From a virus, in UHGV virus genome UHGV-0208736: a DNA stretch of 31,562 nucleotides, one strand, 5' to 3'. The notes under the pieces were generated by a model. The model ran no database searches. It saw only the letters and a list, made by a program, of their open reading frames with translations, and was not told the origin of the DNA. This document shows positions 1 to 31,562 of this stretch, piece after piece. Positions within the stretch are counted from its first letter, which is position 1. The number at the start of each line of letters is the position of its first letter. A program made the position numbers and the translations under genes.

Positions 1-2238
1 ATGTCAAGCGGATGTGGTGACGTTTTAAGCCTGGCGGATTTACAAACCGCCAAGAAGCACCAGATTTTCGAAGCCGAGGTTATCACCGGTAAATCCGGGG
101 GGGTCGCAGGCGGGGCTAATATCGATTATGCGACTAATCAGGCTACTGGACAGACACAGAAGACACTCCCTGCGGTGTTGCGGGACGCCGGGTTTACCCC
201 ATCATCATGGGATTTTTCAACCGGCGGTACGTTGACAACCGACGACCGTAATAAAGTAGTATACGACTCGGTAAGTATGACATGGTATTCGTACGCCGGT
301 GGGCTTCCGGTTACCGTTCCGGCAGGATTTGATCCAACGGGTGATGCTAACTGGAAGCCCGAGGCGGGGGTTACCGTAAAAGACTGGGCTAATTCTGTAT
401 TCCGAAAAATCCAGCTGATAAAAGCTGGTGGAAGCTTTCAGACGGGGGGAACCGCCACCGCCGGGGTATCCGCGTTACTTAATACGGCGGATGGATACTA
501 CTATACGCCGAGGTCTGGCGCGGTAACCGTCCCTGCTGGTAGCTCCCCCGATGAAGGATGGGAATGCGTTGGGTTAATGGCTGGGTTTGAAATTGATGAT
601 TTACGGAATTGGGGTGAGGTTGTACCAGGCCAGGATATCATGCCTCTTCTGAAAACCGCATACGGATTAACCCCTAATAAAATAACCATTCCGCCGGGGG
701 AGCATAGAATTATCCTCACAGATACTCTGGACCCTGTCAGGAATGAAACATATCCTATGGGGCTGAGAATGACCCGTCAAAATATAGACATCGAATTTTC
801 TGCCGGTGCGTCTTTAAAAATGGATGCGGTAGATTCTGAGCGATACGTAATCATAGATGCGTATTACGCCCATAACTCAAAAATAAGTAAACCGGTTATT
901 ATAGGTGATGTTGAGACCCACCCCGGAAGCACTGGTGAGTGGGGCTGTGGCATCCGCAACTTCAACAGTAGCAATCTTGTGATTGATTCGCCAAACATCA
1001 GTTATTGTTGGGGTGACGGTATCCTTTGGTTCATTACCGACGACCAACAGTACGGGGGTGCAATCACAGGTACTGGGGTATACACCCGCTGCCGTAGGCA
1101 GGGTATAAGTGTTATCTCATGTCGTGGTTTATATATTGAGGATAGTGTAGGGGTTAATATTCAAGGGGCTTCGGCGGGTCCGTGGGCTACTATTGACGTG
1201 GAGCCCGACGTATCTTCTGAGTTTATCATTGACTTAGTAATAGGCTCTGTACGTGGTGTTAATAACGCGGGACCCGCACTCCTGTTTGCGGTACACCAGC
1301 TTACCGGTGCGTCACAGCCCGTGAACATTACCGTAGGGTCCGTATCATCTATTGGATGCCAACGCTGTATAGAAATCCGTGGCGACGGAGGCGTGTCCGG
1401 AACCATTACTGTTGACTCTGTATTCGGTCGCAATAGTAAAGCTCAGGAATTACAGACTGTTAAGTGGCGAGATGACTGTAAGTTCCATATTCGTAATATG
1501 ACTAGTTTGAACTGTAATCAGAATGGCGATACTTCATCTCCGTACGGTGTTGCTGTAGGTATTTACAATAACTATGCTGGTGGCACCGCCGGCGGTATTA
1601 CGATTGAGAACCTGAACATAATTAATCGCACGACGACGCTAACACACCCTATCGCCATTACCAACACTATAGCAGGTAATGTGGGTAGCTATACCTTCAA
1701 TAACATTACATATGACCGCAGCAAGTTTACCTATCCTGAGGTTCATAACCCAGCCGCCGCGGGTATCCGTACAAACTCAAAAATTTATCAGGAGTTCACT
1801 TCTTCCGGAACTGTTACTAACTCGCGCTGGTGTAATGAGGTGCGTAACACTAACGCTACATCGGCTATAGCAGTTACTATACAATCTGGGTATGGTACAG
1901 ATGAAATGCAATTTACCTGCTACAACACATCAGGTAATCAGATGAATTTCATCTTTGCGGATATGTTGGAGGCGCGCACTACCGAAGTTCGTAGCACTGC
2001 CGCCGGGAAGATGATTTGCAAGAAGCTATTAAATACTTGGAGTATCGATACCGTGCGAGGCGAGTTCTTTAGCGCAAACGGCACCGGACGCTTCAGTTAC
2101 GGGCTAAACGAAGGCGGCACTACTGCTAACCGGCCTAGCCAGCCTTACGCATGGCAGAAGTATTTCGATACTACTCTCGGCTATGAAGTTATCTACCGTG
2201 GTGATACCTTTGCTTGGGTTAAGGCTTCTGGCGCTTAA
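1..2238 (+). CDS. tailspike / tail fibre protein with predicted right-handed beta-helix (pectin-lyase-like) receptor-degrading domain; N-terminus may continue upstream of the window
   Basis: 745-aa ORF beginning at window position 1; Gly/Asn/Ser/Thr-rich repetitive rungs typical of beta-helix (NLVIDSPNISYCWGDGILWF, GISVISCRGLYIEDSVGVNIQGAS, ITIENLNIINRT); stop TAA 2236-2238 followed by hairpin terminator. Confidence 0.55.
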   Translation: MSSGCGDVLSLADLQTAKKHQIFEAEVITGKSGGVAGGANIDYATNQATGQTQKTLPAVLRDAGFTPSSWDFSTGGTLTTDDRNKVVYDSVSMTWYSYAGGLPVTVPAGFDPTGDANWKPEAGVTVKDWANSVFRKIQLIKAGGSFQTGGTATAGVSALLNTADGYYYTPRSGAVTVPAGSSPDEGWECVGLMAGFEIDDLRNWGEVVPGQDIMPLLKTAYGLTPNKITIPPGEHRIILTDTLDPVRNETYPMGLRMTRQNIDIEFSAGASLKMDAVDSERYVIIDAYYAHNSKISKPVIIGDVETHPGSTGEWGCGIRNFNSSNLVIDSPNISYCWGDGILWFITDDQQYGGAITGTGVYTRCRRQGISVISCRGLYIEDSVGVNIQGASAGPWATIDVEPDVSSEFIIDLVIGSVRGVNNAGPALLFAVHQLTGASQPVNITVGSVSSIGCQRCIEIRGDGGVSGTITVDSVFGRNSKAQELQTVKWRDDCKFHIRNMTSLNCNQNGDTSSPYGVAVGIYNNYAGGTAGGITIENLNIINRTTTLTHPIAITNTIAGNVGSYTFNNITYDRSKFTYPEVHNPAAAGIRTNSKIYQEFTSSGTVTNSRWCNEVRNTNATSAIAVTIQSGYGTDEMQFTCYNTSGNQMNFIFADMLEARTTEVRSTAAGKMICKKLLNTWSIDTVRGEFFSANGTGRFSYGLNEGGTTANRPSQPYAWQKYFDTTLGYEVIYRGDTFAWVKASGA

Positions 2239-2244
2239 AACTAA

Positions 2245-2268
2245 GGCCCCAAACGGGGCCCTTTCTCT
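2245..2268. terminator. bidirectional rho-independent terminator between convergent tailspike and minus-strand replication operon
   Basis: GGCCCC-AAAC-GGGGCC hairpin (2245-2260) followed by CTTTCTCT on plus strand; on the minus strand the same hairpin follows the TAG stop of the small ORF ending at 2267. Confidence 0.6.
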
Positions 2269-2404
2269 ACTCTTCTGATAACTTCTCCAGTACAAACGCC
2301 AGTTGCGCATTAGCCGCGTCTCTTCGCTGGCGTAGTCGTAGAACCTCTTCTTCGAGTTCCTTGATACGTTTTTGCAATGCCGGAATCGGGGCTATGATGT
2401 TCAT
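2267..2404 (-). CDS. unannotated 45-aa coiled-coil / leucine-zipper-like peptide (MNIIAPIPALQKRIKELEEEVLRLRQRRDAANAQLAFVLEKLSEE)
   Basis: ATG 2404-2402 overlaps the TGA stop of the upstream TOPRIM gene (ATGA); GAGGA-type SD about 10 nt upstream; heptad-like hydrophobic spacing; ends at TAG abutting the terminator; below the 60-aa cutoff of the ORF track. Confidence 0.35.
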   Translation of the reverse strand: MNIIAPIPALQKRIKELEEEVLRLRQRRDAANAQLAFVLEKLSEE

Positions 2405-2916
2405 CTGGTAAATTTCCTCGCAAGATACGTTATTTCTTCTTCACAAAGTTCATCAAGGTCGTTAGATACAAATCCTCTGGTGAATGTTTTGCTGAACTTT
2501 AATCCGGCTTTATCATTGTCACCAGCGCACACCCATTCATACGGCAAAAGTGACATTTGCTGCCGTAAATCGGCGGGTATATTCGACCCAAGTGCGCTTA
2601 CAGCATTGAACCCGCAATTCATCAAAGCAACAGCTTTAAATATGCTTTCGGTAACAAATACGGTCCCGCTTTCCGGAAGGTATTCCAACCCCCATAAACA
2701 AGGTCTTGTTGTTCTGGTGAAGTACCGCGCGTCTTTAGGGTTTTTACAGTTCTTTTCAGCATGTGGCTTGTAATGCTGGTATCCGCGTAGCCTACCGTCA
2801 AAGCCCCACAAGTAGAATGTAGCAACGCCAGGGGCTAAGACTACCCGGAGACGGTCGGCGTCAAACCCACGCGCCAGCAGATGAGCTTTAAGTAGAAACT
2901 CTTCGAAATCCATCAT
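2401..2916 (-). CDS. TOPRIM-domain protein (DnaG-like primase catalytic core fragment)
   Basis: 171 aa; conserved Glu in VFVTESIFKA and DxD in WVCAGDNDKAG match the TOPRIM signature; start ATGATG overlaps helicase stop (ATGA). Confidence 0.5.
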   Translation of the reverse strand: MMDFEEFLLKAHLLARGFDADRLRVVLAPGVATFYLWGFDGRLRGYQHYKPHAEKNCKNPKDARYFTRTTRPCLWGLEYLPESGTVFVTESIFKAVALMNCGFNAVSALGSNIPADLRQQMSLLPYEWVCAGDNDKAGLKFSKTFTRGFVSNDLDELCEEEITYLARKFTR

Positions 2917-4337
2917 TTCTTACCTCGTCTCTTCATGTAATTAAGCAATTCTTCCTGTACCGATTTCTTCTCGTCTGTACGCGCGGCAACAACCTCGTCC
3001 AGCGTGTCTTTAGCAACGATGTGATAGAGGAATACCGGGCGTTCGTGGCCTGCCTGCTTCTGGCGGACCGGGCCTATACGCTCGACAACCTGCAAATAGT
3101 GCTCAAGGTTCCAGCCTTGCGAAATAAACGCCAGATGGTGACCGCCGTCCTGTAAATTCAAACCATGCCCGGCTGACGCAGGATGCACGCATAAGATTTC
3201 GATTTCGCCTCGGTTCCACGCCTCCATCTGCTTATTACCCTTCGCACCTTTAGAAAATGCCTGTGCCTGAGGGAATCGCTTAAGGATGCGTTCCAGTTCG
3301 TGCTTAAACTGATAGGCCACCAGTAACGGCGCACCCTGTAACTCCTCGACAATGGATTCCAGCGCATCCAGTTTCGTGTCATGAACTTTCTCCCAGTCTT
3401 TTGTTGCTTCGCCGTCCGGCCCTGATATGTACACTGCGCCGGATGCAATCTGCAAGCACTTCGACGTCTTCGCCGCTGCGTTAGCTGCTTCAACTTCTCC
3501 GCTTTCCAGCTCCGCGAATAGCTTCTCTTCCATGTCGATGTACGCCTGACGTGCTTTTTTCGGCAGGTCAATTTCAACCGGCACGATAATCGGCGCTTCA
3601 CACCCAAACCACTCGGCGGCGTCAATCGTGAGGCTGATGTCTTTCATCTTCTGGTGAATTTCGTTATCGGCGCCCGGGCGTGCGTGATACTCGCGGGCCA
3701 TCGCCGACTTACCTTTCTGTACAGAGTTAAACCATCGGTCGGTGAATGCCGTGTACGAAGAGCCGAGGCGCTCGCCTGCATCGATAAACCAGTTCTGACC
3801 CCACAAGTCCTTGAGGCCGTTTGGTGATGGCGTACCCGTCAGGTTAATGAAGCGCTTAACCTTTCCGAACGCCACTTTGCTAAGCGCCTTTGCCCTCTTG
3901 CTACCACCAGAACGGCTACGGAACGATTTCAGCTTCGTGCTTTCATCGGCAACGATAACAGTAAAAGGCCAGTCGTCTTTGCCGTAGTAGTCAATCAGCC
4001 ACTCGATAACTTCGTAGTTTGTACACACCACGTTAGCGTCTGACTCCAGCGCCGCGATACGGCGCTTCTCTGAACCTGTCGCATCGACGACGCTCAGACA
4101 TGGGAATTGCCATTTCTCTTGTTCCGCGGGCCATGTACCCGATGCAACGCGCAACGGGGCGAGGATTAACACCCGGTCCTCTTCCGTAAGCTGCCCGTTG
4201 CGGAACAGGCGGTTTAGAACCCACATTGTCGACGAGGTCTTGCCGCCGCCCATACCGCACCATATATTGCAACGTGGGTGCTGTAACATAAACGACGTCA
4301 TTATTTTCTGATATTCCCTGCGCCTAAACTTACTCAT
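2913..4337 (-). CDS. ATP-dependent DNA helicase, superfamily 2 (SNF2/DEAD-like)
   Basis: 474 aa; Walker A GMGGGKTS, DExx-like box IVADESTKL; start ATG overlaps stop of upstream HNH gene (ATGA); SD GGGGAG upstream. Confidence 0.7.
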   Translation of the reverse strand: MSKFRRREYQKIMTSFMLQHPRCNIWCGMGGGKTSSTMWVLNRLFRNGQLTEEDRVLILAPLRVASGTWPAEQEKWQFPCLSVVDATGSEKRRIAALESDANVVCTNYEVIEWLIDYYGKDDWPFTVIVADESTKLKSFRSRSGGSKRAKALSKVAFGKVKRFINLTGTPSPNGLKDLWGQNWFIDAGERLGSSYTAFTDRWFNSVQKGKSAMAREYHARPGADNEIHQKMKDISLTIDAAEWFGCEAPIIVPVEIDLPKKARQAYIDMEEKLFAELESGEVEAANAAAKTSKCLQIASGAVYISGPDGEATKDWEKVHDTKLDALESIVEELQGAPLLVAYQFKHELERILKRFPQAQAFSKGAKGNKQMEAWNRGEIEILCVHPASAGHGLNLQDGGHHLAFISQGWNLEHYLQVVERIGPVRQKQAGHERPVFLYHIVAKDTLDEVVAARTDEKKSVQEELLNYMKRRGKK

Positions 4338-4831
4338 GCCTTGAACTCCCCGAAGTATATTTCCGCGGCTCTTTGGTATACGCGCGACGCTTCTTCTATA
4401 GTGTCAAAATAGCCAAGGTGGATGTATTTGTTATTGACGCCTATTCTGGCGCGCCACCTGCCAGAGGGTATTTGGTAGACCCCTATCGCACCGCTAGTGT
4501 TATGTGGTGAGCAGTCTCGGTTCTGAATCTGCTGGCTCCTGGTTGCTGGCCTTATATTATTTATGGCGTTATTAGCCCTGTTACGGTCTTTATGGTCAAG
4601 CTCACCATTATGATATTCTCCGTAGACGAAAGCCCATGCCAGATGGTGGGCTTTTATTCTTACACCGGAGACCGTAATAACTATGTATCCTTTGTCGTTT
4701 GGTCCCCCGGCTACCTCCCCCGCATTTCTACCTTTTATGCTTACTTTCCGTGTAAATATGCCTGTTTCGGGGTCATAGTTAAGAAGACGTTTCGCCTCCT
4801 CAATATCAGGCCTTCTAGTTAATTTACTCAT
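4334..4831 (-). CDS. HNH homing endonuclease with AP2-type DNA-binding domain
   Basis: 165 aa; HNH core HHLAWAFVYGEYHNGELDHKDRNRANNAINNIRPAT; AP2-like GVYQIPSGRWRARIGVNNKYIHLGYFDTIEEASRVY; ATGA overlaps on both sides. Confidence 0.8.
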   Translation of the reverse strand: MSKLTRRPDIEEAKRLLNYDPETGIFTRKVSIKGRNAGEVAGGPNDKGYIVITVSGVRIKAHHLAWAFVYGEYHNGELDHKDRNRANNAINNIRPATRSQQIQNRDCSPHNTSGAIGVYQIPSGRWRARIGVNNKYIHLGYFDTIEEASRVYQRAAEIYFGEFKA

Positions 4832-5019
4832 TTCAACACCAGTACCAGCTCTTTACGTCCAAACGCCGTAACGTTACCTGTTACATCTTCGATAACCAGT
4901 TTACCGTTCGACTCTACGAACACCGTATCAACAGCAACAGGCTGGCGGGTTTTAACATTGAAAATCATGTCGCCAGGTACGATGTCACGTGCTGGTTTGC
5001 GGTCATATTCATGTTTCAT
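4828..5019 (-). CDS. hypothetical protein (63 aa), first gene downstream of promoter P1
   Basis: ORF with AAGGAA SD 7 nt upstream of ATG at 5019; stop overlaps HNH start. Confidence 0.5.
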   Translation of the reverse strand: MKHEYDRKPARDIVPGDMIFNVKTRQPVAVDTVFVESNGKLVIEDVTGNVTAFGRKELVLVLK

Positions 5020-5049
5020 TTCTCAATTCCTTATATTGTTGGTGTAGGA

Positions 5050-5334
5050 TTAACTATAATAGTTAGCTATTAGGTCGTCAACCTGTTTAAACGAACCAAC
5101 GACAAAAACATTTGCGCCACGTTTACGCATACGCTCGTGTTCTCGTAACTGGTGCGGGTCAGGTTTCGTGTTTTCGTCTTTCTTCACCTCTACGAACCAG
5201 ACGGTGCCGCCGGGGAGAATTACCAGCAGGTCGGGGGCGCCGGAACGCCCCTCGTACGAAAGTTTACGAACGAGGCCGCCCAGGGCCTCGAATCGCTCTT
5301 TTGCGTATTTCTGTACGCGTCCCTCTTTAGTCAT
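5050..5334 (-). CDS. VRR-NUC domain nuclease (PD-(D/E)xK superfamily)
   Basis: 94 aa; PDLLVI...VWFVEVKK...PHQLREHERMRKRGANVFVV matches VRR-NUC D...E-x-K pattern. Confidence 0.7.
   Translation of the reverse strand: MTKEGRVQKYAKERFEALGGLVRKLSYEGRSGAPDLLVILPGGTVWFVEVKKDENTKPDPHQLREHERMRKRGANVFVVGSFKQVDDLIANYYS
5053..5081 (-). promoter_or_regulatory. sigma70-type promoter P1 (minus strand): -35 TTGACG, 17-nt spacer, -10 TATAGT; contains 20-bp conserved core AACTATAATAGTTAGCTATT (plus 5052-5071)
   Basis: Reverse complement reads TTGACG-N17-TATAGT; the 20-bp core is identical to 11861-11880 and near-identical to 9362-9381; lies at the 3' end of the VRR-NUC gene immediately upstream of gene 4828..5019. 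Confidence 0.5.
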
Positions 5335-5483
5335 GGCCGCAGAATCCAGGTAATGAAAGCCCCGCCCAGAAGGGCAACACCGACAAACTTAAAGAACAGG
5401 CTATAACAGAACACCGCGGCTATTCCTGCACCGAGTAGCAGTGCCAGCATGGTTACTGTCGTCCAAAATACAAACATTGTCAT
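5331..5483 (-). CDS. unannotated 50-aa hydrophobic (membrane) peptide
   Basis: MTMFVFWTTVTMLALLLGAGIAAVFCYSLFFKFVGVALLGGAFITWILRP; ATGA overlap with upstream ORF stop and with VRR-NUC start; GGAG 10 nt upstream; below track cutoff. Confidence 0.4.
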   Translation of the reverse strand: MTMFVFWTTVTMLALLLGAGIAAVFCYSLFFKFVGVALLGGAFITWILRP

Positions 5484-5674
5484 AATAAAGGCTCCGCGTC
5501 CGGGTTACGCAGGAAGTACGCTTGGTAGATGTCGTGCTCCGTGTAGTAAACACCTTTGTGCGTACACCCGGCGCACGCATCGCTAAAGAACCCATCACCC
5601 ATTACCATGATAAATTCCCATTCCGGCATATCCACCAACGCAGCCAGTTTCTTACTAAATTGTTTGTTACTCAT
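5480..5674 (-). CDS. hypothetical protein (64 aa from ATG 5674; the track start at 5683 is GTG)
   Basis: MSNKQFSKKLAALVDMPEWEF...; GAGGGG SD upstream; ATGA overlaps at both ends. Confidence 0.45.
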   Translation of the reverse strand: MSNKQFSKKLAALVDMPEWEFIMVMGDGFFSDACAGCTHKGVYYTEHDIYQAYFLRNPDAEPLL

Positions 5675-5760
5675 AATACGCACCCCTCGCGTTTCGTATG
5701 TTCAATCCCGCAGCGCGGACAGATTCGGCAGTCTTCTTCATAGAACCAGTAAATTTTCAT
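5671..5760 (-). CDS. unannotated 29-aa Cys-rich peptide, possible zinc ribbon (MKIYWFYEEDCRICPRCGIEHTKREGCVL)
   Basis: CxxCxxC...C spacing; ATG overlaps upstream stop (ATGA) and its TGA overlaps the next ATG; weak SD so translation would rely on coupling. Confidence 0.3.
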   Translation of the reverse strand: MKIYWFYEEDCRICPRCGIEHTKREGCVL

Positions 5761-5888
5761 TCCAGCACCCACAGATAAATTGCGATAAACATGCCAAATA
5801 CGGCAACCATCATGCCGTATTGACCCTCGTGACAGTAGACACCGGCGGCGAATCCAGCCAGTACTGCGATAATCAGTTTACTTAGCAT
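5757..5888 (-). CDS. unannotated 43-aa hydrophobic (membrane) peptide
   Basis: MLSKLIIAVLAGFAAGVYCHEGQYGMMVAVFGMFIAIYLWVLE; ATG at 5888 lies 8 nt inside the 3' end of the DNA polymerase gene with AGAGGT SD 7 nt upstream. Confidence 0.35.
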   Translation of the reverse strand: MLSKLIIAVLAGFAAGVYCHEGQYGMMVAVFGMFIAIYLWVLE

Positions 5889-8148
5889 AACGGTACACCT
5901 CTTCCCCGGCCCATGTTAGTGGGAACCCTTTGGCCCATTCAGGTAATGAGCATAACAGGTCGCCCATCTCTTTAACCGTGTACTCCGGTGTGTCTGGTGT
6001 TTCGGCGACACACTCATCGTGTACGTGAAGTACAATTGGGTAGCCCGCTGCCTCGACCGTCAGGAGTCCGTTGACCAGTAAATCACGGCACAACGCTTGA
6101 ATGATGTTTTCACACAATTTTCCGCCGTGTGTGTACAAAGTCGTCCACTGGCGGGTGGTCTGATTTTCGCCCTGGTATTTAATGCGAACGTTAGTTGTTA
6201 CGCGCCCATCCTCGTCGGTCTCTTTAGTGACGCTTAAACCTATACCAGGGTAGGACATGATGCGCCCAGACGGCAGTTCCACACACAACCACCAACCCGG
6301 CACAAAGTTACCCTGTCTGTCTTTCTCTTTAGTACGCCAGATGCGAATAGCCCTGTCGCCGTTAAGGCGTACTCTGGCCCCCGCCCAAAACTCTCGTCCC
6401 GGATTTCTGATTGCAGCAATCACCGAATCCTTAAGGTCGTTCCAGAATCTCACTGTTTCCGGATGGGCCTCGCGCCACATGCGCTTGATAGCGTCGCAAG
6501 TGCGCCAGACTTCCTTAGGCAACACGTAAGAGGCCCGTTCGTCCTTTTTACCAGGTTTTGGCGGCCGCTTAGCCTCCTGAATCCGCGCCCATTCATAGCC
6601 TCGGGCAGTGGCGGCCCATATATGGTCAGGGAATGTCCCCCGCATTGTCTCCGTCATTTTAAAGAGGTCCAGCCCATAAGTTTTAGCCATAGTCATGAAG
6701 GCCCCTACACCTCCCTCGTAGCCGAGGCCCAGCTCGCAACATTTCCCGACCTGTCGTAGGTCTTTACGGGTGGCTTTCAGCTCTATAGGATCCATGCCAA
6801 ACATCTTGCCCGCAGTGGCGCAATAAATATCAATCCCCGCGCGGAACGTCTCAAGGGCAGATGTCTCCCCCGCCGTCCAGGCTAACCCACGGCCTTCCAC
6901 GTTCGAGTAGTCGGCAACGAGTAACTTATTACCTTTTTCCGGGATGATGCAGCTGCGGACAGTCGAGGCCGTTAGCTTAGATACATCAAAACGGCGATGC
7001 GCCCGGCCCTTTAAAAGCAAATTGATGCCGAAGGATAGCGGGTTAAGCCTGCGGTTCCAGTCTTCGTCGGACTCCCACGGCTGGCGTACGAGTTTCTTTT
7101 CCTCGTTAGTCGGGTCGTCGTGGTAGTACCCACGCGACAGGTTCTGCGGCTGGAACCCTTTGCCCGCAAATCGTAAAGTGCGCTTTGCCCCACCGTACTG
7201 GATGCAACCACGGCGTCGTCCGTCTTTGGACCGTCCTAGCAGGAGCGGTTTATATTTTGTTGACGCCGTGGAGGCCGCGCCGAGGCGCATCTCAATGATT
7301 GTGCGCGCATCGTTAGGTAAGTCGTCGTCCTCTAGCAAACCTTCGAGCGTTGCTTTCTGCGCATTATAAATATTGTAGGCCGGTGCCAGTTCCCGAAGGA
7401 TTGGCAGGAAGTCTTTGCCCGTTAGCTTCCCGCCAAATTTCGCGCGGGCCTCGTTTTTTAGCTCTTGCTTGTGACGTTCAACTGCCGCGACCGCCGCCTC
7501 AGCAAGAGCCGTATCGACAAAGAAGCCTCGGTCGTTGATTAGCTGGTCCAGTTCCAGTACACGGTCTTCGAACTCAGAGTTACCCCAACGCGGCAGCTTA
7601 TGGAAGACCTCACGCATTGCAGTGATGTCGCTTACGGCGTACTTGATGAACAGCGCCCACTCGTCCGGGTGTGTTTCCGCGGTGTAGCGACGGATTTTGT
7701 AGTTCTTCGGCGTCGGTTTAGAGAAACGCTGAATCAGCGCCTTGCCCCGCTTATCTTTCGCGTTGTCCGCAGATACTCCCAGCACTTCGCATAATGCATC
7801 GAGTGAACCCGGCAGCGCGTGGCGAAACGCCCAAATCATCGTATCAATGGTGTTGCTTACCGGAATATCAAAACCCCAGCAGTGCTTCATGATGAGCCTA
7901 TCGAACATTAAAAAGTTATGGCCCACGATTTTCATACGTCCGCGCATAACATTACGGAGCGCCATGCGTAGGCTTATTGGCATTACTGGTTCGGAAGTGC
8001 AATCCCATACTTCTACTGGACCATCATCAACGGCATACGTACAAATTATAACCTCTGTCGTTGGGTGCTCCGCATACGCATACGACCCGACTTTCTTTAA
8101 GTCTGCTTCGGAGAATGTCTCGGTATCCAGGTATAATAAACTAGTCAT
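5878..8148 (-). CDS. DNA polymerase, family A, with N-terminal 3'-5' exonuclease domain
   Basis: 756 aa; Exo I motif YLDTETFS; polymerase motif A LLVADYSNVEGR; motif C VLHVHDECV; AAGGAA SD upstream of ATG 8148. Confidence 0.85.
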   Translation of the reverse strand: MTSLLYLDTETFSEADLKKVGSYAYAEHPTTEVIICTYAVDDGPVEVWDCTSEPVMPISLRMALRNVMRGRMKIVGHNFLMFDRLIMKHCWGFDIPVSNTIDTMIWAFRHALPGSLDALCEVLGVSADNAKDKRGKALIQRFSKPTPKNYKIRRYTAETHPDEWALFIKYAVSDITAMREVFHKLPRWGNSEFEDRVLELDQLINDRGFFVDTALAEAAVAAVERHKQELKNEARAKFGGKLTGKDFLPILRELAPAYNIYNAQKATLEGLLEDDDLPNDARTIIEMRLGAASTASTKYKPLLLGRSKDGRRRGCIQYGGAKRTLRFAGKGFQPQNLSRGYYHDDPTNEEKKLVRQPWESDEDWNRRLNPLSFGINLLLKGRAHRRFDVSKLTASTVRSCIIPEKGNKLLVADYSNVEGRGLAWTAGETSALETFRAGIDIYCATAGKMFGMDPIELKATRKDLRQVGKCCELGLGYEGGVGAFMTMAKTYGLDLFKMTETMRGTFPDHIWAATARGYEWARIQEAKRPPKPGKKDERASYVLPKEVWRTCDAIKRMWREAHPETVRFWNDLKDSVIAAIRNPGREFWAGARVRLNGDRAIRIWRTKEKDRQGNFVPGWWLCVELPSGRIMSYPGIGLSVTKETDEDGRVTTNVRIKYQGENQTTRQWTTLYTHGGKLCENIIQALCRDLLVNGLLTVEAAGYPIVLHVHDECVAETPDTPEYTVKEMGDLLCSLPEWAKGFPLTWAGEEVYRYAK

Positions 8149-8614
8149 GGCAATAAAATTCCTTATGCAGTTTTTCTCTTAATTTCTTTACCGCGCTTTC
8201 TGCTTCTTCAAGAGTTCCGTAGCTACCAGCATTGTAACTTTTGTAGTTAAAGTGTACCCGCCCATAAAATCGGTTGCCGTTTTTAACTACTCCCTTAACT
8301 CCCGTTCTAGCTCCCTTATTTTTAGCGTTTCGCACATTATCTGCGGTGGTTGCTTTCCTTAGGTTAGAAATCCTATTGTCTAACCTGTCTCGGTTTATGT
8401 GGTCAAGAGGTCCCTCGGGCCATTCACCGTACTCGAAAAACCAAGCAAGCCTGTGGGCCATGTAATATCTGCCCATATAAGGTATTCGCCAGTATCCACT
8501 ACTATTGATGCATCCTGCGATGTCTCCAGGTTTTCCTCGTCTGTACGTAGGTTGTATCCATGTGAATATCCCGGTTTCTCGGTTATAGCTAAGAAAATCT
8601 TTTATATGTTCCAT
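8141..8614 (-). CDS. HNH homing endonuclease with AP2-type domain (start taken at ATG 8614; the track start at 8638 is TTG)
   Basis: HNH core MAHRLAWFFEYGEWPEGPLDHINRDRLDNRISNLR; AP2-like GVKGVVKNGNRFYGRVHFNYKSYNAGSYGTLEEAESA; AT-rich relative to neighbours; stop overlaps polymerase start by 8 nt. Confidence 0.75.
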   Translation of the reverse strand: MEHIKDFLSYNRETGIFTWIQPTYRRGKPGDIAGCINSSGYWRIPYMGRYYMAHRLAWFFEYGEWPEGPLDHINRDRLDNRISNLRKATTADNVRNAKNKGARTGVKGVVKNGNRFYGRVHFNYKSYNAGSYGTLEEAESAVKKLREKLHKEFYCHD

Positions 8615-8626
8615 TCTGACTCCGGT

Positions 8627-8649
8627 AAAAAGGCCCAATGAAGGGCCTT
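8627..8649 (-). terminator. rho-independent terminator on minus strand after the SSB-like gene
   Basis: Minus-strand RNA: AAGGCCC-UUCAUU-GGGCCUU followed by UUUACC; 20 nt downstream of the TAA at 8669-8671. Confidence 0.45.
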
Positions 8650-8668
8650 AGTTAAATTGATTCATATA

Positions 8669-9307
8669 TTAGCGGCGGCGACGTTCGCGACGCGGTGCAG
8701 GTTCATCATCCTCAAGGTCGTTAAGGTCTACGGTAGCTCCGGCACCGCCGAATGCTTCGCCATCATCCTTAAAGCGAACACCGAGGAGTTCTACGCCGAG
8801 GTTTTTATAAGTTGAGTACCAATACACATCAACTACGATATTAGCGTAACAACCAGAATAAACTTCCTTACCTTCTACATCGTCACCTGCTTCGGTAAGG
8901 CCCTTGACTACACGCCCGCCGCGTTGGCACTGCACCTCACCCTCAGAAGTCGCGATCATAGGTTGCTTACGGCTCTTAGCCATGAAATACAAACCTTCCT
9001 CAAGCCCTTCAATCGGTGAATCACGCTGTGCGAGGTCGCGGAACGCACATTTATCTGCATGGTTTCCGAAGCCGAAGTTTTTTGACATCCACTTTTCGGC
9101 GGCAGAAGCACTACCTAACGCTTCAGTCATAACTTCAGTTACAGCGTCTTCAATTTTCTCAATTTGCGGGTCGTCTTTATCCAGATACGCTGTAAGCTGG
9201 TATTGGCCTTCTACTTGTTGCCCCTGACTATTTACACGGTCCGCTGCTTTCTTATAAACGTCTACCCATCCGATACGCACGTTGCTCAGTTTAACTTTGA
9301 TACCCAT
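8669..9307 (-). CDS. possible ssDNA-binding protein (T7 gp2.5-like / DUF2815-like), acidic C-terminal region
   Basis: 212 aa; N-terminus MGIKVKLSNVRIGWVDVYKK...GQYQLTAYLDKDD resembles the gp2.5-like SSB family pattern (from memory); C-terminus DLNDLEDDEP; GAGGAA SD upstream; first gene after promoter P2. Confidence 0.4.
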   Translation of the reverse strand: MGIKVKLSNVRIGWVDVYKKAADRVNSQGQQVEGQYQLTAYLDKDDPQIEKIEDAVTEVMTEALGSASAAEKWMSKNFGFGNHADKCAFRDLAQRDSPIEGLEEGLYFMAKSRKQPMIATSEGEVQCQRGGRVVKGLTEAGDDVEGKEVYSGCYANIVVDVYWYSTYKNLGVELLGVRFKDDGEAFGGAGATVDLNDLEDDEPAPRRERRRR

Positions 9308-9362
9308 ATCTCGATTCCTCAGTTTTCAGTTTACTCCGGGAACTGCCCGGCCAGTGATTAGA

Positions 9363-9392
9363 ACTATAATAGCTAACTATTCGGGTTGTCAA
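9363..9392 (-). promoter_or_regulatory. sigma70-type promoter P2 (minus strand): -35 TTGACA, 18-nt spacer, -10 TATAGT; core AACTATAATAGCTAACTATT (plus 9362-9381)
   Basis: Reverse complement reads TTGACA-N18-TATAGT; the core differs from P1/P3 only by inversion of the central 4 bp; located in the 89-bp intergenic gap upstream of the SSB-like gene. Confidence 0.5.
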
Positions 9393-9396
9393 CACT

Positions 9397-9570
9397 TTAT
9401 TTAAGTTTCTTCGGAACTACCTTATAAATATAGGGCTGCACCGCCTCATGCTTTGAGTTCTTCTCTTCTGCAATTTTGTCGGCGTCGGCGCGTTTAGCGT
9501 GAACAGAGACAATATCAAGTTCTTGAATAGAGTATCGGCGGTGATATCGCGTGAGAATATAAACCATCAT
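9397..9570 (-). CDS. hypothetical protein (57 aa from ATG 9570)
   Basis: MMVYILTRYHRRYSIQELDIVSVH...; strong SD GAGGAGGA 6-7 nt upstream; ATG overlaps stop of the exonuclease gene (ATGA). Confidence 0.45.
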   Translation of the reverse strand: MMVYILTRYHRRYSIQELDIVSVHAKRADADKIAEEKNSKHEAVQPYIYKVVPKKLK

Positions 9571-10808
9571 TCTAAATCCTCCTCTGTTACCTGATTCCAC
9601 TCAGGCCGTTTGTCGTCTGTCGTTGCGACACATGGTGCGCCAGGCTTACGGGTAATGAAGTCTTTCAGTTCTTCTTCCGGTATGACTTTAACCGCTTCGG
9701 TCGGCGTCATGAGCACTTCTTTAGTCAGCTTGTAACCGTATTTCTCGTATACCGCCTCTGCATCTTTCCATGCACGATTACCTGGGCGACCCTCAACCAG
9801 TTTGTACCCAGGCACTTTCTTACCGGAATGCAACGCGGCGGCCATAGCTTTTTCAACCTTGTCGATGTGCTGGCGCAGGAACGGCAACTTCTCATACTCA
9901 GCGACGAGTTGCTCTGGTGTCAGTTCCAGCACAAAGTTGTCCCCCAGTTCTTCCGCCAGTACAGAATTAACCGTCTTTGTACGCGCGGCGCACTGTTCTG
10001 AGAACCGGCACCACTGGCAGCCATCGACAGACGGCTTGAAGTCCGACGCTTTCAGGTTCTTCTTGCCACGGAAATAGGCGTCAAGCGCTAACAGCGCCCG
10101 TTTCTGTGCGAACTTAGCAAACAGTTCCAGACCTTCAACCGAGATGTCCCACTCCGAAGCGCCACCAGCGTACGGCTGGAAGATGACCAGACGAACGATT
10201 GTTATGTTATAACGTCTCTTGAGTCGGCGATAAACACCGAGAGCGTAAAGCATAAGCTGCTTGTTTTCTTTCGCTTCGACACGATGCCGTCCTGTTTTAA
10301 GGTCTCCGATGATGAGCATATGCCCGTCGGTGTTCGCCAGTTCCTGTACGGCAACAAGGTCAGCGGTTCCGAACGTCTCAACGCCTTCGTAGCCCGGATG
10401 CAATACCTCAGTAAGATTGACCCGCATTTCCAGCTTGGCGTAAGTCGCTACGTCGATAATCAGTTTGCAGTAGTCGGTGTACTTGCGCACCTGCTCAATC
10501 ATGTCCGCCGTAATCAGTACCGCGCCTTTCATCGGACTGATTAGCGCCTCAATCGGCCCTTTACCTTCATCCAGAACATAAGCACCAACTTCACGCTCTA
10601 ACGGCAGCGCAGTTCCGCGGATATAGGCGTTGAGATGTACCTCAGCTATGGTGTGCATAGCTGTGCCTAATACCGCAGCTTTACCGGACGTGTTAGGGAT
10701 ATCTTTTTCACAGGCCAGTGATGCTGGGCAGGTTAACCACTTTTTAGCACCGGATGGCGACAGTAAGGCGTGCACATCATTATTGCCGCCGCGTTCTTTT
10801 AAAATCAT
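9567..10808 (-). CDS. Cas4/RecB-like PD-(D/E)xK exonuclease with putative Fe-S cysteine cluster and C-terminal extension (start at ATG 10808; the track start at 10823 is GTG)
   Basis: N-terminal Cys (WLTCPASLAC) plus C-terminal C-x2-C-x5-C (CQWCRFSEQC); nuclease-like core IIGDLKTGRH...QLMLYALGVY; GGAG SD upstream; ATG overlaps stop of upstream gene. Confidence 0.6.
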   Translation of the reverse strand: MILKERGGNNDVHALLSPSGAKKWLTCPASLACEKDIPNTSGKAAVLGTAMHTIAEVHLNAYIRGTALPLEREVGAYVLDEGKGPIEALISPMKGAVLITADMIEQVRKYTDYCKLIIDVATYAKLEMRVNLTEVLHPGYEGVETFGTADLVAVQELANTDGHMLIIGDLKTGRHRVEAKENKQLMLYALGVYRRLKRRYNITIVRLVIFQPYAGGASEWDISVEGLELFAKFAQKRALLALDAYFRGKKNLKASDFKPSVDGCQWCRFSEQCAARTKTVNSVLAEELGDNFVLELTPEQLVAEYEKLPFLRQHIDKVEKAMAAALHSGKKVPGYKLVEGRPGNRAWKDAEAVYEKYGYKLTKEVLMTPTEAVKVIPEEELKDFITRKPGAPCVATTDDKRPEWNQVTEEDLE

Positions 10809-11077
10809 GCCCTGTTCTCCCACTGGTCTATTAAATGTCGTGTCTTATGGTCGCAATGTAAGGCCCAGCCATACATCGACTCGAAGACATAAAGGTCAGG
10901 CCTGGCGAAAGTCGTGCGCTTAATCTGCGACACGTGACGGCCTATATCTTTAGGTCGCGGCGCTTTGCCTAAGTACGCCATCTCTTCCATCTGGTGCGCA
11001 CCGGACGGCGCACGCAACAGCCATAGCGCCTCTGTGTTATCCCGACTGTCAACGGCGCGGTAGAGTTGGTAAATCAT
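10805..11077 (-). CDS. hypothetical early protein (90 aa)
   Basis: ORF preceded by conserved initiation cassette ACTGAGGGTCGGAATT-ATG. Confidence 0.45.
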   Translation of the reverse strand: MIYQLYRAVDSRDNTEALWLLRAPSGAHQMEEMAYLGKAPRPKDIGRHVSQIKRTTFARPDLYVFESMYGWALHCDHKTRHLIDQWENRA

Positions 11078-11088
11078 AATTCCGACCC

Positions 11089-11304
11089 TCAGTAGTACGG
11101 TGCGAATTCACCCTTAACGGCGGTACGTACGGACATAAGATTATGTTTTCTGTCCGGGTAATTATCCGCCCACACCAGATTATTATCGTAATCTAGAACG
11201 CCGTACCAACATCCGTTTAATACGAAAAATCGTTGTTCACCCGTGGTTGCCGCGCTTATTTCCACAACGATTTGCTCATTTATCACTTTATATACGTTAC
11301 ACAT
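11089..11304 (-). CDS. hypothetical early protein (71 aa)
   Basis: ORF preceded by conserved initiation cassette ACTGAGGGCCGGAATT-ATG. Confidence 0.45.
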   Translation of the reverse strand: MCNVYKVINEQIVVEISAATTGEQRFFVLNGCWYGVLDYDNNLVWADNYPDRKHNLMSVRTAVKGEFAPYY

Positions 11305-11322
11305 AATTCCGGCCCTCAGTTT

Positions 11323-11346
11323 GTTGCCCTCACGTATGAGGGCAAC
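11323..11346 (-). other. stable intergenic RNA stem-loop (10-bp stem, 4-nt loop) without U-tract
   Basis: GTTGCCCTCA-CGTA-TGAGGGCAAC perfect inverted repeat between the acidic early gene and the next gene; followed by AAACUGAGGG rather than a U-run on the minus-strand RNA. Confidence 0.45.
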
Positions 11347-11359
11347 ATAAGTTAAGTAG

Positions 11360-11830
11360 TTATTCTTCTTCGAAATACTTGTTCTTGATTGCCGTCAGGC
11401 GTTCAAGATATTCTGCAAGGTCTTCATCTTTAATCGCGGCAATCTTCATCTTCTTACCGGTGAACTCTTCCAGCAGTTCATCAGAATCATCGCACGCAGC
11501 ATCGCTTGGGCCCTCGTTAATCGCATCGTCGATAGCCTGAATCTGGTCACGCAGAGACTGGTAATCGACTTCTTCCTTCTCTTCTTCCGGCTCTGGCGCT
11601 GGCTCCTCTACTTTAGCTTTACGAGGCTTGCGTTTCGGCTTCTCTTCTTCTGCGGGTTTAGTGTCGACGATGTCTTCACCTTCGACTGGGATTTCTTTTG
11701 TTGCTTCTTTTGCAACAGTAGGCTCGATTGTTGCAGTTTCCGCAACGACAACCTGTTTTGCACTGTTCGCCGCAATCAGTTCGTGGGCAACTACGAAACG
11801 TTCCAGTAATTTTAAGAATTGGTCTAACAT
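11360..11830 (-). CDS. highly acidic early protein (156 aa), first gene of the early operon; candidate DNA-mimic / anti-restriction or host-takeover factor
   Basis: Very Glu/Asp-rich (EEEKPKRKPRKAKVEEPAPEPEEEKEEVDYQ...DDSDELLEEF...KDEDLAEYLER); strong SD GAGGAGAG; directly downstream of promoter P3. Confidence 0.5.
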   Translation of the reverse strand: MLDQFLKLLERFVVAHELIAANSAKQVVVAETATIEPTVAKEATKEIPVEGEDIVDTKPAEEEKPKRKPRKAKVEEPAPEPEEEKEEVDYQSLRDQIQAIDDAINEGPSDAACDDSDELLEEFTGKKMKIAAIKDEDLAEYLERLTAIKNKYFEEE

Positions 11831-11861
11831 TTGTTTCTCTCCTCTCGTTTGGTATGGGCTA

Positions 11862-11890
11862 ACTATAATAGTTAGCTATTCACATGTCAA
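11862..11890 (-). promoter_or_regulatory. sigma70-type promoter P3 (minus strand): -35 TTGACA, 17-nt spacer, -10 TATAGT; core AACTATAATAGTTAGCTATT (plus 11861-11880)
   Basis: Reverse complement reads TTGACA-N17-TATAGT; 20-bp core identical to P1; about 30 nt upstream of the early operon start codon. Confidence 0.55.
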
Positions 11891-11934
11891 TGGGCTTTTC
11901 TAAAATAATTAATATGGTACTATTCACATATCAA
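11876..11934 (+). promoter_or_regulatory. candidate plus-strand promoter (TTCACA-N16-TAAAAT) with two 15-bp direct repeats CTATTCACAT(G/A)TCAA as putative operator sites
   Basis: Repeats at 11876-11890 and 11920-11934 (14/15 identical, 44 bp apart); repeat 1 overlaps the -35 of both divergent promoters; repeat 2 lies between the predicted TSS and the SD of the HTH gene. Confidence 0.35.
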
Positions 11935-11954
11935 CTGACTAAGGAGTAATTGAC

Positions 11955-12170
11955 ATGCAACCATCTGAACTAGGCATCCGTGTAGAACAACGCCGTAAAG
12001 AACTCGGCCTCTCCCAGCGCCGTCTGGCTGTCCTGGCTGGCGTTTCCCAGGGCGCGATTAACCAGCTGGCACTCGGTGTAACCCAGGACGTCCGCCCGGC
12101 AACGCTGTTTAAACTGGCGGAAGTGCTGGAAGTAGATGCCAAGTGGCTGGCGTTCGGTGAAGGGGCTTAA
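11955..12170 (+). CDS. Cro/C1-type (XRE family) helix-turn-helix transcriptional regulator
   Basis: 71 aa; RKELGLSQRRLAVLAGVSQGAINQLALG is a canonical XRE HTH; SD AAGGAG 8 nt upstream; only plus-strand gene inside the minus-strand module. Confidence 0.75.
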   Translation: MQPSELGIRVEQRRKELGLSQRRLAVLAGVSQGAINQLALGVTQDVRPATLFKLAEVLEVDAKWLAFGEGA

Positions 12171-12186
12171 CGCCCCCTTTCTTTTT
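12162..12186 (+). terminator. rho-independent terminator after the HTH regulator gene
   Basis: GGGGC-TTAAC-GCCCC hairpin (stop codon within loop) followed by CTTTCTTTTT. Confidence 0.5.
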
Positions 12187-12188
12187 AC

Positions 12189-14450
12189 CTATTCCAAATC
12201 TTCCTCGGTTACTATCAGCATCTCATTCGGTTCGTATATTGTCTTCGGAATCTTGTTATCGTTTATGCCCCACGGCAACCGGTATTGCTTAGGTATAGGC
12301 CTGTTGTTGTTATCCAGACCTGAGACGATAATCCCGGCCTCGTGCATCTCCTCCAGTTTCTTTCGAAGGTCGTTATTAGCATTAATTGGTACGCCGTAAC
12401 TATCTTCTTTCGCCGCTTTGACGATAGCTGACATAGAGAACCCTCGTTTATCGTCACCCTGCTCCTGCAATTTACCCAATGCGTAAATAACCGTAGCCTC
12501 TTTGGTGTCCAGTTTCTCGAACTGGCCTACCTTTTCTTTAACGGCTTCCTTCTGTTCGTCGGTCAGACCTTCTACTTTCTTCACGAAGACAGAGAATGCG
12601 TTGAAGTTAACAAAGACATCAATATGCGGATTTCCTGCGTCAAAATCGCGTACATCATCACTACTATACCCTTCCGGAAGACCCATGAAGTTGTGAGTTG
12701 GTTCTTTCTTTTCTGGCGGCTCCGCTATCTGAATCTTCTGTATTACGAACCCTCTGGCTTTTTGCCGTTCTCCGTTTCGGTTCTTTATGTGGTACAGGTT
12801 TATCTCTAAGTTATTGTCGTTGTCCGGCTTATGCAGGAACATCCCGTTGTCGATGGAGTTGTGGAAATCACTACCACCCTTCGGCATCATGCCGTTCTCG
12901 GATGGTACTGTTTCGTCGATGTTTTTAGTCGGGTGCACCATAGCGCCTACCGCGGCGTTAAGCGTCGACGCTATTTCGTTAAGCGCCTGCGCCGCCTCTT
13001 TCATCGACCTGTTGTCGTTCTCGTCAAAACCAGGTATGCAAGTTTGCAGGGTATCAAACGTAACCTTTACAATTTTCTCTTCACCGGCAACACGACGCAT
13101 CATTCTCACCGCCTGGCGGCGCCACACCTCATCGAGTAAGTTACACCCTTCCGCGACACAATCGATGATGTGCAAGCGGTCAAGGCTATCGCCGAGGGCA
13201 ATCTGTAAAGATTTTTTATGCCTCTCGAACGACTGCGCACCTTCTCCAGCGAAAATGAACGCATGCCCTTCAGCAACCTCTGCCCCGCCGAACGCATATC
13301 TTTTTTCGGCAGCAATAGCGGCGTCAATCGCCATACTAAATGTTGACTTACCAGTGTGGGACTTTGCACAAATGTAGAATGATTCGTTAGTCTGCATAAG
13401 ACCGTCCACTACGGAGTAAGCAGGTTCTTTTTCTACTTCCGGCTCGTCTTCAAGGTCTTCAAGCGTGCAAGTTACAGGCTCCTCGTTCTCTGTGCGGTGC
13501 AGTTCTTCAATATCTTCATCCGGTAAATCAGGCAGAGCCGCACGGATGCTATTAATACTGATAGGTTGCTTGTCTACGTTAAGCTCGTCCGGAAGACCGC
13601 ACATACGCAGGGCCAAATGCTGCCGACGGTTTAGCTCAGTGCAAGCGCCATTGTTTGTATGCTGGCAGACAAAGCGCACTTCTTTACCGTCAAGCATGAT
13701 GCTTGTGGAGCCTTTGCCGGTATGCAGATGTTCGTTAGGGCATGGAACTTCGTACCCGCGCCCGGAAGATAAAGCGTCAAGGCCAAGCTCCGCTTCGCAG
13801 AAATGCGCTATATCAGCGTTAAGCCCATGCTCATCGGCAGCAAGTGTCTTAGCTTCACGTTTACGCAGCCCCATCTCTTCGGCTTTCTTGATGTACCGCT
13901 CCGCACGGATAACGCGCCCTTCAGTAACAGTTATCTTTGACTCTTTATGAGGCAGGTAGATAAGGCGGTTGCCGTCTTCGGTGCAGTGGTCGCGCAACGC
14001 TTCGTCTATTTCTAACTCCGCACAAATAGCACGTTGCACCATCCATGCATCGTTAGAGTTAAATGGAGTGCGGGCAGGTACGAGAACGCGGAAAGCGTAG
14101 TCACCGTTTTTACACGCGTGCTGGTGCGACGCCGTTGTGTGCAGAATATTGAAGAACGTCGCGTTCTTGAATTTGCGGGTAAGGTCGCGGTACTGAGTAC
14201 GGTTGAGATGGTCAAAGTCGAACTTAACCACACTATCTTCCAGAATCGCGTTCTTACGGCGACCCCCAACAGGTGCAATTGCTTTCTGCTTAATCTTGGC
14301 AGCGTCGTACTCTTCCTTAGACCACGACGGATCCACGGATAAACGCTTGGATGTATCGCAGACATACTCTACGAACTGCTCCAGCGGCATTTCACGAGCT
14401 ACAGGGTTTTTATCGAATGTGTTGCGCAGTGTCGCAAAAACAATATTCAT
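12189..14450 (-). CDS. DNA primase-helicase-like replication protein: archaeo-eukaryotic primase (AEP)-type N-terminal domain plus P-loop NTPase domain
   Basis: 753 aa; AEP-like motifs KFDFDH (DxD) and TTASHQH (sxH); Walker A AKSHTGKST; Walker-B-like LHIID. Confidence 0.6.
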   Translation of the reverse strand: MNIVFATLRNTFDKNPVAREMPLEQFVEYVCDTSKRLSVDPSWSKEEYDAAKIKQKAIAPVGGRRKNAILEDSVVKFDFDHLNRTQYRDLTRKFKNATFFNILHTTASHQHACKNGDYAFRVLVPARTPFNSNDAWMVQRAICAELEIDEALRDHCTEDGNRLIYLPHKESKITVTEGRVIRAERYIKKAEEMGLRKREAKTLAADEHGLNADIAHFCEAELGLDALSSGRGYEVPCPNEHLHTGKGSTSIMLDGKEVRFVCQHTNNGACTELNRRQHLALRMCGLPDELNVDKQPISINSIRAALPDLPDEDIEELHRTENEEPVTCTLEDLEDEPEVEKEPAYSVVDGLMQTNESFYICAKSHTGKSTFSMAIDAAIAAEKRYAFGGAEVAEGHAFIFAGEGAQSFERHKKSLQIALGDSLDRLHIIDCVAEGCNLLDEVWRRQAVRMMRRVAGEEKIVKVTFDTLQTCIPGFDENDNRSMKEAAQALNEIASTLNAAVGAMVHPTKNIDETVPSENGMMPKGGSDFHNSIDNGMFLHKPDNDNNLEINLYHIKNRNGERQKARGFVIQKIQIAEPPEKKEPTHNFMGLPEGYSSDDVRDFDAGNPHIDVFVNFNAFSVFVKKVEGLTDEQKEAVKEKVGQFEKLDTKEATVIYALGKLQEQGDDKRGFSMSAIVKAAKEDSYGVPINANNDLRKKLEEMHEAGIIVSGLDNNNRPIPKQYRLPWGINDNKIPKTIYEPNEMLIVTEEDLE

Positions 14451-14575
14451 TTCTTTTTCTCCGCACGTTCTAAGGCTTCCTGCATACGACGCATTGCGCG
14501 GTTCATCTTTACCGGTGCGAAGAAATCAGCGCCGTGTTTCTGGCGGCGTAGCTGTGGAACTATTAACTTCGTCAT
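14447..14575 (-). CDS. unannotated 42-aa basic peptide (MTKLIVPQLRRQKHGADFFAPVKMNRAMRRMQEALERAEKKK)
   Basis: AAGGA SD upstream of ATG 14575; TGA overlaps primase ATG (ATGA); below track cutoff. Confidence 0.35.
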   Translation of the reverse strand: MTKLIVPQLRRQKHGADFFAPVKMNRAMRRMQEALERAEKKK

Positions 14576-14625
14576 TGTATAATCCTTGTGCTTACTTTGA
14601 TGATTTGTACTTTAACCCCGACGTT

Positions 14626-14859
14626 CTAGCGTTGGGGTTTCTTTTGCCTACGTGCAGCATTAATCCACTCTCCTTCGCTCTGGTAGAAACTGCAATCAAG
14701 AATATCCTCTATAGAAAATTTAACTATTTTAGTGGGTCCACAAAAGTTATAAGGGAAAAGTTCTACATAACACCCATCGTCAGTTATATTTGACGCAATC
14801 TTGAAATAATATTTAACGCTGCCGTCTTCACGGAAGCTACAACCCATACGCCCAATCAT
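14626..14859 (-). CDS. hypothetical protein (77 aa), AT-rich gene
   Basis: ORF with ATG overlapping stop of the upstream HTH gene; markedly lower GC than flanking genes. Confidence 0.45.
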   Translation of the reverse strand: MIGRMGCSFREDGSVKYYFKIASNITDDGCYVELFPYNFCGPTKIVKFSIEDILDCSFYQSEGEWINAARRQKKPQR

Positions 14860-15026
14860 TTCACGTTCTCCTTAATCCACGCTTCAACTTTATTACGGTC
14901 AAATGTTCCCGGCATCCGGCGGCCCATTACTTTAACGCTGCAATCAGGAAACTTTCCACTCTTAATCCAGTTATTAATTGTCTGACGCGTCACCCCGATA
15001 CGTTCTGCAACTTCATTGATAGTCAT
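14856..15026 (-). CDS. unannotated AlpA/excisionase-type helix-turn-helix regulator (56 aa), first gene of the primase operon
   Basis: MTINEVAERIGVTRQTINNWIKSGKFPDCSVKVMGRRMPGTFDRNKVEAWIKENVK; HTH plus conserved W matching the AlpA/Xis-like HTH_17 pattern; SD AGGAGA 5 nt upstream; below track cutoff. Confidence 0.6.
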   Translation of the reverse strand: MTINEVAERIGVTRQTINNWIKSGKFPDCSVKVMGRRMPGTFDRNKVEAWIKENVK

Positions 15027-15131
15027 TTAACGTTCTCCTATGTAAGATGTACCGAAGTATAAGGCGGTAACTTTGTAAAAGCAACCAAAACACCACACAA
15101 AGTTACTAAGATACAAAAGATGCTACTGGTA

Positions 15132-15160
15132 TTGACTTTTACTAAGAAATATGGTAAGCT
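15132..15160 (+). promoter_or_regulatory. candidate late promoter: -35 TTGACT, 17-nt spacer, extended -10 TGgTAAGCT
   Basis: Seen directly in sequence; lies in the 360-bp gap between the divergent early and late modules. Confidence 0.45.
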
Positions 15161-15340
15161 CAGCCTGAGCTTGTGAAGTATGAACAAGCGACCGCGGCGC
15201 GGGCAGGTAACGGAGCGGGACGTAAGTCCTGAGTGTAGTTACGCTGACGCGTTCGGAAGGGCCATACTCTATTGCTTGTGTAAAAAGTAACTGGTTTACT
15301 GAGATTACGCCGTTTCTATGTTTAAATGATAAGGACTAGC

Positions 15341-15368
15341 GCCCCGCTTTAAGGCGGGGCTTTACTTA
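15341..15368 (+). terminator. intrinsic terminator at the end of a ~200-nt leader, 18 nt upstream of the first late gene
   Basis: GCCCCGC-TTTAAG-GCGGGGC hairpin followed by TTTACTTATC; located between the promoter at 15132-15160 and the SD of the i-spanin gene. Confidence 0.55.
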
Positions 15369-15385
15369 TCGAGAAAGGGGGAAAC

Positions 15386-15772
15386 ATGAATCTTAAAGCA
15401 ACTGTCGTAGCAGGAGCATGTTTCATCATCCTGGCTTACGCACACGGCATCTACCAGTATCGCAGCGGCTGGAACGAAGGCCGGGCGAATCTCGTTTCGC
15501 AGCAACAGCAGAAAGCACAGGCCGAGTTAGCGAAGAAAACACAACGGCAGCAGCAGAACGAATCGAAGGCTGCAGCCGCTGACATCGAAGGCAAGACGAA
15601 ATCAGAGGTGATTACCCGTGAAGTCGTTAAGTACATTAAAACGCCTGGTCGCAGCGTGTGCACTTTCGATGATGCTCGCGTCCTGCTCAAGTCCCGCGCC
15701 GTCGCAAACGCCAATTCCATCCCCGGATACGACGATGATGCAGCCGCCGTGCAAACTGGCCGCGCCAAGTAG
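15386..15772 (+). CDS. i-spanin (Rz-like inner-membrane spanin subunit)
   Basis: 128 aa; N-terminal TM segment ATVVAGACFIILAYAHGIY followed by Gln/Lys/Ala-rich coiled-coil periplasmic domain; strong SD GAGAAAGGGGG; contains embedded o-spanin gene in another frame. Confidence 0.6.
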   Translation: MNLKATVVAGACFIILAYAHGIYQYRSGWNEGRANLVSQQQQKAQAELAKKTQRQQQNESKAAAADIEGKTKSEVITREVVKYIKTPGRSVCTFDDARVLLKSRAVANANSIPGYDDDAAAVQTGRAK

Positions 15773-15881
15773 CGACGCGGACGAGGATTTGGCTATCGAC
15801 GTTCAGAATGCCGAATGTGTACGGCAGCTAAGACTGAAAGTGTTCATGTTGCAGGATTACGTGCGGAATATTCTGGAATAG
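15618..15881 (+). CDS. o-spanin (Rz1-like outer-membrane lipoprotein), overlapping the i-spanin gene in the +1 frame and extending 109 nt beyond it
   Basis: GTG start with SD AGAGGTG; lipoprotein signal MKSLSTLKRLVAACALSMMLAS|C with lipobox LASC; Pro-rich mature region SSPAPSQTPIPSPDTT. Confidence 0.6.
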   Translation: MKSLSTLKRLVAACALSMMLASCSSPAPSQTPIPSPDTTMMQPPCKLAAPSSDADEDLAIDVQNAECVRQLRLKVFMLQDYVRNILE

Positions 15882-15963
15882 TTGCCTTGCATGTTGGAAT
15901 AATTTATTCTTGACATGTAAATCCGGGTGGCCCGGATTCCAACGTCCAGGGGACATACTGACT

Positions 15964-16665
15964 ATGAATCGTTTTTTACGTTATCCGTTCCAGGAAGAAG
16001 CTGGGGCAGAAGATAAATCTGGTGGCGGTGATGCGCCGAAAATGTTCACCGCTGAAGAAGTTCAGGCGCTGATTGAGAAAGAAGTCGCCGGGCTTAAGGC
16101 TAATCAGGAAGCATTGCTGGCGGAGAAGAAAGAAGCCGCTCGTAAAGCAAAAGAGGCCGAAGAAGAACGGCAGCGCGCACACCAGGAGGCGTTAAAAGCC
16201 GCTGGTAAGATGGACGAGTTCGAAAAGACGATTCGTAGCCAGTATGACCCGGTGTTAGCCGAGAAAGATGGTCGCATCTCCAGAATGGCAGAGCGCATCC
16301 TCGGCAGCGAACGTAAAGCGGTGTTAGGCTCTTTCGCGGGTGACTTTATTACCCCGGAAGCAGTAGACATTCTTGCACCGTTCGTTAAGACTGAGTTTGA
16401 AGGTGATGATGTGGTTACTAAGTTTGTCGGTGCAGATGGCAACGTAATCACGACTGACCCGGAACAGTTCCGCAAATACCTGCGCGAACATAAAGCGTTT
16501 TCGCATTTGATTAAAGCAAATGCAGCTTCCGGCGGCGGGGCTTCCGGCAGCAAAGGCGGCGGGGCCGCACCAGCGTTTAAAGACATGAGTGAAGCAGAGC
16601 GTTTAGCTCTGTATAAATCGAACCCTGCCGAATTTGAACGGCAACTTAAAGCCCTGAGGAAATAA
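15964..16665 (+). CDS. capsid scaffolding protein (233 aa from ATG 15964; the track start at 15910 is TTG)
   Basis: Charged coiled-coil-rich protein (EEVQALIEKEVAGLKANQEALLAEKKEAARKAKEAEEERQ) immediately upstream of the major capsid gene. Confidence 0.55.
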   Translation: MNRFLRYPFQEEAGAEDKSGGGDAPKMFTAEEVQALIEKEVAGLKANQEALLAEKKEAARKAKEAEEERQRAHQEALKAAGKMDEFEKTIRSQYDPVLAEKDGRISRMAERILGSERKAVLGSFAGDFITPEAVDILAPFVKTEFEGDDVVTKFVGADGNVITTDPEQFRKYLREHKAFSHLIKANAASGGGASGSKGGGAAPAFKDMSEAERLALYKSNPAEFERQLKALRK

Positions 16666-16667
16666 TA

Positions 16668-17717
16668 ATGGCAATTACCACTATCGGCGATATCGTAACT
16701 GGCAACATCCCGGTCCTTGCGTCTTATATGACAGAGGACCCGGTAGAAAAAACCGCGTTCTTCCAGTCCGGTATTCTCACCCCTACCCCGTACGCTGCCG
16801 AGATTGCTCGCGGTCCGTCCAACATCGCTAATATCCCTTTCTGGAAAGCGATTGATACATCTATCGAACCGAACTACTCGAACGACGTATACCAGGACAT
16901 CGCAACCCCGCGTAATGTCCAGACCGGTGAGATGATGGCTCGCGTAGCGTACCTGAACGAAGGTTTCGGTCAGGCGGACCTGACGGTAGAACTGACCAGT
17001 CAGAACCCGCTGCAATCCGTAGCGTCCCGTCTGGATAACTTCTGGCAGCGCCAGGCACAACGTCGTCTGATTGCTACCGCGCTCGGCCTGTACAACGACA
17101 ACGTAGCTGCGACCGATGCGTACCACGAGCAGAATGACATGGTTATCGACGTGTCTGCTACTATGGGCTTCGACTCTGGCGCGTTCATCGACGCTACTCA
17201 GACTATGGGTGATGCGCTGATGGGTAACGGTGGTGAAGTGCTGGGTGCTATCGCGATGCACAGCTTCGTTTATGCGCAGGCCCGTAAGCAGCAGCTTATC
17301 GACTTCATCCGCGATGCGGACAACAACACCATGTTCGCCACCTACCAGGGCTATCGTGTGATTGTTGATGACAGCATGACCGTAGTCGGTACTGGCGGCA
17401 GCCGTAAGTTCATCTCCATTATCTTCGGCAACGGCGCTATCGGTTACGGCGAAGGTAACCCGGTCAAACCGCTGCACTACGAGTACGAAGCGTCCCGTGG
17501 TAACGGTGGTGGTGTCGAAACCCTGTGGACCCGTAAGACCTGGTTACTGCATCCGTTCGGCTACAGCTTCACCAGCGCAGTAATCACCGGCAACGGCACC
17601 GAGACCGTCGCACGCTCCGCTTCCTGGCAGGACCTGGCGAACGCCTCCAACTGGAACCGTGTGGTTGAGCGTAAGCACGTGCCGATTGCCTTCCTGGTAA
17701 CTGGTGTAGGCGCTTAA
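16668..17717 (+). CDS. major capsid protein
   Basis: 349 aa; follows scaffold with SD GAGGAA; strongly biased codon usage; followed by strong UUCG-loop terminator. Confidence 0.65.
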   Translation: MAITTIGDIVTGNIPVLASYMTEDPVEKTAFFQSGILTPTPYAAEIARGPSNIANIPFWKAIDTSIEPNYSNDVYQDIATPRNVQTGEMMARVAYLNEGFGQADLTVELTSQNPLQSVASRLDNFWQRQAQRRLIATALGLYNDNVAATDAYHEQNDMVIDVSATMGFDSGAFIDATQTMGDALMGNGGEVLGAIAMHSFVYAQARKQQLIDFIRDADNNTMFATYQGYRVIVDDSMTVVGTGGSRKFISIIFGNGAIGYGEGNPVKPLHYEYEASRGNGGGVETLWTRKTWLLHPFGYSFTSAVITGNGTETVARSASWQDLANASNWNRVVERKHVPIAFLVTGVGA

Positions 17718-17732
17718 GGTTAAGCTATAATC

Positions 17733-17760
17733 GAGAGGGACTTCGGTCCCTCTTTTCATT
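17733..17760 (+). terminator. rho-independent terminator after major capsid gene
   Basis: AGAGGGAC-TTCG-GTCCCTCT hairpin followed by TTTCATTT. Confidence 0.6.
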
Positions 17761-17776
17761 TACTAAGAGGTAAAGT

Positions 17777-18076
17777 ATGGCTAAGACCGGAAAAGGCTTA
17801 CCGCGCAGCCTTCAGAACGTTGACTTCGGCGACTTTGATATCCCCGTCGCACCGGCTACTACCAGCGCAGTTGGTGGGGTTAAAAAGTCAGCTACTGTAG
17901 CTGCGCCAGCAGCCATTACCGCTGCCGCCGGGGTGCAGTCCGCTGCGGACCCGACTAAGGCAGAGTTCGATGCGCTTGTAGCGGAGTACAACAAACTCCG
18001 AACCGATGTTACTGCGCTACGCACTACCGTAGCAAATTTGTTGACTGCGCTTAAAAACGCAGGAACTGTAAGCTAA
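17777..18076 (+). CDS. hypothetical virion protein (99 aa), possible head decoration protein
   Basis: Ala/Thr-rich ORF with SD AAGAGG; position between capsid and Ig-like protein genes. Confidence 0.4.
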   Translation: MAKTGKGLPRSLQNVDFGDFDIPVAPATTSAVGGVKKSATVAAPAAITAAAGVQSAADPTKAEFDALVAEYNKLRTDVTALRTTVANLLTALKNAGTVS

Positions 18077-18088
18077 AGGAGCTTAAAA

Positions 18089-18436
18089 ATGGTTGATGTA
18101 ATCAAACGTCGCATTGTTGGCGTCTCTGATGAAGACTCCGACGGTCAGGTTGAAATTGACATGGAGAATATTTCTCCTGCATCTTTCTCTACCGCACTCG
18201 CGGCTACCACCGAAGTTACAGCGGGGCAGACAATGACCCTCACCGTAGCAGTAACCGGCGGGTCTGAACCGTATTCGTACCAGTGGTTCAAGGATAACAA
18301 CGCTATCCCAGGCGCTACCGCGGCTACCTATGTTAAAGCGTCAACCACTACAGCCGATTCTGGCACGTATAAAGTGGTTGCGCAGGATGATTATGGTAAT
18401 ATTATCTCCAGTAGCACTGTAGCAACTGTGTCTTAA
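18089..18436 (+). CDS. Ig-like domain protein (probable capsid/virion decoration)
   Basis: 115 aa; SYQWFKDNNAIPGATAATYVKASTTTADSGTYKVVAQDDYGN resembles I-set/Big-type Ig repeat; SD AAGGAG; followed by UUCG-loop hairpin 18442-18457. Confidence 0.5.
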   Translation: MVDVIKRRIVGVSDEDSDGQVEIDMENISPASFSTALAATTEVTAGQTMTLTVAVTGGSEPYSYQWFKDNNAIPGATAATYVKASTTTADSGTYKVVAQDDYGNIISSSTVATVS

Positions 18437-18472
18437 TACAACGGCCCTTCGGGGCCGTAATAAGGAAAGGTC

Positions 18473-18652
18473 ATGGCAGATAATTATGTAATCCGCGAAA
18501 AGTACACCCACGTTGATGTTGTTAACGGTCAGGTGATGCCTGTTCGCGGGGTTGTAGGAGCGGATGAACTGGTTGCTACCCAACCGGACAACGAAGAAGC
18601 GCACAACAACGGCGGTGGTACTAAGCGTCGTCGCCGTAAATCAGAGGAATAA
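18473..18652 (+). CDS. unannotated 59-aa protein with basic C-terminus (…GGGTKRRRRKSEE)
   Basis: ATG with SD AAGGAAAGG; fills the gap between Ig-like gene and connector gene; one residue below track cutoff. Confidence 0.4.
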   Translation: MADNYVIREKYTHVDVVNGQVMPVRGVVGADELVATQPDNEEAHNNGGGTKRRRRKSEE

Positions 18653-18655
18653 TTC

Positions 18656-19168
18656 ATGCCGCTAATCGTGGAAGATGGGTCCATAGTACCTGGCGCTGAC
18701 AGTTACATTAGTCTGGCTGACGCCCGCGCGTTAGCGGCTAACTATGGTCTGGAGTTACCCGCCGACGATACCGCGGCGGAAGTAGCTCTGCGAAATGGGA
18801 CAACTTACGTAGGCCTGTCTGAGCCGCAGATGTGCGGTCGCTGCGTGTCGGCGGAGCAGTCACTGGCATATCCTCGCACTGGTGTTACGCTAAACGGGTT
18901 CCCAGTAGCTAACAACACCATTCCAAAACAGGTGATTCTTGCGCAGGTAATCGCTGCGGCTACATATGGCGCAGGTACTGAGGTACGGGCTAACTCAGAC
19001 GGTCGTTCCGTGCAGACTGAGCGTGTCGAGGGTGCGGTAACGGTGACATACTTCAACAACGGCAACAGTGGCGCTACAACCGCGATTACCGCTGCGGACG
19101 ATGCCTTACGCCCGTTACTGTGTGGCGGTCTTAACAATGGCTTCTCATTTAACGTGTATCGGGGATAA
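18656..19168 (+). CDS. head-tail connector/adaptor protein (gp6-like, DnaT-like domain pattern)
   Basis: 170 aa; N-terminus MPLIVEDGSIVPGADSYISLADARALAANYGL resembles adaptor-protein N-termini (from memory). Confidence 0.45.
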   Translation: MPLIVEDGSIVPGADSYISLADARALAANYGLELPADDTAAEVALRNGTTYVGLSEPQMCGRCVSAEQSLAYPRTGVTLNGFPVANNTIPKQVILAQVIAAATYGAGTEVRANSDGRSVQTERVEGAVTVTYFNNGNSGATTAITAADDALRPLLCGGLNNGFSFNVYRG

Positions 19169-19170
19169 AA

Positions 19171-19785
19171 ATGGCGAAGACCAAAACAGAGATGTTTACC
19201 CTTATCGGTGCGAACCTACCCGATAACATCACCGGACTTATTACCCCGGCAGCATTGCGCGAGGTAATGACGCAGATGGCCGACTCGCCTATTTACGCCA
19301 CTCCGGGGGTTAAAGAGGTTGAAGTTCTCCGTGCTGCATCGACCGTAACACAAGCGCCGACCGCAGTAGATACGGCATTGCAGTTAACTTTCGGCTCCGC
19401 TCAGGGTGGCGCATCTGACCCCGTGATGATTAACGCGGCAGGTCTGGTTACATTCAACACCGCGGGTAACTACGCCGTTCGCATCAAGTTACAGGCAGGA
19501 CGCACGGGGGCTAGTGGTACATCTATCCTGCTATCGCGCCTCCTTGTCAATGGCACTCAGTACGGCTCGCCCGCCGCCACGAAACTGGTTAGCGCCGACG
19601 TAACGATTCCGATTGAATCTCGCGTCGTTATTAACCCAACCGCAGGCCAGACGTTTGCCGTTCAGATTATGCGAGATAGCGCCGGTAGTAACTTCGGCGG
19701 CGTATACCCGCAAGCGGCTACCGTAACCGCATGGGGTACAGCACCGTCCGCGCTACTGGTTATCTCGAGACTGGAGGCCGCGTAA
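19171..19785 (+). CDS. hypothetical virion structural protein (204 aa)
   Basis: ORF within head-tail joining gene block; function not assignable from sequence. Confidence 0.4.
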   Translation: MAKTKTEMFTLIGANLPDNITGLITPAALREVMTQMADSPIYATPGVKEVEVLRAASTVTQAPTAVDTALQLTFGSAQGGASDPVMINAAGLVTFNTAGNYAVRIKLQAGRTGASGTSILLSRLLVNGTQYGSPAATKLVSADVTIPIESRVVINPTAGQTFAVQIMRDSAGSNFGGVYPQAATVTAWGTAPSALLVISRLEAA

Positions 19786-19916
19786 TGCGTAAAATAATTA
19801 ATATGTGGATTAACTCTGATTTTTTGTGGAAGTACGAATTTTTGGTATCAGTGTTTGCGCTGGTATCAACAACAGCTCTAATTATATTTTTAGCGGTTTG
19901 CGGGGAGTCAATATGA
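19785..19916 (+). CDS. unannotated 43-aa membrane peptide in an AT-rich insert (MRKIINMWINSDFLWKYEFLVSVFALVSTTALIIFLAVCGESI)
   Basis: TAATG overlap with upstream stop and ATGA overlap with downstream start; local GC far below neighbours. Confidence 0.35.
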   Translation: MRKIINMWINSDFLWKYEFLVSVFALVSTTALIIFLAVCGESI

Positions 19917-20272
19917 GCACCGCTTTCAGTAAACGTATGCAAGGCGTTGGTACACGACTACTAACCAAATTCGGTAGCACGGTATCGCTGGTTCGCGCTG
20001 GCTTGAAAGTGTGGGATGAAGCCCTCGGCGAGTACGTATGGTCTGCGGATGAAGTGCTGCCGTTGAGGGCCGTTCCGGTTCCGGTAAACGCGGGACTGGT
20101 AAACGGTACGACGATTCAGGCTGGCGACATGATTGTCAAAGCGGATTGCAGTGTCGTTCCGAAGATGGAAGACAAGGTGCAATTCGGCGGAGAGCAATGG
20201 TCTGTCGTAGCTATCGAGAAGAAGATGGTTAATGATGATGTCGTGGCGTATTTTATTCAGGTGAGAAAATGA
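19913..20272 (+). CDS. hypothetical head-tail joining protein (119 aa from ATG 19913)
   Basis: SD GGGGAG 8 nt upstream; the longer track ORF starting 19826 runs through the AT-rich insert in another frame and lacks an SD. Confidence 0.45.
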   Translation: MSTAFSKRMQGVGTRLLTKFGSTVSLVRAGLKVWDEALGEYVWSADEVLPLRAVPVPVNAGLVNGTTIQAGDMIVKADCSVVPKMEDKVQFGGEQWSVVAIEKKMVNDDVVAYFIQVRK

Positions 20273-20664
20273 GTTTCGCGCTTGATGTCTCTAAGTTCGT
20301 GGAAAAGGCGAAGAAGAACCCCGAGAAGGTGATGCGTCAGGTGTCTATCAAGCTGTTTTCCGCTATCATAAAGGCGAGTCCGGTAGATACGGGCCGCTTT
20401 CGTATGAACTGGATGGCATCTGGCGGTATTCCTGCTTCCGGGATTACGGACGCTACGGATAAATCAGGAAACATAGCTATCGGAAACGCTACGAGTTTCG
20501 TTCTGAAAGCTACAGACTGGCACGAGTTCACGCTGACAAATAATCTGCCGTATGCACAACGTCTGGAGTATGGTTGGTCGCAACAGGCCCCTGCCGGGAT
20601 GGTCCGGACTAACGTGTCCCGCTTCCAGCAACTCATTAACGAAGAAGCCAACAAGGTGAAATGA
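20269..20664 (+). CDS. HK97 gp10-like tail-component / head-tail joining protein
   Basis: 131 aa; ASPVDTGRFRMNW matches the PVDTGxLRxSW signature of the HK97 gp10 family (from memory). Confidence 0.5.
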   Translation: MSFALDVSKFVEKAKKNPEKVMRQVSIKLFSAIIKASPVDTGRFRMNWMASGGIPASGITDATDKSGNIAIGNATSFVLKATDWHEFTLTNNLPYAQRLEYGWSQQAPAGMVRTNVSRFQQLINEEANKVK

Positions 20665-21077
20665 TGGGATACTTTGAGGACTTAACAAAAGCGTTTGATG
20701 TGCCGCTGGTAGCCTTCGGAACCACCAACGGCATCAGGGTTGCGCTTGAAAACATCGACGCGCCGACGTCGACCGATACCCCGTATCTGGCAAGTTACAT
20801 GCTACTTGCGGATACGGAACAGGCTGACTTGTTCTTCACGGAACAACGTGCAGGTGTCTATCAGGTCGACATTAACTACGCATCGGTGAAAGGTAGCGCG
20901 CCGATCAATAAAATGGCAGACTTACTTAACACGGCGTTTAAAGCGGGTAAGTCATTTTCACGTAATGACATCTGTGCCGAGGTTCAATCGGTTAGCCTGG
21001 GGCCGCTGATTGTAGAAAACGGATGGGCCAAAAGACCATTGTCAATTAACTTTATTGCATTCACCAAGAGGCTGTGA
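20661..21077 (+). CDS. probable tail terminator / tail completion protein
   Basis: 138 aa; position immediately upstream of major tail gene; overlapping start/stop. Confidence 0.35.
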   Translation: MMGYFEDLTKAFDVPLVAFGTTNGIRVALENIDAPTSTDTPYLASYMLLADTEQADLFFTEQRAGVYQVDINYASVKGSAPINKMADLLNTAFKAGKSFSRNDICAEVQSVSLGPLIVENGWAKRPLSINFIAFTKRL

Positions 21078-21079
21078 AT

Positions 21080-22246
21080 ATGGCTACAACTCCTTTTAAG
21101 GGCGCGAATACCGCGCAATTCTATGTGGCGGAAACTACCCCGGGCGTAGCACCGGCTAACCCGGTATGGTCGCCGTTGCGTAACACTGGCGGTGTTCCTG
21201 CGGTAACCCGCGATGCGCTAACTTCCAACGAACTGGACGGCAGCCGTGAAACTACATCCATCCGAACCGGTAACAAGCAGGTTAGCGGGGAGTATGCCAT
21301 CGAGCTTAGCTCACGTAGCCAGGATGATTTCCTCGCGGGCGCGATGACTTCTACGTGGCAGGCTGGGGTAGAGATTACGGGTGCTGAAATTACGGTTGCC
21401 CCAGCAGGTAAAACATTTACCCGCGCTGCCGGTAGCTTCATTACTGACGGTGTAGAAGTTGGCGACCTGATTGCGTTCACCGACTTAACTGGCGACAACG
21501 CAAAACCGTTTATCGTGACCGAGGTTTCTGCTCTTGTAGTTACGGGTGCTGGCATTCAGCACACGCTGACAGCAGAGACTGTAACCACCGACGCTAAAAC
21601 CGGTGACAAACTGGAAACCGGTAACGCATGTAAGACGTTCTCCATCCTGACGTGGTTCAAAGGTCAGTGCGGCAACCCGGACGCGTACATGCTGACCAAA
21701 GGTGTCGAAATCTCTGGCTTCACCATAGAGCAAGCGGTCAACGCGATGGTTACGGGTAGCTTCCCGTTCATCGGCTTGAGCCAGGAGATTCTTTCTGCAC
21801 CGCCAGCGGGTTCTGACTTCTCGCAAGTAACCTTCACCGATGAGCCGTTCTCGTCTGTAGATGTGTCTGTGTTCGACGGTTCTACGCCGTTACGTTGCGA
21901 CACGCTTACCATCACCAACGACAACGGCGCATCCGCGCAGTTTGAACTCGGCAACAGTAGCGTGGCGTTCGTGGAACGTGGTCGCGCGGCTAACACCTTC
22001 TCCATCTCAGGCAAGCTGTACGACATGGCGATGATTCAGAAGTTTATCAACGAGCAGCAGGTAGAGATTAACTCTATTCTGGCGGGGGTAAACGGTGCTA
22101 TGTCTTTCAGTTTGAAACGTGCGGAGCTCACGGCGGTTACGCCAGAGATTGGCGGACCGGAGTCAATCACTCAAAGCATAGAAGGACAGTCCACAGGTAA
22201 CCAGTACCAGTCGTCTATTGTTATTCAGCGCATCACCTACGCATAA
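21080..22246 (+). CDS. major tail (tube) protein
   Basis: 388 aa from ATG 21080 (SD AAGAGG 8 nt upstream); followed by strong terminator; precedes chaperone and tape-measure genes. Confidence 0.5.
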   Translation: MATTPFKGANTAQFYVAETTPGVAPANPVWSPLRNTGGVPAVTRDALTSNELDGSRETTSIRTGNKQVSGEYAIELSSRSQDDFLAGAMTSTWQAGVEITGAEITVAPAGKTFTRAAGSFITDGVEVGDLIAFTDLTGDNAKPFIVTEVSALVVTGAGIQHTLTAETVTTDAKTGDKLETGNACKTFSILTWFKGQCGNPDAYMLTKGVEISGFTIEQAVNAMVTGSFPFIGLSQEILSAPPAGSDFSQVTFTDEPFSSVDVSVFDGSTPLRCDTLTITNDNGASAQFELGNSSVAFVERGRAANTFSISGKLYDMAMIQKFINEQQVEINSILAGVNGAMSFSLKRAELTAVTPEIGGPESITQSIEGQSTGNQYQSSIVIQRITYA

Positions 22247-22252
22247 AACTAA

Positions 22253-22276
22253 GGCCCCTTTCGGGGCCTTTTTCTT
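22253..22276. terminator. bidirectional rho-independent terminator between major tail gene and the minus-strand accessory island
   Basis: GGCCCC-TTTC-GGGGCC followed by TTTTTCTT (plus); on minus strand the same hairpin is followed by UUAGUUUUAU. Confidence 0.6.
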
Positions 22277-22505
22277 ACTCATCAATATTACTCCTGTACT
22301 CCCGTAACTTCTCCAGACTTTCAATTGCTTCTGCTAAGTCGGTTCCGGTGTCCTTGTGTCCCCGCAAGCCCATGCACAATAGCTTCTTTAATGCGTGCTG
22401 TAATGCTGGGTCTCGGATATCGAAGGCACGGAGCACATCATAAACGTCTACAGTCATGGTGCTGCCGTGAGTATTTGTCATTGTGCGGTTGTATTTTGAA
22501 GTCAT
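22275..22505 (-). CDS. hypothetical protein (76 aa), last gene of accessory island
   Basis: ORF; start codon choice uncertain (Met1, Met9 or Met17), none with a strong SD. Confidence 0.4.
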   Translation of the reverse strand: MTSKYNRTMTNTHGSTMTVDVYDVLRAFDIRDPALQHALKKLLCMGLRGHKDTGTDLAEAIESLEKLREYRSNIDE

Positions 22506-22514
22506 CTCTAAGCC

Positions 22515-23015
22515 CTATTTATAACCGTTGTTGAATGTTGTCAGCCCGTGGTTTATGTGGAATTTATTGGCTACGGACATGTAAATTCTTTCCGCAAAAG
22601 CGTCCTCTATTCTGTCAAATGTTTTACTAATCTGCTTGCCATTGACAACGGCATACGCTCTCCACTTAGTTTTTCCTTTCCGCGCCACGCCAGTAACTCC
22701 AGAGGTATTATCTTTGCGCCTTTTCACGTTAACCATGTTGTCCCTTCTTGATTTGCAGGACAGGTTTTCAATTCTGTCATCACATGTATCATGGTTAGTG
22801 TGGTCTATGACAAATCCTTTCGGAATCTTACCTGAGAACATCTCATACACCACCCTCGACCTTTTAAACTTACGGTTGCCAAACATGACGTACCAATAGC
22901 CGTTTTTACACAAACTCCCAGCCACATCACCTACATTCACATCGTTACGGCGACACGATTTTACTTTCCAGTATAGGACGCCGTTTTTGTAGCTAAAAAC
23001 TTCGCTCCAGTCCAT
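22515..23015 (-). CDS. HNH homing endonuclease with AP2-type domain (third copy)
   Basis: HNH core GFVIDHTNHDTCDDRIENLSCKSRRDN; AP2-like GVTGVARKGKTKWRAYAVVNGKQISKTFDRIEDAFAERIY. Confidence 0.75.
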   Translation of the reverse strand: MDWSEVFSYKNGVLYWKVKSCRRNDVNVGDVAGSLCKNGYWYVMFGNRKFKRSRVVYEMFSGKIPKGFVIDHTNHDTCDDRIENLSCKSRRDNMVNVKRRKDNTSGVTGVARKGKTKWRAYAVVNGKQISKTFDRIEDAFAERIYMSVANKFHINHGLTTFNNGYK

Positions 23016-23030
23016 CCTTTCACCTGTATT

Positions 23031-24185
23031 TTAGTATGTTGATTTGGGGTTCATATCTCGCAGCATTTCAACAGGTATACTTATACGGGACACCTCGCCG
23101 TATCGTTTATGGTATGTAATCACATTTGCGCTCCTGCCGGAATAATAGCCGCCTTTACTAGAATACTCATCTTTAGCCGCTAATGTCTGGTGTTGCTCAA
23201 CAATTAGAAGATTAGTCTCTTTAACCGCCCTGTGATGAAGGTGGCCCGTATGGACATATGTGAACTTACACTGCCCGTACATCTCACGATACTTACCAAT
23301 TATAGACTGCTCTACCCTAGTAAAGTTAGAGCAATGCCCGTGGTGCGCCGAAATCATACAATCCCCGAACTTGTACGCATAATACGGCGATACCTCCCGG
23401 TTAACCTCAACACGAGGCTCGTTTGTGTACACCTCATAGAACATCTCTCTGAGCCACAGAGAAGAACTAAGGTCGTGGTTTCCCTCGCAAATAAGAAGTT
23501 TAACCTTCTTGTGTTTTCGCAGGCACAGCGAGACCGCCAGCTTGATAACCTTAACGGCTGTACGTATCATTTTAAACAGGCGACTATCCGCTGAAAGAAT
23601 ATGGCCGCTCATAGGGGTCATTGCCTTCATGCCATCGTAGTGCATCTGGTCCCCTAAGAAGTTAATGATACACTCCCCGCTCTGCGGACTCATACAAACC
23701 GCACTGTTGAACCAGTCAACTGCGAGAGATTCCGCAATTGTGGTGTCGTAATCATCTCCGCCTTCTTCTTGACACGCCAGCATACCGATGTGATGGTCCG
23801 TTATTGTGTAAAGATTTAATAAGTCGTCATCTGTGTCATTTTTAAGCAAAGTGGCCGGTTTATACTTAGGTAAATCTTTTTTCATCTCGTCCACAACGGC
23901 TTTCATCAATTCGACCTGACGTTCAGCGTCGGTGTCAGTCTTAACCCATTGCAGCTTAGTGTTGCCGAACTCGTCCACAAGTGACGACGTCCCTTTAATC
24001 TTGTATCCATCTGGCACAAGGTGACTAACGTCTCGCCCGTGACCTACGCCTTTCTTTGCCAGCTTCGCCTTACGGATACGAATAACGCGGTCTGAGATGC
24101 CGTATTTACGGGCTATATCGATATTCTTCATCCCGGCATTCAATTCTTCCTGTAACTGCTCATCGGTTATTTTCTTCTGGGCCAT
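23031..24185 (-). CDS. HTH-fused calcineurin-like metallophosphoesterase (Mre11/SbcD- or class III phosphodiesterase-like motif set)
   Basis: 384 aa; N-terminal HTH IDIARKYGISDRVIRIRKAKL; complete phosphoesterase motif series TDHH (DxH), FLGDQMHYDG (GD), ICEGNHD (GNHD), SAHHGH, HTGHLHH (GHxH); SD GAGGA. Confidence 0.65.
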   Translation of the reverse strand: MAQKKITDEQLQEELNAGMKNIDIARKYGISDRVIRIRKAKLAKKGVGHGRDVSHLVPDGYKIKGTSSLVDEFGNTKLQWVKTDTDAERQVELMKAVVDEMKKDLPKYKPATLLKNDTDDDLLNLYTITDHHIGMLACQEEGGDDYDTTIAESLAVDWFNSAVCMSPQSGECIINFLGDQMHYDGMKAMTPMSGHILSADSRLFKMIRTAVKVIKLAVSLCLRKHKKVKLLICEGNHDLSSSLWLREMFYEVYTNEPRVEVNREVSPYYAYKFGDCMISAHHGHCSNFTRVEQSIIGKYREMYGQCKFTYVHTGHLHHRAVKETNLLIVEQHQTLAAKDEYSSKGGYYSGRSANVITYHKRYGEVSRISIPVEMLRDMNPKSTY

Positions 24186-24223
24186 GCTTGCGTCCTCGTG
24201 TTTAGGATTTGTCCTATACTAGC

Positions 24224-24415
24224 TCACTTCTCTTTAACGTTCGAGTTGCAAGCCCAGATTAAAATAAATACCCACGGCAGCAGAACCCAGCCAAGAAACA
24301 GATTAGCAGTGAATATCGCTAATTTCGCTTTATGGTCACGGAAGTATGCAACCAGGAAAGGCGCGAAATAAGCGAGCAGTGCAAACAGAATTAAGGAAAC
24401 TGGTAAACTGGACAT
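24224..24415 (-). CDS. superinfection-immunity-like small membrane protein (63 aa from ATG 24415)
   Basis: MSSLPVSLILFALLAYFAPFLVAYFRDHKAKLAIFTANLFLGWVLLPWVFILIWAC; two TM segments around a basic loop and an NLFLGW motif resembling the Imm/superinfection-immunity family (from memory); SD AAGGGG upstream of Met29 of the track ORF. Confidence 0.55.
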   Translation of the reverse strand: MSSLPVSLILFALLAYFAPFLVAYFRDHKAKLAIFTANLFLGWVLLPWVFILIWACNSNVKEK

Positions 24416-24432
24416 TTTAAACCCCTTCATTG

Positions 24433-24489
24433 TTGGTGTAAGTGAATAGTACCCTATTATATTGGGGTGCGCAAGTAATGTGATAGAAT
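24433..24489. promoter_or_regulatory. divergent promoter region: plus-strand TTGGTG-N16-TATTAT and TTGGGG-N16-TAGAAT; minus-strand TATAAT (plus 24456-24461) for the accessory island
   Basis: Seen directly; located in the 167-bp gap between the island and the tail chaperone gene; the minus -35 (ATCACA) is weak. Confidence 0.35.
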
Positions 24490-24582
24490 AATTTTGCACC
24501 TAGTGTCGCACACGAAAAGCGGGTGGTTCCCGTCTGGTGCATTTACCGTTAACCTGTAACCTCTTAACCAAAGGATTAAAGA

Positions 24583-24999
24583 ATGAAACTTTCAGATTTT
24601 TATTTCGAAGAGAAAGCACTGGTAGGCAAGAAGATGCCGATTCTGCTTCCAAACGGCGAAGACTCAGGGGAGTGGCTTAACGTTGTAAACCCTGATGCGG
24701 ATGTCGCCGTTAAAGCGGGGCGCGCTTTCATTATTGCGTACCGTCGCGGACTGGCGCGTTTCGAAGAACTGGAAAAAGCCGCCAAAGATTCCGGCGACTA
24801 TACTGAATATAACCTGGCGGTCAACGAACTGGCGGAAGACCTCAACCGGCAACTTGCAGCAGAAGTCGTAAACGGCTGGAGCTTTGATGAGCCTTTCTCT
24901 AAGGAAGCGTTTAACAAATTGCTGGACCAGTTCAAGGCCTTAGGCACACAGGTAGCAGCGTTCCATAACGCCGAGCGCAAAGCATTACAGGAAAAGTAG
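24583..24999 (+). CDS. tail assembly chaperone (gpG-like)
   Basis: 138 aa acidic protein directly upstream of tape measure gene; SD AAGGA; ends at slippery GGAAAAG-TAG. Confidence 0.55.
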   Translation: MKLSDFYFEEKALVGKKMPILLPNGEDSGEWLNVVNPDADVAVKAGRAFIIAYRRGLARFEELEKAAKDSGDYTEYNLAVNELAEDLNRQLAAEVVNGWSFDEPFSKEAFNKLLDQFKALGTQVAAFHNAERKALQEK

Positions 25000-25364
25000 A
25001 CGCGCTGTACAGGTTCGCCACCTACGAGTTTGTGGATAAGCATAAAATCAGAGAGTTTGATTCTATAGCTGACGGGCACGAACAGGCGCTTATCGCGATG
25101 GGTGTAATCGATAAGAAAAAACGTGCAGCGCGACGGGGTGGGCCAGAATGCCCGCCCCTTTTTATATCCACCTTTGAAACGTACTGTGACATTAAGTTTA
25201 CGCGACACGTGCGCGAGGACGCTGTAGTATTGTTTGCAAGAGAATCCGTTACGTGGCAAGACCTGAAAGCCTATCTCGATGTTACGCAAAAACAGCTTAG
25301 CCTGTTCGAGATAGACATTATCATGGGCTTAGAAGCAATCTTTGAAGGTAGAAATCATGGCTGA
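24969..25364 (+). CDS. tail assembly chaperone frameshift extension (gpT-like portion of a G-T fusion), -1 frame
   Basis: The -1 frame is open from 24969 to 25364, overlapping the last 10 codons of the G gene; no good in-frame ATG/SD of its own (the track start is GTG at 25032). Confidence 0.45.
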   Translation, partial: RRAQSITGKVDALYRFATYEFVDKHKIREFDSIADGHEQALIAMGVIDKKKRAARRGGPECPPLFISTFETYCDIKFTRHVREDAVVLFARESVTWQDLKAYLDVTQKQLSLFEIDIIMGLEAIFEGRNHG

Positions 25365-27630
25365 TACCGCTAGCTTGATAGTACGAGTATCATCGACCGG
25401 CGTCGATAAAACCACATCACAACTGAACGGGCTTACCAAAGCCGCTGGCGCTGCCGCTGCTGCCGTTGTCAGTCTGGAAACCGCTAAGCAGGTGTTCAGC
25501 GCGCTGGTGGACTCCCAGCGCAACTTCGATAAGCTGAACTCCGGCCTCATCACGATGACCGGGAGCGCAGAGAACGCGGCTAAAGCTTTCAGCGTCCTGC
25601 AACAGTTCGCAAAAGAAACACCATACGGACTTAATCAGGCGGTGGAAGGCTTTACTAAGCTGGTGGCTCTTGGTCTGAACCCCAGCAAAGAGGCATTAAT
25701 CTCCTACGGCAACACCGCGGCCGCCATGGGTAAAGACCTTAATCAGATGATTGAGGCAGTTGCCGACGCCAGTACCTTTGAGTTTGAGCGACTAAAAGAG
25801 TTTGGCATCAAGTCGTCGCAACAGGCGGATACAGTGTCGTTCACGTTCCGCGGCGTTACCACCACGGTTAAAAAGAACTCCGAAGAGATTCAGAAATACC
25901 TCCTGAACATCGGTAACACTGATTTCGCCGGGGCGATGGAGACGCGCTCGAAGACATTAGACGGTCAGTTATCCAGCCTCGCCGACTCCTTCGATGGCCT
26001 TGTTCTCGCCGTAGCGCAGTCTGGTTTTGGTGACGCCGTAGGTGAGCAAGCGGCCACAGCGGAAGACGCTATCACGGCGCTTACCGACGCCATCGCGTCT
26101 AATGAGATAGCCGCCACGCTCCAGGATTGGGTAACGTTGTTCAATGAGTCATTCAAGTTTATTTCCGACGCCTTGAATGACCTGGCATTCGATACCGAGG
26201 ACAAATCCGTTGATATGTCTGACTCGCTGGGGACTATACCGGATGCCATCCGTGAGTGGCTGCCGGACATCCAGCAGACATTTCACGAGGTTATTGCGTG
26301 GTTCCAGCGCATTGACGATTACGCCGTAGCGCTTGGCCAGACCCTCGCCGATGTGTTTGACCCGAGCAAAACGGCAGCGCTCACATTTAAAAAACTGACT
26401 GCAGAGGCTGATGCCGCATACGACGCCAGCATAAAACGCGCAGAGGCAGAATCACAGGCCATTACCAACAGGTCTAAGCAGCGTAAGAAAGAAATTGAGG
26501 AACAGCGCAAGCAGTATGACGAGCGCAAGAAGCAAGAAATTGACTTAGCCAGCCTTGTTAATAAAAAGGGCGGAACTGGTGGGGCGGGGACAACCGACGA
26601 TAAAGCAGCAAAAGCCGCCGCCAAGAAAGCAGAGCAATTGCGTAATCAGGCGCAAGACTACCTCGACACTTTGGCCCGTCAGAACAACGACGAGTTAAAG
26701 GCTATTGACGCGCAGGAACAGCAGAAACTGGCTAAAGCAAAAGAGTTCTACAGCCAGGGCGCGCTGTCGCTGAAAGAATACGAGCAAGCAAAAACGGCTA
26801 TCGTCCTTGAAGCTGGACAAAAACGACAAGATGAACTGGATAAACGCCAGAAAGAAGCTCAGGAAAAGCAGCAGAAAGGCGACGACTTCATGGCTCAGAT
26901 TATGGGCCAGAACGCCACTGAGCTTGAGCTTCTCGACATCCAGGAACAGCAGAAACTGGCGGTCGCCGATAAATACCGCGAACAGGGGCTGATTAACGAG
27001 GAACAGTATCAGGCGGCACTTAACGCTATCAACGAGCAATACGCAACCAAGCGTGCCGACGCAACGGCAACCGCCTTTGGTAATATGGCCTCAAACATCG
27101 GGTCCGCGTTGGGTGAGGCTTCTGGTGCGTATAAGGCATTCGCTATTGTGCAAGCCACTATCGCCACGTACACCGCAGCTATTGAAGCATATAAGTCAAC
27201 GGCCGCTATCCCTGTAGTTGGCCCGTTCCTGGCCCCCGTAGCCGCTGCCGCTGCCGTTGGGGCTGGGATGGCGCAGATTTCCGCTATCAGGTCTGCGCGT
27301 GAACAGGGCGGCCAGCTATCAGCGGGGCAGGCTTCCACCATCGCTGAACGTGGTAAACCAGAAGTTATCATGCCCGCTAGCGCATCACGTGTACGCACAG
27401 CACAGCAAATGAAAGAAATTATGGGGCAAAACGGGTCTTCTTCCGGACCGTCTAATGTTACCATCGTAAACAACACGAGTTCTCAAATCGGCAACGTATC
27501 CACTGAGCAAGACGATGAGGGGCGTCTTCGTATCATCATCGAAGAGCAAGTTGCCGCATCTTTGCAGAACAGCAACAGTAAGATTAGCAAGGCCCGCAAG
27601 GCCACAAGAAACGCGCCGGGGTTCAAGTAA
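25357..27630 (+). CDS. tail tape measure protein
   Basis: 757 aa from ATG 25357; long Ala/Gln/Lys/Glu-rich coiled-coil; hydrophobic Gly/Ala-rich segment (AIPVVGPFLAPVAAAAAVGAGMAQ); internal in-frame repeats; follows G/GT. Confidence 0.8.
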   Translation: MADTASLIVRVSSTGVDKTTSQLNGLTKAAGAAAAAVVSLETAKQVFSALVDSQRNFDKLNSGLITMTGSAENAAKAFSVLQQFAKETPYGLNQAVEGFTKLVALGLNPSKEALISYGNTAAAMGKDLNQMIEAVADASTFEFERLKEFGIKSSQQADTVSFTFRGVTTTVKKNSEEIQKYLLNIGNTDFAGAMETRSKTLDGQLSSLADSFDGLVLAVAQSGFGDAVGEQAATAEDAITALTDAIASNEIAATLQDWVTLFNESFKFISDALNDLAFDTEDKSVDMSDSLGTIPDAIREWLPDIQQTFHEVIAWFQRIDDYAVALGQTLADVFDPSKTAALTFKKLTAEADAAYDASIKRAEAESQAITNRSKQRKKEIEEQRKQYDERKKQEIDLASLVNKKGGTGGAGTTDDKAAKAAAKKAEQLRNQAQDYLDTLARQNNDELKAIDAQEQQKLAKAKEFYSQGALSLKEYEQAKTAIVLEAGQKRQDELDKRQKEAQEKQQKGDDFMAQIMGQNATELELLDIQEQQKLAVADKYREQGLINEEQYQAALNAINEQYATKRADATATAFGNMASNIGSALGEASGAYKAFAIVQATIATYTAAIEAYKSTAAIPVVGPFLAPVAAAAAVGAGMAQISAIRSAREQGGQLSAGQASTIAERGKPEVIMPASASRVRTAQQMKEIMGQNGSSSGPSNVTIVNNTSSQIGNVSTEQDDEGRLRIIIEEQVAASLQNSNSKISKARKATRNAPGFK

Positions 27631-28130
27631 TGAGCGACTTATTTTTTCCACGTAGCCTTAAGCCTATCGTATCGAAAGGCTACTCGATGACCAGACGTAA
27701 CAACGTCTGGAGTGTCGATTTAGCCGGTGGCGGTGTGCGTCAGGGTCGTGACACGTATTACGACGTGTTCCCGATAAGCGTAACTCTGGTTACATCAGCG
27801 TTAGGGCGGCAGGCGTTTCTGTCGTTCCTTGAGAAAGTAGACGGCGGTGCGTCAAGTTTCTGGATGGCGCACGACTTCGGCATGGGTATCGAAGATTACC
27901 AGGTAACAATCACGTCCACCATCGCGGAATCCACCGAAGACGGCATTAATTGGACGATTTCTTTCACAGCAACCGCGGAGAAATCACCGTTTCAGGATGA
28001 AGATAACCATTGCCTTGTTAACAATCTGCCGGATTTGTATGGTTGCTATGGTGACGGGCTGGGATGCTTCCTTAAAGCCTACGGAACCGCGCAATCAACG
28101 TTTCCACGAATTTGGGACCCGATGCAATGA
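27630..28130 (+). CDS. minor tail protein, gpM-like
   Basis: 166 aa; ISVTLVTSALGRQAFLSFLEKVDGGASSFWM parallels the lambda gpM pattern (SVTLSV...FLEEHGGWKSFLW, from memory); first gene after tape measure. Confidence 0.5.
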   Translation: MSDLFFPRSLKPIVSKGYSMTRRNNVWSVDLAGGGVRQGRDTYYDVFPISVTLVTSALGRQAFLSFLEKVDGGASSFWMAHDFGMGIEDYQVTITSTIAESTEDGINWTISFTATAEKSPFQDEDNHCLVNNLPDLYGCYGDGLGCFLKAYGTAQSTFPRIWDPMQ

Positions 28131-28642
28131 GCCAGGAATCAGTAGAAGCAGCCTATCGCCGTAAGCTGGCCTCGAACCCCGACGGCGAGATGGACTACAT
28201 CACGTTGCAAATCAGCCACCCGTTACTATCGAAGACGTACTATCTTGTGCGCGGGTTGCAAGAACTTACGGCAACGCTAGAGACGGGCGAAACCATCACA
28301 TTCGAACCTACCCCGATGGAAGCGTCGGGGGCCGCTAACAACAGTGATATGGACCAGACGACGACGTTTACTTTACCGGATATCCTCAATCAACTTGATG
28401 ATGAGATGGGCAAAATCCCGATGAGTAATACTGAGCTGCCGAAGTTCGTCTTCCGCCGTTATGTCAGCACCGACCTGTCTTATCCCGCTGACGGTCCTGT
28501 CGTGTACGAGTTGCAGGCCATCAACCAGGAGAAGGGAGAGTTCTCCGCGGATGTTGGTACACCTATGCTGAACCAACGAAGCACTGGTATACTGATGACA
28601 CCTAAAGAGATACCGTTATTACGCGGCCTGTTGACCACATGA
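28127..28642 (+). CDS. minor tail protein, gpL-like
   Basis: 171 aa from ATG 28127 (ATGA overlap with upstream stop); position between gpM-like and gpK-like genes. Confidence 0.45.
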   Translation: MSQESVEAAYRRKLASNPDGEMDYITLQISHPLLSKTYYLVRGLQELTATLETGETITFEPTPMEASGAANNSDMDQTTTFTLPDILNQLDDEMGKIPMSNTELPKFVFRRYVSTDLSYPADGPVVYELQAINQEKGEFSADVGTPMLNQRSTGILMTPKEIPLLRGLLTT

Positions 28643-29004
28643 ATATTAACGACTACACGGGCATACCTTACGACTTTCGCAAACGCAATTGCTGGCATCA
28701 CGTGCGCATTGTTCGCGCAGATGCAGGATTAGAAACCCCGGCGTTCGACGTTACAAGCCCAACGGCGATTAACGAAGCGTTTGATGAAGGGCATCGCAAC
28801 ACGAAGGGGCTTACAAAGATTGATAATCCTGAAAACTTATGTGCGGTGCTTATGGGGTATCGCCGCGGTGGTCGTATCGTGTGGCATGCAGGAGTTTACT
28901 TCGACGGGATGGTGAGTCATTGTGAGCTTGCCTCCCGTCAGGTACGGCTTGACAGGCTGGCGGACCTAAGAGACACGTACACGGAGATTGAATTTTGGCG
29001 ATAA
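28639..29004 (+). CDS. tail assembly protein with NlpC/P60-type peptidase motifs (gpK-like)
   Basis: 121 aa; candidate Cys/His catalytic residues in NCWHHV, WHAGVYF and SHCE. Confidence 0.5.
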   Translation: MNINDYTGIPYDFRKRNCWHHVRIVRADAGLETPAFDVTSPTAINEAFDEGHRNTKGLTKIDNPENLCAVLMGYRRGGRIVWHAGVYFDGMVSHCELASRQVRLDRLADLRDTYTEIEFWR

Positions 29005-31550
29005 TCCTGCACTACACGCGAAACGCTGATGGCGCTTTCGACCGTACAAAACACGTCGGGATGCCGATGGAATTTGTCGTTAACCGTATCCCGGACGGCG
29101 TGCCTGTGCGCGTCTACCTCGGCGAAATTGGTGACGATACAGATGTAACTGACGATTTCTACGCGCTTAAAGATGAAGACGCCGTGTACCACGTTATTGA
29201 GGGCGCAGGTAGCGGGGCGCTTGGTGCCGTTAGTAAGGTGTTCGGTTTTATCCTTAAACCAATTGCTAAGTTGTTTGGGCTTAGCCAGACGTCTAACGCC
29301 AACTACACGGCGACAAATAATCAGACAACATCGCCTAATAACAGTCTCACAGACCGCTCAAACAAGCCGCGTCCTTACGAGCGCTCTTATGACATTTGCG
29401 GAACTGTGCAGACAATCCCCAACGACCTGATGCAGACGTATAAGGCGTTCAACTCCACGGGTGCTTTGCTGGAGTATTCGTACTACGACGCGGGGCGCGG
29501 GCATCTGCATATTGAGGCTGACGGCGTCACGGAAGGCGACACCCTGATAAGCGACATCACAGGTTCCTCTGTTGCCGTGTATGCCCCGTACACGTCACCT
29601 AACAATACCACATCCCCGCAACTACAAATCGGCGACGTCATTGACCAGAAACTCTATGTAACATACTCCAACGACGACGTTGACGGTATTGTGTTGAAAG
29701 CGCCAAACGATATCGGAGCTAATCCAAGCGCCGGCGGCACCGCCAAACGTATTTCAACCACCGGCTACCTATACGACCCGTCTGGTGACTCTGCTTTTTC
29801 TGAGTTTCTTAGTGTTGGTGATGTCGCAGTGCTGAGCAATTTTGACGTTAAGGACGTCACTAACCTGAACGGCTCATTTGAGGTTTTATATGTCGACGAC
29901 TTCGAGGTTCGGTTGTACGTCGGGAATATAGGAAATTGGGGAAACCTTAATAGCGGAGAGACTTACGCGCTTACAGAGCGTTCAGATGCGTTCATTGGCC
30001 CGAGCAACACCTATGACGTATCCCTTACTGACTGGTATTACATGGTTCGCGGAGAGGTCGACCGTGTGCTTGCTAACGTTGCGGGGCAAAACGGCCTCTA
30101 CAAATACGACGGCGGCTATAACCGCACCAGCGTAACCGTAGAACTCCAGTACCAGATGATTGACTCCCAACGCAACCCTTTGAGCGACATTTACACGGTA
30201 CGGGCTACAATTACGGGCAATAATACCGATTACGTCGGTACGTCTATCTACGGGCAGTTGCCTACGGCATCGCGTTTCCGCGCCCGTATGCGCCGTATAA
30301 CGAATTTCGATAAAGACTACGACGGAACGGTAAGCGACGAGATAACGTTCATCAACCTGTACGGGCAGTCTCTGGACACAACCCCGCATTACGGCAACCG
30401 AACTACCGTACATTGCGCCCGTAAACAGACGCCACGTGCCGCAAGTATCGACAACCCGGAACTGCGCATGATTGCAACCGAGATGTGCTTCAAATACTTA
30501 GGCAATGGGGTATTCGATACAGTAATGACCCCGAACACGCAGGCCGTGCAGTCCCTAATTCGACTGGCGCGCGACCCCGCGGTGGGTAATCTGGAACTGA
30601 CAACGGCAAACATGGATAAGTTGCTTGCCGTGCAGGAAGAGATTGAGTCCTATTTCGGAAGTGAGTTAGCTGGTCAGTTCTGCTACACGTTCGACGACTA
30701 CGACACAACCATGCAAGACATCGTTCAGACCGTAGCGGAAGCTGTGTTCTGTACTGCGTACCGTAAAGGTGCGGATATTATGCTGCGATTCGACCGTCCG
30801 GTTGCTGGGCCAGAGATGGTGTTCACCCACCGCAGTAAGACGACCGGAACGGAGAAATGGACACGCACGTTCAATGATTCTACTACCTACGATAGTCTGT
30901 CTTTCTCGTACATCGACCCGGATACGAACGTACAGGAAACTATTTATATCCCGGAAGAACTCGGTACCAACACCGAGGAATACGAATCAAAGGGTGTACG
31001 TAACTATCAGCAGGCATATTGGCTGGCGTGGCGTCGCTACCAGCGCAATACATTAAGTAAAGTTGTTGTAGAGTTCGAAGCTACGGAAGAAGGCGCTCTT
31101 GCCACCCCCGGAGGGGTAATCAGCGTGGTTAAAGGTTCACGTATTGCACCCCAAGACGGCTATGTTGTTGCCGTTAATGGGCTTACACTTACGCTATCCC
31201 AACCTGTTACGTTTACCCCCGGAGACGACCACTCCATCATTCTTAAGAAGCGCGACGGCTCAGTACAGAGTATCTCCGTTATCAAAGGAAGTCACGACCG
31301 CGAAGTGATTATGCTCTCCGCGCCGGAGGAGGCAATCTACACGGGGAATAGCGCGCTAAAAACTGAGTTTTCATTCGGCAACGAAGCAAGGCATAATGCT
31401 CAGAAGATAGTTGTTTCTTCAATCGACCCGGGCGACGACCGCACGGTCAAGATTACAGGCTACAACTATGACGACGGATTCTATAAATACGACGGCGTCG
31501 CGCCATACGGCAGCGGTTTCTCCGACGGATTCAGCAATGGCTTTAATTAA
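28995..31550 (+). CDS. central tail fibre / host-specificity protein (gpJ-like) with gpI-like N-terminal segment; start codon uncertain (TTG 28995 with GGAG SD, or ATG 29061)
   Basis: 851 aa; N-terminal DEDAVYHVIEGAGSGALGAVSKVFGFIL parallels the lambda gpI motif (DGAVIHIVPRVAGAKSGGVFQIVLG, from memory); remaining ~700 aa large tip protein; ends at TAA 31548-31550. Confidence 0.6.
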   Translation: MAIILHYTRNADGAFDRTKHVGMPMEFVVNRIPDGVPVRVYLGEIGDDTDVTDDFYALKDEDAVYHVIEGAGSGALGAVSKVFGFILKPIAKLFGLSQTSNANYTATNNQTTSPNNSLTDRSNKPRPYERSYDICGTVQTIPNDLMQTYKAFNSTGALLEYSYYDAGRGHLHIEADGVTEGDTLISDITGSSVAVYAPYTSPNNTTSPQLQIGDVIDQKLYVTYSNDDVDGIVLKAPNDIGANPSAGGTAKRISTTGYLYDPSGDSAFSEFLSVGDVAVLSNFDVKDVTNLNGSFEVLYVDDFEVRLYVGNIGNWGNLNSGETYALTERSDAFIGPSNTYDVSLTDWYYMVRGEVDRVLANVAGQNGLYKYDGGYNRTSVTVELQYQMIDSQRNPLSDIYTVRATITGNNTDYVGTSIYGQLPTASRFRARMRRITNFDKDYDGTVSDEITFINLYGQSLDTTPHYGNRTTVHCARKQTPRAASIDNPELRMIATEMCFKYLGNGVFDTVMTPNTQAVQSLIRLARDPAVGNLELTTANMDKLLAVQEEIESYFGSELAGQFCYTFDDYDTTMQDIVQTVAEAVFCTAYRKGADIMLRFDRPVAGPEMVFTHRSKTTGTEKWTRTFNDSTTYDSLSFSYIDPDTNVQETIYIPEELGTNTEEYESKGVRNYQQAYWLAWRRYQRNTLSKVVVEFEATEEGALATPGGVISVVKGSRIAPQDGYVVAVNGLTLTLSQPVTFTPGDDHSIILKKRDGSVQSISVIKGSHDREVIMLSAPEEAIYTGNSALKTEFSFGNEARHNAQKIVVSSIDPGDDRTVKITGYNYDDGFYKYDGVAPYGSGFSDGFSNGFN

Positions 31551-31562
31551 AGAGGACTCTAT

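What the first reader, a model, noticed from the sequence alone, without database searches (positions are those of the whole stretch)
2267..2404. Unannotated 45-codon leucine-zipper-like ORF coupled to the TOPRIM gene
An ATG overlapping the TOPRIM stop codon (ATGA) opens a 45-codon ORF with heptad-spaced hydrophobic residues. It terminates exactly at the base of the bidirectional terminator, so the operon's last coding sequence and its terminator are tightly packed. It could be a small dimerising regulator or a replisome accessory peptide.
Basis: seen in the sequence. Interest (0 to 1): 0.35.

Follow-up and report, generated by a model that had tools for sequence, protein, structure and literature searches.

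The report
Conserved small coiled-coil phage gene
The 45-codon reading frame is a real small gene, kept under strong protein-level selection in essentially all phages of this group and already listed as a hypothetical protein; it encodes one zipper-like helix of unknown function, and its link to the neighbouring TOPRIM gene is incidental.

Summary
The ORF exists as described, on the minus strand (2404->2267). Its ATG overlaps the TOPRIM stop (ATGA), and its TAG lies 4 nt from the hairpin shared with the convergent tailspike gene. The window is a Kagunavirus (Guernseyvirinae).

The ORF is not new. It matches phrog_5915 (E 5e-26) and is annotated in many GenBank relatives as 'hypothetical protein' or, wrongly, 'exonuclease subunit SbcD'.

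It is a real gene: dN/dS is 0.08 in this frame (dS 0.7), against 0.16-3.5 in the other five frames. The frame is open in all 29 loci examined. The core ELE(E/A)E(V/N)(L/A)RLRQQRDAANAQL is found in 591 phage records.

The TOPRIM link is incidental. Only about 64 records carry that gene. Elsewhere the small gene is coupled to an HNH endonuclease gene or directly to the SNF2 helicase gene. At least 67 unrelated N-termini are fused to the same core.

AlphaFold2 gives one helix (pLDDT 91). One heptad register fits, and the residues favour a parallel dimer.

Function is unknown. My best guess is a dimeric helix that binds a conserved partner during DNA metabolism. HNH cassettes insert beside and inside the gene but preserve its translation, which argues that the peptide matters. 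Interest is low to moderate.

The parts
2267..2404 (-). 45-codon small gene (ATG 2404-2402, TAG 2269-2267). It encodes a single amphipathic helix and is a member of phrog_5915.
   Evidence: ORF; phrog_5915, E 5e-26, full length; codon-level purifying selection; AF2 helix 7-44, pLDDT 91
2300..2368 (-). Near-invariant core, codons 13-35 (RIKELEEEVLRLRQRRDAANAQL). The minimal shared unit across the family is codons 16-35. The window is unusual in having R27 where every other locus has Q.
   Evidence: protein alignments; synonymous third-position changes with the amino acids kept; pS 0.53, pN 0.07
2401..2404 (-). ATGA overlap: the start of the small gene overlaps the stop of the upstream cistron, giving translational coupling.
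   Evidence: The same xTGA overlap with whatever gene lies upstream is seen in most of the relatives listed; L024/L025 instead start 9 nt after the upstream HNH gene.
2415..2419 (-). GAGGA Shine-Dalgarno-like element 10 nt upstream of the ATG, inside the TOPRIM coding sequence.
   Evidence: identical in all Toprim-type relatives
2243..2262 (.). Palindromic G+C hairpin (GGCCCC-N4-GGGGCC) shared by the two convergent operons. It is a probable bidirectional intrinsic terminator and the mosaic boundary of the tailspike cassette.
   Evidence: z = -3.15; conserved in the Kagunavirus-type relatives listed; tailspike 3' ends diverge immediately beyond it
2401..2916 (-). 171-aa Toprim_2 protein gene. 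It is the upstream cistron in this window only; it is accessory and not part of the conserved unit.
   Evidence: Toprim_2 22.9 bits, phrog_849 E 1.7e-48; about 64 Guernseyvirinae records with >=80% identity
2913..4337 (-). SNF2-family helicase gene. In genomes lacking an insert, the small gene is coupled directly to this cistron.
1..2238 (+). Convergent tailspike gene whose 3' end abuts the hairpin. It is the one constant neighbour of the small gene across lineages.

Best explanation
It is a genuine, near-universal small gene of Guernseyvirinae phages (Kagunavirus, Jerseyvirus, Cornellvirus). It is the last cistron of the leftward DNA-metabolism operon and is translated by coupling (ATGA or GTGA overlap) to whatever cistron precedes it. 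Its product is one amphipathic alpha-helix (residues ~7-44). The heptad register (a = I/V/R/L/L, d = L/L/L/A/V, with g-e' pairs R13-E18 and E20-R25) predicts a parallel two-stranded coiled coil. The 20 residues E16-L35 are conserved on all faces of the helix, not only at the a/d seam. I therefore infer that the dimer works by docking onto a conserved partner. That partner is most plausibly a component of the phage DNA replication/recombination machinery, since the SNF2 helicase is the default coupled upstream cistron, or else a host factor. The N-terminal segment and the last ~10 residues are exchangeable.

Shown: the gene is real, is under protein-level selection, is helical, fits one heptad register, and is independent of TOPRIM.

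Inferred: the dimeric state, binding as the mode of action, and the identity of the partner.
For: - Selection: dN/dS is 0.075-0.08 in the ORF frame with dS ~0.7. The other five frames give 0.16-3.5. Within Toprim-type genomes the small gene is at least as constrained (0.03) as the Toprim gene (0.089).
- Frame: it is open in all 29 loci examined. A tblastn match covers >=80% of the query in 218 of 222 records. The core is found in 591 phage records, against about 450 records with a >=80%-identical helicase.
- Family size: there are 146 clusters in the 5.8-billion-protein set, the long contigs all ~40-46 kb phage-sized. An exhaustive profile search found 159 hits. The two sets together hold 212 small proteins carrying the core.
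- Start codon: it overlaps the upstream stop in Toprim, HNH and helicase contexts alike.
- In-frame rescue events: an HNH N-terminus is fused in frame to the core (L016). An HNH cassette inserted between codons 27 and 28 brings a surrogate C-terminus with the same pattern (L022).
- Structure: AF2 gives a single helix, pLDDT 91. One heptad register fits. The commoner family variant has Asn at the 'a' position 21 (EAENARL); from established coiled-coil rules (GCN4 Asn16; Harbury 1993, from memory) this favours parallel dimers.
- Profile similarity: PDB profile hits are only leucine zippers (GCN4, RbdA; E 0.002-0.01).
- RNA alternatives: there is no Rfam match and no unusual RNA fold in the coding part.
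Against: - There is no direct evidence of translation. The one Kagunavirus transcriptome paper gives no data for this gene, and no paper contains the peptide.
- Oligomeric state and partner are inferred only.
- Operon position is weak evidence for a replication role. In L026 and in Segzyvirus the neighbour is not the helicase.
- Heptad periodicity alone is only marginally above shuffles (p ~0.04-0.07).
- R28 at 'a' and A31 at 'd' make the central part a poor canonical zipper.
Confidence: 0.55

Rival explanations
1. It is a host-directed small effector (host take-over or anti-defence). The invariant helix docks on a conserved hub and the exchangeable N-terminal modules diversify under conflict with the host. 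The 45-aa window form is the minimal version.
For: At least 67 unrelated N-terminal groups are fused to the same core among 212 small proteins. At least one N-terminal module type is itself under purifying selection (pS 0.57, pN 0.135), so the modules are not mere junk. The gene sits at an operon end in a hot spot of gene flux. No relative exists outside this phage lineage.
Against: Some N-termini are plainly fragments of neighbouring genes: the HNH N-terminus in L016 and a phrog_28884 fragment in P0193. This fits tolerated read-in better than designed modules. No match to any defence or anti-defence family was found with the libraries tried. The commonest form has only a 12-residue N-terminus.
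Confidence: 0.25
2. The conservation is really at the DNA level. The ~80-bp core would be a homing-endonuclease target and a recombination linker bounding the swappable tailspike cassette, and the peptide would be irrelevant.
For: HNH genes lie immediately upstream, downstream and inside the core. In Segzyvirus a 1.5-kb block shared with Jerseyvirus begins in the middle of the core. L026 shares only the ~80-bp core at 89% identity with isolated phages. Tailspike 3' ends diverge right after the hairpin.
Against: Third-position changes are abundant while the amino acids stay fixed (pS 0.53 against pN 0.07, and 0.03 in the RLRQQRDAANAQ segment). DNA-level constraint would suppress the synonymous changes too. 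Every rearrangement keeps an in-frame start. The inserted HNH cassette supplies a surrogate C-terminus. Where selection is evidently absent (Segzyvirus), the fragment is truncated and the neighbouring peptide gene has lost its start. The DNA roles are best seen as consequences of the gene being conserved.
Confidence: 0.07
3. It is a chance ORF, or the detached or frameshift-fused C-terminus of the TOPRIM protein.
For: ORFs of this length are common by chance in the window. The ATGA overlap would allow a fusion by frameshifting.
Against: The ORF persists, with its own start, in the roughly 90% of relatives that lack the Toprim gene. dN/dS is 0.08.
Confidence: 0.02
4. It is an SbcD-type exonuclease subunit, as annotated in several GenBank relatives.
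For: The product name 'exonuclease subunit SbcD' appears in Golestan, ST20, XY1 and others.
Against: The protein has 45 residues and no metallophosphoesterase domain. No Pfam, NCBIfam or PDB match to SbcD or SbcC was found. The name probably comes from a coiled-coil cross-hit.
Confidence: 0.01

Closest known systems
PHROG families phrog_5915 and phrog_13851 (small proteins of unknown function in Guernseyvirinae phages; e.g. YP_009620111.1 of phage Golestan, Jersey_34 of phage Jersey)
   Same: Full-length match to phrog_5915 (E 5e-26) and a core match to phrog_13851 (E 2e-14). The protein is 98% identical to annotated proteins of Kagunavirus relatives, in the same position between the replication operon and the tailspike.
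   Different: Nothing substantive. The window protein carries R27 instead of the otherwise invariant Q27. phrog_13851 members have a 33-residue N-terminal module that the window form lacks.
GCN4-type leucine zipper (parallel dimeric coiled coil)
   Same: Leu at three successive d positions with beta-branched residues at a. The commoner family variant has Asn at an a position. g-e' charge pairs are present. Weak profile similarity to GCN4 zipper chains (E ~0.005). A single long helix.
   Different: There is no basic DNA-binding region N-terminal to the zipper. The central heptads have R and A in the core. It is not homologous, and the similarity is compositional. Oligomeric state was not tested.
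ZapB, DUF1192 and DivIC-type small bacterial coiled-coil proteins
   Same: Similar size and a coiled-coil pattern, with recurrent sub-threshold Pfam hits (ZapB 16.9-18.7 bits, DUF1192 21.7 bits).
   Different: All hits are below the curated cut-offs (31.5 and 25.5 bits). There is no evidence of common descent or of a cell-division role.
Small helical phage effectors such as lambda CIII and T7 gp5.9 (named from memory, not tested here)
   Same: Peptides of about 50 residues that act by binding a partner. T7 gp5.9 is, as I recall, a dimeric coiled coil.
   Different: No sequence similarity was found. The net charge here is ~0, so it is not an acidic DNA mimic like gp5.9. These are virulent phages, so a CIII-like lysogeny role does not apply.

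Membership tests
phrog_5915 (Guernseyvirinae small hypothetical protein) | Significant full-length match to the family HMM | tested here: met
   E 5.2e-26, 91 bits, residues 1-45 on profile positions 3-47 of 53
phrog_5915 (Guernseyvirinae small hypothetical protein) | Conserved position: last or next-to-last cistron of the leftward operon, convergent with the tailspike gene | tested here: met
   Window and relatives. L027 is an exception, with two further genes downstream.
Protein-coding gene (as opposed to a chance ORF) | Excess of synonymous over non-synonymous change in this frame only, with the frame uninterrupted in relatives | tested here: met
   dN/dS 0.075-0.08 against 0.16-3.5 in the other frames; the frame is open in 29 of 29 loci
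Protein-coding gene (as opposed to a chance ORF) | Direct evidence of translation (Ribo-seq or mass spectrometry) | not testable with these tools
   No dataset was found. The Kagunavirus RNA-seq paper gives no gene-level data for it.
Parallel dimeric coiled coil / leucine zipper | Continuous heptad repeat of at least 4 heptads with hydrophobic a/d positions | tested here: met
   Unique register across residues 10-42, though a28 = R and d31 = A. AF2 gives a single helix 7-44.
Parallel dimeric coiled coil / leucine zipper | Forms a dimer | not testable with these tools
   Only monomer prediction is available. The dimer is inferred from the a/d residue types and from Asn at 'a' in relatives.
bZIP transcription factor | Basic DNA-contacting region (N-x2-AA-x2-[CS]R type) immediately N-terminal to the zipper | tested here: not met
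   The N-terminus is MNIIAPIPALQK. For the window protein itself no bZIP family appears among the Pfam hits up to E 0.1. The only bZIP_2 hit is sub-threshold (17.6 bits against a cut-off of 22.3), in one relative, and covers the zipper only.
SbcD exonuclease subunit (name used in relatives) | Calcineurin-like metallophosphoesterase domain of about 400 aa | tested here: not met
   45 aa; no such hit in Pfam, NCBIfam or PDB searches
DUF1192 (PF06698) and ZapB (PF06005) | Score at or above Pfam's gathering threshold | tested here: not met
   21.7 bits against 25.5, and 16.9 bits against 31.5

The most novel reading that the evidence does not exclude
The invariant 20-26-residue helix would be a docking module shared by more than 60 unrelated N-terminal modules. 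That would make this a polymorphic, modular small-protein family sitting in a homing-endonuclease and tailspike-exchange hot spot. The core would tether diverse heads to one conserved hub (the phage replisome or a host target), and HNH cassettes that cut the core DNA would carry their own surrogate C-terminus to keep the gene working.
Probability: 0.2. Interest if true: 0.55.

Novelty: already known. Interest (0 to 1): 0.25.

Why it matters
The gene itself is already catalogued (PHROG, GenBank), so finding it adds no new kind of thing.

What this analysis adds:
- The TOPRIM link is incidental.
- The 'SbcD exonuclease subunit' name carried by several records is wrong.
- The peptide is among the most constrained sequences in these phages.
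- Mobile HNH genes that land next to or inside it always leave it translatable.

Together these points mark it as a good, cheap target for functional work on small phage proteins. A 45-residue peptide can be synthesised, and Kagunavirus isolates that grow on an E. coli K-12 host with restored O16 O-antigen exist in the BASEL collection.

Tried and rejected
- Chance ORF: rejected by codon-level selection.
- RNA element: no Rfam hit. The coding part does not fold unusually (z = -1.0). Only the terminator hairpin stands out (z = -3.15).
- TOPRIM C-terminal module or frameshift product: rejected because the gene persists without Toprim.
- SbcD: rejected.
- Known domain in the window protein or in ten long relatives: only sub-threshold coiled-coil cross-hits.
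- Solved-structure relatives: only zipper peptides at E >= 0.0016.
- Literature:
  - A search for the peptide string found nothing.
  - The Kagunavirus RNA-seq paper has no gene-level data for this ORF.
  - The BASEL paper does not discuss it.
  - The search for the CM001 synthetic-biology phage led nowhere.
- Fold search of the model: not run, because a single helix gives meaningless matches.

Full report
**1. The observation**

The ORF is on the minus strand, 2404->2267, and has 45 codons: MNIIAPIPALQKRIKELEEEVLRLRQRRDAANAQLAFVLEKLSEE.
- Its ATG (2404-2402) overlaps the TGA (2403-2401) of a 171-aa ORF (2916->2401). That ORF matches Pfam Toprim_2 just above threshold (22.9 bits against 22.1) and phrog_849 'DNA primase' (E 1.7e-48).
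- A GAGGA lies 10 nt upstream of the ATG.
- The TAG stop (2269-2267) is 4 nt from an 8-pair hairpin (2262-2243 as RNA; core GGCCCC-N4-GGGGCC at 2245-2260). The hairpin is 4 nt from the TAA of the convergent tailspike gene (1-2238).
- The description is therefore accurate, apart from not naming the strand.
- Length alone means nothing, because one search lists many spurious ORFs of 45-90 aa nearby.

**2. Where the window comes from, and whether the ORF is known**
- The region is 89-95% identical to Kagunavirus phages and, over most of its length, to Jerseyvirus phages (Guernseyvirinae).
- The ORF matches phrog_5915 over its full length (E 5e-26).
- In GenBank relatives it is annotated as 'hypothetical protein' or 'exonuclease subunit (SbcD)'. 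A few records omit it.
- The SbcD name has no basis. The protein has 45 residues, and Pfam, NCBIfam and PDB sequence searches show no nuclease domain.

**3. Is it a real gene?**
- tblastn finds the protein in 222 phage records, 218 of them with >=80% coverage of the query.
- The commoner core variant (EAENARL) is found in 591 records. About 450 records carry a >=80%-identical helicase.
- The 5.8-billion-protein set holds 146 clusters, the long contigs all ~40-46 kb, i.e. phage-sized.
- In 29 loci with DNA in hand the frame is always open.
- Substitutions in the core fall mainly at third codon positions and leave the amino acids unchanged:
  - ORF frame: pS 0.46-0.53, pN 0.05-0.07, dN/dS 0.075-0.08.
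  - Other five frames: 0.16-3.5.
  - Among Toprim-type genomes: 0.03 for the small gene and 0.089 for Toprim.
- There is no Rfam match, and the coding part has no unusual RNA fold.
This is a protein-coding gene under strong purifying selection.
- Direct evidence of translation is still lacking.

**4. The TOPRIM link is incidental**
- Only about 64 Guernseyvirinae records have a >=80%-identical Toprim gene. The next relatives are ~46%-identical proteins of T5-like phages and Erwinia jumbo phages.
- In Jersey, fEg-Eco19 and VSiP the same slot holds a 161-163-aa HNH endonuclease. SE124_1FR holds an internally deleted HNH remnant.
- In K1ind1, F12013, L018 and L020 the small gene follows the SNF2 helicase directly.
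- In most of the loci listed the start codon (ATG or GTG) overlaps the stop of the preceding cistron; L024/L025 start 9 nt after it.
- The one neighbour that stays constant is the 3' end of the convergent tailspike gene. This holds even in L026, a distant relative where no helicase is nearby.

**5. Anatomy of the family**
- An exhaustive profile search of 1.84 billion representatives gave 159 hits. Together with the earlier set, 212 small proteins (47-149 aa) carry the core ELE(E/A)E(V/N)(L/A)RLRQQRDAANAQL.
- Their N-termini (11-71 residues) fall into 67 groups with no detectable similarity to one another. Three groups are large (64, 28 and 26 members).
- The C-terminal tails also come in several types.
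- Some N-termini are fragments of neighbouring genes:
  - the HNH N-terminus is fused in frame in F12013;
  - a phrog_28884 fragment forms the N-terminus of P0193.
- Others are real modules. The phrog_13851-type N-terminus has pS 0.57 and pN 0.135 between L024 and VSiP.
- The window form has the shortest and commonest N-terminus.

**6. Mobile elements and mosaic boundaries**
- In L022/L023 an HNH cassette lies inside the gene, between codons 27 and 28.
  - It brings a surrogate C-terminus (LDSANSQIQIFVEIITGGVE) with the same pattern.
  - The original 3' part (RDAANAQLAFVLEKLSEE*) is left stranded downstream without a start.
- In Segzyvirus Segz_1, which is outside Guernseyvirinae, a 1.5-kb block 82-85% identical to Jerseyvirus starts in the middle of the core. 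It runs through the hairpin into the tailspike receptor-binding part.
  - There the fragment is truncated to 26 codons after a terminator.
  - The adjacent 30-aa peptide gene has lost its start.
- In Kagunavirus relatives the tailspike 3' ends diverge immediately beyond the hairpin.
- I read this as follows. The gene's conserved DNA is exploited as a homing site and as a homology arm for tailspike exchange. Within Guernseyvirinae every rearrangement that survives keeps the core translated. Outside the lineage the fragment decays.

**7. Structure**
- AlphaFold2 with a 22-sequence alignment gives one helix, residues 7-44, mean pLDDT 91.
- One heptad register fits: a = I14, V21, R28, L35, L42 and d = L10, L17, L24, A31, V38. 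Favourable g-e' pairs are R13-E18 and E20-R25.
- In the commoner variant, position 21 (a) is Asn.
- By the established rules for coiled coils (beta-branched residues at a, Leu at d, buried Asn; from memory), this favours a parallel dimer.
- PDB profile hits are zipper peptides only, at weak E-values.
- Conservation also extends to the b, c and f positions from E16 to L35. A homodimer seam does not require that. I take it as a sign of a second interface with a conserved partner.

**8. Function**
- Nothing identifies the partner.
- The operon encodes an AAA_25 protein, a DUF2800 nuclease, an Enc34-type SSB, Pol A, VRR-NUC, the SNF2 helicase and HNH genes.
- My preferred reading is a dimeric helical accessory protein of phage DNA metabolism.
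- A host-directed effector with exchangeable heads is the main rival.
- A purely DNA-level role is unlikely given the synonymous variation.

**9. Verdict**

Its tie to TOPRIM is accidental, and its function remains open. Novelty: already known. Interest: low to moderate. The main point of interest is that the peptide is unusually constrained, modular, and embedded in a hot spot of mobile-gene and tailspike exchange.

Noticed in passing
window 2401-2916 (-): The 171-aa Toprim-only protein is an accessory gene. About 64 Guernseyvirinae records carry it, and in other members the same slot holds an HNH homing endonuclease. Its next relatives are ~46%-identical small proteins of T5-like phages and Erwinia jumbo phages. 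It lacks a zinc-finger or helicase-binding part, so it may not be the replicative primase. The 753-aa AAA_25 protein (12189-14450) is a likelier candidate.
   Followed up: partly
L022 3001-3700 and L023 (Logan contigs SRR33512311_20, ERR9710405_884): An HNH cassette is inserted inside the small gene between codons Q27 and R28. It carries a surrogate C-terminus, and the original 3' end of the gene is stranded behind the HNH gene. This looks like intron-less homing that repairs the gene it splits.
   Followed up: partly
L014, L015, L016 (phages Jersey, SE124_1FR, F12013): These three phages show a decay series of one HNH gene. First it is full length (161 aa), then it has an in-frame internal deletion (58 aa), then its first 16 codons are fused in frame to the small gene.
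   Followed up: yes
L030 2989-3180 (Salmonella phage Segz_1, Segzyvirus): An unannotated remnant of the core (26-codon ORF MLHQSQIRQQRDAANAQLDFIMENLK) and of the 30-aa hydrophobic peptide (start lost) lies between the SSB terminator and the tailspike. It is part of a 1.5-kb tailspike cassette 82-85% identical to Jerseyvirus.
   Followed up: yes
L003 1369-1461, L015 2153-2245 (Jerseyvirus); absent from the window: Jerseyviruses have one more coupled (ATGA) cistron after the small gene. It encodes a 30-aa hydrophobic peptide, MKYSMGAKCFLIGYGLTTVALLIAVVVLLS, probably a single transmembrane helix.
   Followed up: no
window 2243-2262 and relatives: The palindromic stem is constant, but the 4-nt loop differs among relatives (GTTT, AAAC, TTTC, GAAC). 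GTTT and AAAC are reverse complements, as expected if the hairpin is flipped during tailspike-cassette exchange. In L026, where the protein tail ends ...KAP*, the stop codon TAA lies in the hairpin loop.
   Followed up: no
window 2324-2326 (codon 27): The window protein has Arg (CGA) where all 28 other loci examined have Gln (CAA or CAG), at a nearly invariant g position. This is either a real variant or a sequencing error.
   Followed up: no
window 4334-4831 (-) and 8141-8638 (-): The replication operon holds two free-standing HNH endonuclease genes, one of them with an AP2 domain. This is consistent with heavy homing-endonuclease traffic in this module.
   Followed up: no
L026 (Logan SRR30397336_14748, 6.4 kb): This is a distant Guernseyvirinae-like phage. 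Its tail J gene matches known phages at only ~70% nucleotide identity, and its genes upstream of the tailspike (HTH_ParB, DUF5484, DUF551, DUF4060) have no close match among isolated phages. It shares only the ~80-bp core at 89% identity.
   Followed up: partly

Follow-up and report, generated by a model that had tools for sequence, protein, structure and literature searches.

A primase-derived, Rad-family gene probably accompanies a single AEP primase-helicase in the replication operon of a Kagunavirus-like phage

The replication operon of UHGV-0208736, a Kagunavirus-like siphophage of the Guernseyvirinae whose whole 31,562-nucleotide stretch of DNA we refer to as the window, probably encodes one AEP primase-helicase together with a Rad-family, primase-derived anti-defense cassette that stands outside the replisome. 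Both open reading frames concerned, at 2401-2916 and 12189-14450, are present on the minus strand, and the first-pass annotation of this DNA was right in its structural claim that an AEP primase-helicase and a separate DnaG/TOPRIM protein share one operon. Its reading of the pair as two primases within one replication module did not hold up: the small gene is a dispensable cassette, and its T5-family homolog has been reassigned from "primase" to Rad (retron anti-defense). The AEP primase-helicase and the Rad-type cassette both belong to known kinds. The features discussed are the following.

2245..2260, no strand: GC-rich hairpin GGCCCCAAACGGGGCC, located where the tailspike gene and the leftward replication operon converge
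2267..2404, minus strand: 45-aa open reading frame, its start codon sharing ATGA (2401-2404) with the Rad-like stop codon
2401-2916, minus strand: Rad-like gene, 171 aa, DnaG/T7-gp4-type RNA-polymerase core (Toprim_2, phrog_849)
2449..2460, minus strand: D153-L-D155-E156 motif at the position of the DnaG "DPDE" acidic cluster, from family alignments
2512..2649, minus strand: TOPRIM acidic residues E90 (2647-2649), D133 (2518-2520), and D135 (2512-2514), all invariant alignment columns
2913..2916, minus strand: ATGA overlap of the SNF2 helicase stop and the Rad-like start, from the sequence read and the indel alignment with phage G AB-2017
2913..4337, minus strand: SNF2-family (SF2) helicase, 474 aa (Pfam SNF2-rel_dom, E 1.9e-12, plus Helicase_C)
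5050..5334, minus strand: VRR-NUC-like nuclease, a weak match (Pfam E 8.8e-4, under the curated cutoff)
5878..8148, minus strand: family A DNA polymerase with a 3'-5' exonuclease domain
8669..9307, minus strand: Enc34-type single-stranded DNA-binding protein (Pfam PF10991, E 1.5e-15)
9567..10823, minus strand: DUF2800/PD-(D/E)XK nuclease (Pfam E 1.9e-67)
12189-14450, minus strand: replication protein, 753 aa, with AEP domain, zinc finger, SF4 RepA/DnaB-like helicase, and C-terminal domain
12192..12710, minus strand: C-terminal region, aa 581-753, with no Pfam match above threshold
12921..13451, minus strand: SF4 (RepA/DnaB-like, RecA-fold) helicase core, aa 334-510 (Pfam AAA_25, E 9e-17)
13344-13370, minus strand: Walker A motif AKSHTGKST, aa 361-369, read from the sequence
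13626..13757, minus strand: zinc-finger-like element (CHCH/C), aa 232-275, with C237, H243, C262, H264, and C270
13851..14450, minus strand: AEP (Prim-Pol fold) domain, about aa 1-200, with invariant R64, D78 and D80 (motif I), T106, R121, and D154 (motif III)

Comparison with related phages demonstrated that the small gene is a facultative, dispensable cassette and not a constant component of the replication module. By megablast it occurs in 65 phage records, versus 456 records matching the module, and the copies in these 65 genomes are intact and 88-96% identical in DNA. The Kagunavirus phage G AB-2017 has an AEP domain 99.4% identical to that of the window and is missing the small gene. The two sequences differ by one clean indel the size of the ORF, bounded on each side by an ATGA junction, so that in phage G the 45-aa open reading frame comes directly after the helicase gene with nothing between. 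The SNF2 helicase gene is the upstream neighbor of the cassette in the window, and the ATGA at 2913..2916 marks the upstream junction. In phage Jersey an HNH gene occupies the slot, and no match to the small-protein family was found in the part of that genome examined. Dhillonvirus SSL-2009a carries the AEP-helicase, with a TOPRIM open reading frame found nowhere in its genome. Phages without the small protein yielded no other primase candidate in their genomes. A Dam gene downstream in three loci (L010-L012), at first an HMM match to the small-protein family, was rejected as an artifact of a chimeric, apparently frame-shifted alignment row (P0018).

The 171-aa protein carries the DnaG-type TOPRIM signature (Glu plus DxD) that the first-pass annotation had reported. 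E90 and D133/D135 align to E. coli DnaG VVEGYMD...YDGDRAG, Pfam Toprim_2 matches at E 1.1e-4 (22.9 bits; cutoff, 22.1), and PHROG 849, "DNA primase," matches at E 1.7e-48. Against PDB the single sequence reached only E ~0.4, to DnaG, and a profile returned nothing; a fold comparison was therefore required. The structure prediction that the annotation had called for was informative: the AlphaFold (AF2) model covers the whole chain at a pLDDT of 94, and its best Foldseek matches, full length and at probability 1.00, are the T7 gp4 primase fragment and DnaG cores (1nui, 1dde, 1q57). As modeled, the protein is thus a complete T7-gp4/DnaG-type RNA-polymerase core and not the stand-alone TOPRIM fragment earlier proposed; it is the whole core minus the zinc-binding domain. 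Its two subdomains, an N-terminal one (about aa 1-80) and the TOPRIM fold (about aa 84-171), follow the fold of T7 gp4 and DnaG cores (1nui, 1q57, 1dde, 1eqn) along the entire chain, and it shares with them the Glu, DxD, and DxDE-like acidic clusters and the N-terminal RG and (K/R)Y motifs. The basic motifs HLLxRG and R64-Y65 of the N-terminal subdomain are conserved across the small-protein family. We conclude that the protein descends from the catalytic core of a DnaG/T7-type primase.

It also departs from working primases of this type, which have zinc-binding, helicase, or helicase-binding domains. The 171-aa chain begins at DnaG motif I (HLLxRG; RPD) and stops about 20 residues past the TOPRIM fold. 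It contains no zinc-binding domain (CHC2/Cys4), with no zinc-ribbon match in the Pfam search, and no helicase or C-terminal helicase-binding domain. The same type of search on the T5-like primase gp108 recovered Zn_ribbon_DnaG, DNAG_N, and Toprim, and in the alignment gp108 extends further at the N terminus. The 171-aa protein is only about 23% identical to a genuine phage DnaG primase. In addition, the second acidic residue of EGxxD in DnaG and T7 primases is replaced by an invariant lysine, K94 (2635-2637). In the alignments K94 is opposite the last residue of DnaG EGYMD, an Asp, and the corresponding Asp of gp108, and most family members read ES(I/V)FKA at this position. Since the protein keeps the primase core except for the zinc-binding domain and one acidic residue, it may have some polymerase activity.

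Stand-alone homologs of about 163-190 aa, consisting of the primase/TOPRIM core and nothing else, connect the protein to Rad. Azam et al. (bioRxiv, 10.1101/2023.03.15.532788) described Rad as a 189-aa protein (SP15 ORF75, T5 ORF071) that reduces retron noncoding RNA and msDNA in cells, a preprint result whose readout is cellular and not an in vitro nuclease assay. According to the same preprint, mutations at R13, P33, I88, D135, and E156 lower anti-retron activity, and retron neutralization is known for the homologs of SP15, T5, Privateer, a Shigella phage, and vB_Sen_I1. Rad is also cited as an anti-defense protein elsewhere (PMC12673091). T5 Rad was formerly annotated as "primase," and its gene has been lost from BF23 relative to T5.

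The 171-aa protein is 47% identical (E 5e-38, over 170 of its 171 residues) to a 189-aa protein of the T5-like phage Th1, and phrog_849 takes in both. With one constant offset of +17, each of the five mutated Rad residues has its match in the Th1 protein, and from the size, family, and residue match of this protein we infer that Th1 gp064 is Rad. Three of the five activity residues are kept in the window protein (R16 for Rad R13, D135, and E156) and two are changed: Y35 replaces P33, a position that is P in most family members, and V88 replaces I88, a conservative change. The homologs assayed for Rad activity are T5-like or Privateer-type, 45% and 39% identical to the 171-aa protein; vB_Sen_I1, considered as a possible Guernseyvirinae member among them, is a 112-kb T5-like phage. 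A PADLOC search gave a weak, uninformative TOPRIM-level match to an RT-DnaG-like DRT model (E 3e-4). By homology, then, the 171-aa protein is a Rad-family member, and its most likely role on this basis is protection of the phage against host retrons.

Like Rad of the T5-like phages, it is a stand-alone primase/TOPRIM core of about 170-190 aa, historically labeled "DNA primase," and is encoded by an accessory gene gained and lost among close relatives. The genomic setting differs: the T5-like genes lie in a tRNA-rich anti-defense island, whereas the gene in the window ends the replication operon and is coupled to the SNF2 helicase gene. Because the small gene is both optional and related to Rad, the 171-aa protein is probably not a second replication primase. 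We propose that the Rad-like cassette, at the 3' end of the operon and translationally coupled to the helicase gene, would supply a protein that lowers retron noncoding RNA and msDNA, with the TOPRIM acidic center (E90, D133, D135, D153, and E156) acting on retron nucleic acid. Both the anti-retron activity and the nucleolytic chemistry of this protein are inferred. Among the functions suggested earlier for the small protein, "nuclease-like TOPRIM enzyme" comes closest, and a second primase is the least supported.

Priming would then fall to the large protein, whose N-terminal AEP domain, with the downstream zinc finger, would be the sole dedicated phage primase. D78-x-D80 and D154 are invariant in 12 homologs, down to 19% identity, including a Jerseyvirus and a VapE-fused homolog. 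Residues were assigned to motifs by their order and spacing. Earlier claims of AEP motifs and a P-loop were borne out for D78-x-D80 and Walker A. The region of the putative sxH motif reads S108-H109-Q-H111; position 109 is H or D, and H111, present in 10 of 12 rows of the alignment as read by eye, is the better conserved, so that either His may be the functional one. Structurally, the N-terminal domain is closest, at a marginal Foldseek E-value, to Prim-Pol, LigD-Pol, RepB', and HP0184 structures (2atz, 2iru, 6sa0, 6zp9, 7nqd, 3h20), with which it has the DxD...D acidic triad in common. We conclude that aa 1-200 form an AEP-fold domain, for which catalytic activity is predicted.

No curated Pfam family for AEP matched aa 1-333, BT4734-like_N appearing below threshold in two or three homologs (E 0.016-0.067), and a profile of the domain found nothing among PDB sequences. 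Word-indexed homolog searches with the domain, as sequence or as profile, returned almost nothing. An exhaustive search of representatives gave 14 at E 0.001 or better among 1.84 billion proteins, one of which is a repetitive protein aligned solely over the zinc-finger stretch; our alignment was built from this search and from tblastn on phages. The AEP domain is a very narrow, divergent, and previously unmodeled family fused to SF4 helicases. PHROG 19 and 243, "DnaB-like replicative helicase," match the 753-aa protein, in which Pfam at E up to 0.1 detected no D5_N, PriCT, or SF3 ATPase; the ATPase is SF4/RepA-like, not D5/SF3. Of the profiles that the first-pass annotation had named, Toprim was found (in the small protein, as Toprim_2), PriCT and D5_N were not, and AEP reached only sub-threshold matches. 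The C-terminal region, aa 581-753, may by its sequence be a winged-helix DNA-binding domain. Fusion of the AEP domain to an SF4 RepA/DnaB-like hexameric helicase would therefore combine priming and unwinding in one polypeptide. Corynephage BFK20 gp43 has been described as a fusion of an AEP domain with a RepA-like SF4 helicase (Kazlauskas et al. 2016), and in described domain order, N-terminal AEP and then RepA-like RecA-fold helicase, the two proteins agree; the 753-aa protein differs in that its AEP domain belongs to the narrow divergent family with no Pfam model.

An alternative explanation for these data could be that both primases are real, the AEP domain priming first at the origin and the small DnaG-type core serving second, for instance in lagging-strand synthesis or repriming. 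The small core would bind either the 753-aa protein or the SNF2 helicase, using a zinc finger supplied in trans. T7 naturally produces a form of gp4 that lacks the zinc finger, and zinc-binding domains work in trans in T7 gp4 and DnaG. The complete and confidently predicted fold, the conservation of E90, D133, D135, D153, R64, and Y65, and the conserved CHCH/C zinc finger of the large protein all fit this arrangement, as does the coupling of the small gene to a helicase gene in the Guernseyvirinae and in one independent metagenomic lineage. However, most relatives, which are viable isolates and include phage G AB-2017, lack the small gene, and in T5-like, pf16, and Vibrio phages its homologs adjoin no helicase gene. 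K94, in place of a metal-binding Asp of primases, and the demonstrated anti-retron phenotype of the T5-family homolog also argue against it.

The zinc finger itself bears on this point. Its ligands are nearly invariant in Kagunavirus/Dhillonvirus-type homologs, and the protein of Jerseyvirus SB3 no longer has them. Among Jerseyviruses, those with the small gene have lost the zinc ligands from the large protein, so use of the zinc finger in trans is not general, and we discarded it as a general model. Nor does loss of the ligands track the presence of the small gene: the large protein of phage Jersey, Jersey-type and as long as that of SB3, is missing them, and the small gene is absent from the part of the genome examined. 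T5-like Th1, which encodes a complete DnaG primase and a DnaB-like helicase, also has a small-family homolog, and in a Proteus Privateervirus the homolog lies near a gene annotated "DNA primase/helicase." Taken together, we regard two working primases as unlikely.

It is likewise improbable that the AEP-like domain is inactive, an origin-binding module or structural relic, with priming left to host DnaG or, where present, to the small TOPRIM protein. Such inactivity would accommodate the lack of a Pfam AEP model at threshold, the marginal Foldseek E-value, a motif II His that is not strictly conserved, and the disappearance of the zinc ligands in a Jerseyvirus. A relic would not be expected to keep D78, D80, and D154 invariant down to 19% identity, even in a fusion to a VapE ATPase; this is the pattern of a catalytic triad. 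Moreover, phages without the small protein have no alternative primase candidate in their genomes.

A variant of the favored reading, a Rad-family cassette beside one AEP primase-helicase, is that Rad defeats retrons by primase-like chemistry or that the Guernseyvirinae protein doubles as an auxiliary primase without a zinc finger. The Rad family keeps a complete primase core, beyond a TOPRIM nuclease fold, and primase-like chemistry on retron nucleic acid is therefore conceivable; examples would be binding of msr-msd RNA at the priming site, or making or extending RNA on it. For double duty the 171-aa protein would work with the SNF2 helicase, to whose gene its own is coupled, or with the AEP-helicase. 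We consider either version quite doubtful. That the small open reading frame is a functionless, decaying remnant of a full-length primase gene is very improbable: the missing zinc-binding and helicase-binding domains and the split or frame-shifted copies (P0018, phrog_17952, phrog_14043, and two-piece matches in Erwinia jumbo phages) would suit a remnant, but domain boundaries are exact, length stays at about 165-190 aa in widely differing phage groups, the catalytic residues are invariant, the model is confident, and the 65 genomes carry intact copies.

The pairing that the first-pass annotation called uncommon is indeed rare on paper. Double-stranded DNA viruses have been reported to carry an AEP or a DnaG homolog and not both, Rhodothermus phage RM378 being the sole exception (Kazlauskas et al. 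2016), so that dual primases are almost nonexistent among them. By description, RM378 resembles the window in having AEP and DnaG-type folds in one genome and differs in that the DnaG-type protein of the window is a Rad homolog lacking a zinc finger. For this reason, true primases probably obey the either/or rule in this case as well. Many records of Guernseyvirinae, T5-like, and other phages label the small gene "DNA primase," implying a two-primase replisome that probably does not exist. Relabeling it as a Rad-family anti-retron candidate would alter the prediction of host range on retron-bearing E. coli and Salmonella, and several of these phages were isolated as candidates for phage therapy or biocontrol. 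A fold that comprises the entire primase core and has a Lys peculiar to the family at its metal site also offers a handle on how Rad acts.

At the distal end of the operon, the hairpin sequence GGCCCCAAACGGGGCC at 2245..2260 is kept in phage G and is likely a terminator. The counterpart in RP180 of the VRR-NUC-like gene at 5050..5334 is labeled "Holliday junction resolvase."

The replication genes of this phage form a leftward operon (genes 2267 to 14859) encoding the 753-aa replication protein, a DUF2800/PD-(D/E)XK nuclease, an Enc34-type SSB, a family A polymerase, a VRR-NUC-like protein, an SNF2 helicase, a 171-aa ORF, and a 45-aa ORF. The 12.6-kb replication stretch is ∼88% identical to Guernseyvirinae siphophages, with Raoultella phage RP180 and Escherichia phage Golestan (genus Kagunavirus) as the top matches. 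In RP180 records, the counterpart of the 753-aa protein is annotated "replicative helicase-primase" and that of the 171-aa protein "DNA primase." The genes considered below are as follows.

2267-2404, minus strand: 45-aa ORF, probably coiled-coil, kept 3′ of the helicase or Rad gene
2401-2916, minus strand: 171-aa ORF (small protein)
2913-4337, minus strand: SNF2 helicase
4334-4831 and 8141-8638, minus strand: two HNH homing-endonuclease-like genes within the operon, one with HNH_3 and AP2, the other with HNH_3 only
11955-12170, plus strand: 71-aa HTH gene (Cro/CI/DicA-like), flanked by genes of the leftward operon, just 3′ of the AEP-helicase gene
12189-14450, minus strand: 753-aa replication protein (large protein)

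Both the large and the small protein belong to known kinds. In the large protein, residues 334 to 510 form an AAA_25 (RepA/DnaB-like, SF4) ATPase (E 9e-17) with the Walker A motif AKSHTGKST at 361 to 369; the protein has no D5_N, PriCT, or SF3 domain, and residues 1 to 333 matched no Pfam family. When 1.84 billion representatives were searched exhaustively with this N-terminal part (HMMER), only 14 proteins came back at an E value of 0.001 or better: 10 that are fused in full length to a helicase of this kind, 1 fused to a VapE ATPase, 2 that are short fragments, and 1 repetitive protein aligned only over the zinc-finger stretch. R64, D78, D80, T106, R121, and D154 are invariant among the homologs, and C237, H243, C262, H264, and C270 of a zinc-finger-like element are conserved. 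The first-pass annotation had reported two AEP-type motifs, DxD and sxH. The former stands, D78 and D80 being invariant. As for the latter, S108-H109 is not strictly conserved, and H111 would more likely be the histidine of motif II. We predict with moderate-to-good confidence that the N-terminal domain is an AEP, an assignment that rests on a shallow-alignment model and no curated sequence family. With D78, D80, and D154 invariant, it is unlikely that the AEP domain is inactive. The fusion of AEP, zinc finger, and SF4 helicase is most likely the primase-helicase of the operon, and the same arrangement has been reported for BFK20 gp43.

The large protein and its homolog P0023 are 71% identical over the AEP and zinc-finger part. 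The P0023 helicase domain is of the Jerseyvirus type (FIVEGYMPSNCIW...) and that in the window is of a different type, which suggests that the large protein is mosaic, with recombination at the AEP/helicase domain boundary. The AEP-helicase of Jerseyvirus SB3 (L004:12231-14417) keeps DxD...D and has lost the zinc-finger Cys/His ligands, the stretch reading MPATPEHAAQ in SB3 versus VPCPNEHLHT. The same is likely true of the AEP-helicase of phage Jersey (L015:16142-18328).

The TOPRIM signature previously noted in the small protein is genuine: Pfam Toprim_2 matches just over threshold, and E90, D133, and D135, which align to EGYMD...DGD of E. coli DnaG, are invariant in homologs. PHROG 849 ("DNA primase") also matches, at an E value of 1.7e-48. 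The accompanying description of a TOPRIM "fragment" has to be given up. Among solved structures, the best matches to an AlphaFold model (pLDDT 94; alignment of 16 homologs) were a T7 gp4 primase fragment (1nui), gp4 (1q57), and DnaG cores (1dde, 1eqn), aligned over essentially the whole chain with a probability of 1.00, whereas the TOPRIM-only RNase M5 was a far weaker match. We therefore conclude that the small protein is a complete DnaG-type RNA-polymerase core, in which a TOPRIM fold follows the N-terminal subdomain.

Despite this complete core, we consider it improbable that the protein is a real second primase. It begins exactly at the HLLxRG motif, has no zinc-binding domain and no helicase or helicase-binding domain, and carries an invariant lysine, K94, in place of the second acidic residue of the primase EGxxD. 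In contrast, gp108 of the T5-like phage Th1, a genuine primase with ∼23% identity to the small protein, has Zn_ribbon_DnaG, DNAG_N, and Toprim domains.

A different function is suggested by Rad, the retron anti-defense protein of T5-family phages, which has 189 aa, a primase/TOPRIM domain, and 541 homologs in phage genomes (preprint 10.1101/2023.03.15.532788). In-cell data in that preprint, on which the mechanism rests, show that Rad lowers retron ncRNA and msDNA and not RT and effector transcripts, that it also rescues phage lambda vir from retrons Ec48 and Se72, and that R13E, P33T, I88T, D135H, and E156H reduce its activity (10.1101/2023.03.15.532788). A later paper in Nature Communications treats Rad as an established anti-defense protein (PMC12673091). 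All five mutated residue identities fit a 189-aa protein of phage Th1 at a single offset, +17, and we therefore take this protein to be a Rad ortholog. The published mutant numbering fits a start at internal Met18 of the 189-aa annotation (L002:4950-5519); the offset thus implies a functional length of ∼172 aa, the same size as the small protein, and the annotated T5-family start codon may lie 17 codons too far upstream. The small protein is 47% identical to the Th1 protein over its full length (E 5e-38) and keeps R16, D135, and E156 at the Rad positions, with Y35 and V88 at the other two. Between T5-type and Privateer-type proteins, identity is 47%; the small protein is 45% and 39% identical to them, respectively. 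By homology, the small protein is most likely a primase-derived, Rad-family anti-retron factor; we infer both this activity and its nucleolytic nature.

The small gene is present in 65 phage records (megablast). The 12.6-kb query matches 456 records over at least some of its length, which makes 65/456 a rough frequency only. Near-identical genes are already public as "DNA primase," "toprim domain-containing protein," or "hypothetical protein." Kagunavirus phage G AB-2017 lacks the small gene despite sharing 99.4% identity with the window in the AEP domain, and the alignment reveals a clean ORF-sized indel from the helicase-stop ATGA to the start ATGA of the 45-aa ORF. Dhillonvirus SSL-2009a encodes the AEP-helicase (39% identity) and, after the SNF2 gene, a methyltransferase, and its whole genome is without a TOPRIM ORF. 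In phage Jersey, an HNH gene occupies the slot, and no member of the small-protein family was detected in the examined part (20 to 43 kb). Since phages without the gene are viable isolates, the small protein is not an essential replisome part. The gene is an optional cassette at the 3′ end of the operon, probably co-translated with the SNF2 helicase.

The small ORF is very improbably a dead remnant, the family standing alone at about 165 to 190 aa in widely differing phages. T5-like phages with a homolog also have, at other loci, a full DnaG primase together with a DnaB-like helicase, and in a Proteus Privateervirus the homolog lies near a gene annotated "DNA primase/helicase"; the family also occurs in Pseudomonas pf16, Vibrio phages, and Erwinia jumbo phages. 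A 109-kb metagenomic phage-like contig carries a 57% identical Rad-like gene (L013:10001-10525). Its neighbors are nucleotide-metabolism genes, an HD_4 protein, a ParDE-like toxin-antitoxin pair, and UmuDC-like genes, yet another genomic context for the cassette.

Double-stranded DNA viruses have been found to carry an AEP or a DnaG homolog and not both, RM378 being the sole exception (Kazlauskas et al. 2016). Judged by fold alone, the rule is broken by this phage and 64 other records; judged by function, it probably is not. The chief remaining interest lies in mechanism, in why an anti-retron protein should keep the whole primase core with a lysine in the metal site.

Variable insertions are scattered through the replication operon. 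In the region of the first HNH gene, RP180 has a DNA methyltransferase, and phage G AB-2017 lacks both HNH genes. Several records label the 45-aa ORF "exonuclease subunit SbcD," apparently a misannotation that has spread from record to record. The 71-aa HTH gene is called a repressor in relatives, although the phages are described as lytic. The SNF2 helicase gave PADLOC matches to ZorD, DpdE, and DrmD (E 1e-13 to 1e-5), which probably reflect generic SNF2 homology rather than membership in a defense system.

Follow-up and report, generated by a model that had tools for sequence, protein, structure and literature searches.

HNH endonuclease genes, probably of the homing HNH-AP2 type, beside the helicase, polymerase and exonuclease genes of a Kagunavirus-like Escherichia coli phage

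The stretch of DNA analyzed here in full (the window; 31,562 nucleotides of the virus genome UHGV-0208736) stems from a Kagunavirus-like E. coli phage (Guernseyvirinae). A sequence-only reading had noted three endonuclease genes in this DNA, differing in sequence from each other. Their coordinates were verified, all three ORFs are located on the minus strand, and their divergence was confirmed by pairwise protein identities of 29-36%. The three genes, here designated HEG1, HEG2 and HEG3, are paralogous, and the window holds only these three copies. The features to which we refer in the following are:

4200-4337, minus strand: 5' tract of the helicase gene linked to HEG1 (at least about the first 75 nucleotides of the gene, and in some carriers as many as about 130)
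4334-4831, minus strand: HEG1, free-standing HNH_3 plus AP2 endonuclease gene (165 aa)
5053-5081, minus strand: sigma-70-like promoter candidate (TTGACG-17-TATAGT; consensus match only) upstream of the 63-aa gene/HEG1/helicase unit
7561-8148, minus strand: 5' segment of the polymerase gene, HEG2-carrier type, whose first ~200 nt are a rare HEG2-linked haplotype
8141-8614, minus strand: HEG2, free-standing gene of an HNH_3 endonuclease (157 aa) whose C-terminus is putatively AP2-like
8630-8649, minus strand: terminator-like hairpin after the SSB gene, kept in genomes with and without HEG2; upstream edge of the HEG2 insertion
22515-23015, minus strand: HEG3, free-standing gene of an HNH_3 endonuclease (166 aa) whose C-terminus is probably AP2-like
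23031-23895, minus strand: 3'-terminal part of the exonuclease gene (~870 nt), Jerseyvirus (Salmonella phage) type, contiguous with HEG3

The HEGs are free-standing genes with their own start and stop codons that overlap their neighbors by 4 or 8 nt only. These neighbors include the genes for the helicase, the polymerase, SSB, the exonuclease and the tail tube; no terminase gene adjoins any of them. Both the helicase (474 aa) and the polymerase (756 aa) are full length relative to the versions present in relatives. HEG1 is preceded by a 63-aa ORF and followed by the SNF2 helicase gene, and the proposed ATGA coupling was found on both sides, with the stop codon of the 63-aa gene (4831-4828) and with the helicase start (4337-4334). 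In phage fBC-Eco01, a predicted promoter is annotated at the place equivalent to 5053-5081. As described in the sequence-only reading, HEG2 is located between a terminator and the polymerase start: its stop codon and the polymerase ATG overlap by 8 nt (ATGACTAG, 8148-8141), and it is preceded by a terminator-like hairpin (8649-8630; -13 kcal/mol, z = -2.6) followed by a T-run. A scan for consensus terminators did not list the hairpin at 8649-8630; folding confirmed it, and a terminator is annotated at its place in fBC-Eco01. A GGAG motif (8623-8620) lies between the hairpin with its T-run and HEG2. The SSB gene beside HEG2 is sometimes swapped in relatives for an allele of about 45% identity, with no visible involvement of a nuclease. 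HEG3 is flanked by a gene for a DNA-repair exonuclease/calcineurin-like phosphoesterase (whole gene 23031-24185, PHROG 704) and by a 76-aa gene. Since the latter gave C-terminal-only PHROG matches, we asked whether the insertion of HEG3 had truncated an ATPase gene and left the 76-aa gene as its remainder; we rejected this idea because the 76-aa gene is conserved as an independent ORF and, in HEG-free Kagunaviruses, lies immediately next to the exonuclease gene.

HEG1 and HEG2 had been described as AT-richer than their neighbors. This is clearly so for HEG2 (GC content 0.426, 2nd percentile of the window) but marginal for HEG1 (0.468, 20th percentile), whose GC content is below that of the helicase gene (0.532) but not below that of the upstream 63-aa gene (0.453). 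HEG3, which had been omitted from that statement, is AT-rich like HEG2 (0.427, 2nd percentile).

PHROG 99 (HNH endonuclease) spans the full length of all three proteins, with E values of 4e-61 (HEG1), 2e-58 (HEG2) and 4e-50 (HEG3). The domain order HNH-AP2 had been ascribed to all of them. The HNH part of this assignment held throughout, as Pfam HNH_3 matched HEG1 (E 6e-10, 39 bits), HEG2 (2e-15, 56.5 bits) and HEG3 (6e-16, 58.2 bits) well above the cutoff of 24.8 bits; Pfam AP2 was found in HEG1 but not in HEG2 and HEG3. In HEG1, the AP2 match reached 34.4-37.1 bits against a cutoff of 33.3, with a match to WRI1 at E 1e-7; when the C-termini of HEG2 and HEG3 were searched on their own, no Pfam AP2 match appeared even at E<=10. 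A profile of the HEG3 family from which HEG1 had been excluded matched AP2 domains in the PDB at E values of 0.004-0.04 (WRI1, 0.004; TEM1, 0.006), and the HEG2 profile did so at E 0.52 only. The BLASTP alignment of HEG2 with HEG1 (E 1e-24) extends across the AP2 region. For the C-terminus of HEG2, AlphaFold2 predicted a beta-beta-beta-alpha arrangement with a pLDDT of 71-88, in a model of modest confidence that was built from an alignment of the three window paralogues only (overall pLDDT 68). When this model was searched against the PDB with Foldseek, no significant match was obtained and I-HmuI was not recovered; the match of highest probability was the non-significant one to the TEM1 AP2 domain (E 0.39, probability 0.96). 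The predicted fold thus hints at an AP2-like C-terminus of HEG2.

Invariant across the three proteins are the D-H pair, the Asn of the N-L/I motif and one downstream Asn, and these residues align with DH...NL...N of I-HmuI; judged by spacing, HEG1 carries a Gln where HEG2, HEG3 and I-HmuI have an Asn. By sequence, I-HmuI (1u3e) is the best relative of solved structure, with which the HEGs have an N-terminal region and the HNH motif in common. Profile matches to it were obtained at E 9e-7 for the HEG3 family (residues 2-130), 5e-5 for the HEG2 family and 0.09 for HEG1 alone. I-HmuI is an HNH nicking endonuclease encoded by an intron in the DNA polymerase gene of the Bacillus phage SPO1; it resides inside a group I intron and possesses a helix-turn-helix C-terminal domain. 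I-HmuI and HEG2 alike are associated with the DNA polymerase gene of a phage. Unlike I-HmuI, the HEGs are free-standing genes that leave the coding sequence of their neighbors untouched, and their C-termini are AP2 (HEG1) or putatively AP2-like; they occupy intergenic junctions between continuous ORFs, which speaks against a location inside a group I intron.

Orthologues at the same positions have been annotated before, as a putative homing endonuclease for HEG1 (FE3_035 of fFiEco03, found similar to I-HmuI by HHpred), as an HNH endonuclease for HEG2 (fBC-Eco01_045) and as a putative HNH endonuclease for HEG3 (SEP1_gp22 of vB_SenS-Ent1); nucleotide identities to these genes are 93-99%. HNH-AP2 homing endonucleases are described from phages, cyanobacteria and protists (Magnani et al., 2004, as cited in PMC10448857), and their members in phage ICP1 have been named IPA-HNH (Barth, Dunham and Seed, 2023; PMC10448857). 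The HEGs resemble this family in their N-terminal HNH domain, in HEG1 also in a C-terminal AP2 domain (a putative one in HEG3 and HEG2), and as small free-standing phage genes at boundaries of genetic exchange. They differ from the ICP1 members, which fail Pfam HNH_3 while HEG1-3 pass it easily (Pfam AP2 recognizes HEG1 only), and their carriers are, unlike ICP1, siphophages (Guernseyvirinae) that infect E. coli and Salmonella. They also differ from the terminase-associated HNH proteins of the HK97 gp74 type, since they are not located beside terminase or portal genes and are absent from most relatives.

The sequence-only reading had proposed presence/absence polymorphism at the exact junctions as a check on homing, and such polymorphism was found for all three genes. 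Among the 456 phage records matching the replication module, HEG1 DNA is present in 46 and HEG2 DNA in six; HEG3 DNA was found in 129 records, 119 of which are Salmonella phages. None of the records among the matches listed carries all three; Salmonella virus VSt10 possesses HEG1 and HEG3. The gap in Henuyfy11N, which has no HEG1, corresponds exactly to 4338-4820, and three genomes (L005, L002 and L009) are without the HEG2 segment at about 8137-8624. The opposite outcome, an identical placement of the genes in every relative, was clearly not observed: there are empty sites, alternative cargo in the HEG slots, frameshifted copies (HEG2 in L026), a truncated HEG1 in SS3e and deletion footprints of HEG3 (L080, L085 and L083). 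The HEG3-less Jerseyvirus-type alleles that we sampled are gene deletions, not virgin sites. Of the HEG1 slots in the IMG/VR relatives, 13 are empty, as are five more in genomes whose helicase carries an intein; the others hold a C5-methyltransferase (25), HEG1 (five) or another HNH gene (one). Overall dN/dS values of 0.01-0.20, at dS values of up to 0.5 (HEG1, 0.04-0.20; HEG2, 0.01-0.03; HEG3, 0.01-0.02), indicate that the HEG proteins are maintained.

For each HEG, we found linkage to a flanking haplotype in the gene next to it (helicase, polymerase or exonuclease), and this linkage, together with the precise indels, supports the homing interpretation put forward in the sequence-only reading. 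Within the first 150 nt of the helicase gene, alleles with HEG1 differ from the window at 8-16 positions, those without it at 17-48. Sequence identity is maximal (94-100%) over HEG1 and the helicase 5' end and drops to 80-92% beyond, even in comparisons with Salmonella phages; phage fmb-p1 appears rearranged and was left out.

In Jerseyviruses, the P-loop site of the helicase, about 100 nt away from HEG1, carries a LAGLIDADG intein. One might speculate that HEG1 competes or cooperates with this intein over a shared target zone; such an interplay is disfavored because the minimal HEG1-linked tract (nt 1-75) ends before the P-loop. A targeting of the intein/P-loop site by HEG1 is likewise weakened by two HEG1 carriers (L009 and L044) with a non-linked P-loop haplotype. 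The name "intein-containing helicase" that stands over HEG1 matches in Salmonella phages is, in JD02, a propagated one: its helicase is of normal length and split by a frameshift, and true helicase inteins were found in Jerseyviruses other than JD02.

All HEG2 carriers have the same haplotype in the first 200 nt of the polymerase gene, which occurs in three of 34 non-carriers at 84-90% identity. The polymerase gene of the window is a chimera: a crossover located between 7561 and 7528 joins its 5' segment to a different polymerase backbone. We rejected this crossover (at about nt 600 of the gene) as a specific trait of HEG2 carriers, since the boundary is population-wide and is also present in HEG2-free genomes; the linkage of HEG2 is limited to the first ~200 nt. 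HEG3 resides in a 1.4-kb block of Jerseyvirus type (22,500-23,900) within the E. coli phage backbone. The remainder of the exonuclease gene and both flanks of the block are of Kagunavirus type, and switches at informative sites place the edges at 23,902/23,895 and 22,507/22,499; one edge coincides with the HEG3 stop codon.

The domains, conserved catalytic residues, purifying selection, exact polymorphism, decayed copies and flank linkage, including the cross-genus block, are observed. On these grounds, we are confident that HEG1-3 are free-standing HNH-AP2 homing endonuclease genes encoding enzymes of the I-HmuI-like type, and homing is, short of being demonstrated, the best-supported explanation. 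The HEG-linked flank haplotypes match the expectation from co-conversion during homing. Each enzyme would bind DNA through an N-terminal region and a C-terminal domain of AP2 type and would carry the HNH motif for catalysis. The HEGs themselves are located at junctions between other genes of a Kagunavirus genome, interrupt none of these, and are probably co-transcribed and translationally coupled with their neighbors. In a mixed infection with a related HEG-less phage, the enzyme would nick or cut that genome near the empty junction, namely within or next to the 5' end of the helicase gene (HEG1), the 5' end of the polymerase gene (HEG2) or the junction of the exonuclease and 76-aa genes (HEG3). 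Recombinational repair off the HEG-carrying genome would then copy the HEG along with an adjacent stretch. We infer the cleavage, the target sites and the causation of the exchanges by the HEGs. T4 SegG, SegE and MobE bring about marker exclusion in which flanking genes are co-converted (as cited in PMC10448857). Like the HEGs, these genes are free-standing between essential genes, and, as is proposed for the HEGs, they spread via cutting of a HEG-less genome, with co-conversion tracts of hundreds of nucleotides; the T4 Seg enzymes, however, are GIY-YIG nucleases of another phage lineage, and activity has been demonstrated for the T4 enzymes and is presumed for the HEGs.

Alternatively, the HEGs could be passenger cargo in hypervariable accessory slots that are generic recombination hot spots, with no self-driven spread; the cassettes in these slots, HNH genes among them, would be exchanged by ordinary recombination, homologous or illegitimate. 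Junctions that hold the HEGs in the window elsewhere carry C5-methyltransferases, an N-methylase, kinase/phosphatase genes and small ORFs, and are therefore general accessory-gene slots; the polymerase allele boundaries in HEG-free genomes and the SSB allele replacement described above also fit such hot spots. We nevertheless regard passenger cargo as unlikely. The cargo in question is a nuclease that has kept its catalytic motif intact and is subject to strong purifying selection, it belongs to an established family of homing endonucleases found at exchange boundaries (PMC10448857), and identity to phages of the other genus is maximal on the HEG and falls outward, with an edge of the Jerseyvirus-type block at the very stop codon of HEG3. 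Moreover, in a clade with a helicase of only ~72% identity (L050, L053 and L056), homologous HNH genes of 63-68% identity occupy the same two sites of the replication module.

Domestication of the HEG proteins as DNA-binding regulators or nickases serving phage replication, packaging or AP2-mediated repression would suit their very low dN/dS despite substantial synonymous divergence, their translational coupling to essential replication genes and the recruitment of AP2 domains as phage repressors (bioRxiv 10.64898/2026.02.23.707548), but it is highly improbable, as each HEG is missing from most close relatives and none is therefore required for the phage life cycle, as the catalytic D-H...N...N residues are kept, and as no terminase gene is adjacent. 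A repressor role like that of the CapR/AP2 CasPR proteins was rejected on domain grounds, since CasPRs carry CapR instead of HNH and are found in Bacillota prophages.

Returning to homing, we consider it possible, but rather less than probable, that the HEGs drive gene flow between phage genera of different hosts and that homing of HEG3 brought two thirds of the Jerseyvirus exonuclease gene into a Kagunavirus, creating the chimera. For this, the repair tract would have to cross ~870 nt of ~55%-identical sequence before reaching homology.

Elements of this kind are well known: the orthologues have been annotated, and publications describe both the HNH-AP2 family and its occurrence at exchange boundaries. 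For HEG-linked mosaicism in Guernseyvirinae, our literature search yielded passing mentions only. The HEGs represent a clean example of genes of this type dragging neighboring DNA between phages and leave the general picture of phage biology unchanged. They flag genome mosaicism, i.e., a chimeric polymerase gene, a chimeric exonuclease gene and the helicase 5' tract, which is relevant to taxonomy, to polymerase and helicase phylogenies and to the use of Kagunaviruses as small chassis in synthetic biology. Hundreds of genomes of this phage family have been sequenced, and they contain no fewer than three HNH lineages that look active, along with empty sites, footprints and, in the same genes, inteins, making the family a tractable natural system for studies of homing, of co-conversion length and of HEG decay.

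Three open reading frames of the window encode HNH endonucleases, and we refer to these presumptive homing endonuclease genes (HEGs) as HEG1 to HEG3. They and their neighbours are as follows.

4334-4831, minus strand: HEG1, open reading frame of 165 aa
2913-4337: SNF2-type helicase, neighbour of HEG1
4828-5019: 63-aa gene, neighbour of HEG1
8141-8614, minus strand: HEG2, open reading frame of 157 aa counted from ATG
5878-8148: family A DNA polymerase, neighbour of HEG2
8669-9307, minus strand: Enc34-type SSB, neighbour of HEG2
22515-23015, minus strand: HEG3, open reading frame of 166 aa
21074-22246: tail tube protein, HEG3 side
22275-22505: 76-aa gene, HEG3 side
23031-24185: DNA-repair exonuclease/phosphoesterase (PHROG 704), HEG3 side

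The presence of three HNH endonuclease genes at these positions, as put forward in the sequence-only reading, is borne out by the open reading frames themselves and by matches to Pfam HNH_3 (E 6e-10 to 6e-16) and, end to end, to PHROG 99 'HNH endonuclease' (E 1e-50 to 1e-61). A tblastn search with HEG1-3 and two further HNH proteins of relatives recovered exactly three copies in the window, whose mutual identity is 29-36%. The proposed junctions were likewise recovered: ATGA overlaps couple HEG1 on both sides, and HEG2 lies between a terminator and the polymerase, its stop overlapping the polymerase start by 8 nt. The upstream hairpin (8649-8630; 7 bp, GC-rich, with a T-run; -13 kcal/mol) is separated from HEG2 by a GGAG motif; the TTG at 8638 lies within this hairpin and is an unlikely start for HEG2. 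The SSB terminator precedes HEG2 and the polymerase in carriers, and also precedes the polymerase in non-carriers. A sigma-70-like promoter match (5081-5053) was found upstream of the 63-aa gene/HEG1/helicase unit, and the HEGs would be transcribed together with their neighbouring genes. None of the neighbouring genes inspected beside HEG1, HEG2 or HEG3 encodes a terminase. Upstream of the exonuclease gene, a 91-aa ORF (24224-24499, minus strand) matches PHROG 1039 'immunity to superinfection' (E 3e-23), and relatives are annotated with a 'putative immunity protein' at this position.

Of the HNH-AP2 domain order that all three proteins had been thought to share, the HNH part holds throughout; the AP2 part is well established for HEG1, has moderate support for HEG3 and is no more than likely for HEG2. 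HEG1 alone reaches the Pfam AP2 cutoff, and it matches plant AP2 domains in PDB (WRI1, E 1e-7) as well as I-HmuI. A profile combining the HEG3 family with further HNH genes of relatives, none of them HEG1, matched I-HmuI (E 9e-7, residues 2-130) and AP2 domains (E 0.004-0.04), and the HEG2-family profile gave E 5e-5 and E 0.52, respectively. The HEG2 C-terminus aligns by BLASTP with the AP2 region of HEG1, shares with it a match to the small PHROG 33760, and is predicted to fold into three strands plus a helix (pLDDT 71-88); in Foldseek, the highest-probability match of HEG2 was the TEM1 AP2 domain, which was not significant. Invariant across HEG1-3 are a D-H dyad, the Asn of 'N-L/I' and one downstream Asn; they line up with the DH...NL...N of I-HmuI and, going by the structure of that enzyme, we take them to be the catalytic and metal-binding residues. 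The suggestion that HEG1 and HEG2 are AT-richer than their neighbours holds clearly for HEG2 and at most in part for HEG1. With a window GC content of 0.504, HEG2 (0.426) and HEG3 (0.427) fall into the lowest 2-3% of 480-nt windows; HEG1 (0.468) is at the 20th percentile, and its upstream neighbour is no less AT-rich.

The window genome is that of a Kagunavirus-like siphophage of the Guernseyvirinae. A search with its replication module gave 456 phage records at 80-95% identity, comprising Kagunaviruses of E. coli and Jerseyviruses of Salmonella. HEG1 DNA was present in 46 records (36 full length; 38 Salmonella, 6 Escherichia), HEG2 DNA in six, all Escherichia, and HEG3 DNA in 129 (119 Salmonella, 5 Escherichia); none of the records listed carries all three. 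Presence/absence polymorphism at the exact junctions was found as precise indels for HEG1 and HEG2 and as empty HEG3 junctions. Phage Henuyfy11N lacks window 4338-4820, so that its 63-aa gene abuts the helicase; at the same site fBC-Eco01 has 17 nt and SZH-1 a 684-nt C5-methyltransferase gene. The HEG2 stretch (~8137-8624) is missing from Henuyfy11N, SZH-1 and L009, a relative whose polymerase allele is nearly that of the window (98% aa). The L009 site is cleanly empty: its terminator is followed by TAAGGGTCAGAAATG, compared with CGGAGTCAGAATG, HEG2 and ATGACTAG in the window. Three Kagunaviruses (L088, L090, L091) have a truly empty exonuclease/76-aa junction. The occupant is HEG3 in L079, Ent2 and wksl3; L093 has another HNH gene there, L089 a 66-aa ORF and SE2 a methylase, and kinase/phosphatase genes stand in place of the 76-aa gene in other relatives. 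In a clade with a ~72%-identical helicase, homologues of HEG1 (63%) and HEG2 (68%) occupy the same two sites.

In ~55 IMG/VR relatives whose helicase shows 90% or more identity, the slot preceding this gene was empty in 13 loci, empty with an intein within the helicase in 5, and filled by HEG1 in 5, by a short or long C5-methyltransferase in 25 and by a different HNH-AP2 gene in 1. Such non-nuclease cargo in the same slots speaks for a generic exchange of accessory-gene cassettes with the HNH genes as mere passengers, an explanation that we nevertheless regard as improbable. In many Kagunaviruses the HEG1 slot is taken by the long methyltransferase gene (L016-L030, L045, L051, L062 and L066, ~5030-6008; absent from the window), whose middle region varies and whose reading frame is broken by a frameshift in L016 and L019. 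It is overlaid in another frame by a second long ORF (213-280 aa) in every locus inspected. HNH-AP2 genes also sit at other places in the replication module of relatives. At least three additional slots hold them: one follows the DUF2800 nuclease, one separates the polymerase from VRR-NUC and one lies downstream of the helicase (L003 8209-8631; L024 ~3978-4493; L038 and L043 3858-4364; and, downstream of the helicase, L031, L034, L042, L017, L028 and L032). In the window these slots are empty or otherwise filled. A 171-aa Toprim-like ORF (2401-2916, minus strand) occupies a variable slot just downstream of the helicase, where HNH endonuclease genes or a pair of tiny ORFs are found in relatives; it is barely above the Pfam Toprim_2 cutoff and matches only the central part of PHROG 849 'DNA primase' (E 2e-48).

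The flanks of the HEGs are linked to their presence. HEG1 carriers of both genera have the first 75-130 helicase nt of the window in common; over the first 150 nt, carriers differ from it at 8-16 positions and non-carriers at 17-48. Relative to the Salmonella phages SE2 and SS3e, identity peaks at 94-98% over HEG1 and the helicase 5' tract and is 80-90% beyond; peaks centred on the HEGs argue against a passenger role. Five Jerseyvirus relatives (L037, L038, L039, L043, L065; 4861-7326) have a LAGLIDADG-type intein in the helicase P-loop (MGSGK/CLKRG...LAGLLDSDGY...VTHN/TSSTMW). The corresponding site in the intein-free window helicase (4239/4238, codons 33/34) and HEG1 are separated by only ~100 nt. 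Within this sample, the HEG1 slot was empty wherever the intein was present, and no HEG1 carrier had the intein.

At HEG3, informative sites change cleanly: the Kagunavirus type gives way to the Jerseyvirus type at 23,902/23,895 and returns at 22,507/22,499. HEG3 and the final ~870 nt of the exonuclease gene thus form a 1.4-kb block of Salmonella-phage type. It is 91-96% identical to Ent2 and wksl3 and only ~50-60% to typical Kagunaviruses. The second switch coincides with the HEG3 stop/76-aa gene start, an edge that argues against generic cassette exchange.

The window polymerase is chimeric: its 5' segment, up to 7561, is 90-98% identical to HEG2 carriers, and from 7528 on it is 90-98% identical to the HEG2-free L009, L044 and L015 and only 62-78% to HEG2 carriers. 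In a survey of 37 alleles, the first ~200 nt were 93-94% identical to the window in all HEG2 carriers; among non-carriers, 3 of 34 reached 84-90% and the others 54-66%. Only these first ~200 nt make up a rare haplotype linked to HEG2; nucleotides 201-590 are conserved across nearly all alleles. The boundary near nt 600 divides allele types in HEG-free genomes too, and this population-wide occurrence again favours the passenger explanation. The HEG2-linked tract is therefore at least ~200 nt long, and the crossover is not unique to carriers. Further downstream, a ~100-nt stretch (~7045-7144, minus strand) matches one allele class at 93-97% but the other at 32-34% identity, and includes a ~70-nt (~24-codon) length difference (756 versus ~732 aa alleles). 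The Jerseyvirus relatives that have the helicase intein bear a second one in the polymerase (L037 1169-4264; RQIGKA/CLHRH...LVAHN/CELGLGY); at the corresponding site (~6738, codons 470/471) the window is intein-free and reads RQVGKCCELGLGY, and in several other relatives the match breaks at residue 471. The window SSB is a rare allele (~45% aa identity to most relatives), 100% identical to that of L026. Other HEG2 carriers have the common allele, and the rare one is therefore not simply HEG2-linked.

HEG2 is frameshifted in L026 and HEG1 is truncated in SS3e. The HEG3-less Jerseyvirus alleles are not virgin sites: in L080 (5152-5225) and L085 (3762-3835) an internal deletion has left ~26 nt from the start and ~22 nt from the end of the ORF, in L083 (5152-5252) its last ~50 nt remain, and these differing remnants therefore indicate at least two independent internal deletions. 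Between HEG1-3 and their orthologues, synonymous differences far exceed non-synonymous ones (dN/dS 0.01-0.20, dS up to 0.5); the proteins are therefore maintained, and an intact nuclease under selection speaks against the passenger explanation. That the HEG proteins are a domesticated regulator or nickase is very unlikely, as the genes are missing from most relatives.

The comparison of relatives thus supports the interpretation as mobile homing endonucleases, and we consider HEG1-3, with good confidence, to be free-standing HNH homing endonuclease genes. During co-infection, a HEG product would nick or cut the HEG-less genome near the empty junction, and repair from the carrier would copy the HEG plus adjoining sequence; the long HEG3 tract might arise if resection had to run through the strongly divergent 3' portion of the exonuclease gene to reach homologous sequence again. 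HNH plus AP2 is the architecture of a published homing endonuclease family, known at boundaries of exchange between phages (PMC10448857), and existing annotations already call the orthologues of HEG1-3 at the same positions (93-99% identity) HNH or homing endonucleases. Jerseyvirus papers touch briefly on homing endonucleases, inteins and mosaicism; we found no junction-level HEG analysis for Guernseyvirinae in the literature searched. This is a descriptive gap and not a new kind of element: HEG1-3 are of an already known kind, and a homing cycle predicts just such a set of intact, broken, deleted and empty states.

Follow-up and report, generated by a model that had tools for sequence, protein, structure and literature searches.

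A repeated 20-bp block in a Kagunavirus combines a predicted promoter element with a putative operator, likely for a Cro-like protein

A repeated block at three strong promoters

The window, a stretch of 31,562 nucleotides from virus genome UHGV-0208736, has nearly the same 20-bp sequence in front of several minus-strand genes. What is this block, and which protein might bind it? The source is a Kagunavirus (Guernseyvirinae), a virulent siphophage of the E. coli/Salmonella phage group.

The block (AACTATAATAGTTAGCTATT) occurs exactly at 5052-5071 and 11861-11880, with 0 matches expected (100 shuffles), and a copy with two mismatches lies at 9362-9381, where the central TTAG is replaced by CTAA. 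These three places are those of the original prediction, and the inverted repeat that it described in the shared core (AATAG-N4-CTATT) is real. It also described the third copy as having an inverted central tetramer, but this is not a meaningful inversion: the centre is unconstrained and varies at the homologous sites of relatives. Three copies is also too low a count. If up to one mismatch to AATAGNNNNCTATT is allowed, the window has five sites, against 0.72 expected and fewer than 5 in every shuffle. The two additional sites are:

24445-24458: a perfect dyad, embedded in a promoter.
11911-11924: a dyad with one mismatch (AATATGGTACTATT).

An Rfam search of the window gave no match.

Read in reverse complement, all three copies of the block do form TTGAC(A/G)-N17/18-TATAGT, as predicted. 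Each is followed, 32-56 nt further downstream, by a minus-strand ATG (5019, 9307, and 11830) with a GGAG-type SD. The three copies are the best three sigma70-like promoters on the minus strand in a promoter scan of positions 1-16000 (scores of 10-11 out of 12). P1 scored 10/12 and P2 and P3 scored 11/12, with spacers of 17, 18, and 17. The promoters, their dyads, and the features that follow are:

5053..5081, minus strand: promoter P1, with -35 TTGACG (5081..5076), a 17-bp spacer, and -10 TATAGT (5058..5053).
5058..5071: dyad O(P1), putative operator, AATAGTTAGCTATT.
4828..5019, minus strand: first gene after P1, 63 aa.
9363..9392, minus strand: promoter P2, TTGACA-18-TATAGT, within the 89-nt intergenic gap 9308-9396.
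9368..9381: dyad O(P2), putative operator, AATAGCTAACTATT.
8669..9307, minus strand: first gene after P2, an Enc34-type ssDNA-binding protein.
8647..8627: intrinsic terminator 3' of the ssDNA-binding gene, GGCCC-ttcatt-GGGCC-TTTTT.
11862..11890, minus strand: promoter P3, TTGACA-17-TATAGT.
11867..11880: dyad O1, or O(P3), putative operator, AATAGTTAGCTATT.
11360..11830, minus strand: first gene after P3, 156 aa, a "13.88 kDa late protein" in the annotation of relatives.
11346..11323: stem-loop after the 156-aa gene, with a 10-bp stem.

Judging from these sequences, the 20-mer is a composite of a sigma70-type -10 box and the 14-bp dyad AATAG-N4-CTATT. Because 16 of the 20 positions belong to constrained elements (the -10 and the dyad arms) and only the four central bases are free, the exact identity of copies across 20 bp is in part incidental.

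The three promoters had also been proposed to partition the minus strand into transcription units, and this is only partly so. The first gene after P2 is followed by a canonical terminator, but the promoters act more like internal boosters. P1 lies inside the upstream VRR-NUC gene, within the last 10 codons (...VDDLIANYYS*) of ORF 5050-5334, and the stem-loop after P3's first gene lacks a U-tract. The 63-aa gene after P1 leads into HNH and helicase genes, as far as a terminator at 2245-2260.

The dyad arms are conserved across phages

We compared 108 homologous instances of P1-P3 from 39 genomes, using raw counts that ignore the kinship of the genomes. The dyad arms were non-consensus at 5 of 1080 positions (0.5%), while the dyad centre was non-consensus at 55 of 432 (12.7%), the 4-nt linker to the -35 at 52 of 432, and the downstream leader at 163 of 1080, or 12-15% overall for the centre and flanks. 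Among the relatives, each site has 7-9 different centres. P1 itself is kept in 34 relatives, and the arms of O(P1) are conserved among them while its centre occurs in 9 variants. The spacer just 5' of the dyad varies, indels included, and both arms stay fixed. Even where the P1 dyad lies in coding sequence, the arms persist while the central codon switches among N, D, S, H, and G.

Near-consensus sigma70 hexamers with 17-18 bp spacing are kept at the three sites in the 39 Kagunavirus genomes and in Jerseyvirus. Two members of this different genus (Ent1 and SS3e) have identical arms at the homologous promoters. Nearly invariant arms beside a variable centre, linker, and leader are the pattern expected of an operator superimposed on a promoter, and the earlier suggestion of a common operator laid over the sigma70 elements gains support from this comparison.

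Cornellvirus has a variant dyad (ATTAG-N4-GTAWT), an imperfect palindrome, at the equivalent promoter positions. There are three exact copies (0.1 expected) and further one-mismatch copies at other promoters. In complete relatives of the source phage, the divergent early promoters P4 and P5 also carry the dyad. Scanning IMG/VR for exact matches to TGAATAGNNNNCTATTAT added no members to the family: most matches were single chance matches in unrelated contigs, and only Kagunavirus contigs had several matches each. A natural arm variant, ACTAG in place of AATAG, is present at one IMG/VR locus.

The regulator could have been a phage or a host protein. Because Jerseyvirus and Cornellvirus share the Salmonella host yet carry different dyads, a phage-encoded factor is favored and a host factor is unlikely. 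The motif does not fit the consensus of ArgR, CRP, IHF, LexA, or Fur. We also rejected a role for the dyad as a hairpin, in RNA or DNA, as a 5-bp AT-rich stem is too weak. A strong promoter of Salmonella phage MB78 reportedly interacts with a phage-specific factor.

A second promoter layout

The perfect dyad at 24445-24458 belongs to a promoter of another layout ("class B"):

24446..24474, minus strand: promoter P6, with -35 TTGCGC (24474..24469), a 17-bp spacer, and -10 TACTAT (24451..24446).
24445..24458: dyad O(P6), putative operator, AATAGTACCCTATT, which covers the -10.
24224-24415: gene after P6, a 63-aa membrane "imm-like" protein.

Beyond the imm-like gene, P6 is predicted to drive an exonuclease-like gene (23031-24185) and then an HNH gene (22515-23015). 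The orientation of O(P6) is opposite to that of the dyads at P1-P3. Thus, the dyad is found in two layouts: TTGACA-N4/5-dyad-ATAGT, or TTGCAC-N10-dyad with the -10 (TACTAT) inside the dyad. Contacts with RNA polymerase cannot explain both arms, because the dyad occurs in two registers and in both orientations. By its placement, the dyad behaves like an operator that overlaps the spacer and the -10.

A Cro-like protein is the favored binder

Two small HTH proteins encoded in the window are candidates to bind the dyad. The one that we favor is encoded divergently from P3:

11955..12170, plus strand: 71-aa HTH_3 protein, candidate repressor (Pfam HTH_3, 1.3e-12).
11879..11906, plus strand: predicted promoter of the Cro-like gene, TTCACA-16-TAAAAT, by consensus match only.
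11911..11924: degenerate second dyad O2, AATATGGTACTATT, with one arm mismatch, 44 bp from O1.

This is the sole plus-strand gene within the minus-strand replication module. It is monocistronic and ends at a terminator at 12162-12176, and its promoter region is almost invariant (36 sequence variants). The right arm of O1 overlaps the -35 (TTCACA) of its predicted promoter. Relative to the predicted start, the centre of O1 lies near -40 and that of O2 near +4. O2 was listed by PHIRE as a member of the motif family in phages Golestan and fBC-Eco01.

The best solved relative of the 71-aa protein is 434 Cro (PDB 1zug), with E = 3.9e-7 across residues 6-68 of 71. A lambdoid phage has a cro that is 46% identical to it when aligned (45% by tblastn) and that lies beside ACAA-N6-TTGT operators. 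Upstream of distant Cro-like homologues, dyads are different or absent; the useful case is Klebsiella phage RCIP0034, with 434-like ACAA-N6-TTGT 14-mers beside a homologous cro. As far as its sequence goes, the 14-bp dyad, with its free centre, has the geometry of the 434 Cro family. Both components of such a system are found here: a small single-domain HTH_3 protein of about 70 aa, and a 14-bp dyad with conserved outer half-sites and a variable centre.

We propose that the block joins the -10 box of strong early/middle promoters of the sigma70 type to a 14-bp operator. A dimer of the Cro-like protein likely binds this operator and would thereby repress the promoters; our confidence in this is somewhat better than even. 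The sites, where they sit in promoters, how selectively they are conserved, and the homology of the protein are observed; the binder and the repression are inferred. The dimer would bind each operator via the two 5-bp arms and leave the central 4 bp uncontacted. Because each operator occupies spacer positions together with part of the -10 (its first base at P1-P3, most of it at P6), the bound protein would exclude the host RNA polymerase. Once accumulated, it would turn down P1-P3, which serve the replication module, and the P6 island, and P4 and P5 as well in complete relatives. The Cro-like gene is probably autoregulated, because O1 overlaps its -35 and the weaker O2 lies at its predicted start.

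An improbable extension of this model is that the Cro-like protein is a full temporal switch that also activates divergent promoters from the same sites. In that case, six or more early/middle promoters would be shut off by a single protein, bound at dispersed single operators, in a phage that has neither cI nor lysogeny. Sites centred about 40-44 bp upstream would activate divergent promoters with poor -35 elements, as lambda cI does at PRM. Candidate targets are its own promoter (11879-11906) and a conserved TGaTAGAAT promoter (24481-24489) ahead of the tail-assembly genes.

Other explanations

The main rival binder is an AlpA-like HTH protein, whose gene opens the leftward early operon:

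14856..15026, minus strand: AlpA/Xis-like HTH_17 protein, 56 aa (Pfam HTH_17, 1.3e-9).

This protein could bind the dyad and repress or modulate all of the dyad-bearing promoters, which we consider unlikely but worth weighing. Its range (443 phage records, from Kagunavirus and Jerseyvirus) coincides with that of the exact AATAG-N4-CTATT motif. Between these genera the protein has 77-79% identity and almost the same predicted recognition helix (VTRQTINNW vs. VTRRTLNNW), and in complete relatives its gene is directly downstream of the dyad-bearing divergent promoter P4. The Cro-like protein's predicted helix, by comparison, differs between Kagunavirus (SQGAINQL) and Jerseyvirus (SQSLITHL), though the dyad arms are identical. 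The Cornellvirus helix (TQSAISHL) is closer to that of Jerseyvirus, though their dyads differ. The first glutamine of the Cro-like helix is invariant across the genera.

The Cro-like protein is present in all three genera (Kagunavirus, Jerseyvirus, and Cornellvirus), while the AlpA-like protein is absent from Cornellvirus (tblastn at E ≤ 1, whole genome), which keeps a dyad of the same geometry at the same promoters. Because Cornellvirus has the Cro-like gene, lacks the AlpA-like gene, and yet keeps a variant dyad, the Cro-like protein is favored. Also, the AlpA-like protein is a lone HTH_17 domain of 56 aa with no obvious dimerisation element and no solved homologue by sequence, and AlpA/HTH_17 relatives usually bind direct repeats, not dyads. 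A search for distant AlpA-like homologues with their flanks returned Kagunaviruses and short partial matches only, and did not discriminate between the candidates. We rejected a MerR-type operator, as the spacers are 17-18 bp rather than over-long (19-20 bp) and the 56-aa protein has no room for a coiled coil.

Another explanation is that there is no dedicated regulator and that the block is an unusually conserved promoter core, with a spacer that suits host RNA polymerase, spread from promoter to promoter by duplication or recombination. P1-P3 are near-consensus promoters, the sequence next to the -35 of P2 is unrelated from one genome to another (which makes promoters recombination junctions), and two genome papers give the motif simply as promoters. 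We still find this improbable. The spacer 5' of the dyad varies with indels while both arms are fixed; the class B dyad is shifted and inverted relative to the hexamers with its arms kept; O2 is at a predicted transcription start instead of in a spacer; and sigma70 recognition has no dyad symmetry.

Finally, the motif is very improbable as a promoter for a phage-encoded RNA polymerase or as a Q/AlpA-type antiterminator loading site between -35 and -10, even though it is the dominant repeated 20-mer retrieved by PHIRE, the lambda-type QBE and the P. aeruginosa AlpA ABE do sit between -35 and -10, and terminators do follow the first genes: the polymerase version is contradicted by the annotations of three complete genomes of the subfamily (KMB36, Ent1, and PhiSTP1, with 70-79 annotated features and 58-78 protein-coding genes each), none of which includes a phage RNA polymerase, and by the host-type hexamers at the sites, while for the antiterminator version there is a 56-aa protein and a dyad instead of a large Q/AlpA-like protein, the -10-like hexamers that follow P1 and P2 are still ahead of the predicted start, and inspection of the sites revealed no transcribed -10-like pause element.

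Comparison to known systems

Our proposed Cro-like repressor resembles 434 Cro and repressor in several ways. It is a single-domain HTH_3 protein; the 14-bp operators keep their outer bases while the centre, presumably uncontacted, varies, and they overlap promoters; and the regulator's gene neighbors its operators, of which more than one lies in the region of divergent promoters. Both here and in 434, the outermost operator base is A; the contact with A1 is known from established 434 structures, and we infer the same contact here. Unlike 434, this virulent phage has no cI partner or lysogeny module (the annotations of KMB36, Ent1, and PhiSTP1 include neither a cI-like gene nor an integrase). 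Nor does it have an immunity region with a divergent cI and tripartite OR/OL: its operators are single and dispersed, save for the O1/O2 pair, and are found at six or more promoters, instead of in two clusters of three. The half-site also differs (AATAG here, ACAA(G/A/T) in 434), as do other helix residues.

The layout is also similar to that of C1 from phage P1, a small phage repressor with many dispersed single operators that overlap -35 and -10 regions. The protein families are unrelated, and C1 binds asymmetric 17-mers in a temperate phage.

The lambda QBE and the P. aeruginosa AlpA ABE are alike in being elements for a small phage-type regulator between -35 and -10. They differ in that these sites are short and asymmetric, and the proteins that use them are larger, thread into the RNA exit channel, and depend on a sigma-dependent pause; none of this is seen here. 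P. aeruginosa AlpA, with over 140 aa, acts as a monomer on its 6-bp site and depends on a -10-like pause element that is transcribed.

The sequence family has been published before, as the PHIRE "phage-specific promoter" motif of Kagunaviruses, with 7 sites per genome that include O1 and O2 ("before ORF48"). In the fBC-Eco01 paper, the motif (tgAATAGTa-ccTATTat-T) was ascribed to an RNA polymerase encoded by the phage; the Golestan paper (Supplementary Table S4) reported conserved promoter sequences. Neither paper mentions that the motif is a dyad, that its centre is free, that it overlaps sigma70 hexamers, or which protein might bind it.

Significance

This control circuit is real but of a familiar kind: a phage HTH repressor that would occlude sigma70 promoters is textbook biology. 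Phages of the Guernseyvirinae (Kaguna-, Jersey-, and Cornellviruses) rank among the virulent phages isolated most frequently for therapy and biocontrol of E. coli and Salmonella, and a literature search found no transcription studies, transcriptomes, or 5'-end maps for the subfamily. The sole published interpretation of the motif invokes an RNA polymerase that these phages do not encode, so our analysis corrects the annotation. The operator and its candidate repressor provide a directly testable model for the timing of replication genes, and these elements may offer compact, very strong, and repressible promoter parts.

Promoters and dyads in the replication module

Escherichia phages of the genus Kagunavirus (Guernseyvirinae), virulent siphophages of 41-45 kb, align to 62-74% of the window at 83-92% identity. 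The window is circularly permuted, with its end (tail protein, 31562) adjoining its start (tailspike, 1). A minus-strand replication module spans 2.2-15 kb, with a single plus-strand gene inserted in it:

2913-4337, minus: helicase
5050-5334, minus: VRR-NUC
5878-8148, minus: DNA polymerase
8669-9307, minus: Enc34-type SSB
9567-10823, minus: nuclease
11360-11830, minus: 156-aa protein
11955-12170, plus: 71-aa HTH_3 protein (the Cro-like protein)
12189-14450, minus: primase-helicase
14856-15026, minus: 56-aa HTH_17 (AlpA/Xis-like) protein

The original prediction was that copies of a 20-mer, AACTATAATAGTTAGCTATT, mark three minus-strand promoters. Exact copies are present at 5052-5071 and 11861-11880, and none of 100 shuffles of the window contained a match. 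The copy at 9362-9381 does have two mismatches (central TTAG to CTAA), but the "inverted tetramer" is not a special feature, as it is one among many centres. On the minus strand, the three copies read as sigma70-type promoters, as expected: TTGACG-17-TATAGT (P1), TTGACA-18-TATAGT (P2), and TTGACA-17-TATAGT (P3). Each is upstream of a minus-strand gene, with a Shine-Dalgarno sequence and an ATG within 32-56 nt. In a promoter scan of the first 16 kb, P1-P3 were the top three sigma70-type matches; the overall count of promoter-like matches was not above chance.

Each promoter includes a 14-bp dyad (AATAG-N4-CTATT, or two arms around a centre), which is a candidate operator. Searching the window for AATAGNNNNCTATT with at most one mismatch gave 5 sites, versus 0.72 expected. 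Beyond the three already reported, these are a perfect dyad at 24445-24458 and AATATGGTACTATT at 11911-11924.

P2 and P3 are intergenic. The ten C-terminal codons of VRR-NUC (…VDDLIANYYS*; window 5050-5082) contain the whole of P1 (-35, operator, and -10), so this sequence has a dual use: the central codon varies among relatives (N/D/S/H/G) and the operator arms are fixed in the reading frame. A canonical terminator (8647..8627) follows the SSB gene, which is the first gene of P2, and a 10-bp stem-loop without a U-tract follows the first gene of P3. Because P1 is inside a gene and the first genes of P2 and P3 each end at a terminator or stem-loop, P1-P3 look like internal boosters for first genes that are needed in abundance, and not like the strict boundaries of transcription units that had been proposed.

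The leader of P2 (minus strand, SSB-like gene) has a conserved 5'-UTR hairpin just downstream of the promoter (CCGGGCAGTTCCCGG in the mRNA; window 9336-9350). The Cornellvirus version, CCTGGCAGTTCCCAGG, has a compensatory double change. The role of the hairpin may be to stabilise the mRNA, or to serve the ssDNA-binding protein as a translational operator.

Conservation of the arms within Kagunavirus

We collected 37 Kagunavirus loci from IMG/VR via the HTH protein, and we added the complete genome of phage KMB36. In the homologues of P1-P3, the hexamers and the two 5-bp arms are essentially fixed, and their surroundings drift. Pooling 108 promoter instances, the arms were non-consensus at 5 of 1080 positions, versus 55 of 432 for the central tetramer (Fisher p ~1e-25 for arms vs. 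centre, uncorrected for shared ancestry). The 4 nt between the -35 and the dyad were non-consensus at 52/432 positions, and also had indels, as were the 10 nt downstream of the -10 at 163/1080. Each site has 7-9 different centres. That P1 and P3 of the window match over all 20 bp reflects 16 constrained positions and coincidence at 4 free ones.

The few arm mutations are all single-base changes. In one locus (L030, IMGVR_UViG_3300010278_000001), AATAG is changed to ACTAG in the operators of both P1 and P2, and the operator of P3 (O1) is intact. This may be a parallel operator-down mutation or gene conversion. Also, the sequence that directly adjoins the -35 of P2 comes in at least three unrelated versions among Kagunaviruses (window 9393-9420; corresponding positions in loci L002-L038), so the conserved promoter-operator block at P2 serves as a recombination junction at which mosaic modules meet.

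A second promoter layout and other genera

Complete relatives contain 6-7 dyads per genome. The extra dyads are in promoters of the form TTGCAC-17-TACTAT (class B), where the dyad is over the -10 and its orientation is opposite to that in P1-P3. In the direction of transcription, class B reads ATAATAG-N4-CTATTCA, versus TGAATAG-N4-CTATTAT for P1-P3. P4 and P5 face the plus-strand early genes, and P6, which holds the window's fourth dyad, faces a small membrane "imm-like" gene:

24474..24469, minus: -35 of P6, TTGCGC
24451..24446, minus: -10 of P6, TACTAT
24415, minus: ATG of the gene

In the alignment to KMB36, window 11357-15274 matches 33147-37106 and window 15132-22270 matches 5306-12409. 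These blocks overlap in a ~140-bp repeat (window 15132-15274) that KMB36 has twice (at 5306 and 36962), so ~12.9 kb is missing from the window: early plus-strand genes, lysis genes, terS/terL, portal, and minor head protein. This is why P4 and P5 are not in the window. A collapse in assembly or a defective deletion probably accounts for the gap. The repeat starts with a promoter-like TTGACT-17-TAAGCT (plus strand); after it come ~190 nt that hold no ORF, and then a strong terminator (15341-15360). This region (15134-15365), whose 5' part is the duplicated repeat, is a possible phage non-coding RNA; it matches no Rfam family and its fold z-score is weak (-1.77).

Both arms are kept although the dyad stands in two registers to the hexamers and in either orientation, so contacts with RNA polymerase cannot explain their conservation. 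A putative symmetric DNA-binding protein can account for it across both layouts.

In Jerseyvirus, Ent1 and SS3e have exact AATAG-N4-CTATT at P1, P4, and P6, as does Ent1 at P2; there are one-mismatch dyads at P3 of both phages and at P2 of SS3e. The identity between their HTH protein and that of the window is only ~51%. The near-fixed arms with free centres and flanks, the two layouts, and the same promoters in Jerseyvirus support the original prediction of a common operator on top of the sigma70 elements. In the Cornellviruses PhiSTP1 and W5, AATAG-N4-CTATT is absent, even with one mismatch allowed. Instead, ATTAG-N4-GTATT is at the same place in the homologous P2 and P3 and, inverted, in a plus-strand promoter (3 exact copies vs. 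0.1 expected). ATTAG-N4-GTAAT or similar one-mismatch copies are at further promoter-like sites, one of which adjoins the HTH gene. Jerseyvirus and Cornellvirus both grow on Salmonella, yet their dyads differ, so of the phage or host regulator that had been suggested, a host factor is unlikely.

Which protein binds the dyad

We lean, with moderate confidence, towards the Cro-like protein. Its best solved relative is phage 434 Cro (E 3.9e-7, residues 6-68), followed by the 434 repressor. It is also similar to the annotated cro of a lambdoid Klebsiella phage (46% identity in the alignment, 45% by tblastn), which lies within a cI-cro-cII module whose intergenic region has ACAA-N6-TTGT 14-mers. 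Operators of the 434 family are 14-bp dyads whose outer bases are conserved and whose centre is free, and the dyad described here shares this geometry. The Cro-like gene is divergent from P3. Its predicted promoter (TTCACA-16-TAAAAT, 11879-11906) has a -35 that overlaps the right arm of O1, and the degenerate dyad at 11911-11924 (O2) is at the predicted start. This intergenic region is almost invariant among 36 sequence variants. With a terminator of its own at the end (12162-12176), the gene forms a self-contained regulatory cassette, and it is present in all three genera.

The AlpA-like protein is an alternative binder that we consider improbable. Between Kagunavirus and Jerseyvirus, which both have the exact motif, it is 77-79% identical and its helix hardly differs. 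However, records of the gene (443) come only from Kaguna- and Jerseyviruses, and one complete Cornellvirus genome lacks it. Cornellvirus keeps promoter-embedded dyads even so, and this counts most in favour of the Cro-like protein. On the other side, the predicted recognition helices of the Cro-like proteins (alignment A1: SQGAINQL in Kagunavirus, SQSLITHL in Jerseyvirus, and TQSAISHL in Cornellvirus) do not track the operators neatly. The Kagunavirus and Jerseyvirus helices differ but the arms are identical; the Jerseyvirus and Cornellvirus helices are more alike but the dyads differ. Because of this counter-evidence and the conservation of the AlpA-like protein, we leave some weight for the AlpA-like protein and for other readings.

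An antiterminator loading site of the Q/AlpA type is unsupported: AlpA from P. aeruginosa has over 140 amino acids, is monomeric on its 6-bp element, and depends on a pause element within the transcribed region, whereas the phage protein has 56 amino acids and the site is a dyad. MerR-like activation is unsupported given the 17-18 bp spacers of P1-P3.

Using PHIRE, the fBC-Eco01 paper (PMC9825357, Table S2) listed seven "phage RNAP promoters" (consensus tgAATAGTa-ccTATTat-T), and the Golestan paper (PMC7203180, Table S4) listed seven "conserved promoter sequences", including O1 and O2 "before ORF48". The dyad and its free centre, the sigma70 hexamers, and any binding protein go unmentioned in both papers. 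In three complete genomes of the subfamily (KMB36, Ent1, and PhiSTP1), no gene is annotated as an RNA polymerase, so the fBC-Eco01 promoters were mis-assigned. Our literature search found no transcriptome or binding study of Guernseyvirinae.

Proposed role

P1-P3 have near-consensus hexamers at optimal spacing, so they should fire unaided. A protein bound at about -29 to -12 (class A, the layout of P1-P3) or over the -10 (class B) would keep polymerase off. In the most economical model, we infer, the bound protein would limit early and middle transcription and shut it off after a delay, and the Cro-like gene would be autoregulated via O1 and O2.

Near P6, the region 24481-24545 (plus) opens with an extended -10 promoter without a -35 (TGaTAGAAT; 24481-24489). 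TAGAAT is kept in KMB36 and Cornellvirus, and a conserved structured leader follows, ahead of the tail-assembly chaperone gene at 24583. The centre of the P6 dyad is ~44 bp upstream of the predicted start, and a dimer bound there could activate this promoter. A dual repressor/activator reading, founded on this position, is speculative.

Overall, the dyad is a real, functional-looking element of the familiar HTH-repressor/operator class. What is distinctive for that class is that the host is a virulent phage and that the operators are single and dispersed.

Follow-up and report, generated by a model that had tools for sequence, protein, structure and literature searches.

Gene organization at the locus

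The window (virus genome UHGV-0208736, the whole 31,562-nt stretch that was analysed) is a Kagunavirus-like coliphage with a genome of the lytic siphophage type. An ORF was present on the minus strand at 9567..10808, just where the preliminary description had placed it, encoding a protein of 413 aa plus stop that was assigned to the DUF2800 nuclease family from the ORF list, Pfam PF10926 and PHROG 69. The gene showed ~90% nucleotide identity to Kagunavirus-like phages, in which it is annotated as exonuclease or DUF2800. Its start was set at the ATG at 10808, with a GGGAG Shine-Dalgarno sequence 8 nt upstream. A longer GTG start at 10823 was rejected, because no homologue uses it and the homologues are 413 aa long and begin with MILKERGG.

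ATGA start/stop overlaps tied the nuclease gene to both of its neighbours, a translationally coupled 90-aa ORF of unknown function upstream (10805..11077, minus strand; phrog_4965) and a small coupled ORF downstream (9397..9570, minus strand; 57 aa from the ATG at 9570), which differs among related phages. The order of genes in the window was primase-helicase, DUF2800, SSB, (HNH), PolA. The replicative primase-helicase lay at 12189..14450 (minus strand; PHROG 3228, E 7e-296; Pfam AAA_25), and the Gp2.5-like SSB or annealing protein at 8669..9307 (minus strand; Pfam Enc34_ssDNA-bd; PHROG 112). The family A DNA polymerase (5878..8148, minus strand) matched only DNA_pol_A and DNA_pol_A_exo1; it carried a 3'-5' exonuclease domain, and no 5' nuclease domain was detected in it by the Pfam scan.

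A sigma70-like promoter, TTGACA-17-TATAGT, was found in the intergenic sequence at 11862..11890 (minus strand), upstream of a unit comprising orf156, orf71, orf90, DUF2800 and the small ORF; it is a consensus match only, with 11 of 12 positions matched. The gene had been described as part of an early operon, and our check of this reached as far as that strong promoter match ahead of the transcription unit. This promoter and another at 9392..9363 had a 21-nt block in common, which contained a 14-nt palindrome. No RNA families were found by an Rfam scan of the whole window.

Family membership and distribution

The gene is an ordinary member of DUF2800, a widespread and known phage nuclease family, and is not new. 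Residues 13–402 aligned to positions 1–368 of the 368-position PF10926 model (E 1.8e-67; 228.5 bits against a cut-off of 21), and PHROG 69 'exonuclease' was matched at E 5e-122. PDDEXK_1 (PF12705) also matched in the Pfam scan (E 9.4e-10). No family was found by an NCBIfam scan of the full protein and of its C-terminal 147 aa, and phmmer with the nuclease against PDB sequences returned chance matches only (E about 1). DUF2800 was present in 1513 of 50,697 phage records.

A module of primase-helicase, DUF2800, Gp2.5-like SSB, PolA and SNF2 was seen to recur in Kagunavirus, Jerseyvirus, Dhillonvirus, Chi, APSE-2, Sano, Liberibacter SC2 and Corynebacterium SamW, and also in 80 metagenomic loci; the search for related loci used a 13-sequence alignment. 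The window order of primase-helicase, DUF2800, SSB and PolA was matched in all annotated relatives, in all loci examined the conserved neighbours of DUF2800 had to do with replication and recombination, and the position of the gene inside the replication module was fixed across very distant phages and hosts. A duf2800/gp2.5-like/polA module has already been described (PMC8093625).

Nuclease core and cysteine cluster

The first 289 residues (9942..10808, minus strand) formed a RecB-type PD-(D/E)XK nuclease core, as indicated by conserved residues, the AF2 model, Foldseek and profile search. Its motifs were H52, GTAD150, D169-L-K171 and Q184xxxY188, together with the N-terminal Cys27. In an alignment of 141 homologues (28–60% identity), C27, C267, C273, H52, D150, D169, K171, Q184 and Y188 were invariant and C264 was at least 90% conserved; as judged from this alignment, the conservation of motifs and cysteines is due to selection, not chance. 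The cysteines of the protein were C27, C33, C114, C264, C267, C273 and C393. The one N-terminal Cys and the C-x2-C-x5-C cluster noted earlier could be identified in the translation as C27 (codon 10728..10730) and C264-x2-C267-x5-C273 (9990..10019, minus strand). These four residues are predicted [4Fe-4S] ligands and most likely hold an 'iron staple' in the core.

AF2 gave pLDDT values mostly above 94 across the core, and Foldseek matched it to AdnA, ACE1, Dna2, MGME1, Cas4, RecE, EXO5, AddAB and lambda Exo. In the profile search, the AdnA nuclease domain was matched at E 6e-5, in an alignment that included the C-x2-C-x5-C of AdnA. AdnA, ACE1, Dna2, MGME1, Cas4, EXO5 and AddAB are junction- or end-processing nucleases, several of them with iron-sulfur clusters. 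The invariant motifs, the PDDEXK_1 match, the fold matches and the AdnA profile match agreed with the earlier reading of a RecB/Cas4-like nuclease with a four-cysteine iron staple. The core is predicted to be a Mg-dependent PD-(D/E)XK domain of the RecB/AddB/Cas4 type, with a nuclease activity that is predicted here and has been shown for a homologue. The HMM comparison with Cas4 and RecB that had been proposed came out in part: PDDEXK_1 was matched but the Cas4 model PF01930 was not, DUF2800 and PDDEXK_1 being the only Pfam families at E <= 0.01. Membership in the Cas4 family proper was dismissed on this result.

The nuclease domains of AdnA/AdnB and AddA/AddB were the best fold and profile matches. 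They have in common with the window protein the N-terminal SPS..CP cysteine, GxxD, DLKxG, QLxxY and C-x2-C-x5-C, but receive their DNA from UvrD-like helicase motors to which they are fused, whereas the window protein is free-standing, with an unrelated C-terminal domain and acidic motifs of docking type. Cas4 and ACE1, an Argonaute-associated Cas4-family enzyme, are alike in fold class and four-cysteine arrangement; however, Cas4 ends soon after the last cysteine while the window protein runs on for 140 aa, and the neighbours of the window gene include neither cas nor Argonaute genes. Dna2, MGME1 and EXO5 matched the core fold at only 11–19% sequence identity, and they carry other accessory domains, which are not homologous to the C-terminal domain described below.

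The C-terminal domain

It was found that exactly 140 residues follow C273, in line with the length of ~140 aa given previously. The preliminary description had seen no recognisable motif in this C-terminal third, which proved to be wrong. The third alone aligned to positions 252–368 of the DUF2800 HMM (E 3e-17) and to PHROG 69 (E 1.4e-42), and G329, G334, K336, V338, G340, R345, W347, D399 and R401 were near-invariant among the 141 homologues. Residues 296–402 (9603..9923, minus strand) made up a domain of three helices with the beta-hairpin motif VPGxKLVxGRxGNRxW, SPTxAEK and DKRP, which was conserved to the same degree as the nuclease core and folded with confidence (pLDDT 94; pTM 0.86 for the whole-protein model). 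These 140 aa are no idiosyncratic 'extension': they belong to DUF2800 as one of its integral parts, conserved and folded. Because Lys, Arg and Trp residues are among the near-invariant ones, we infer that the domain may help to bind or position DNA junctions.

A Pfam scan of 44 fragments of the C-terminal domain at E <= 1 gave DUF2800 alone, with no Sipho_Gp157 or other family; therefore, a weak BFVD match of the domain to 'Siphovirus Gp157' (E 0.16) was not taken as homology. An hmmsearch with the domain profile, run on every ORF of the window and of 87 loci, found no standalone copy of the domain.

A preprint of July 2026 reported that a Dhillonvirus homologue, Bas14_0045 (B14T), has Mg-dependent nuclease activity and acts as the trigger of retron type IX, degrading the retron msDNA in vivo and in vitro; it cuts the msDNA at the stem-loop base in Mg2+, and D177A/K179A abolishes cutting (10.64898/2026.07.14.737667). 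The purified active fragment comprised aa 18–295, and the region after the nuclease core was called 'predicted disordered' (10.64898/2026.07.14.737667). As this fragment was without the C-terminal domain, nuclease chemistry does not depend on that domain. In this only experimental study of DUF2800, all that follows residue 295 was regarded as disordered and the phage function was not settled; in the window protein, by contrast, a conserved domain folded with high confidence was found past the linker. The Bas16 orthologue of Bas14_0045 was 47% identical to the window protein over the full length and had D178/K180. Like the window protein, this orthologue has the catalytic D-x-K, the position beside a Gp2.5-like SSB and PolA, the C-terminal domain and a DL-type tail; unlike it, the Dhillonvirus protein has a low-complexity linker insert of ~60 aa, in which the tail motif occurs once more. 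Escape mutants of Bas14 in which B14T was truncated were viable (10.64898/2026.07.14.737667), and replication can therefore proceed without the enzyme, at least in Dhillonvirus.

Acidic tail and linker motif

The protein ended in an acidic tail, EWNQVTEEDLE (aa 403–413; 9570..9602, minus strand), of which the final seven residues, VTEEDLE, were the same as those of the primase-helicase (...IVTEEDLE; tail codons 12192..12212). A DNA repeat was excluded as the cause, since there were 3 synonymous differences in the 21 nt and no likeness outside the tail. The pattern (V/A/I)(T/S)EEDLE was kept in nearly all of 120 close homologues. A similar acidic motif, LAEELGDNF, was present in the interdomain linker (aa 278–298; 9915..9977, minus strand), the least confident part of the model (pLDDT about 75). 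Across the family this linker motif co-varied with the tail of its own protein (18.7 vs 16.4 ± 0.35, z 6.5, p <= 2e-4), while a control segment gave p 0.89.

The tail motif varied by lineage, with forms such as TEEDLE, DFDDL...DLI and WDDEDEV. Tails of Jerseyvirus read ITEEDLE / TTEGDLE and those of Dhillonvirus ATDEDLSDE / ATDDDLKD; in Chi, four proteins ended in W/F-acidic-(D/E)EV or WDDEE. Between loci L014 and L016, the nuclease and SSB tails both changed, from ...DLI/DLV to ...EFI/EFV. Permutation tests on 39 non-redundant loci (below 60% identity) showed that the DUF2800 tail co-varied with the SSB tail of its own locus (21.0 vs 17.6 ± 0.8, p about 1.5e-4) and with that of its own primase-helicase (17.4 vs 13.0 ± 0.8, p <= 5e-5). 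No co-variation was observed with the tail of its own PolA, the control (p 0.48). When the nuclease tail was compared with those of about 18 ORFs, the SSB or the primase-helicase came out as most similar in 16 of the 39 loci. When exact shared 4-mers were counted, there was no own-locus excess for SSB (6% own-locus against 5.1% other-locus), and much of the nuclease-SSB tail similarity is therefore family-wide, not lineage-specific. In Firmicute-type loci the SSB tail (..NPITGQPY) was unlike the nuclease tail. The window SSB, with a tail resembling that of the nuclease, had an acidic segment, VDLNDLEDDE, followed by a basic run, PAPRRERRRR.

The tail identity with the primase-helicase, the tail co-variation with SSB and primase-helicase, and the second copy of the motif in the linker are new here. 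As far as can be read from the sequences, the shared tail suggests tethering to the replication machinery. The idea that the C-terminal extension mediates a partner interaction accordingly survived in a narrower form: it is the extreme tail and the linker motif that look like docking peptides, and not the 140 aa as a whole, which include the integral DUF2800 domain.

Proposed function and alternatives

Taken together, the protein is probably a nuclease tethered to the replisome or SSB, which would process junctions, flaps or ends for recombination-dependent replication. The two acidic motifs, in the linker and at the C-terminal VTEEDLE, copy the tails of the phage's primase-helicase and Gp2.5-like SSB, and both may dock the nuclease on the hub used by these two proteins. 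Either the family A polymerase or the ssDNA-binding groove of SSB would act as this hub, as in phage T7. The tethered nuclease would cut ssDNA at single-strand/duplex junctions such as 5' flaps, forks and resected ends; together with SSB, which is competent for annealing, it would serve recombination-dependent replication and break repair, and possibly also the removal of primers or flaps. Dna2, MGME1 and EXO5 cut ssDNA at junctions in cooperation with polymerase and SSB, and their mode of action resembles the one proposed here. Counting against a tether, the acidic tails could act within the molecule as mimics of DNA, and the window SSB ends in its basic run, not in the motif.

The protein could also be a free-standing recombination exonuclease of the lambda Exo-Beta or RecE-RecT type, with the Gp2.5-like protein as annealase and no replisome tether, its acidic linker and tail being autoinhibitory DNA mimics or merely compositional. 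This is the most credible of the alternatives, though we consider it unlikely. The gene adjoins an annealing-type SSB in all loci, RecE and lambda Exo were among the fold matches, and the family-wide, rather than locus-specific, SSB tail similarity by exact 4-mers would fit such an enzyme; moreover, acidic tails of T7-type SSBs bind their own or a neighbour's DNA groove (PMC5686142). Composition, however, hardly explains a heptapeptide identical to that of the primase-helicase and kept despite synonymous DNA changes, or the matched tail changes in Jerseyvirus, Dhillonvirus, Chi and L014/L016, and the PolA control was without a co-variation signal. Less credible still, and improbable in our estimation, is a main role in host takeover or counter-defence, in which host DNA or defence nucleic acids such as retron msDNA would be degraded instead of phage DNA. 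The Bas14 homologue does degrade the msDNA of retron IX, both in vivo and in vitro, and plaques form without it, and T7 gp6 exonuclease has a role in host-DNA degradation (record annotation). But msDNA cleavage harms the phage because it activates immunity, and in the view of the preprint authors msDNA is a decoy that imitates the natural substrate (10.64898/2026.07.14.737667); the fixed position inside the replication module in very distant phages and hosts, and tails of replisome type, also point to transactions on phage DNA.

The reading that goes back to the preliminary description is a Cas4-like protein that would disturb spacer acquisition by host CRISPR or turn it to its own use; this link found no support, and we regard it as very improbable. 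The cysteine arrangement and fold are indeed Cas4-like, and Campylobacter phages with a Cas4-like gene were reported to be associated with acquisition of host-derived spacers (PMC4283603). Nevertheless, the Cas4 Pfam model was not matched and the best sequence and fold relatives were AdnA-type nuclease domains; members of the family are found in phages infecting many hosts, whatever the CRISPR type, and the conserved neighbours are all replication genes. No cas-family Pfam match was found among the window proteins scanned, and none of the annotations examined, of Bas74 and of other loci, listed a cas gene. The native type I-E system of E. coli is not known to use Cas4.

Returning to the tethered nuclease, a more specific version can be put forward tentatively, as possible rather than probable. 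DUF2800 nucleases may be replisome components recruited by a lineage-specific acidic 'tail code' common to SSB, primase-helicase and nuclease (twice in the latter, in the linker and at the C-terminus), and the C-terminal domain may be a previously undescribed junction-positioning fold. The gene itself is routine, belonging to a known family widely annotated as exonuclease with a homologue whose nuclease activity has now been shown; what could be gained is a concrete model, open to experiment, of what DUF2800 does in a replication module that is very common among phages and of the reason why it is sensed by defence systems. If true, the tail code would concern about 3% of sequenced phages, would bring a nuclease into the gp2.5/gp4 tail scheme of T7, and would account for the use of decoys of the DUF2800 substrate by defence systems such as retron IX. 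In T7, gp2.5 (...DEDGDF) and gp4 (...SNDTDF) are likewise replisome proteins of one phage with the same kind of acidic tail, a short motif that ends on a hydrophobic or aromatic residue, and the window SSB is a Gp2.5 homologue. The gp2.5 tail was reported to contact polymerase and helicase (PMC10359462, PMC5686142). The T7 exonuclease gp6, of a different fold, has no acidic tail, whereas in the window phage the nuclease bears both the tail and an internal copy of it.

Gene model and family of the nuclease

The nuclease ORF (9567..10808, minus strand) encoded 413 aa. Its ATG at 10808 was preceded by GGGAG 8 nt upstream and formed an ATGA overlap with the stop of an upstream 90-aa ORF; a second ATGA overlap joined its TGA to the start codon (ATG at 9570) of the small ORF downstream. 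A GTG at 10823 was rejected as the start, because the homologues were also 413 aa long and began at the same Met.

In the Pfam scan, DUF2800 was matched over its full length (aa 13–402 to model positions 1–368 of 368, E 1.8e-67) and PDDEXK_1 over aa 16–273. The nuclease part of the proposed Cas4/RecB-like identity was thus borne out, but the Cas4 model was not matched, and the suggested interference with CRISPR adaptation found no support. PHROGs assigned the protein to phrog_69 'exonuclease' (E 5e-122), while no family was returned by NCBIfam and nothing was found by a PDB sequence search. The DNA was ~90% identical to the Kagunavirus-like coliphages M01, Bas74 SonjaBuckley, NTEC3 and Golestan, in which the gene is labelled exonuclease, PD-(D/E)XK nuclease or DUF2800. 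The family was detected by tblastn in 1513 of 50,697 phage records (1492 of them covering at least 80% of the query), and an exhaustive search yielded 11,651 cluster representatives (E ≤ 0.001). DUF2800 was assigned to the RecB-like PD-(D/E)XK nucleases in 2012 (PMC3424549). The protein is an ordinary, previously annotated member of this family; what is added here, as hypotheses for experiment, is that its C-terminal domain is folded and conserved and that its tail motif is shared. In a 758-aa homologue, P0133, the DUF2800 region (aa 354–756) followed an uncharacterised N-terminal part of ~350 aa, and the architecture is therefore fused.

Predicted structure and conserved residues

The translation contained the motifs GTAD150, D169-L-K171 and Q184xxxY188, and the cysteines C27 and C264-x2-C267-x5-C273, exactly as in the preliminary description. 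Among 141 homologues (28–60% identity), C27, G48, H52, D150, D169, K171, G173, Q184, Y188, C267 and C273 were invariant and C264 was at least 90% conserved, so that the cysteine claim was not refuted.

The AF2 model computed from this alignment (mean pLDDT 93.5, pTM 0.86) showed a folded region past the last cysteine (pLDDT 87–97), with only aa 281–300 falling to ~75. In Foldseek against the PDB, only the N-terminal ~290 aa were matched, by the AdnA nuclease domain (E 4.5e-6) and further by ACE1 (a Cas4-family enzyme), Dna2, MGME1, type I-C Cas4, RecE, EXO5 and AddA/AddB. A profile search of PDB sequences also returned AdnA (E 6e-5); one aligned stretch took in DLKxG, QLxxY and the SPS..CP cysteine, and a further one C-x2-C-x5-C. 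The structural matches in BFVD were further DUF2800 members and, less strongly, standalone 110–170-aa phage proteins.

The C-terminal third had been described as an extension with no recognisable motif. This was the one inaccurate point of that description: the C-terminal 147 aa alone matched the phrog_69 profile (E 1.4e-42), and G329, G334, K336, V338, G340, R345 and W347 (VPGxKLVxGRxGNRxW), as well as D399 and R401 (DKRP), were near-invariant in the 141 homologues. Fragments of this domain matched no Pfam family except DUF2800. With an alignment occupancy of ~1.0 and column entropy like that of the core, the C-terminal third is, judged from the alignment, an integral family domain and not a phage-specific extension.

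A shared acidic tail

The nuclease ended in QVTEEDLE and the primase-helicase in IVTEEDLE, and in six frames of the window no other ORF had [DE][DE]DL at its C-terminus with three residues or fewer after it. A DNA repeat was rejected as the source, because the 21 nt of the two tails differed at three sites, all synonymous. The pairing of nuclease and partner tails followed lineage: ITEEDLE/TTEGDLE in Jerseyvirus, SDSDLE/ADEDLE in locus L010, ATDEDLSDE/ATDDDLKD in Dhillonvirus and NDFDDVT.../EEFDDLS... in APSE-2. In Chi, the tails were AWDDEDDDDEV (nuclease), AWDEDEDWEDEV (SSB), PFDDEDEV (primase) and VWDDEE (SNF2), and between loci L014 and L016 ...DLI/DLV changed to ...EFI/EFV in both nuclease and SSB.

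The last 20 aa of the nuclease were compared by local-alignment scores with shuffled pairings in 39 loci dereplicated at <60% identity. The score was 21.0 against the own SSB (17.6 ± 0.8 shuffled, p ~1.5e-4) and 17.4 against the own primase-helicase (13.0 ± 0.8 shuffled, p ≤ 5e-5); the PolA control gave no signal (p 0.48) and the SNF2 helicase p 0.07. Among ~18 ORFs, the best-matching tail was that of SSB or primase-helicase in 16 of the 39 loci. By exact 4-mers, the SSB signal was family-wide and not locus-specific (6% versus 5.1%; PolA 0–0.2%). The low-confidence nuclease linker carried a second motif copy that co-varied with its own tail (18.7 versus 16.4 ± 0.35 shuffled, z 6.5), as in ADFEDLTEAP/DDFEDLTPPDLI, TATDEDLGDD/EATDEDLSDE and, in the window, LAEELGDNF/VTEEDLE; a control segment showed no co-variation with the tail (p 0.89). 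The suggestion that the C-terminus mediates a partner interaction is plausible for the tail, which matches that of the primase-helicase.

T7 provides a precedent, its gp2.5 ending in ...DEDGDF and its gp4 in ...SNDTDF, although the T7 gp6 exonuclease, unlike the window nuclease, has no acidic tail. Both polymerase and helicase are reported to be touched by the gp2.5 tail (PMC10359462, PMC5686142), which can also fill the SSB DNA groove (PMC5686142). In T7 gp2.5 and most homologues the acidic motif itself is the C-terminal end; in the window SSB (8669..9307, minus strand) the acidic VDLNDLEDDE came before a terminal stretch of basic residues, PAPRRERRRR, which was conserved in Kagunavirus, Jerseyvirus and Dhillonvirus. 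The shared-tail pattern was not universal, because in Firmicute-like viral contigs (L026, L028, L061, L069, L071 and L087) the SSB ended in ...NPITGQPY, ...TGLPM or ...DNVPF, a different type that recalls the bacterial SSB tip, and the nuclease in ...EAFKEE.

Comparison with Bas14 and proposed role

In a preprint dated July 2026, the mutations of all Bas14 isolates that escaped retron IX lay in the DUF2800 gene Bas14_0045, whose protein was enough by itself to trigger retron IX, cut msDNA at the stem-loop base in Mg2+ and was inactivated by D177A/K179A (10.64898/2026.07.14.737667). The purified protein comprised aa 18–295 after proteolysis, the remainder being termed predicted disordered (10.64898/2026.07.14.737667). 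The Bas16 orthologue (L002, 7977..9410), with D178/K180, was 47% identical to the window nuclease and had a low-complexity linker insert of ~60 aa before the conserved C-terminal domain; this insert probably accounts for the 'disordered' call. The Dhillonvirus insert contained an extra tail-motif copy, TATDEDLGDD, and an interdomain linker insert of ~60 aa was also present in the Jerseyvirus SLMP1 protein (L090, 6001..7428). Because the Bas14 truncation escapers were viable (10.64898/2026.07.14.737667), the nuclease is probably accessory, not essential.

As a whole, we moderately favour a tethered nuclease acting in recombination-dependent replication and repair. The protein would be an iron-staple RecB-type nuclease with the family-specific C-terminal domain packed on its core. 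Linker and tail motifs may tether it to a hub also used by SSB and primase-helicase, for which PolA or the SSB groove is a candidate; the tethered enzyme would cut ssDNA at junctions or ends and cooperate with the annealing SSB.

Replication module and its candidate promoters

The minus-strand block ran in the order primase-helicase (12189..14450), very acidic 156-aa protein (phrog_3127, 11360..11830; the first gene of the nuclease unit), two small ORFs, nuclease, a small ORF, Gp2.5-like SSB/annealase, an HNH insertion, PolA (5878..8148; 3'-5' exonuclease domain present, no 5' nuclease domain detected), VRR-NUC, HNH-AP2 endonuclease and SNF2 helicase. The primase-helicase/DUF2800/SSB/PolA module was described previously (PMC8093625). 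It was found in Bas74, Dhillonvirus Bas16, Chi, APSE-2, Xylella Sano, Liberibacter SC2, Corynebacterium SamW, Jerseyvirus SLMP1 and 80 viral metagenome loci. The acidic protein contained an internal IKDEDLAEY similar to the DL-type tail motif; this segment was retained in its Bas74, Jerseyvirus and Dhillonvirus homologues.

Three HNH_3 homing-type endonuclease genes were observed on the minus strand (8141..8638, 4334..4831 and 22515..23015), the second with an additional AP2 domain. That at 8141..8638 sat between SSB and PolA and overlapped the PolA start by 8 nt; Bas74 had no such gene there, its SSB and PolA being ~60 nt apart. A second nuclease-like gene (23031..24185, minus strand) matched phrog_704 'DNA repair exonuclease' (E 5e-150) without a match in the Pfam scan, and was antisense within the tail-gene block, as is Bas74_0022 in Bas74. 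Directly downstream of the SNF2 helicase, a 171-aa protein (2401..2916, minus strand) gave a weak Toprim-like match (E 1e-4).

By consensus match, a promoter-like site, TTGACA-17-TATAGT, was located upstream of the nuclease unit (11890..11862, minus strand), its -35 region being duplicated at 11920..11934, and a second sigma70-like site upstream of the SSB gene (9363..9392, minus strand); both matched 11/12. They had in common a 21-nt block; within it, the spacer held a palindrome of 14 nt, AATAGYTARCTATT, probably an operator. A 71-aa XRE-type HTH regulator (11955..12170, plus strand), accompanied by a terminator-like hairpin (12159..12180, plus strand), was antisense within the leftward replication block. 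The Bas74 annotation listed no gene in this orientation; the counterpart in Jerseyvirus SLMP1 was gp11.

Follow-up and report, generated by a model that had tools for sequence, protein, structure and literature searches.

Short conserved boundary or linker sequences lie between the functional modules of temperate lambdoid phages, as described by the modular theory. Intercistronic stem-loops that stabilize mRNA, such as REP-type elements and those of the puf operon, are also known, as are 5' hairpins that block RNase E. A more elaborate arrangement is found in T4-type phages, whose PeSL cassettes are short intergenic elements containing a stem-loop, a Shine-Dalgarno (SD) sequence and a start codon (Arbiol et al. 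2010, PMC2839356; Comeau et al. 2014, PMC4122927). PeSLs carry a strong sigma-70 promoter, and their stem-loop acts as an effective terminator (PMC2839356, PMC4122927). Approximately 50 PeSLs per genome are distributed over hyperplastic regions, recombination between the copies yields insertions, deletions and replacements, and mini-circles have been physically demonstrated in this system (PMC2839356, PMC4122927).

A second system is found in Cluster K mycobacteriophages. Their start-associated sequences (SAS) share a 13-bp motif, GGGATAGGAGCCC, that is present in 10-19 copies per genome in the non-structural half (Pope et al. 2011, PMC3203893). The ESAS inverted repeats show no RNA-type covariation, and no role in gene exchange has been proposed for SAS (PMC3203893).

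A repeated start sequence in a Kagunavirus-like early operon

We analyzed a 31,562-nt stretch of viral DNA (UHGV virus genome UHGV-0208736), hereafter called the window, in which a first-pass annotation had pointed out a repeated translation-initiation sequence and a hairpin between early genes. The window DNA is ~90% identical to Kagunavirus phages (K1G/K1ind group, Guernseyvirinae), with the Salmonella Jerseyviruses more distant, and 446 GenBank records match it. By these matches, the source of the window is a Kagunavirus-like phage of the Guernseyvirinae. The genes around the repeated sequence are all coded on the minus strand. The features of the locus are listed here in the order of transcription.

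11862..11890 (read 11890->11862), minus strand: sigma-70-like early promoter, TTGACA-17-TATAGT, 11/12 matches, heading the operon that holds the cassette and the hairpin
11360..11830, minus strand: gene for a 156-aa acidic protein, first in the operon (phrog_3127, no known function)
11347..11359, minus strand: AU-rich spacer CUACUUAACUUAU, 13 nt, from the 156-aa stop codon to the hairpin
11323..11346, minus strand: type II hairpin GUUGCCCUCA-UACG-UGAGGGCAAC, folded, intercistronic
Between the hairpin and cassette copy 1, minus strand: two A residues separating them
11302..11320, minus strand: cassette copy 1, ACUGAGGGCCGGAAUU-AUG, SD of the 71-aa ORF
11094..11320, minus strand: 227-nt indel unit, consisting of one cassette copy and the body of the 71-aa ORF
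11089..11304, minus strand: optional 71-aa ORFan, without a Pfam or PHROG match
11075..11093, minus strand: cassette copy 2, ACUGAGGGUCGGAAUU-AUG, SD of the 90-aa ORF
10805..11077, minus strand: 90-aa gene (phrog_4965, no known function)
Start overlapping the end of the 90-aa gene, minus strand: PD-(D/E)XK/DUF2800 nuclease gene
9392->9363, minus strand: second promoter, upstream of the Enc34/Gp2.5-like ssDNA-binding protein gene
Near the nuclease gene, minus strand: Enc34/Gp2.5-like ssDNA-binding protein gene

A Pfam search with the 71-aa, 90-aa and 156-aa proteins found no domain, and the PHROG families that were matched have no known function. The early promoter is kept in the relative L002. 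We also observed that this promoter overlaps a 21-nt near-palindromic repeat. Our promoter scan found no intergenic site between the 156-aa stop codon and either ATG, and it returned a weak 9/12 site inside the 71-aa ORF. The same scan predicted no promoter of its own for the nuclease gene before 9392.

The 19-nt string ACTGAGGG[C/T]CGGAATTATG, which includes the start codon, occurs exactly twice in the window, both times on the minus strand. Only 0.01 matches were expected by chance, and none of 100 shuffled sequences reached two. No further site in the window came within four mismatches of the cassette. These counts bear out the earlier claim that two consecutive early genes share a near-identical start sequence. 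When the ATG is excluded, the copies span 11305-11320 and 11078-11093 and are identical at 15 of 16 positions, differing in a C at 11312 and a T at 11085. They are separated by 227 nt. The first-pass annotation had placed the repeat at 11078-11096 and 11305-11322, which gives the right sites with an upstream end that is off by ~3 nt. The UGA stop codon of the 71-aa ORF (11089-11091) falls within copy 2 (UAC UAC UGA GGG).

We ruled out convergent selection as the source of the identity between the copies since relatives differ freely in the spacer half of the cassette. Because this 3' half is polymorphic across relatives, 15/16 identity within one genome indicates copying.

We then considered whether the cassette extends to other genes. 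The first-pass annotation had described a related third copy in front of the SSB-like gene. The site there (AAACTGAGGAA, 9315-9325) has only the 9-mer AAACTGAGG / AAACUGAGG in common with copy 1. This 9-mer occurs twice in the window against an expectation of 0.24, with one of the two being the query itself, and the bare ACTGAGG occurs five times against 2.6 expected. Downstream of the SD, the SSB-gene site is unrelated to the cassette, and most relatives have AAAAGCGAGAAATC / AAAAGCGAGAAAUC at this position. We rejected the site as a third cassette copy because the match does not exceed chance and relatives do not conserve it. By its sequence, the SSB-gene site is an ordinary Shine-Dalgarno resemblance.

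The complete VIPECOTH07 genome likewise contains two cassette sites at ≤4 mismatches. A look-alike before its DNA polymerase gene has five mismatches and is missing from the window. The cassette is confined to one slot with one or two copies per genome. This confinement rules out a motif dispersed across the genome in the manner of SAS or PeSL, and the repeat is not a general module for early genes.

Comparison with described systems

The locus shares several properties with PeSL. A stem-loop and an SD lie beside small ORFans in a plastic region. The SD and start codon form the 3' end of the cassette, with a GAGG core 9 nt before the ATG in both copies (11314-11317 in copy 1). Copies flank the ORFan, and insertions, deletions and replacements leave the expression signals intact, which we see here purely as comparative patterns. 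Unlike PeSL, however, the locus contains no sigma-70-like promoter between the 156-aa stop codon and either ATG. The PeSL stem-loop is a terminator, whereas the stem-loop described here is stable but has no U-tract and was not flagged as terminator-like. Finally, we found one or two cassette copies at a single locus instead of ~50 dispersed copies. The cassette therefore resembles PeSL by functional analogy but falls outside that class in its promoter and copy number, and probably also in terminator character.

Similar parallels can be drawn with SAS. Both are conserved asymmetric motifs that hold the SD core just upstream of the ATG of non-structural genes from different families. Either motif can contain the stop codon of the preceding gene, and some of the sites are directly preceded by an inverted repeat. 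The present cassette, ACTGAGGGYCGGAATT, is nevertheless unrelated in sequence to the SAS motif. It also differs from SAS in being locus-specific, with one or two copies and a polymorphic spacer half.

As with lambdoid linkers, a shared sequence at a gene boundary would permit homologous exchange of non-homologous genes, with the joints falling between genes. The present element differs from these linkers in that it is an RBS-sized repeat inside one operon of a virulent-type siphophage and directly brackets one ORFan. The hairpin resembles mRNA-stabilizing stem-loops: it is stable and GC-rich, has no U-tract, follows soon after a stop codon and is conserved in structure over sequence, although its function here is putative. 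Unlike those stem-loops, it is only 2-6 nt away from the next SD and may therefore have an added insulating role. Within the literature that could be searched on Kagunavirus, Jerseyvirus and Guernseyvirinae, no description of the hairpin/cassette element turned up.

A variable gene slot behind the hairpin

We examined the locus in relatives using two scans of IMG/VR. Searching for exact matches to the cassette identified 21 contigs. Anchoring the search on the 3' end of the 156-aa gene, which is unbiased for both hairpin and cassette, identified 45 contigs. The anchor contigs and the GenBank loci together provided 56 junctions, and later additions brought the total to 60+, compared with the 446 GenBank records that match the window. 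Many of the IMG/VR contigs share a single metagenome, and the samples are thus not independent. Scans of metagenome and viral collections with the 15-mer CCGTACTACTGAGGG gave chance matches except for L015; a longer pattern is preferable for this purpose.

Most relatives cover ~75-80% of a 1.2-kb query, in 2-4 pieces. In megablast comparisons, the homology of most Jerseyviruses ends at the 156-aa stop codon, at approximately window position 11357. This break places the hairpin and cassette on a mosaic boundary. A hairpin is present at every junction, 6-13 nt past the 156-aa stop codon. In the 21 contigs from the exact-match scan, the cassette occurs once per contig and after the hairpin, and the next gene is the 90-aa, the 67-aa, the 71-aa or a DUF2591 gene. 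Almost all Kagunaviruses have the hairpin followed by (U/A)AAC(U/A/G)GAGGG(U) and a polymorphic spacer of 6-7 nt. The AUG-proximal spacer variants include CGGAAUU, CGGAAAU, CGGGAUU, CGUAAUU and CAGAAAU, among others. Conservation is far higher in the 5' half of the cassette, AACUGAGGG, and in the hairpin than in the sequences around them. The first-pass annotation had named a lack of conservation in relatives as part of what would refute its proposal, and the cassette is conserved.

The genes that follow are not. At least seven unrelated families of first genes stand behind the hairpin and cassette in the 60+ relatives, which supports the initial idea of a reused initiation module. The 90-aa gene is the commonest occupant. 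The other first genes are a 67-aa gene, the 71-aa gene, DUF2591/NinX-like genes (94-128 aa), a 69-75-aa gene, a 54-aa gene, a 31-aa remnant and the nuclease gene itself. The normal state is one cassette per genome, found nowhere else in that genome.

In genomes with an inserted 67-aa or DUF2591 gene, the junction to the 90-aa gene is cUGUGAGGGUAAAGAA-AUG or an AUGA overlap, embedded in the end of the inserted gene. Because the 67-aa and DUF2591 genes are joined to the 90-aa gene via these different junctions, the cassette is not the general exchange mechanism of the slot. Hybrid RBSs are also present in some relatives. L040 has ACUGAGGGU+AAAGAA, SP-101 has ACUGAGGGU+AGAAGA before the nuclease gene, and L043 has GGAGGGUAGAAGA before the nuclease gene. 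The hybrid sites of L040 and SP-101 suggest that the GAGGGU core may also mediate gene loss.

Filled and empty sites of the 71-aa gene

The 71-aa ORFan is rare. It was found in 5 of 50,697 GenBank phage records and in one IMG/VR contig, and a collection of 5.8 billion proteins contains four clusters of it, all in Kagunavirus context. We identified 10 carriers in 8 distinct configurations. In all 10, the gene is intact at exactly 71 codons and has cassette copies on both sides. A second full cassette copy is present only where the 71-aa ORFan is present. The window thus contains two copies because it carries this optional ORFan, whose 3' end is fused to the second cassette. The gene occurs as two alleles, A and B, with ~66% DNA identity (~34% divergence) and conserved 5' and 3' ends. 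The carriers combine these alleles with two hairpin types and several downstream genes as follows.

Window, L198 and L199: hairpin II, allele A, copy 2 driving the 90-aa gene
VIPECOTH07: hairpin I, allele A, copy 2 driving a DUF2591 gene
L200: hairpin I, allele A, copy 2 driving the 67-aa gene
L015, and JSSK01, BUCT825 and XY1: hairpin I, allele B, copy 2 driving the 67-aa gene
L201: hairpin I, allele B, copy 2 driving the 90-aa gene

Each of these carrier contexts is also known without the 71-aa unit, so that filled and empty sites are available in four contexts. EcoPhCCP1 represents the empty site of the window. It has an identical type II hairpin, and its cassette lies directly before the 90-aa gene. 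Without the 227-nt unit, the window would have hairpin II, the cassette and the 90-aa gene in succession, as in EcoPhCCP1. The filled and empty sites, including EcoPhCCP1, indicate that the polymorphism is a discrete 227-nt unit bounded by a direct repeat.

All four combinations of 71-aa allele and downstream gene (A-90, A-67, B-67 and B-90) were observed, satisfying a four-gamete comparison. Four gametes were also observed for hairpin type and first gene. The hairpin region of the window is 95-98% identical to L001 and EcoPhCCP1, both of which are without the 71-aa gene. Its 71-aa gene shows 92-99% identity only with L198, L199 and VIPECOTH07, and 66% with allele B. By these identities the window is demonstrably a mosaic across the cassette. 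The suggestion that the locus marks a junction of early-gene exchange is therefore upheld by the filled and empty sites, by the four gametes and by the window itself.

The cassette as a candidate crossover junction

We consider it reasonably likely that the cassette has two roles, serving as the SD and spacer of the first gene in the slot and as a short-homology crossover junction for the 71-aa unit, with the hairpin acting as a separate RNA element. The cassette would provide an SD and spacer for whichever gene follows the conserved hairpin in this replication-module operon, and its position would be the constant left boundary of a slot whose small accessory genes are highly variable. Fusion of the 3' end of the 71-aa ORFan to a second cassette copy would create a unit of gene plus cassette between direct repeats. 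During co-infection, recombination within the 16-19 nt of homology could then insert, delete or re-pair the 227-nt unit. Every recombinant product would retain a working ribosome site. The shorter GAGGGU core apparently plays the same role at other junctions. The nearby PD-(D/E)XK exonuclease and Gp2.5-like annealing protein may promote the recombination, although this assignment is speculative. At the level of translation, copy 1 would support de novo initiation after the hairpin. Copy 2 probably relies on termination-reinitiation coupling because the 71-aa stop codon overlaps its SD.

Two observations point to the cassette as the site of crossover. First, all four gametes are seen when hairpin type, 71-aa allele and downstream gene are compared. 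Second, the sequences upstream of the two copies are unrelated, with the hairpin preceding copy 1 and the end of the 71-aa gene preceding copy 2. The cassette is thus the only homology able to place the unit before different genes. We directly observed the repeat and its confinement to one slot, sites with and without the unit, shuffling of the combinations and a conserved hairpin structure. From these observations we infer the recombination mechanism, the enzymes involved, the modes of translation and the function of the hairpin at the RNA level. Four gametes can also arise from repeated inter-repeat deletion together with a few ancestral arrangements, and they do not prove active insertion. 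Some crossovers could instead fall outside the cassette, either in flanking genes or within a 36-nt tract that is conserved at the 3' end of the 71-aa gene.

The repeat could instead be a passive scar. According to this explanation, the RBS was duplicated once, when the 71-aa gene entered by illegitimate insertion in the distant past. The copies would since have been inherited without the cassette taking part in later exchanges, and the diversity of the slot would come from unrelated events. The rarity of the gene, both in GenBank phage records and in protein clusters, agrees with a single origin of this kind, as do the restriction of the full second copy to genomes with the 71-aa gene and the different junctions used by other inserted genes. 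We nonetheless regard a passive scar as unlikely. Three different genes are found behind one and the same junction of 71-aa gene and cassette. Alleles A and B have each been seen together with the 90-aa gene and with the 67-aa gene, and each hairpin type is known from genomes that have the unit and from genomes that lack it. Without crossovers in or near the cassette, several independent base-precise events would be needed to produce these combinations. The mosaic structure of the window across the cassette is a further argument against inheritance alone.

We give still less weight to the possibility that the cassette is a regulatory operator. In this case a phage or host factor would bind the cassette, perhaps together with the hairpin, and control translation of the first slot gene, with copy 2 extending that control to a second gene. 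The high conservation of the 5' half and the hairpin would be expected of a binding site, and a bound factor has been proposed for the similar start-associated sequences of Cluster K mycobacteriophages (PMC3203893). However, the AUG-proximal half is freely polymorphic, there are only one or two sites per genome, and SETP3 and Jersey keep the hairpin with unrelated RBSs. The cassette serves genes that are dispensable and unrelated to one another, and we identified no candidate RNA-binding protein.

A more far-reaching version of the crossover model is about as doubtful as the operator. The 227-nt unit might be a self-contained gene cassette that is freed by an inter-repeat crossover as a mini-circle, containing one cassette and the ORF, and re-enters the single cassette of a co-infecting phage through the phage exonuclease/annealing pair. 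If true, ORFans would circulate among Kagunaviruses in an integron-like manner but without an integrase, and the conserved hairpin would mark the landing pad and insulate it.

Returning to the model of a ribosome-binding cassette that doubles as a crossover junction, the locus provides a base-resolved example of how an ORFan can be gained and lost without breaking operon expression, with the ribosome-binding region supplying the homology. It represents a natural and repeatedly used landing pad in Kagunavirus/Jerseyvirus genomes. The tolerance of at least seven families of payload genes behind the hairpin and cassette is of practical use in engineering these phages, which are widely used in therapy and biocontrol. 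Flanked by direct repeats, the 71-aa gene is predicted to be unstable in phage stocks, where precise 227-nt deletions would remove it. Current ideas about phage evolution stand, as both the shuffling of genes by cassettes and the placement of mosaic joints at gene boundaries are already established. The locus is a tidy but unsurprising case of phage mosaicism.

Structure and conservation of the hairpin

The window hairpin has a perfect 10-bp stem, or 11 bp when the flanking U11347-A11322 pair is included, and a UACG loop. It lies two bases upstream of copy 1 and has no U-tract on either strand. Folding confirmed its description in the first-pass annotation as a perfect 10-bp stem with a 4-nt loop and no U-tract upstream of one cassette copy. 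With -17.9 kcal/mol it ranks third in stability among the perfect stem-loops of the window, and it is the strongest of the intergenic hairpins without a T-rich tail. The other strong intergenic hairpins of the window have 5-6 T in the next 8 nt, like ordinary terminators. An Rfam search with the hairpin returned no match at E≤1.

Two hairpin types occupy the same position in relatives. The type I hairpin, GCGGCC-UUCG-GGCCGC, has 12 stem positions that are invariant in 55/55 junctions (42 distinct strings), and the 7-nt spacer just before it has 20 variants in these 55 junctions. Its loop is UUCG in 51/55, UCCG in 3/55 and UUAG in 1/55. The type I loop is closed by a C-G pair, giving C(UUCG)G in 51/55 and C(UCCG)G in 3, while the type II loop of the window is A(UACG)U. 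Type I is also kept in SETP3 and Jersey, where it is found with unrelated RBSs, no cassette and no variable slot. Its persistence in these cassette-less phages indicates that the hairpin functions independently of the cassette.

The type II hairpin, which is the form in the window, is present in ~10 GenBank records and is unrelated in sequence to type I. Across 7 distinct variants, 94.8% of cells are paired, compared with 38-53% in slid-partner controls. One stem pair appears as G-C, U-A or C-G among these variants. Two C->U changes produce U.G wobbles on the sense strand and would produce A.C mismatches on the opposite strand. Covariation is thin, amounting to one fully compensatory pair in the 7 sequences. 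The L199 hairpin has one stem mismatch. The loop is inverted in L199 and ORH_001 (CGUA for UACG), and a UNCG loop is therefore not essential. Together, these comparisons support the hairpin as a separately selected RNA structure of the sense strand, and the first-pass idea of an RNA processing or stability element is consistent with them.

Function of the hairpin

The hairpin is probably an mRNA stability or insulating element and not a terminator or an RNase III site. It may act as a decay barrier that stabilizes the message of the 156-aa gene and guards it against 3' decay, or it may alternatively mark a processing point. It may also insulate the following SD, keeping it single-stranded and free of upstream pairing. 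We considered whether the SD could be sequestered and rejected two candidate pairings. Pairing with the 5' arm of the type II hairpin (GCCCUCA with UGAGGGC) was rejected because the local 10-bp hairpin dominates the ensemble. Pairing with the upstream spacer was rejected because the spacer bases concerned are not conserved.

The main alternative is a leaky intrinsic terminator or attenuator that lowers transcription past the 156-aa gene, as the PeSL stem-loop of T4 would. The hairpin lies directly after the first gene of the operon, and type I, with a GC-rich 6-bp stem, a cUUCGg loop and a following UUUA, has something of the appearance of a terminator. PeSL stem-loops were shown to terminate transcription (PMC2839356). 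The sequences that follow the hairpins make this function improbable here. The 3' tail is AAACUGAGG after type II in the window and UUUAACUG after type I. Neither is a U-tract: there is no U-run after type II, and type I has just 3 U. Our terminator scan flagged neither type, whereas the other strong intergenic hairpins of the window have a T-rich tail. In addition, the replication-associated nuclease gene lies downstream and has no predicted promoter before 9392. The hairpins do not have the features of a full Rho-independent terminator, since the stem is present but the U-tract is missing in both types.

An RNase III processing site, for which the first-pass annotation had suggested a cleavage assay, is very improbable. 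A perfect intercistronic duplex in a phage early operon is loosely reminiscent of the early RNase III sites of T7, but E. coli RNase III substrates span approximately two helical turns, often with internal loops, and ~11 bp is the minimum. The stem has 10-11 bp in the window and just 6 bp in the dominant homologous hairpin (55 type I relatives), so that a function common to both types cannot depend on RNase III.

As a putative stability or insulating element, the hairpin is a clean candidate for studying how intercistronic stem-loops without a U-tract tune the expression of phage operons. A similar arrangement of stop codon, cUUCGg hairpin without a U-tract, SD and AUG also occurs in the late operon of the window, after the Hoc-like gene (18441-18458).

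Probable recombination within the early operon

We compared the early operon of the window with those of related phages. The 156-aa first gene (11360-11830, minus strand) is mosaic relative to them. Its 3' half retains 90-94% identity across nearly all relatives, and identity over the 5' half is between 65% and 94%. Such uneven conservation suggests an additional recombination boundary within the gene.

Some ribosome-binding sites (RBSs) in the relatives look like hybrids. The SS3e-like locus has a hybrid-looking RBS composed of ACTGAGGGT+AAAGAA, and FSL SP-101 has another preceding the PD-(D/E)XK/DUF2800 nuclease gene (ACTGAGGGT+AGAAGA). The nuclease RBS in a further relative (L043) reads GGAGGGTAGAAGA. 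The pattern fits gene deletions via recombination at a 6-7 nt GAGGGT core common to successive junctions. VIPECOTH07 additionally contains a weak look-alike of the cassette, the 19-nt Shine-Dalgarno and spacer repeat, immediately upstream of its DNA polymerase gene (ACTAAGGGTCGAAAATAATG, 14112-14131 in that genome); the window has no equivalent of it.

The early-operon hairpin of the type found in the window (type II) is altered in two relatives. In Logan ERR10418663 and ORH_001, the arms are kept and the loop reads CGUA, the reverse complement of the UACG in the window. The CGUA loop is a flip-flop inversion inside the inverted repeat, a hint that the DNA here has undergone hairpin or cruciform events.

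HNH genes differ in location among these phages. The window contains the following gene:

8141-8638, minus strand, gene for an HNH_3 endonuclease, apparently starting at TTG, between the SSB-like and DNA polymerase genes

No HNH_3 gene is present at this position in VIPECOTH07, and in EcoPhCCP1 an HNH gene instead separates the 90-aa gene from the nuclease gene. Mobile HNH genes appear to occupy different junctions of one operon.

Candidate promoters and operators

A near-palindromic 21-nt repeat, TAACTATAATAGTTAGCTATT, occurs in the window as two exact copies and one copy at 86% identity. Each coincides in part with a near-consensus sigma-70 promoter, overlapping its spacer and -10 element (repeats in plus-strand coordinates, promoters on the minus strand):

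5051-5071, repeat; promoter 5081->5053
9361-9381, repeat; promoter 9392->9363
11860-11880, repeat; promoter 11890->11862
11955-12170, divergently transcribed gene for a 71-aa HTH (XRE/DicA-like) repressor

The repeat is probably a common early promoter and operator for this divergent repressor.

An inverted 21-nt pair, TAATATGGTACTATTCACATA / TAAGTGAATAGTACCCTATTA, lies at 11910-11930 and 24439-24459 with 90% complementarity. It matches the 'phage promoter' consensus predicted by PHIRE in the Kagunavirus fBC-Eco01, tgAATAGTa-ccTATTat-T (PMC9825357), although the complete relative VIPECOTH07 has no annotated phage RNA polymerase gene.

Other hairpins in the window

A second intercistronic hairpin, a cUUCGg stem-loop that lacks a U-tract (ACGGCCC-UUCG-GGGCCGU, 18441-18458, plus strand), lies 4 nt past the stop codon of the Hoc-like decoration gene. 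An AAGGA Shine-Dalgarno sequence follows 5 nt further on, with an AUG at 18474, giving the same layout as at the early-operon hairpin. The major head protein gene (16668-17717) is directly followed by a UUCG hairpin that has 9 bp and a T-rich tail (17733-17754, plus strand). This hairpin is likely a terminator or attenuator, increasing the level of capsid mRNA over that of the genes downstream. Three GC-rich hairpins are related through a common core, AACTAAGGCCC, and carry T-runs on one or both strands:

2239-2264, GC-rich hairpin
8627-8653, GC-rich hairpin
22247-22273, GC-rich hairpin

These look like reused intrinsic terminators, partly bidirectional, at operon ends.

Follow-up and report, generated by a model that had tools for sequence, protein, structure and literature searches.

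The question raised by this locus is what a Cro-like regulator could control in a phage of the Guernseyvirinae, which have been described as lacking lysogeny genes (PMC7203180, PMC9825357). The window, by which we mean the whole stretch of 31,562 nucleotides that was analysed, belongs to an E. coli phage of the genus Kagunavirus within this subfamily. The initial annotation had drawn attention to a lone rightward gene and to a pair of 15-bp direct repeats upstream of it, and had read the arrangement as that of an autoregulatory repressor.

The Cro-like gene and its lineage

The gene and its expression signals are located as follows.

11941-11946: Shine-Dalgarno sequence AAGGAG of the Cro-like gene
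11955-12170, plus strand: Cro-like HTH gene, an open reading frame of 71 amino acids encoding a single-domain regulator, predicted to be of the 434-Cro type
12159-12186, plus strand: intrinsic terminator of the Cro-like gene, found in a terminator scan

The description of the gene as the only one on the plus strand of the leftward (minus-strand) replication module agrees with the annotation of the relative Schulenburg, in which genes 035-058 all lie on the minus strand with the sole exception of gene 051, annotated as 'Cro'. A promoter and a terminator of its own, both part of the original description, are also predicted by the scans. The terminator hairpin GGGGCTTAACGCCCC is followed by a T-run (12162-12176, plus strand); it can serve the plus strand only, since on the minus strand no T-run follows the hairpin, and the Schulenburg annotation marks a terminator for this gene as well.

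The 71-amino acid protein matches the Pfam family HTH_3 above the gathering threshold (E = 1.3e-12, 48 bits, with a cut-off of 23 bits) and its best sequence match in the PDB is 434 Cro (1zug, E = 3.9e-7). An AF2 model with a pLDDT of 80 contains five helices (residues 5-17, 21-28, 32-39, 48-57, and 62-66), and the best Foldseek matches to this model are 2cro, 1pra, and 3cro (TM 0.73-0.80). By sequence and predicted fold the protein is a 434-Cro-type helix-turn-helix regulator, as the assignment to the XRE/Cro type had anticipated. The gene itself is already known and annotated in hundreds of related phages: a homologue occurs in approximately 500 Guernseyvirinae records, often under the name Cro, repressor or DicA, and MK931438 lists it as 'transcriptional regulator Cro'. 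It is therefore not unusual for this lineage, contrary to what had been assumed.

The closest relative found outside the subfamily (45% identity) is located where Cro lies in a lambdoid CI-Cro-CII module with ACAA-N6-TTGT operators, and in Klebsiella phage GZ7 the homologue is placed between CI and CII. The divergent neighbour in the window is a 156-amino acid protein of PHROG 3127 (function unassigned) without a Pfam match. No CI repressor is annotated in Schulenburg, SE2 or K1ind2, and no integrase or lysogeny module in the complete relatives Schulenburg, SE2, Shemara, and K1ind2. A search of the intergenic region for a tripartite OR1-3 operator yielded just two dyads, 44 bp apart. A large protein search returned only relatives with at least 80% identity on phage-sized contigs and therefore added no distant context.

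Repeats and palindromes in the divergent intergenic region

The intergenic region between the two divergent genes contains the following elements.

11862-11890, minus strand: predicted leftward promoter P_L, TTGACA(11890)-17-TATAGT(11862), 11 of 12 positions matching, joint best in the window
11867-11880, no strand assigned: O1, perfect 14-bp palindrome AATAG-TTAG-CTATT in the spacer of P_L, at approximately -25 to -12
11876-11890, plus strand: repeat 1, CTATTCACATGTCAA, comprising the right half-site of O1 (CTATT), four variable bases and TGTCAA
11879-11906, plus strand: alternative rightward promoter TTCACA(11879)-16-TAAAAT(11906), 10 of 12 in the scan and the choice of the initial annotation
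11911-11924, no strand assigned: O2, AATAT-GGTA-CTATT, with one mismatch to the palindrome, overlapping the -10 and start region of the gene's own promoter
11915-11923, plus strand: candidate promoter of the Cro-like gene, an extended -10 (TGg-TACTAT) without a -35 hexamer, placed by alignment
11920-11934, plus strand: repeat 2, CTATTCACATATCAA, comprising the right half-site of O2 and the start region of the Cro-like transcript

The two 15-bp repeats were found as described, with a start-to-start distance of 44 bp. Simulation of the 124-bp intergenic region gave a 15-nt direct repeat with at most one mismatch 10 times in 5000 runs of a first-order Markov model and never in 5000 mononucleotide shuffles, and the pair thus exceeds chance. 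The placement was also as proposed: given the positions of the two -35 hexamers (11890 and 11879), repeat 1 covers both of them, and repeat 2 lies downstream of the rightward -10 TAAAAT, in the leader of the gene or, on the candidate extended -10, over its promoter. These observations speak for an explanation in which the repeats, CTATTCACAT(G/A)TCAA, are themselves operators and form an autoregulatory switch of purely local reach, confined to the divergent promoter pair.

The repeat as a unit did not withstand a comparison with 36 distinct Kagunavirus versions of the region. Of repeat 1, only the two ends, CTATTCA and TGTCAA, are fixed. Its middle is more variable than any other part of the intergenic region: at positions 11883 and 11884 a base other than the majority one is found in 12 and 19 of the 36 versions, respectively, and 16 versions have a 1-nt insertion there. 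The 44-bp spacing is nevertheless constant in relatives, because this indel falls inside repeat 1. The conserved TGTCAA is accounted for as the leftward -35 hexamer read backwards. Repeat 2, read on the minus strand, gives TTGATA-TGTG-AATAG, a degenerate copy of the layout of P_L, which the promoter scan lists as TTGATA-18-AATTAT (9 of 12). In Jerseyvirus the counterpart 15-mers are unlike each other (CTATTATTTATGCAA versus CTATTACTACATATC). Near-identity over all 15 nucleotides is largely specific to the window. A search of the window with the 15-mer, allowing up to three mismatches, gave four matches, namely both repeats, repeat 1 again on the minus strand and a site at 15910 with three mismatches; this is barely above chance, as 4 of 100 shuffles also reach four.

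The first five nucleotides of each repeat are the right half-site of a 14-bp palindrome, AATAG-N4-CTATT, and the ten half-site columns of both O1 and O2 are invariant among the 36 relatives. Three of the four central columns of O1 vary (6, 12, 0, and 3 variant sequences, respectively). Fixed half-sites around a free centre are the pattern of a dimer site, as judged from these alignments, and single-domain HTH_3 proteins such as 434 Cro bind dyads, of which the 15-mer covers one half. The conserved symmetric unit is the palindrome, and the 15-mer is probably not the functional unit. Half-site conservation could in part reflect promoter constraint, since CTATT overlaps -10-like sequence (TACTAT, CTAT+TATAGT).

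Both hexamers of P_L are invariant in relatives, and its architecture recurs in Jerseyvirus and Cornellvirus. The promoter is predicted to drive the 156-amino acid gene and the downstream replication genes; across relatives at least six different first genes follow it. On the rightward side, the extended -10 was placed by alignment with other TACTAT promoters. Within TGnTACTAT variation is confined to the 'n' (position 11917), with T11915 and G11916 invariant. T11915 is the base that breaks the O2 palindrome, so that the single mismatch of O2 creates the TGn of the extended -10. The TTCACA-16-TAAAAT promoter is less conserved, because its -35 lies on the variable, indel-bearing 11883-11884. 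Jerseyvirus has the same TACTAT with a proper -35 (TTGCGT-17-TACTAT), and O2 closely resembles a site at 24442-24458 of the window (AATAGGGTACTATTCAC).

Several other structures in this region were considered and rejected. A 19-bp perfect palindrome (GCTAACTATAATAGTTAGC, 11858-11876) is specific to the window; its right arm overlaps the variable N4 centre of O1, where the majority of relatives read AGCGAAC or AGCTAAC. An inverted repeat (CATGTCAAT/ATTGACATG, 11883-11891/11949-11957) rests on the variable positions 11883-4, 11950, and 11953, without compensating changes. A further candidate, an RNA hairpin or dyad around the ribosome-binding site (CATATCAA...TTGACATG; in SE2 ATTACTGCATAT...ATATGCAGCAAT), is not kept in relatives: most Jerseyviruses have ACTACATAT in one arm with the partner unchanged, and one contig (L038) has lost the 3' arm of the candidate leader hairpin. 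The leader does not fold better than shuffled sequences (z = +1.2), no Rfam family reached its gathering score anywhere in the window, and Rfam gave one chance-level match in 15080-15420, on a terminator hairpin.

Copies of the palindrome on other promoters and the candidate binding proteins

AATAG-N4-CTATT occurs in four exact copies in the window (11867, 5058, 9368, and 24445), compared with 0.017 expected. In an unbiased palindrome scan of the window and Schulenburg it was the most enriched sequence except for terminator hairpins, and the complete genomes of Schulenburg and K1ind2 contain seven and six exact copies, respectively. The three copies away from the Cro-like gene lie on the following predicted promoters.

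5053-5081, minus strand: promoter TTGACG-17-TATAGT, with exact palindrome AATAGTTAGCTATT at 5058-5071
9363-9392, minus strand: promoter TTGACA-18-TATAGT upstream of the ssDNA-binding protein gene, with palindrome AATAGCTAACTATT at 9368-9381
24445-24474, minus strand: promoter TTGCGC-17-TACTAT upstream of a superinfection-immunity-like gene cluster, with the palindrome at 24445-24458 over the -10

All five copies in the window, O2 included, are thus on predicted sigma-70-type promoters, and, within the first 16 kb, the top three sigma-70 matches are precisely the leftward promoters at 5058, 9368, and 11867, which bear the palindrome, in each case in the spacer. These three strong promoters are predicted to drive the replication genes. 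Relative to the core promoter, the palindrome is found in three registers: at approximately -25 to -12, at approximately -19 to -6, and over the -35. Judged from position, such a range of registers would be typical of repressor operators and unexpected for an RNA polymerase element or for a fixed-geometry activator or antiterminator site. The 24445 site has an ortholog in Schulenburg at 15289, and at the 5058 site the N4 centre varies among relatives with the half-sites mostly kept; in general, N4 differs between orthologous sites of different genomes. A scan of viral contigs for AATAG-N4-CTATTATAGT was used only to recover orthologous promoters and to view variation of N4, as it is circular as a test of half-site conservation.

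The motif follows the phage lineage and not the host, being the same in Kagunavirus of E. coli and Jerseyvirus of Salmonella. In Cornellvirus, also from Salmonella, the same promoter positions carry a related, only partly symmetric element, tATTAG-N4-(G/A)TA(T/A)TA. In Jerseyvirus neither site beside the gene is perfect: the one at P_L has AATCG and the one at the promoter of the gene itself has ATTAC.

From the predicted fold of the protein and from the enrichment, the promoter positions and the conservation pattern of the motif we infer that a protein binds the motif, that this protein would be the Cro-like one and that the effect would be repression. The reading that a dimer of the Cro-like protein binds AATAG-N4-CTATT and represses early and middle promoters across the genome, its own through a weaker site, is one to which we give about an even chance.

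The palindromes may instead be operators of another phage protein, with the targets of the Cro-like protein elsewhere, for example among host genes. The module encodes a second predicted DNA-binding protein.

14856-15026, minus strand: open reading frame of 56 amino acids with an HTH_17 (excisionase/MerR-like) domain (Pfam HTH_17, E = 1.3e-9; PHROG 66)

Kagunavirus and Jerseyvirus have the gene for this protein and Cornellvirus lacks it, a distribution that the gene shares with the exact palindrome. Between the two motif-sharing genera the HTH_17 protein is 79% identical; for the Cro-like protein the identity is only about 50%, with four changes in the recognition helix. The recognition helix of the Cro-like protein reads SQGAINQ in Kagunavirus and SQSLITH in Jerseyvirus with the same motif in both, while Jerseyvirus and Cornellvirus have similar helices and somewhat different motifs; there is thus no clean covariation of protein and operator. 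The recognition helix of the HTH_17 protein is strongly diverged in K1ind2 (GVSPMTLNRW versus GVTRQTINNW), yet the K1ind2 palindromes are unchanged. The excisionase-type domain of the HTH_17 protein has no evident dimerisation element, whereas the site is a dyad, and Cornellvirus, which lacks the gene, still carries the related element at the corresponding promoter sites. The Cro-like protein is the only one of the module's two predicted DNA-binding proteins that occurs in each of the three genera. A role of the motif as a loading site for an AlpA/Q-like antiterminator was rejected: AlpA has contact residues up to position 142 and a single fixed site between -35 and -10 (PMC9371919), whereas the HTH_17 protein is far smaller and the motif here occurs in three registers. 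Many small open reading frames of the genome are without an assigned function and could encode an unrecognised binding protein. Taken together, we regard control by another phage protein as unlikely.

We consider it quite improbable that the palindrome is no regulator site at all and is either a phage-specific promoter consensus or a sequence inherited with duplicated or shuffled promoter cassettes. Seven promoters predicted with PHIRE in the Kagunavirus fBC-Eco01 have the consensus tgAATAGTa-ccTATTat-T, which was attributed to a phage-encoded RNA polymerase (PMC9825357) and is the same element as AATAG-N4-CTATT. The annotations of four complete genomes of the subfamily (Schulenburg, SE2, Shemara, and K1ind2) contain no RNA polymerase gene, and the element is dyad-symmetric and overlaps good sigma-70 hexamers. 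No sigma-70 contact is known to read a dyad in the spacer. Cassette exchange finds some support in the promoters themselves, which resemble each other beyond the palindrome, with the -10 TATAGT and a ACACCAAC-like leader in common; the promoter regions are mosaic junctions, as the variety of first genes after P_L indicates, and a 13-kb deletion in this contig appears to have arisen through a repeated promoter. Simple duplication leaves unexplained why an invariant dyad surrounds a freely varying centre and why the same dyad occurs at three registers with respect to the -35 and -10.

The purely local switch built on the 15-bp repeats is very improbable, given the recurrence of the palindrome on three other promoters of the window and in six to seven exact sites in complete relatives; of the autoregulatory geometry originally proposed, the placement of repeated elements where they could block both divergent promoters stands and the restriction to this region does not.

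A possible timer of phage transcription

If the Cro-like protein is the repressor that binds the palindromes, transcription could be timed as follows. On infection, host RNA polymerase would fire all palindrome-bearing promoters, and the regulator would accumulate from its weak extended -10 promoter. It would fill the perfect palindromes first and turn off early and middle transcription. At a higher concentration it would also fill its own imperfect site, O2, resulting in negative autoregulation. The literature was searched for transcriptome or start-site studies of Kagunavirus or Jerseyvirus and for promoter work on phage MB78, and nothing usable was found for either.

Phage 434 Cro (2cro/3cro), the best match by sequence and fold, has the same length of 71 amino acids and the same five-helix HTH_3 fold. 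The candidate site is, like the 434 operators (ACAA-N6-TTGT), a 14-bp dyad with fixed outer half-sites and a variable centre, the dyads lie on core promoters in a divergent promoter region, and a weaker site on the gene's own promoter suggests autoregulation, as for 434 Cro. The half-sites here are 5 bp with a centre of 4 bp, unlike the 4+6+4 arrangement in 434, and there is neither a divergent CI nor an OR1-OR2-OR3 triplet. The sites are dispersed over 8-10 promoters, not clustered at one or two control regions, and the Guernseyvirinae phage is regarded as strictly virulent.

P22 c2, which has an HTH_3 fold and is among the fold matches to the Cro-like protein, offers another parallel. The operators of P22 c2 and Cro are dyads of the type ATTTAAG-N4-CTTAAAT with a 4-bp centre that is not contacted; the size of the centre is as found here and the half-site sequence is different. 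P22 is a temperate immunity system with operators clustered at OL and OR, unlike the arrangement in the window. The dispersal of sites recalls the genome-wide operators of P1 C1 and the many 'stoperators' of mycobacteriophage L5 gp71. In both, one small repressor acts at many sites over the genome, at or near promoters; they are prophage-maintenance repressors of temperate phages with asymmetric sites, whereas the sites here are symmetric and no lysogeny module accompanies them. The C proteins of restriction-modification systems, of which C.AhdI and C.BclI are fold matches at ranks 12-15, are small HTH_3 dimers that work as concentration-dependent timers via palindromic boxes on their own promoter. 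They activate and then repress a single operon, in contrast to the many promoters that carry the sites here.

Extended to the family, the proposal becomes one of 'Cro without CI', in which a single 71-amino acid Cro-type protein would act as a genome-wide timer in a large family of strictly virulent siphoviruses, through some nine palindromic operators that would lie on the core of almost every early and middle sigma-70 promoter, that of its own gene among them. We put this forward tentatively, as somewhat short of an even prospect; it would apply to Kagunavirus, to Jerseyvirus and, in a diverged form, to Cornellvirus.

Guernseyvirinae phages are widely suggested as agents for therapy and for biocontrol in food. 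In their genome papers a gene named 'repressor', 'Cro' or 'DicA' appears alongside the statement that the phage is free of lysogeny functions. If the proposal is true, this ambiguity would be resolved, as the gene would serve the temporal shut-off of early and middle promoters via a 14-bp operator, and the published 'phage RNA polymerase promoter' AATAG-N4-CTATT would be the operator of a Cro-type protein. A compact repressor-operator pair and strong sigma-70 promoters would then be available for engineering these phages, together with a simple model for the timing of transcription in a virulent phage that uses the host polymerase only. As the genera of E. coli and of Salmonella have the operator in common, superinfecting relatives could be silenced by the protein as well.

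The Cro-like gene and its intergenic region

The region was assigned to Kagunavirus (Guernseyvirinae, virulent E. coli siphoviruses), with 90-93% identity to RP180, fTaEco03, Schulenburg and similar phages in megablast searches. A tblastn search identified homologues of the Cro-like gene in 506 phage records, of which about 117 showed 90-99% identity (Kagunavirus) and about 350 were Salmonella Jerseyviruses near 51%; identity in Cornellvirus was 39%. In Kagunavirus records the plus-strand gene already carries one of the labels 'transcriptional regulator Cro', 'transcriptional repressor' or 'DicA', with a terminator annotated downstream. Lysogeny genes were not reported in genome papers on Guernseyvirinae phages (PMC7203180, PMC9825357). 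The following features were identified in the window:

11955-12170, plus strand: Cro-like ORF of 71 aa, with a Pfam HTH_3 match well over threshold
11890-11862, minus strand: predicted leftward promoter TTGACA-17-TATAGT (11/12 in the consensus scan)
11879-11906, plus strand: predicted rightward promoter TTCACA-16-TAAAAT (10/12 in the consensus scan)
12162-12176, plus strand: predicted terminator after the Cro-like gene (consensus scan)

The initial annotation had described this gene as the sole plus-strand gene of the leftward module, with its own promoter, a terminator and two 15-bp direct repeats, and the ORF, Pfam, repeat and consensus scans showed this description to be accurate. The repeats (11876-11890, repeat 1; 11920-11934, repeat 2) are spaced by 44 bp and identical at 14 of 15 positions; such a repeat rarely arises by chance (in 10 of 5000 Markov simulations and in none of 5000 shuffles). 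No T-run follows the terminator hairpin on the minus strand, so leftward transcripts from the helicase-primase gene probably read through the Cro-like gene in antisense. In Cornellvirus (L068, Shemara, 35330-38169) the helicase-primase gene is downstream of and co-directional with the Cro-like gene, whereas in Kagunavirus and Jerseyvirus it has the inverse orientation and the two genes converge. In SS3e (L065, 1513-1677) the homologue is annotated as a truncated ORF of 165 nt; an extra C (aaatccggcatgg vs aaatcggcatgg in SE2) shifts the frame, which reflects a sequencing mistake in this early record or a naturally occurring frameshift mutant.

Conservation of the intergenic region was analyzed in 36 distinct Kagunavirus versions, consisting of the window and IMG/VR contigs found through the protein. 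Between the leftward ribosome-binding site and the ATG the sequence is nearly invariant; the conserved part stops exactly at that ribosome-binding site (window 11831-11845; relatives L002-L038), and is followed in different contigs by at least six different and unrelated first genes. As judged from the alignment, the intergenic region is thus a conserved control cassette at a mosaic junction, with the promoter region as the recombination boundary. Variation is found at 11872-11875 (6, 12, 0 and 3 sequences differ) and at 11883-11884 (12 and 19 sequences differ, with a 1-nt insertion in 16 of the 36). The latter positions are central in repeat 1, so relatives do not keep the 15-mer as a whole. 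Two 14-bp dyads persist: O1 (AATAG-TTAG-CTATT, 11867-11880), with all ten half-site positions fixed and the variable 11872-11875 as its centre, and O2 (AATAT-GGTA-CTATT, 11911-11924), which has one mismatch to the dyad and is equally invariant. Each 15-bp repeat starts at the right half-site of one dyad (repeat 1 at O1, repeat 2 at O2), and the remainder of repeat 1 consists of variable spacer and the leftward -35 in reverse reading. A 19-bp perfect palindrome (11858-11876) was rejected as peculiar to the window when compared to its relatives.

A palindromic dyad on promoter-like sequences

Exact copies of AATAG-N4-CTATT are present in the window at 5058, 9368, 11867 and 24445, where Markov simulations predict 0.017. 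When gapped palindromes were enumerated without bias, this element came first in both the window and Schulenburg among those that are not terminator hairpins. Schulenburg contains seven exact dyads and K1ind2 six, plus a one-mismatch copy at the Cro-like gene. All copies are located on promoter-like sequence; in the first 16 kb of the window, the three leftward promoters with a dyad are precisely those that score highest as sigma-70 matches. The layouts are:

Type I, dyad at about -25 to -12: TTGAC(A/G)-N4/5-[AATAG-N4-CTAT]TATAGT; 5058, 9368 and 11867 in the window
Type II, dyad at about -19 to -6: TTGC(A/G)C-N10-[AATAG-GA-TACTAT-T]; 24445 in the window, 6184, 15289, 38192 and 39117 in Schulenburg
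Type III, dyad over the TTGACT -35 hexamer: Schulenburg 42474 and SE2 15716, one mismatch each

Between genomes, orthologous dyads differ in their N4 centre and the half-sites persist. Fixed half-sites, a free centre and a variable register on core promoters form the signature of a repressor operator, and it is likely that the dyad functions as such. In the Kagunavirus fBC-Eco01, PHIRE reported seven copies of the same element, consensus tgAATAGTa-ccTATTat-T, as 'phage RNA polymerase' promoters (PMC9825357); no RNA polymerase gene is annotated in the four complete Guernseyvirinae genomes examined. The first transcribed bases after the dyad promoters share a motif like (C)ACACCAAC or ATACCAAAC (window 11848-11856, 5025-5040 and 24425-24440, minus strand), which reads ATCACCAAC in SE2 and Shemara.

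The window acts as a circular 31.5-kb contig (first base Schulenburg 23381, last base 23380) from which about 13 kb of Schulenburg is missing (early small genes, lysis cassette, terminase, portal and head morphogenesis gene). The junction (15132-15207) is a stretch of about 76 bp matching both Schulenburg 37880-37954 and 6280-6355, which suggests that the missing part was lost between two copies of a repeated promoter region, through deletion or mis-assembly. At 15132-15368 (plus strand), a strong promoter-like sequence (TTGACT-17-TAAGCT with a TGn extended -10), present together with the first ~45 nt of its transcript in two copies in complete relatives, precedes about 200 nt of non-coding sequence, which ends in a good predicted terminator (15341-15360) directly upstream of the spanin, scaffold and capsid genes. 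This region has no Rfam match and folds weakly better than shuffles (z=-1.6). Its layout recalls lambda PR'-tR' or HK022 put, in which a constitutive short leader RNA needs antitermination.

Candidate binders of the dyad

Among solved structures, the Cro-like protein is closest in sequence to 434 Cro (E=3.9e-7) and then to 434 repressor, and its AF2 model (pLDDT 80) has the five helices of the 434 Cro fold. The best Foldseek matches (2cro, 1pra and 3cro, then HipB, SinR, C-proteins and P22 c2) are all dimeric binders of dyad sites. In Klebsiella phage GZ7, outside the subfamily, a relative with 45% identity is encoded at the Cro position of a CI-Cro-CII-O-P module whose operators are ACAA-N6-TTGT. 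A 14-bp dyad is therefore just the kind of site that such a protein recognises. The window encodes one other predicted DNA-binding protein, which could bind the dyad instead:

14856-15026, minus strand: HTH_17 ORF of 56 aa, excisionase/MerR-like

The leftward early operon starts with this ORF. The exact palindrome is confined to phages that also have HTH_17; however, HTH_17 is absent from Cornellvirus, whose promoters carry a related element, tATTAG-N4-(G/A)TA(T/A)TA, at equivalent positions, one of them next to its Cro-like gene, whereas the Cro-like protein is present in all three genera. Four exposed positions of the recognition helix separate the Cro-like proteins of Kagunavirus and Jerseyvirus (SQGAINQ vs SQSLITH), yet the two genera share the same motif, and Jerseyvirus and Cornellvirus have similar helices with motifs about one base apart in each half-site; both findings speak against the Cro-like protein. 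Against HTH_17, the strongly diverged HTH_17 of K1ind2 (62% identity) has a very different recognition helix with unchanged palindromes, and a 56-aa protein has no evident means of reading a dyad. No AATAG-N4-CTATT is present in the putative HTH_17 promoter region (15028-15130). A host factor as the binder is disfavoured, as the motif tracks phage lineage and not host. These comparisons make a link between the Cro-like protein and the dyad plausible and, given that the dyad is an operator, give the protein an even or slightly better chance of being its binder.

Proposed autoregulation and a possible regulon

O2 aligns base for base with the type II promoters (AATATGGTACTATTCAC vs AATAGGGTACTATTCAC at 24442-24458), which points to TACTAT (11918-11923) as the candidate -10 of the Cro-like gene. 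This candidate promoter is without a -35 hexamer, and the base that breaks the palindrome, T11915 (for G), makes TGG-TACTAT an extended -10; T11915 and G11916 are invariant in the 36 Kagunavirus versions and only the 'n' position of TGn varies. Jerseyvirus has the same TACTAT with a conventional -35 (TTGCGT-17-TACTAT). The -35 of the alternative from the scan, TTCACA-16-TAAAAT, falls on variable, indel-bearing positions. Since O2 covers the -10 or the start site with either promoter, its occupancy would repress the Cro-like gene whichever one serves. No significant RNA structure was found in the leader of the gene (z=+1.2). The O1-O2 spacing is 44 bp in the window, and for the matching pairs a count from the sequences gives 55 bp in SE2 and 64 bp in Shemara; these spacings (4.2, 5.2 and 6.1 helical turns) are roughly in phase, which is not statistically meaningful, and are compatible with cooperative occupancy.

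We propose that upon infection host polymerase would start at all dyad-bearing promoters, and that the Cro-like protein would be made from a weak extended -10 promoter facing convergent leftward transcription. As it accumulates, it would fill the perfect dyads of the strong promoters of types I and II, turning off replication and early genes, and later its own imperfect dyad (O2). The proposed system would work like 434 or P22 Cro at OR, but differs from a lambdoid immunity switch in lacking CI, a tripartite operator and a lysogeny module. The gene had already been annotated and the motif published under another interpretation; only the link between gene and motif and the regulon reading are new. 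The P1 C1 and L5 gp71 regulons consist of dispersed sites, and the dispersed dyads would resemble these regulons, but here in a virulent phage.
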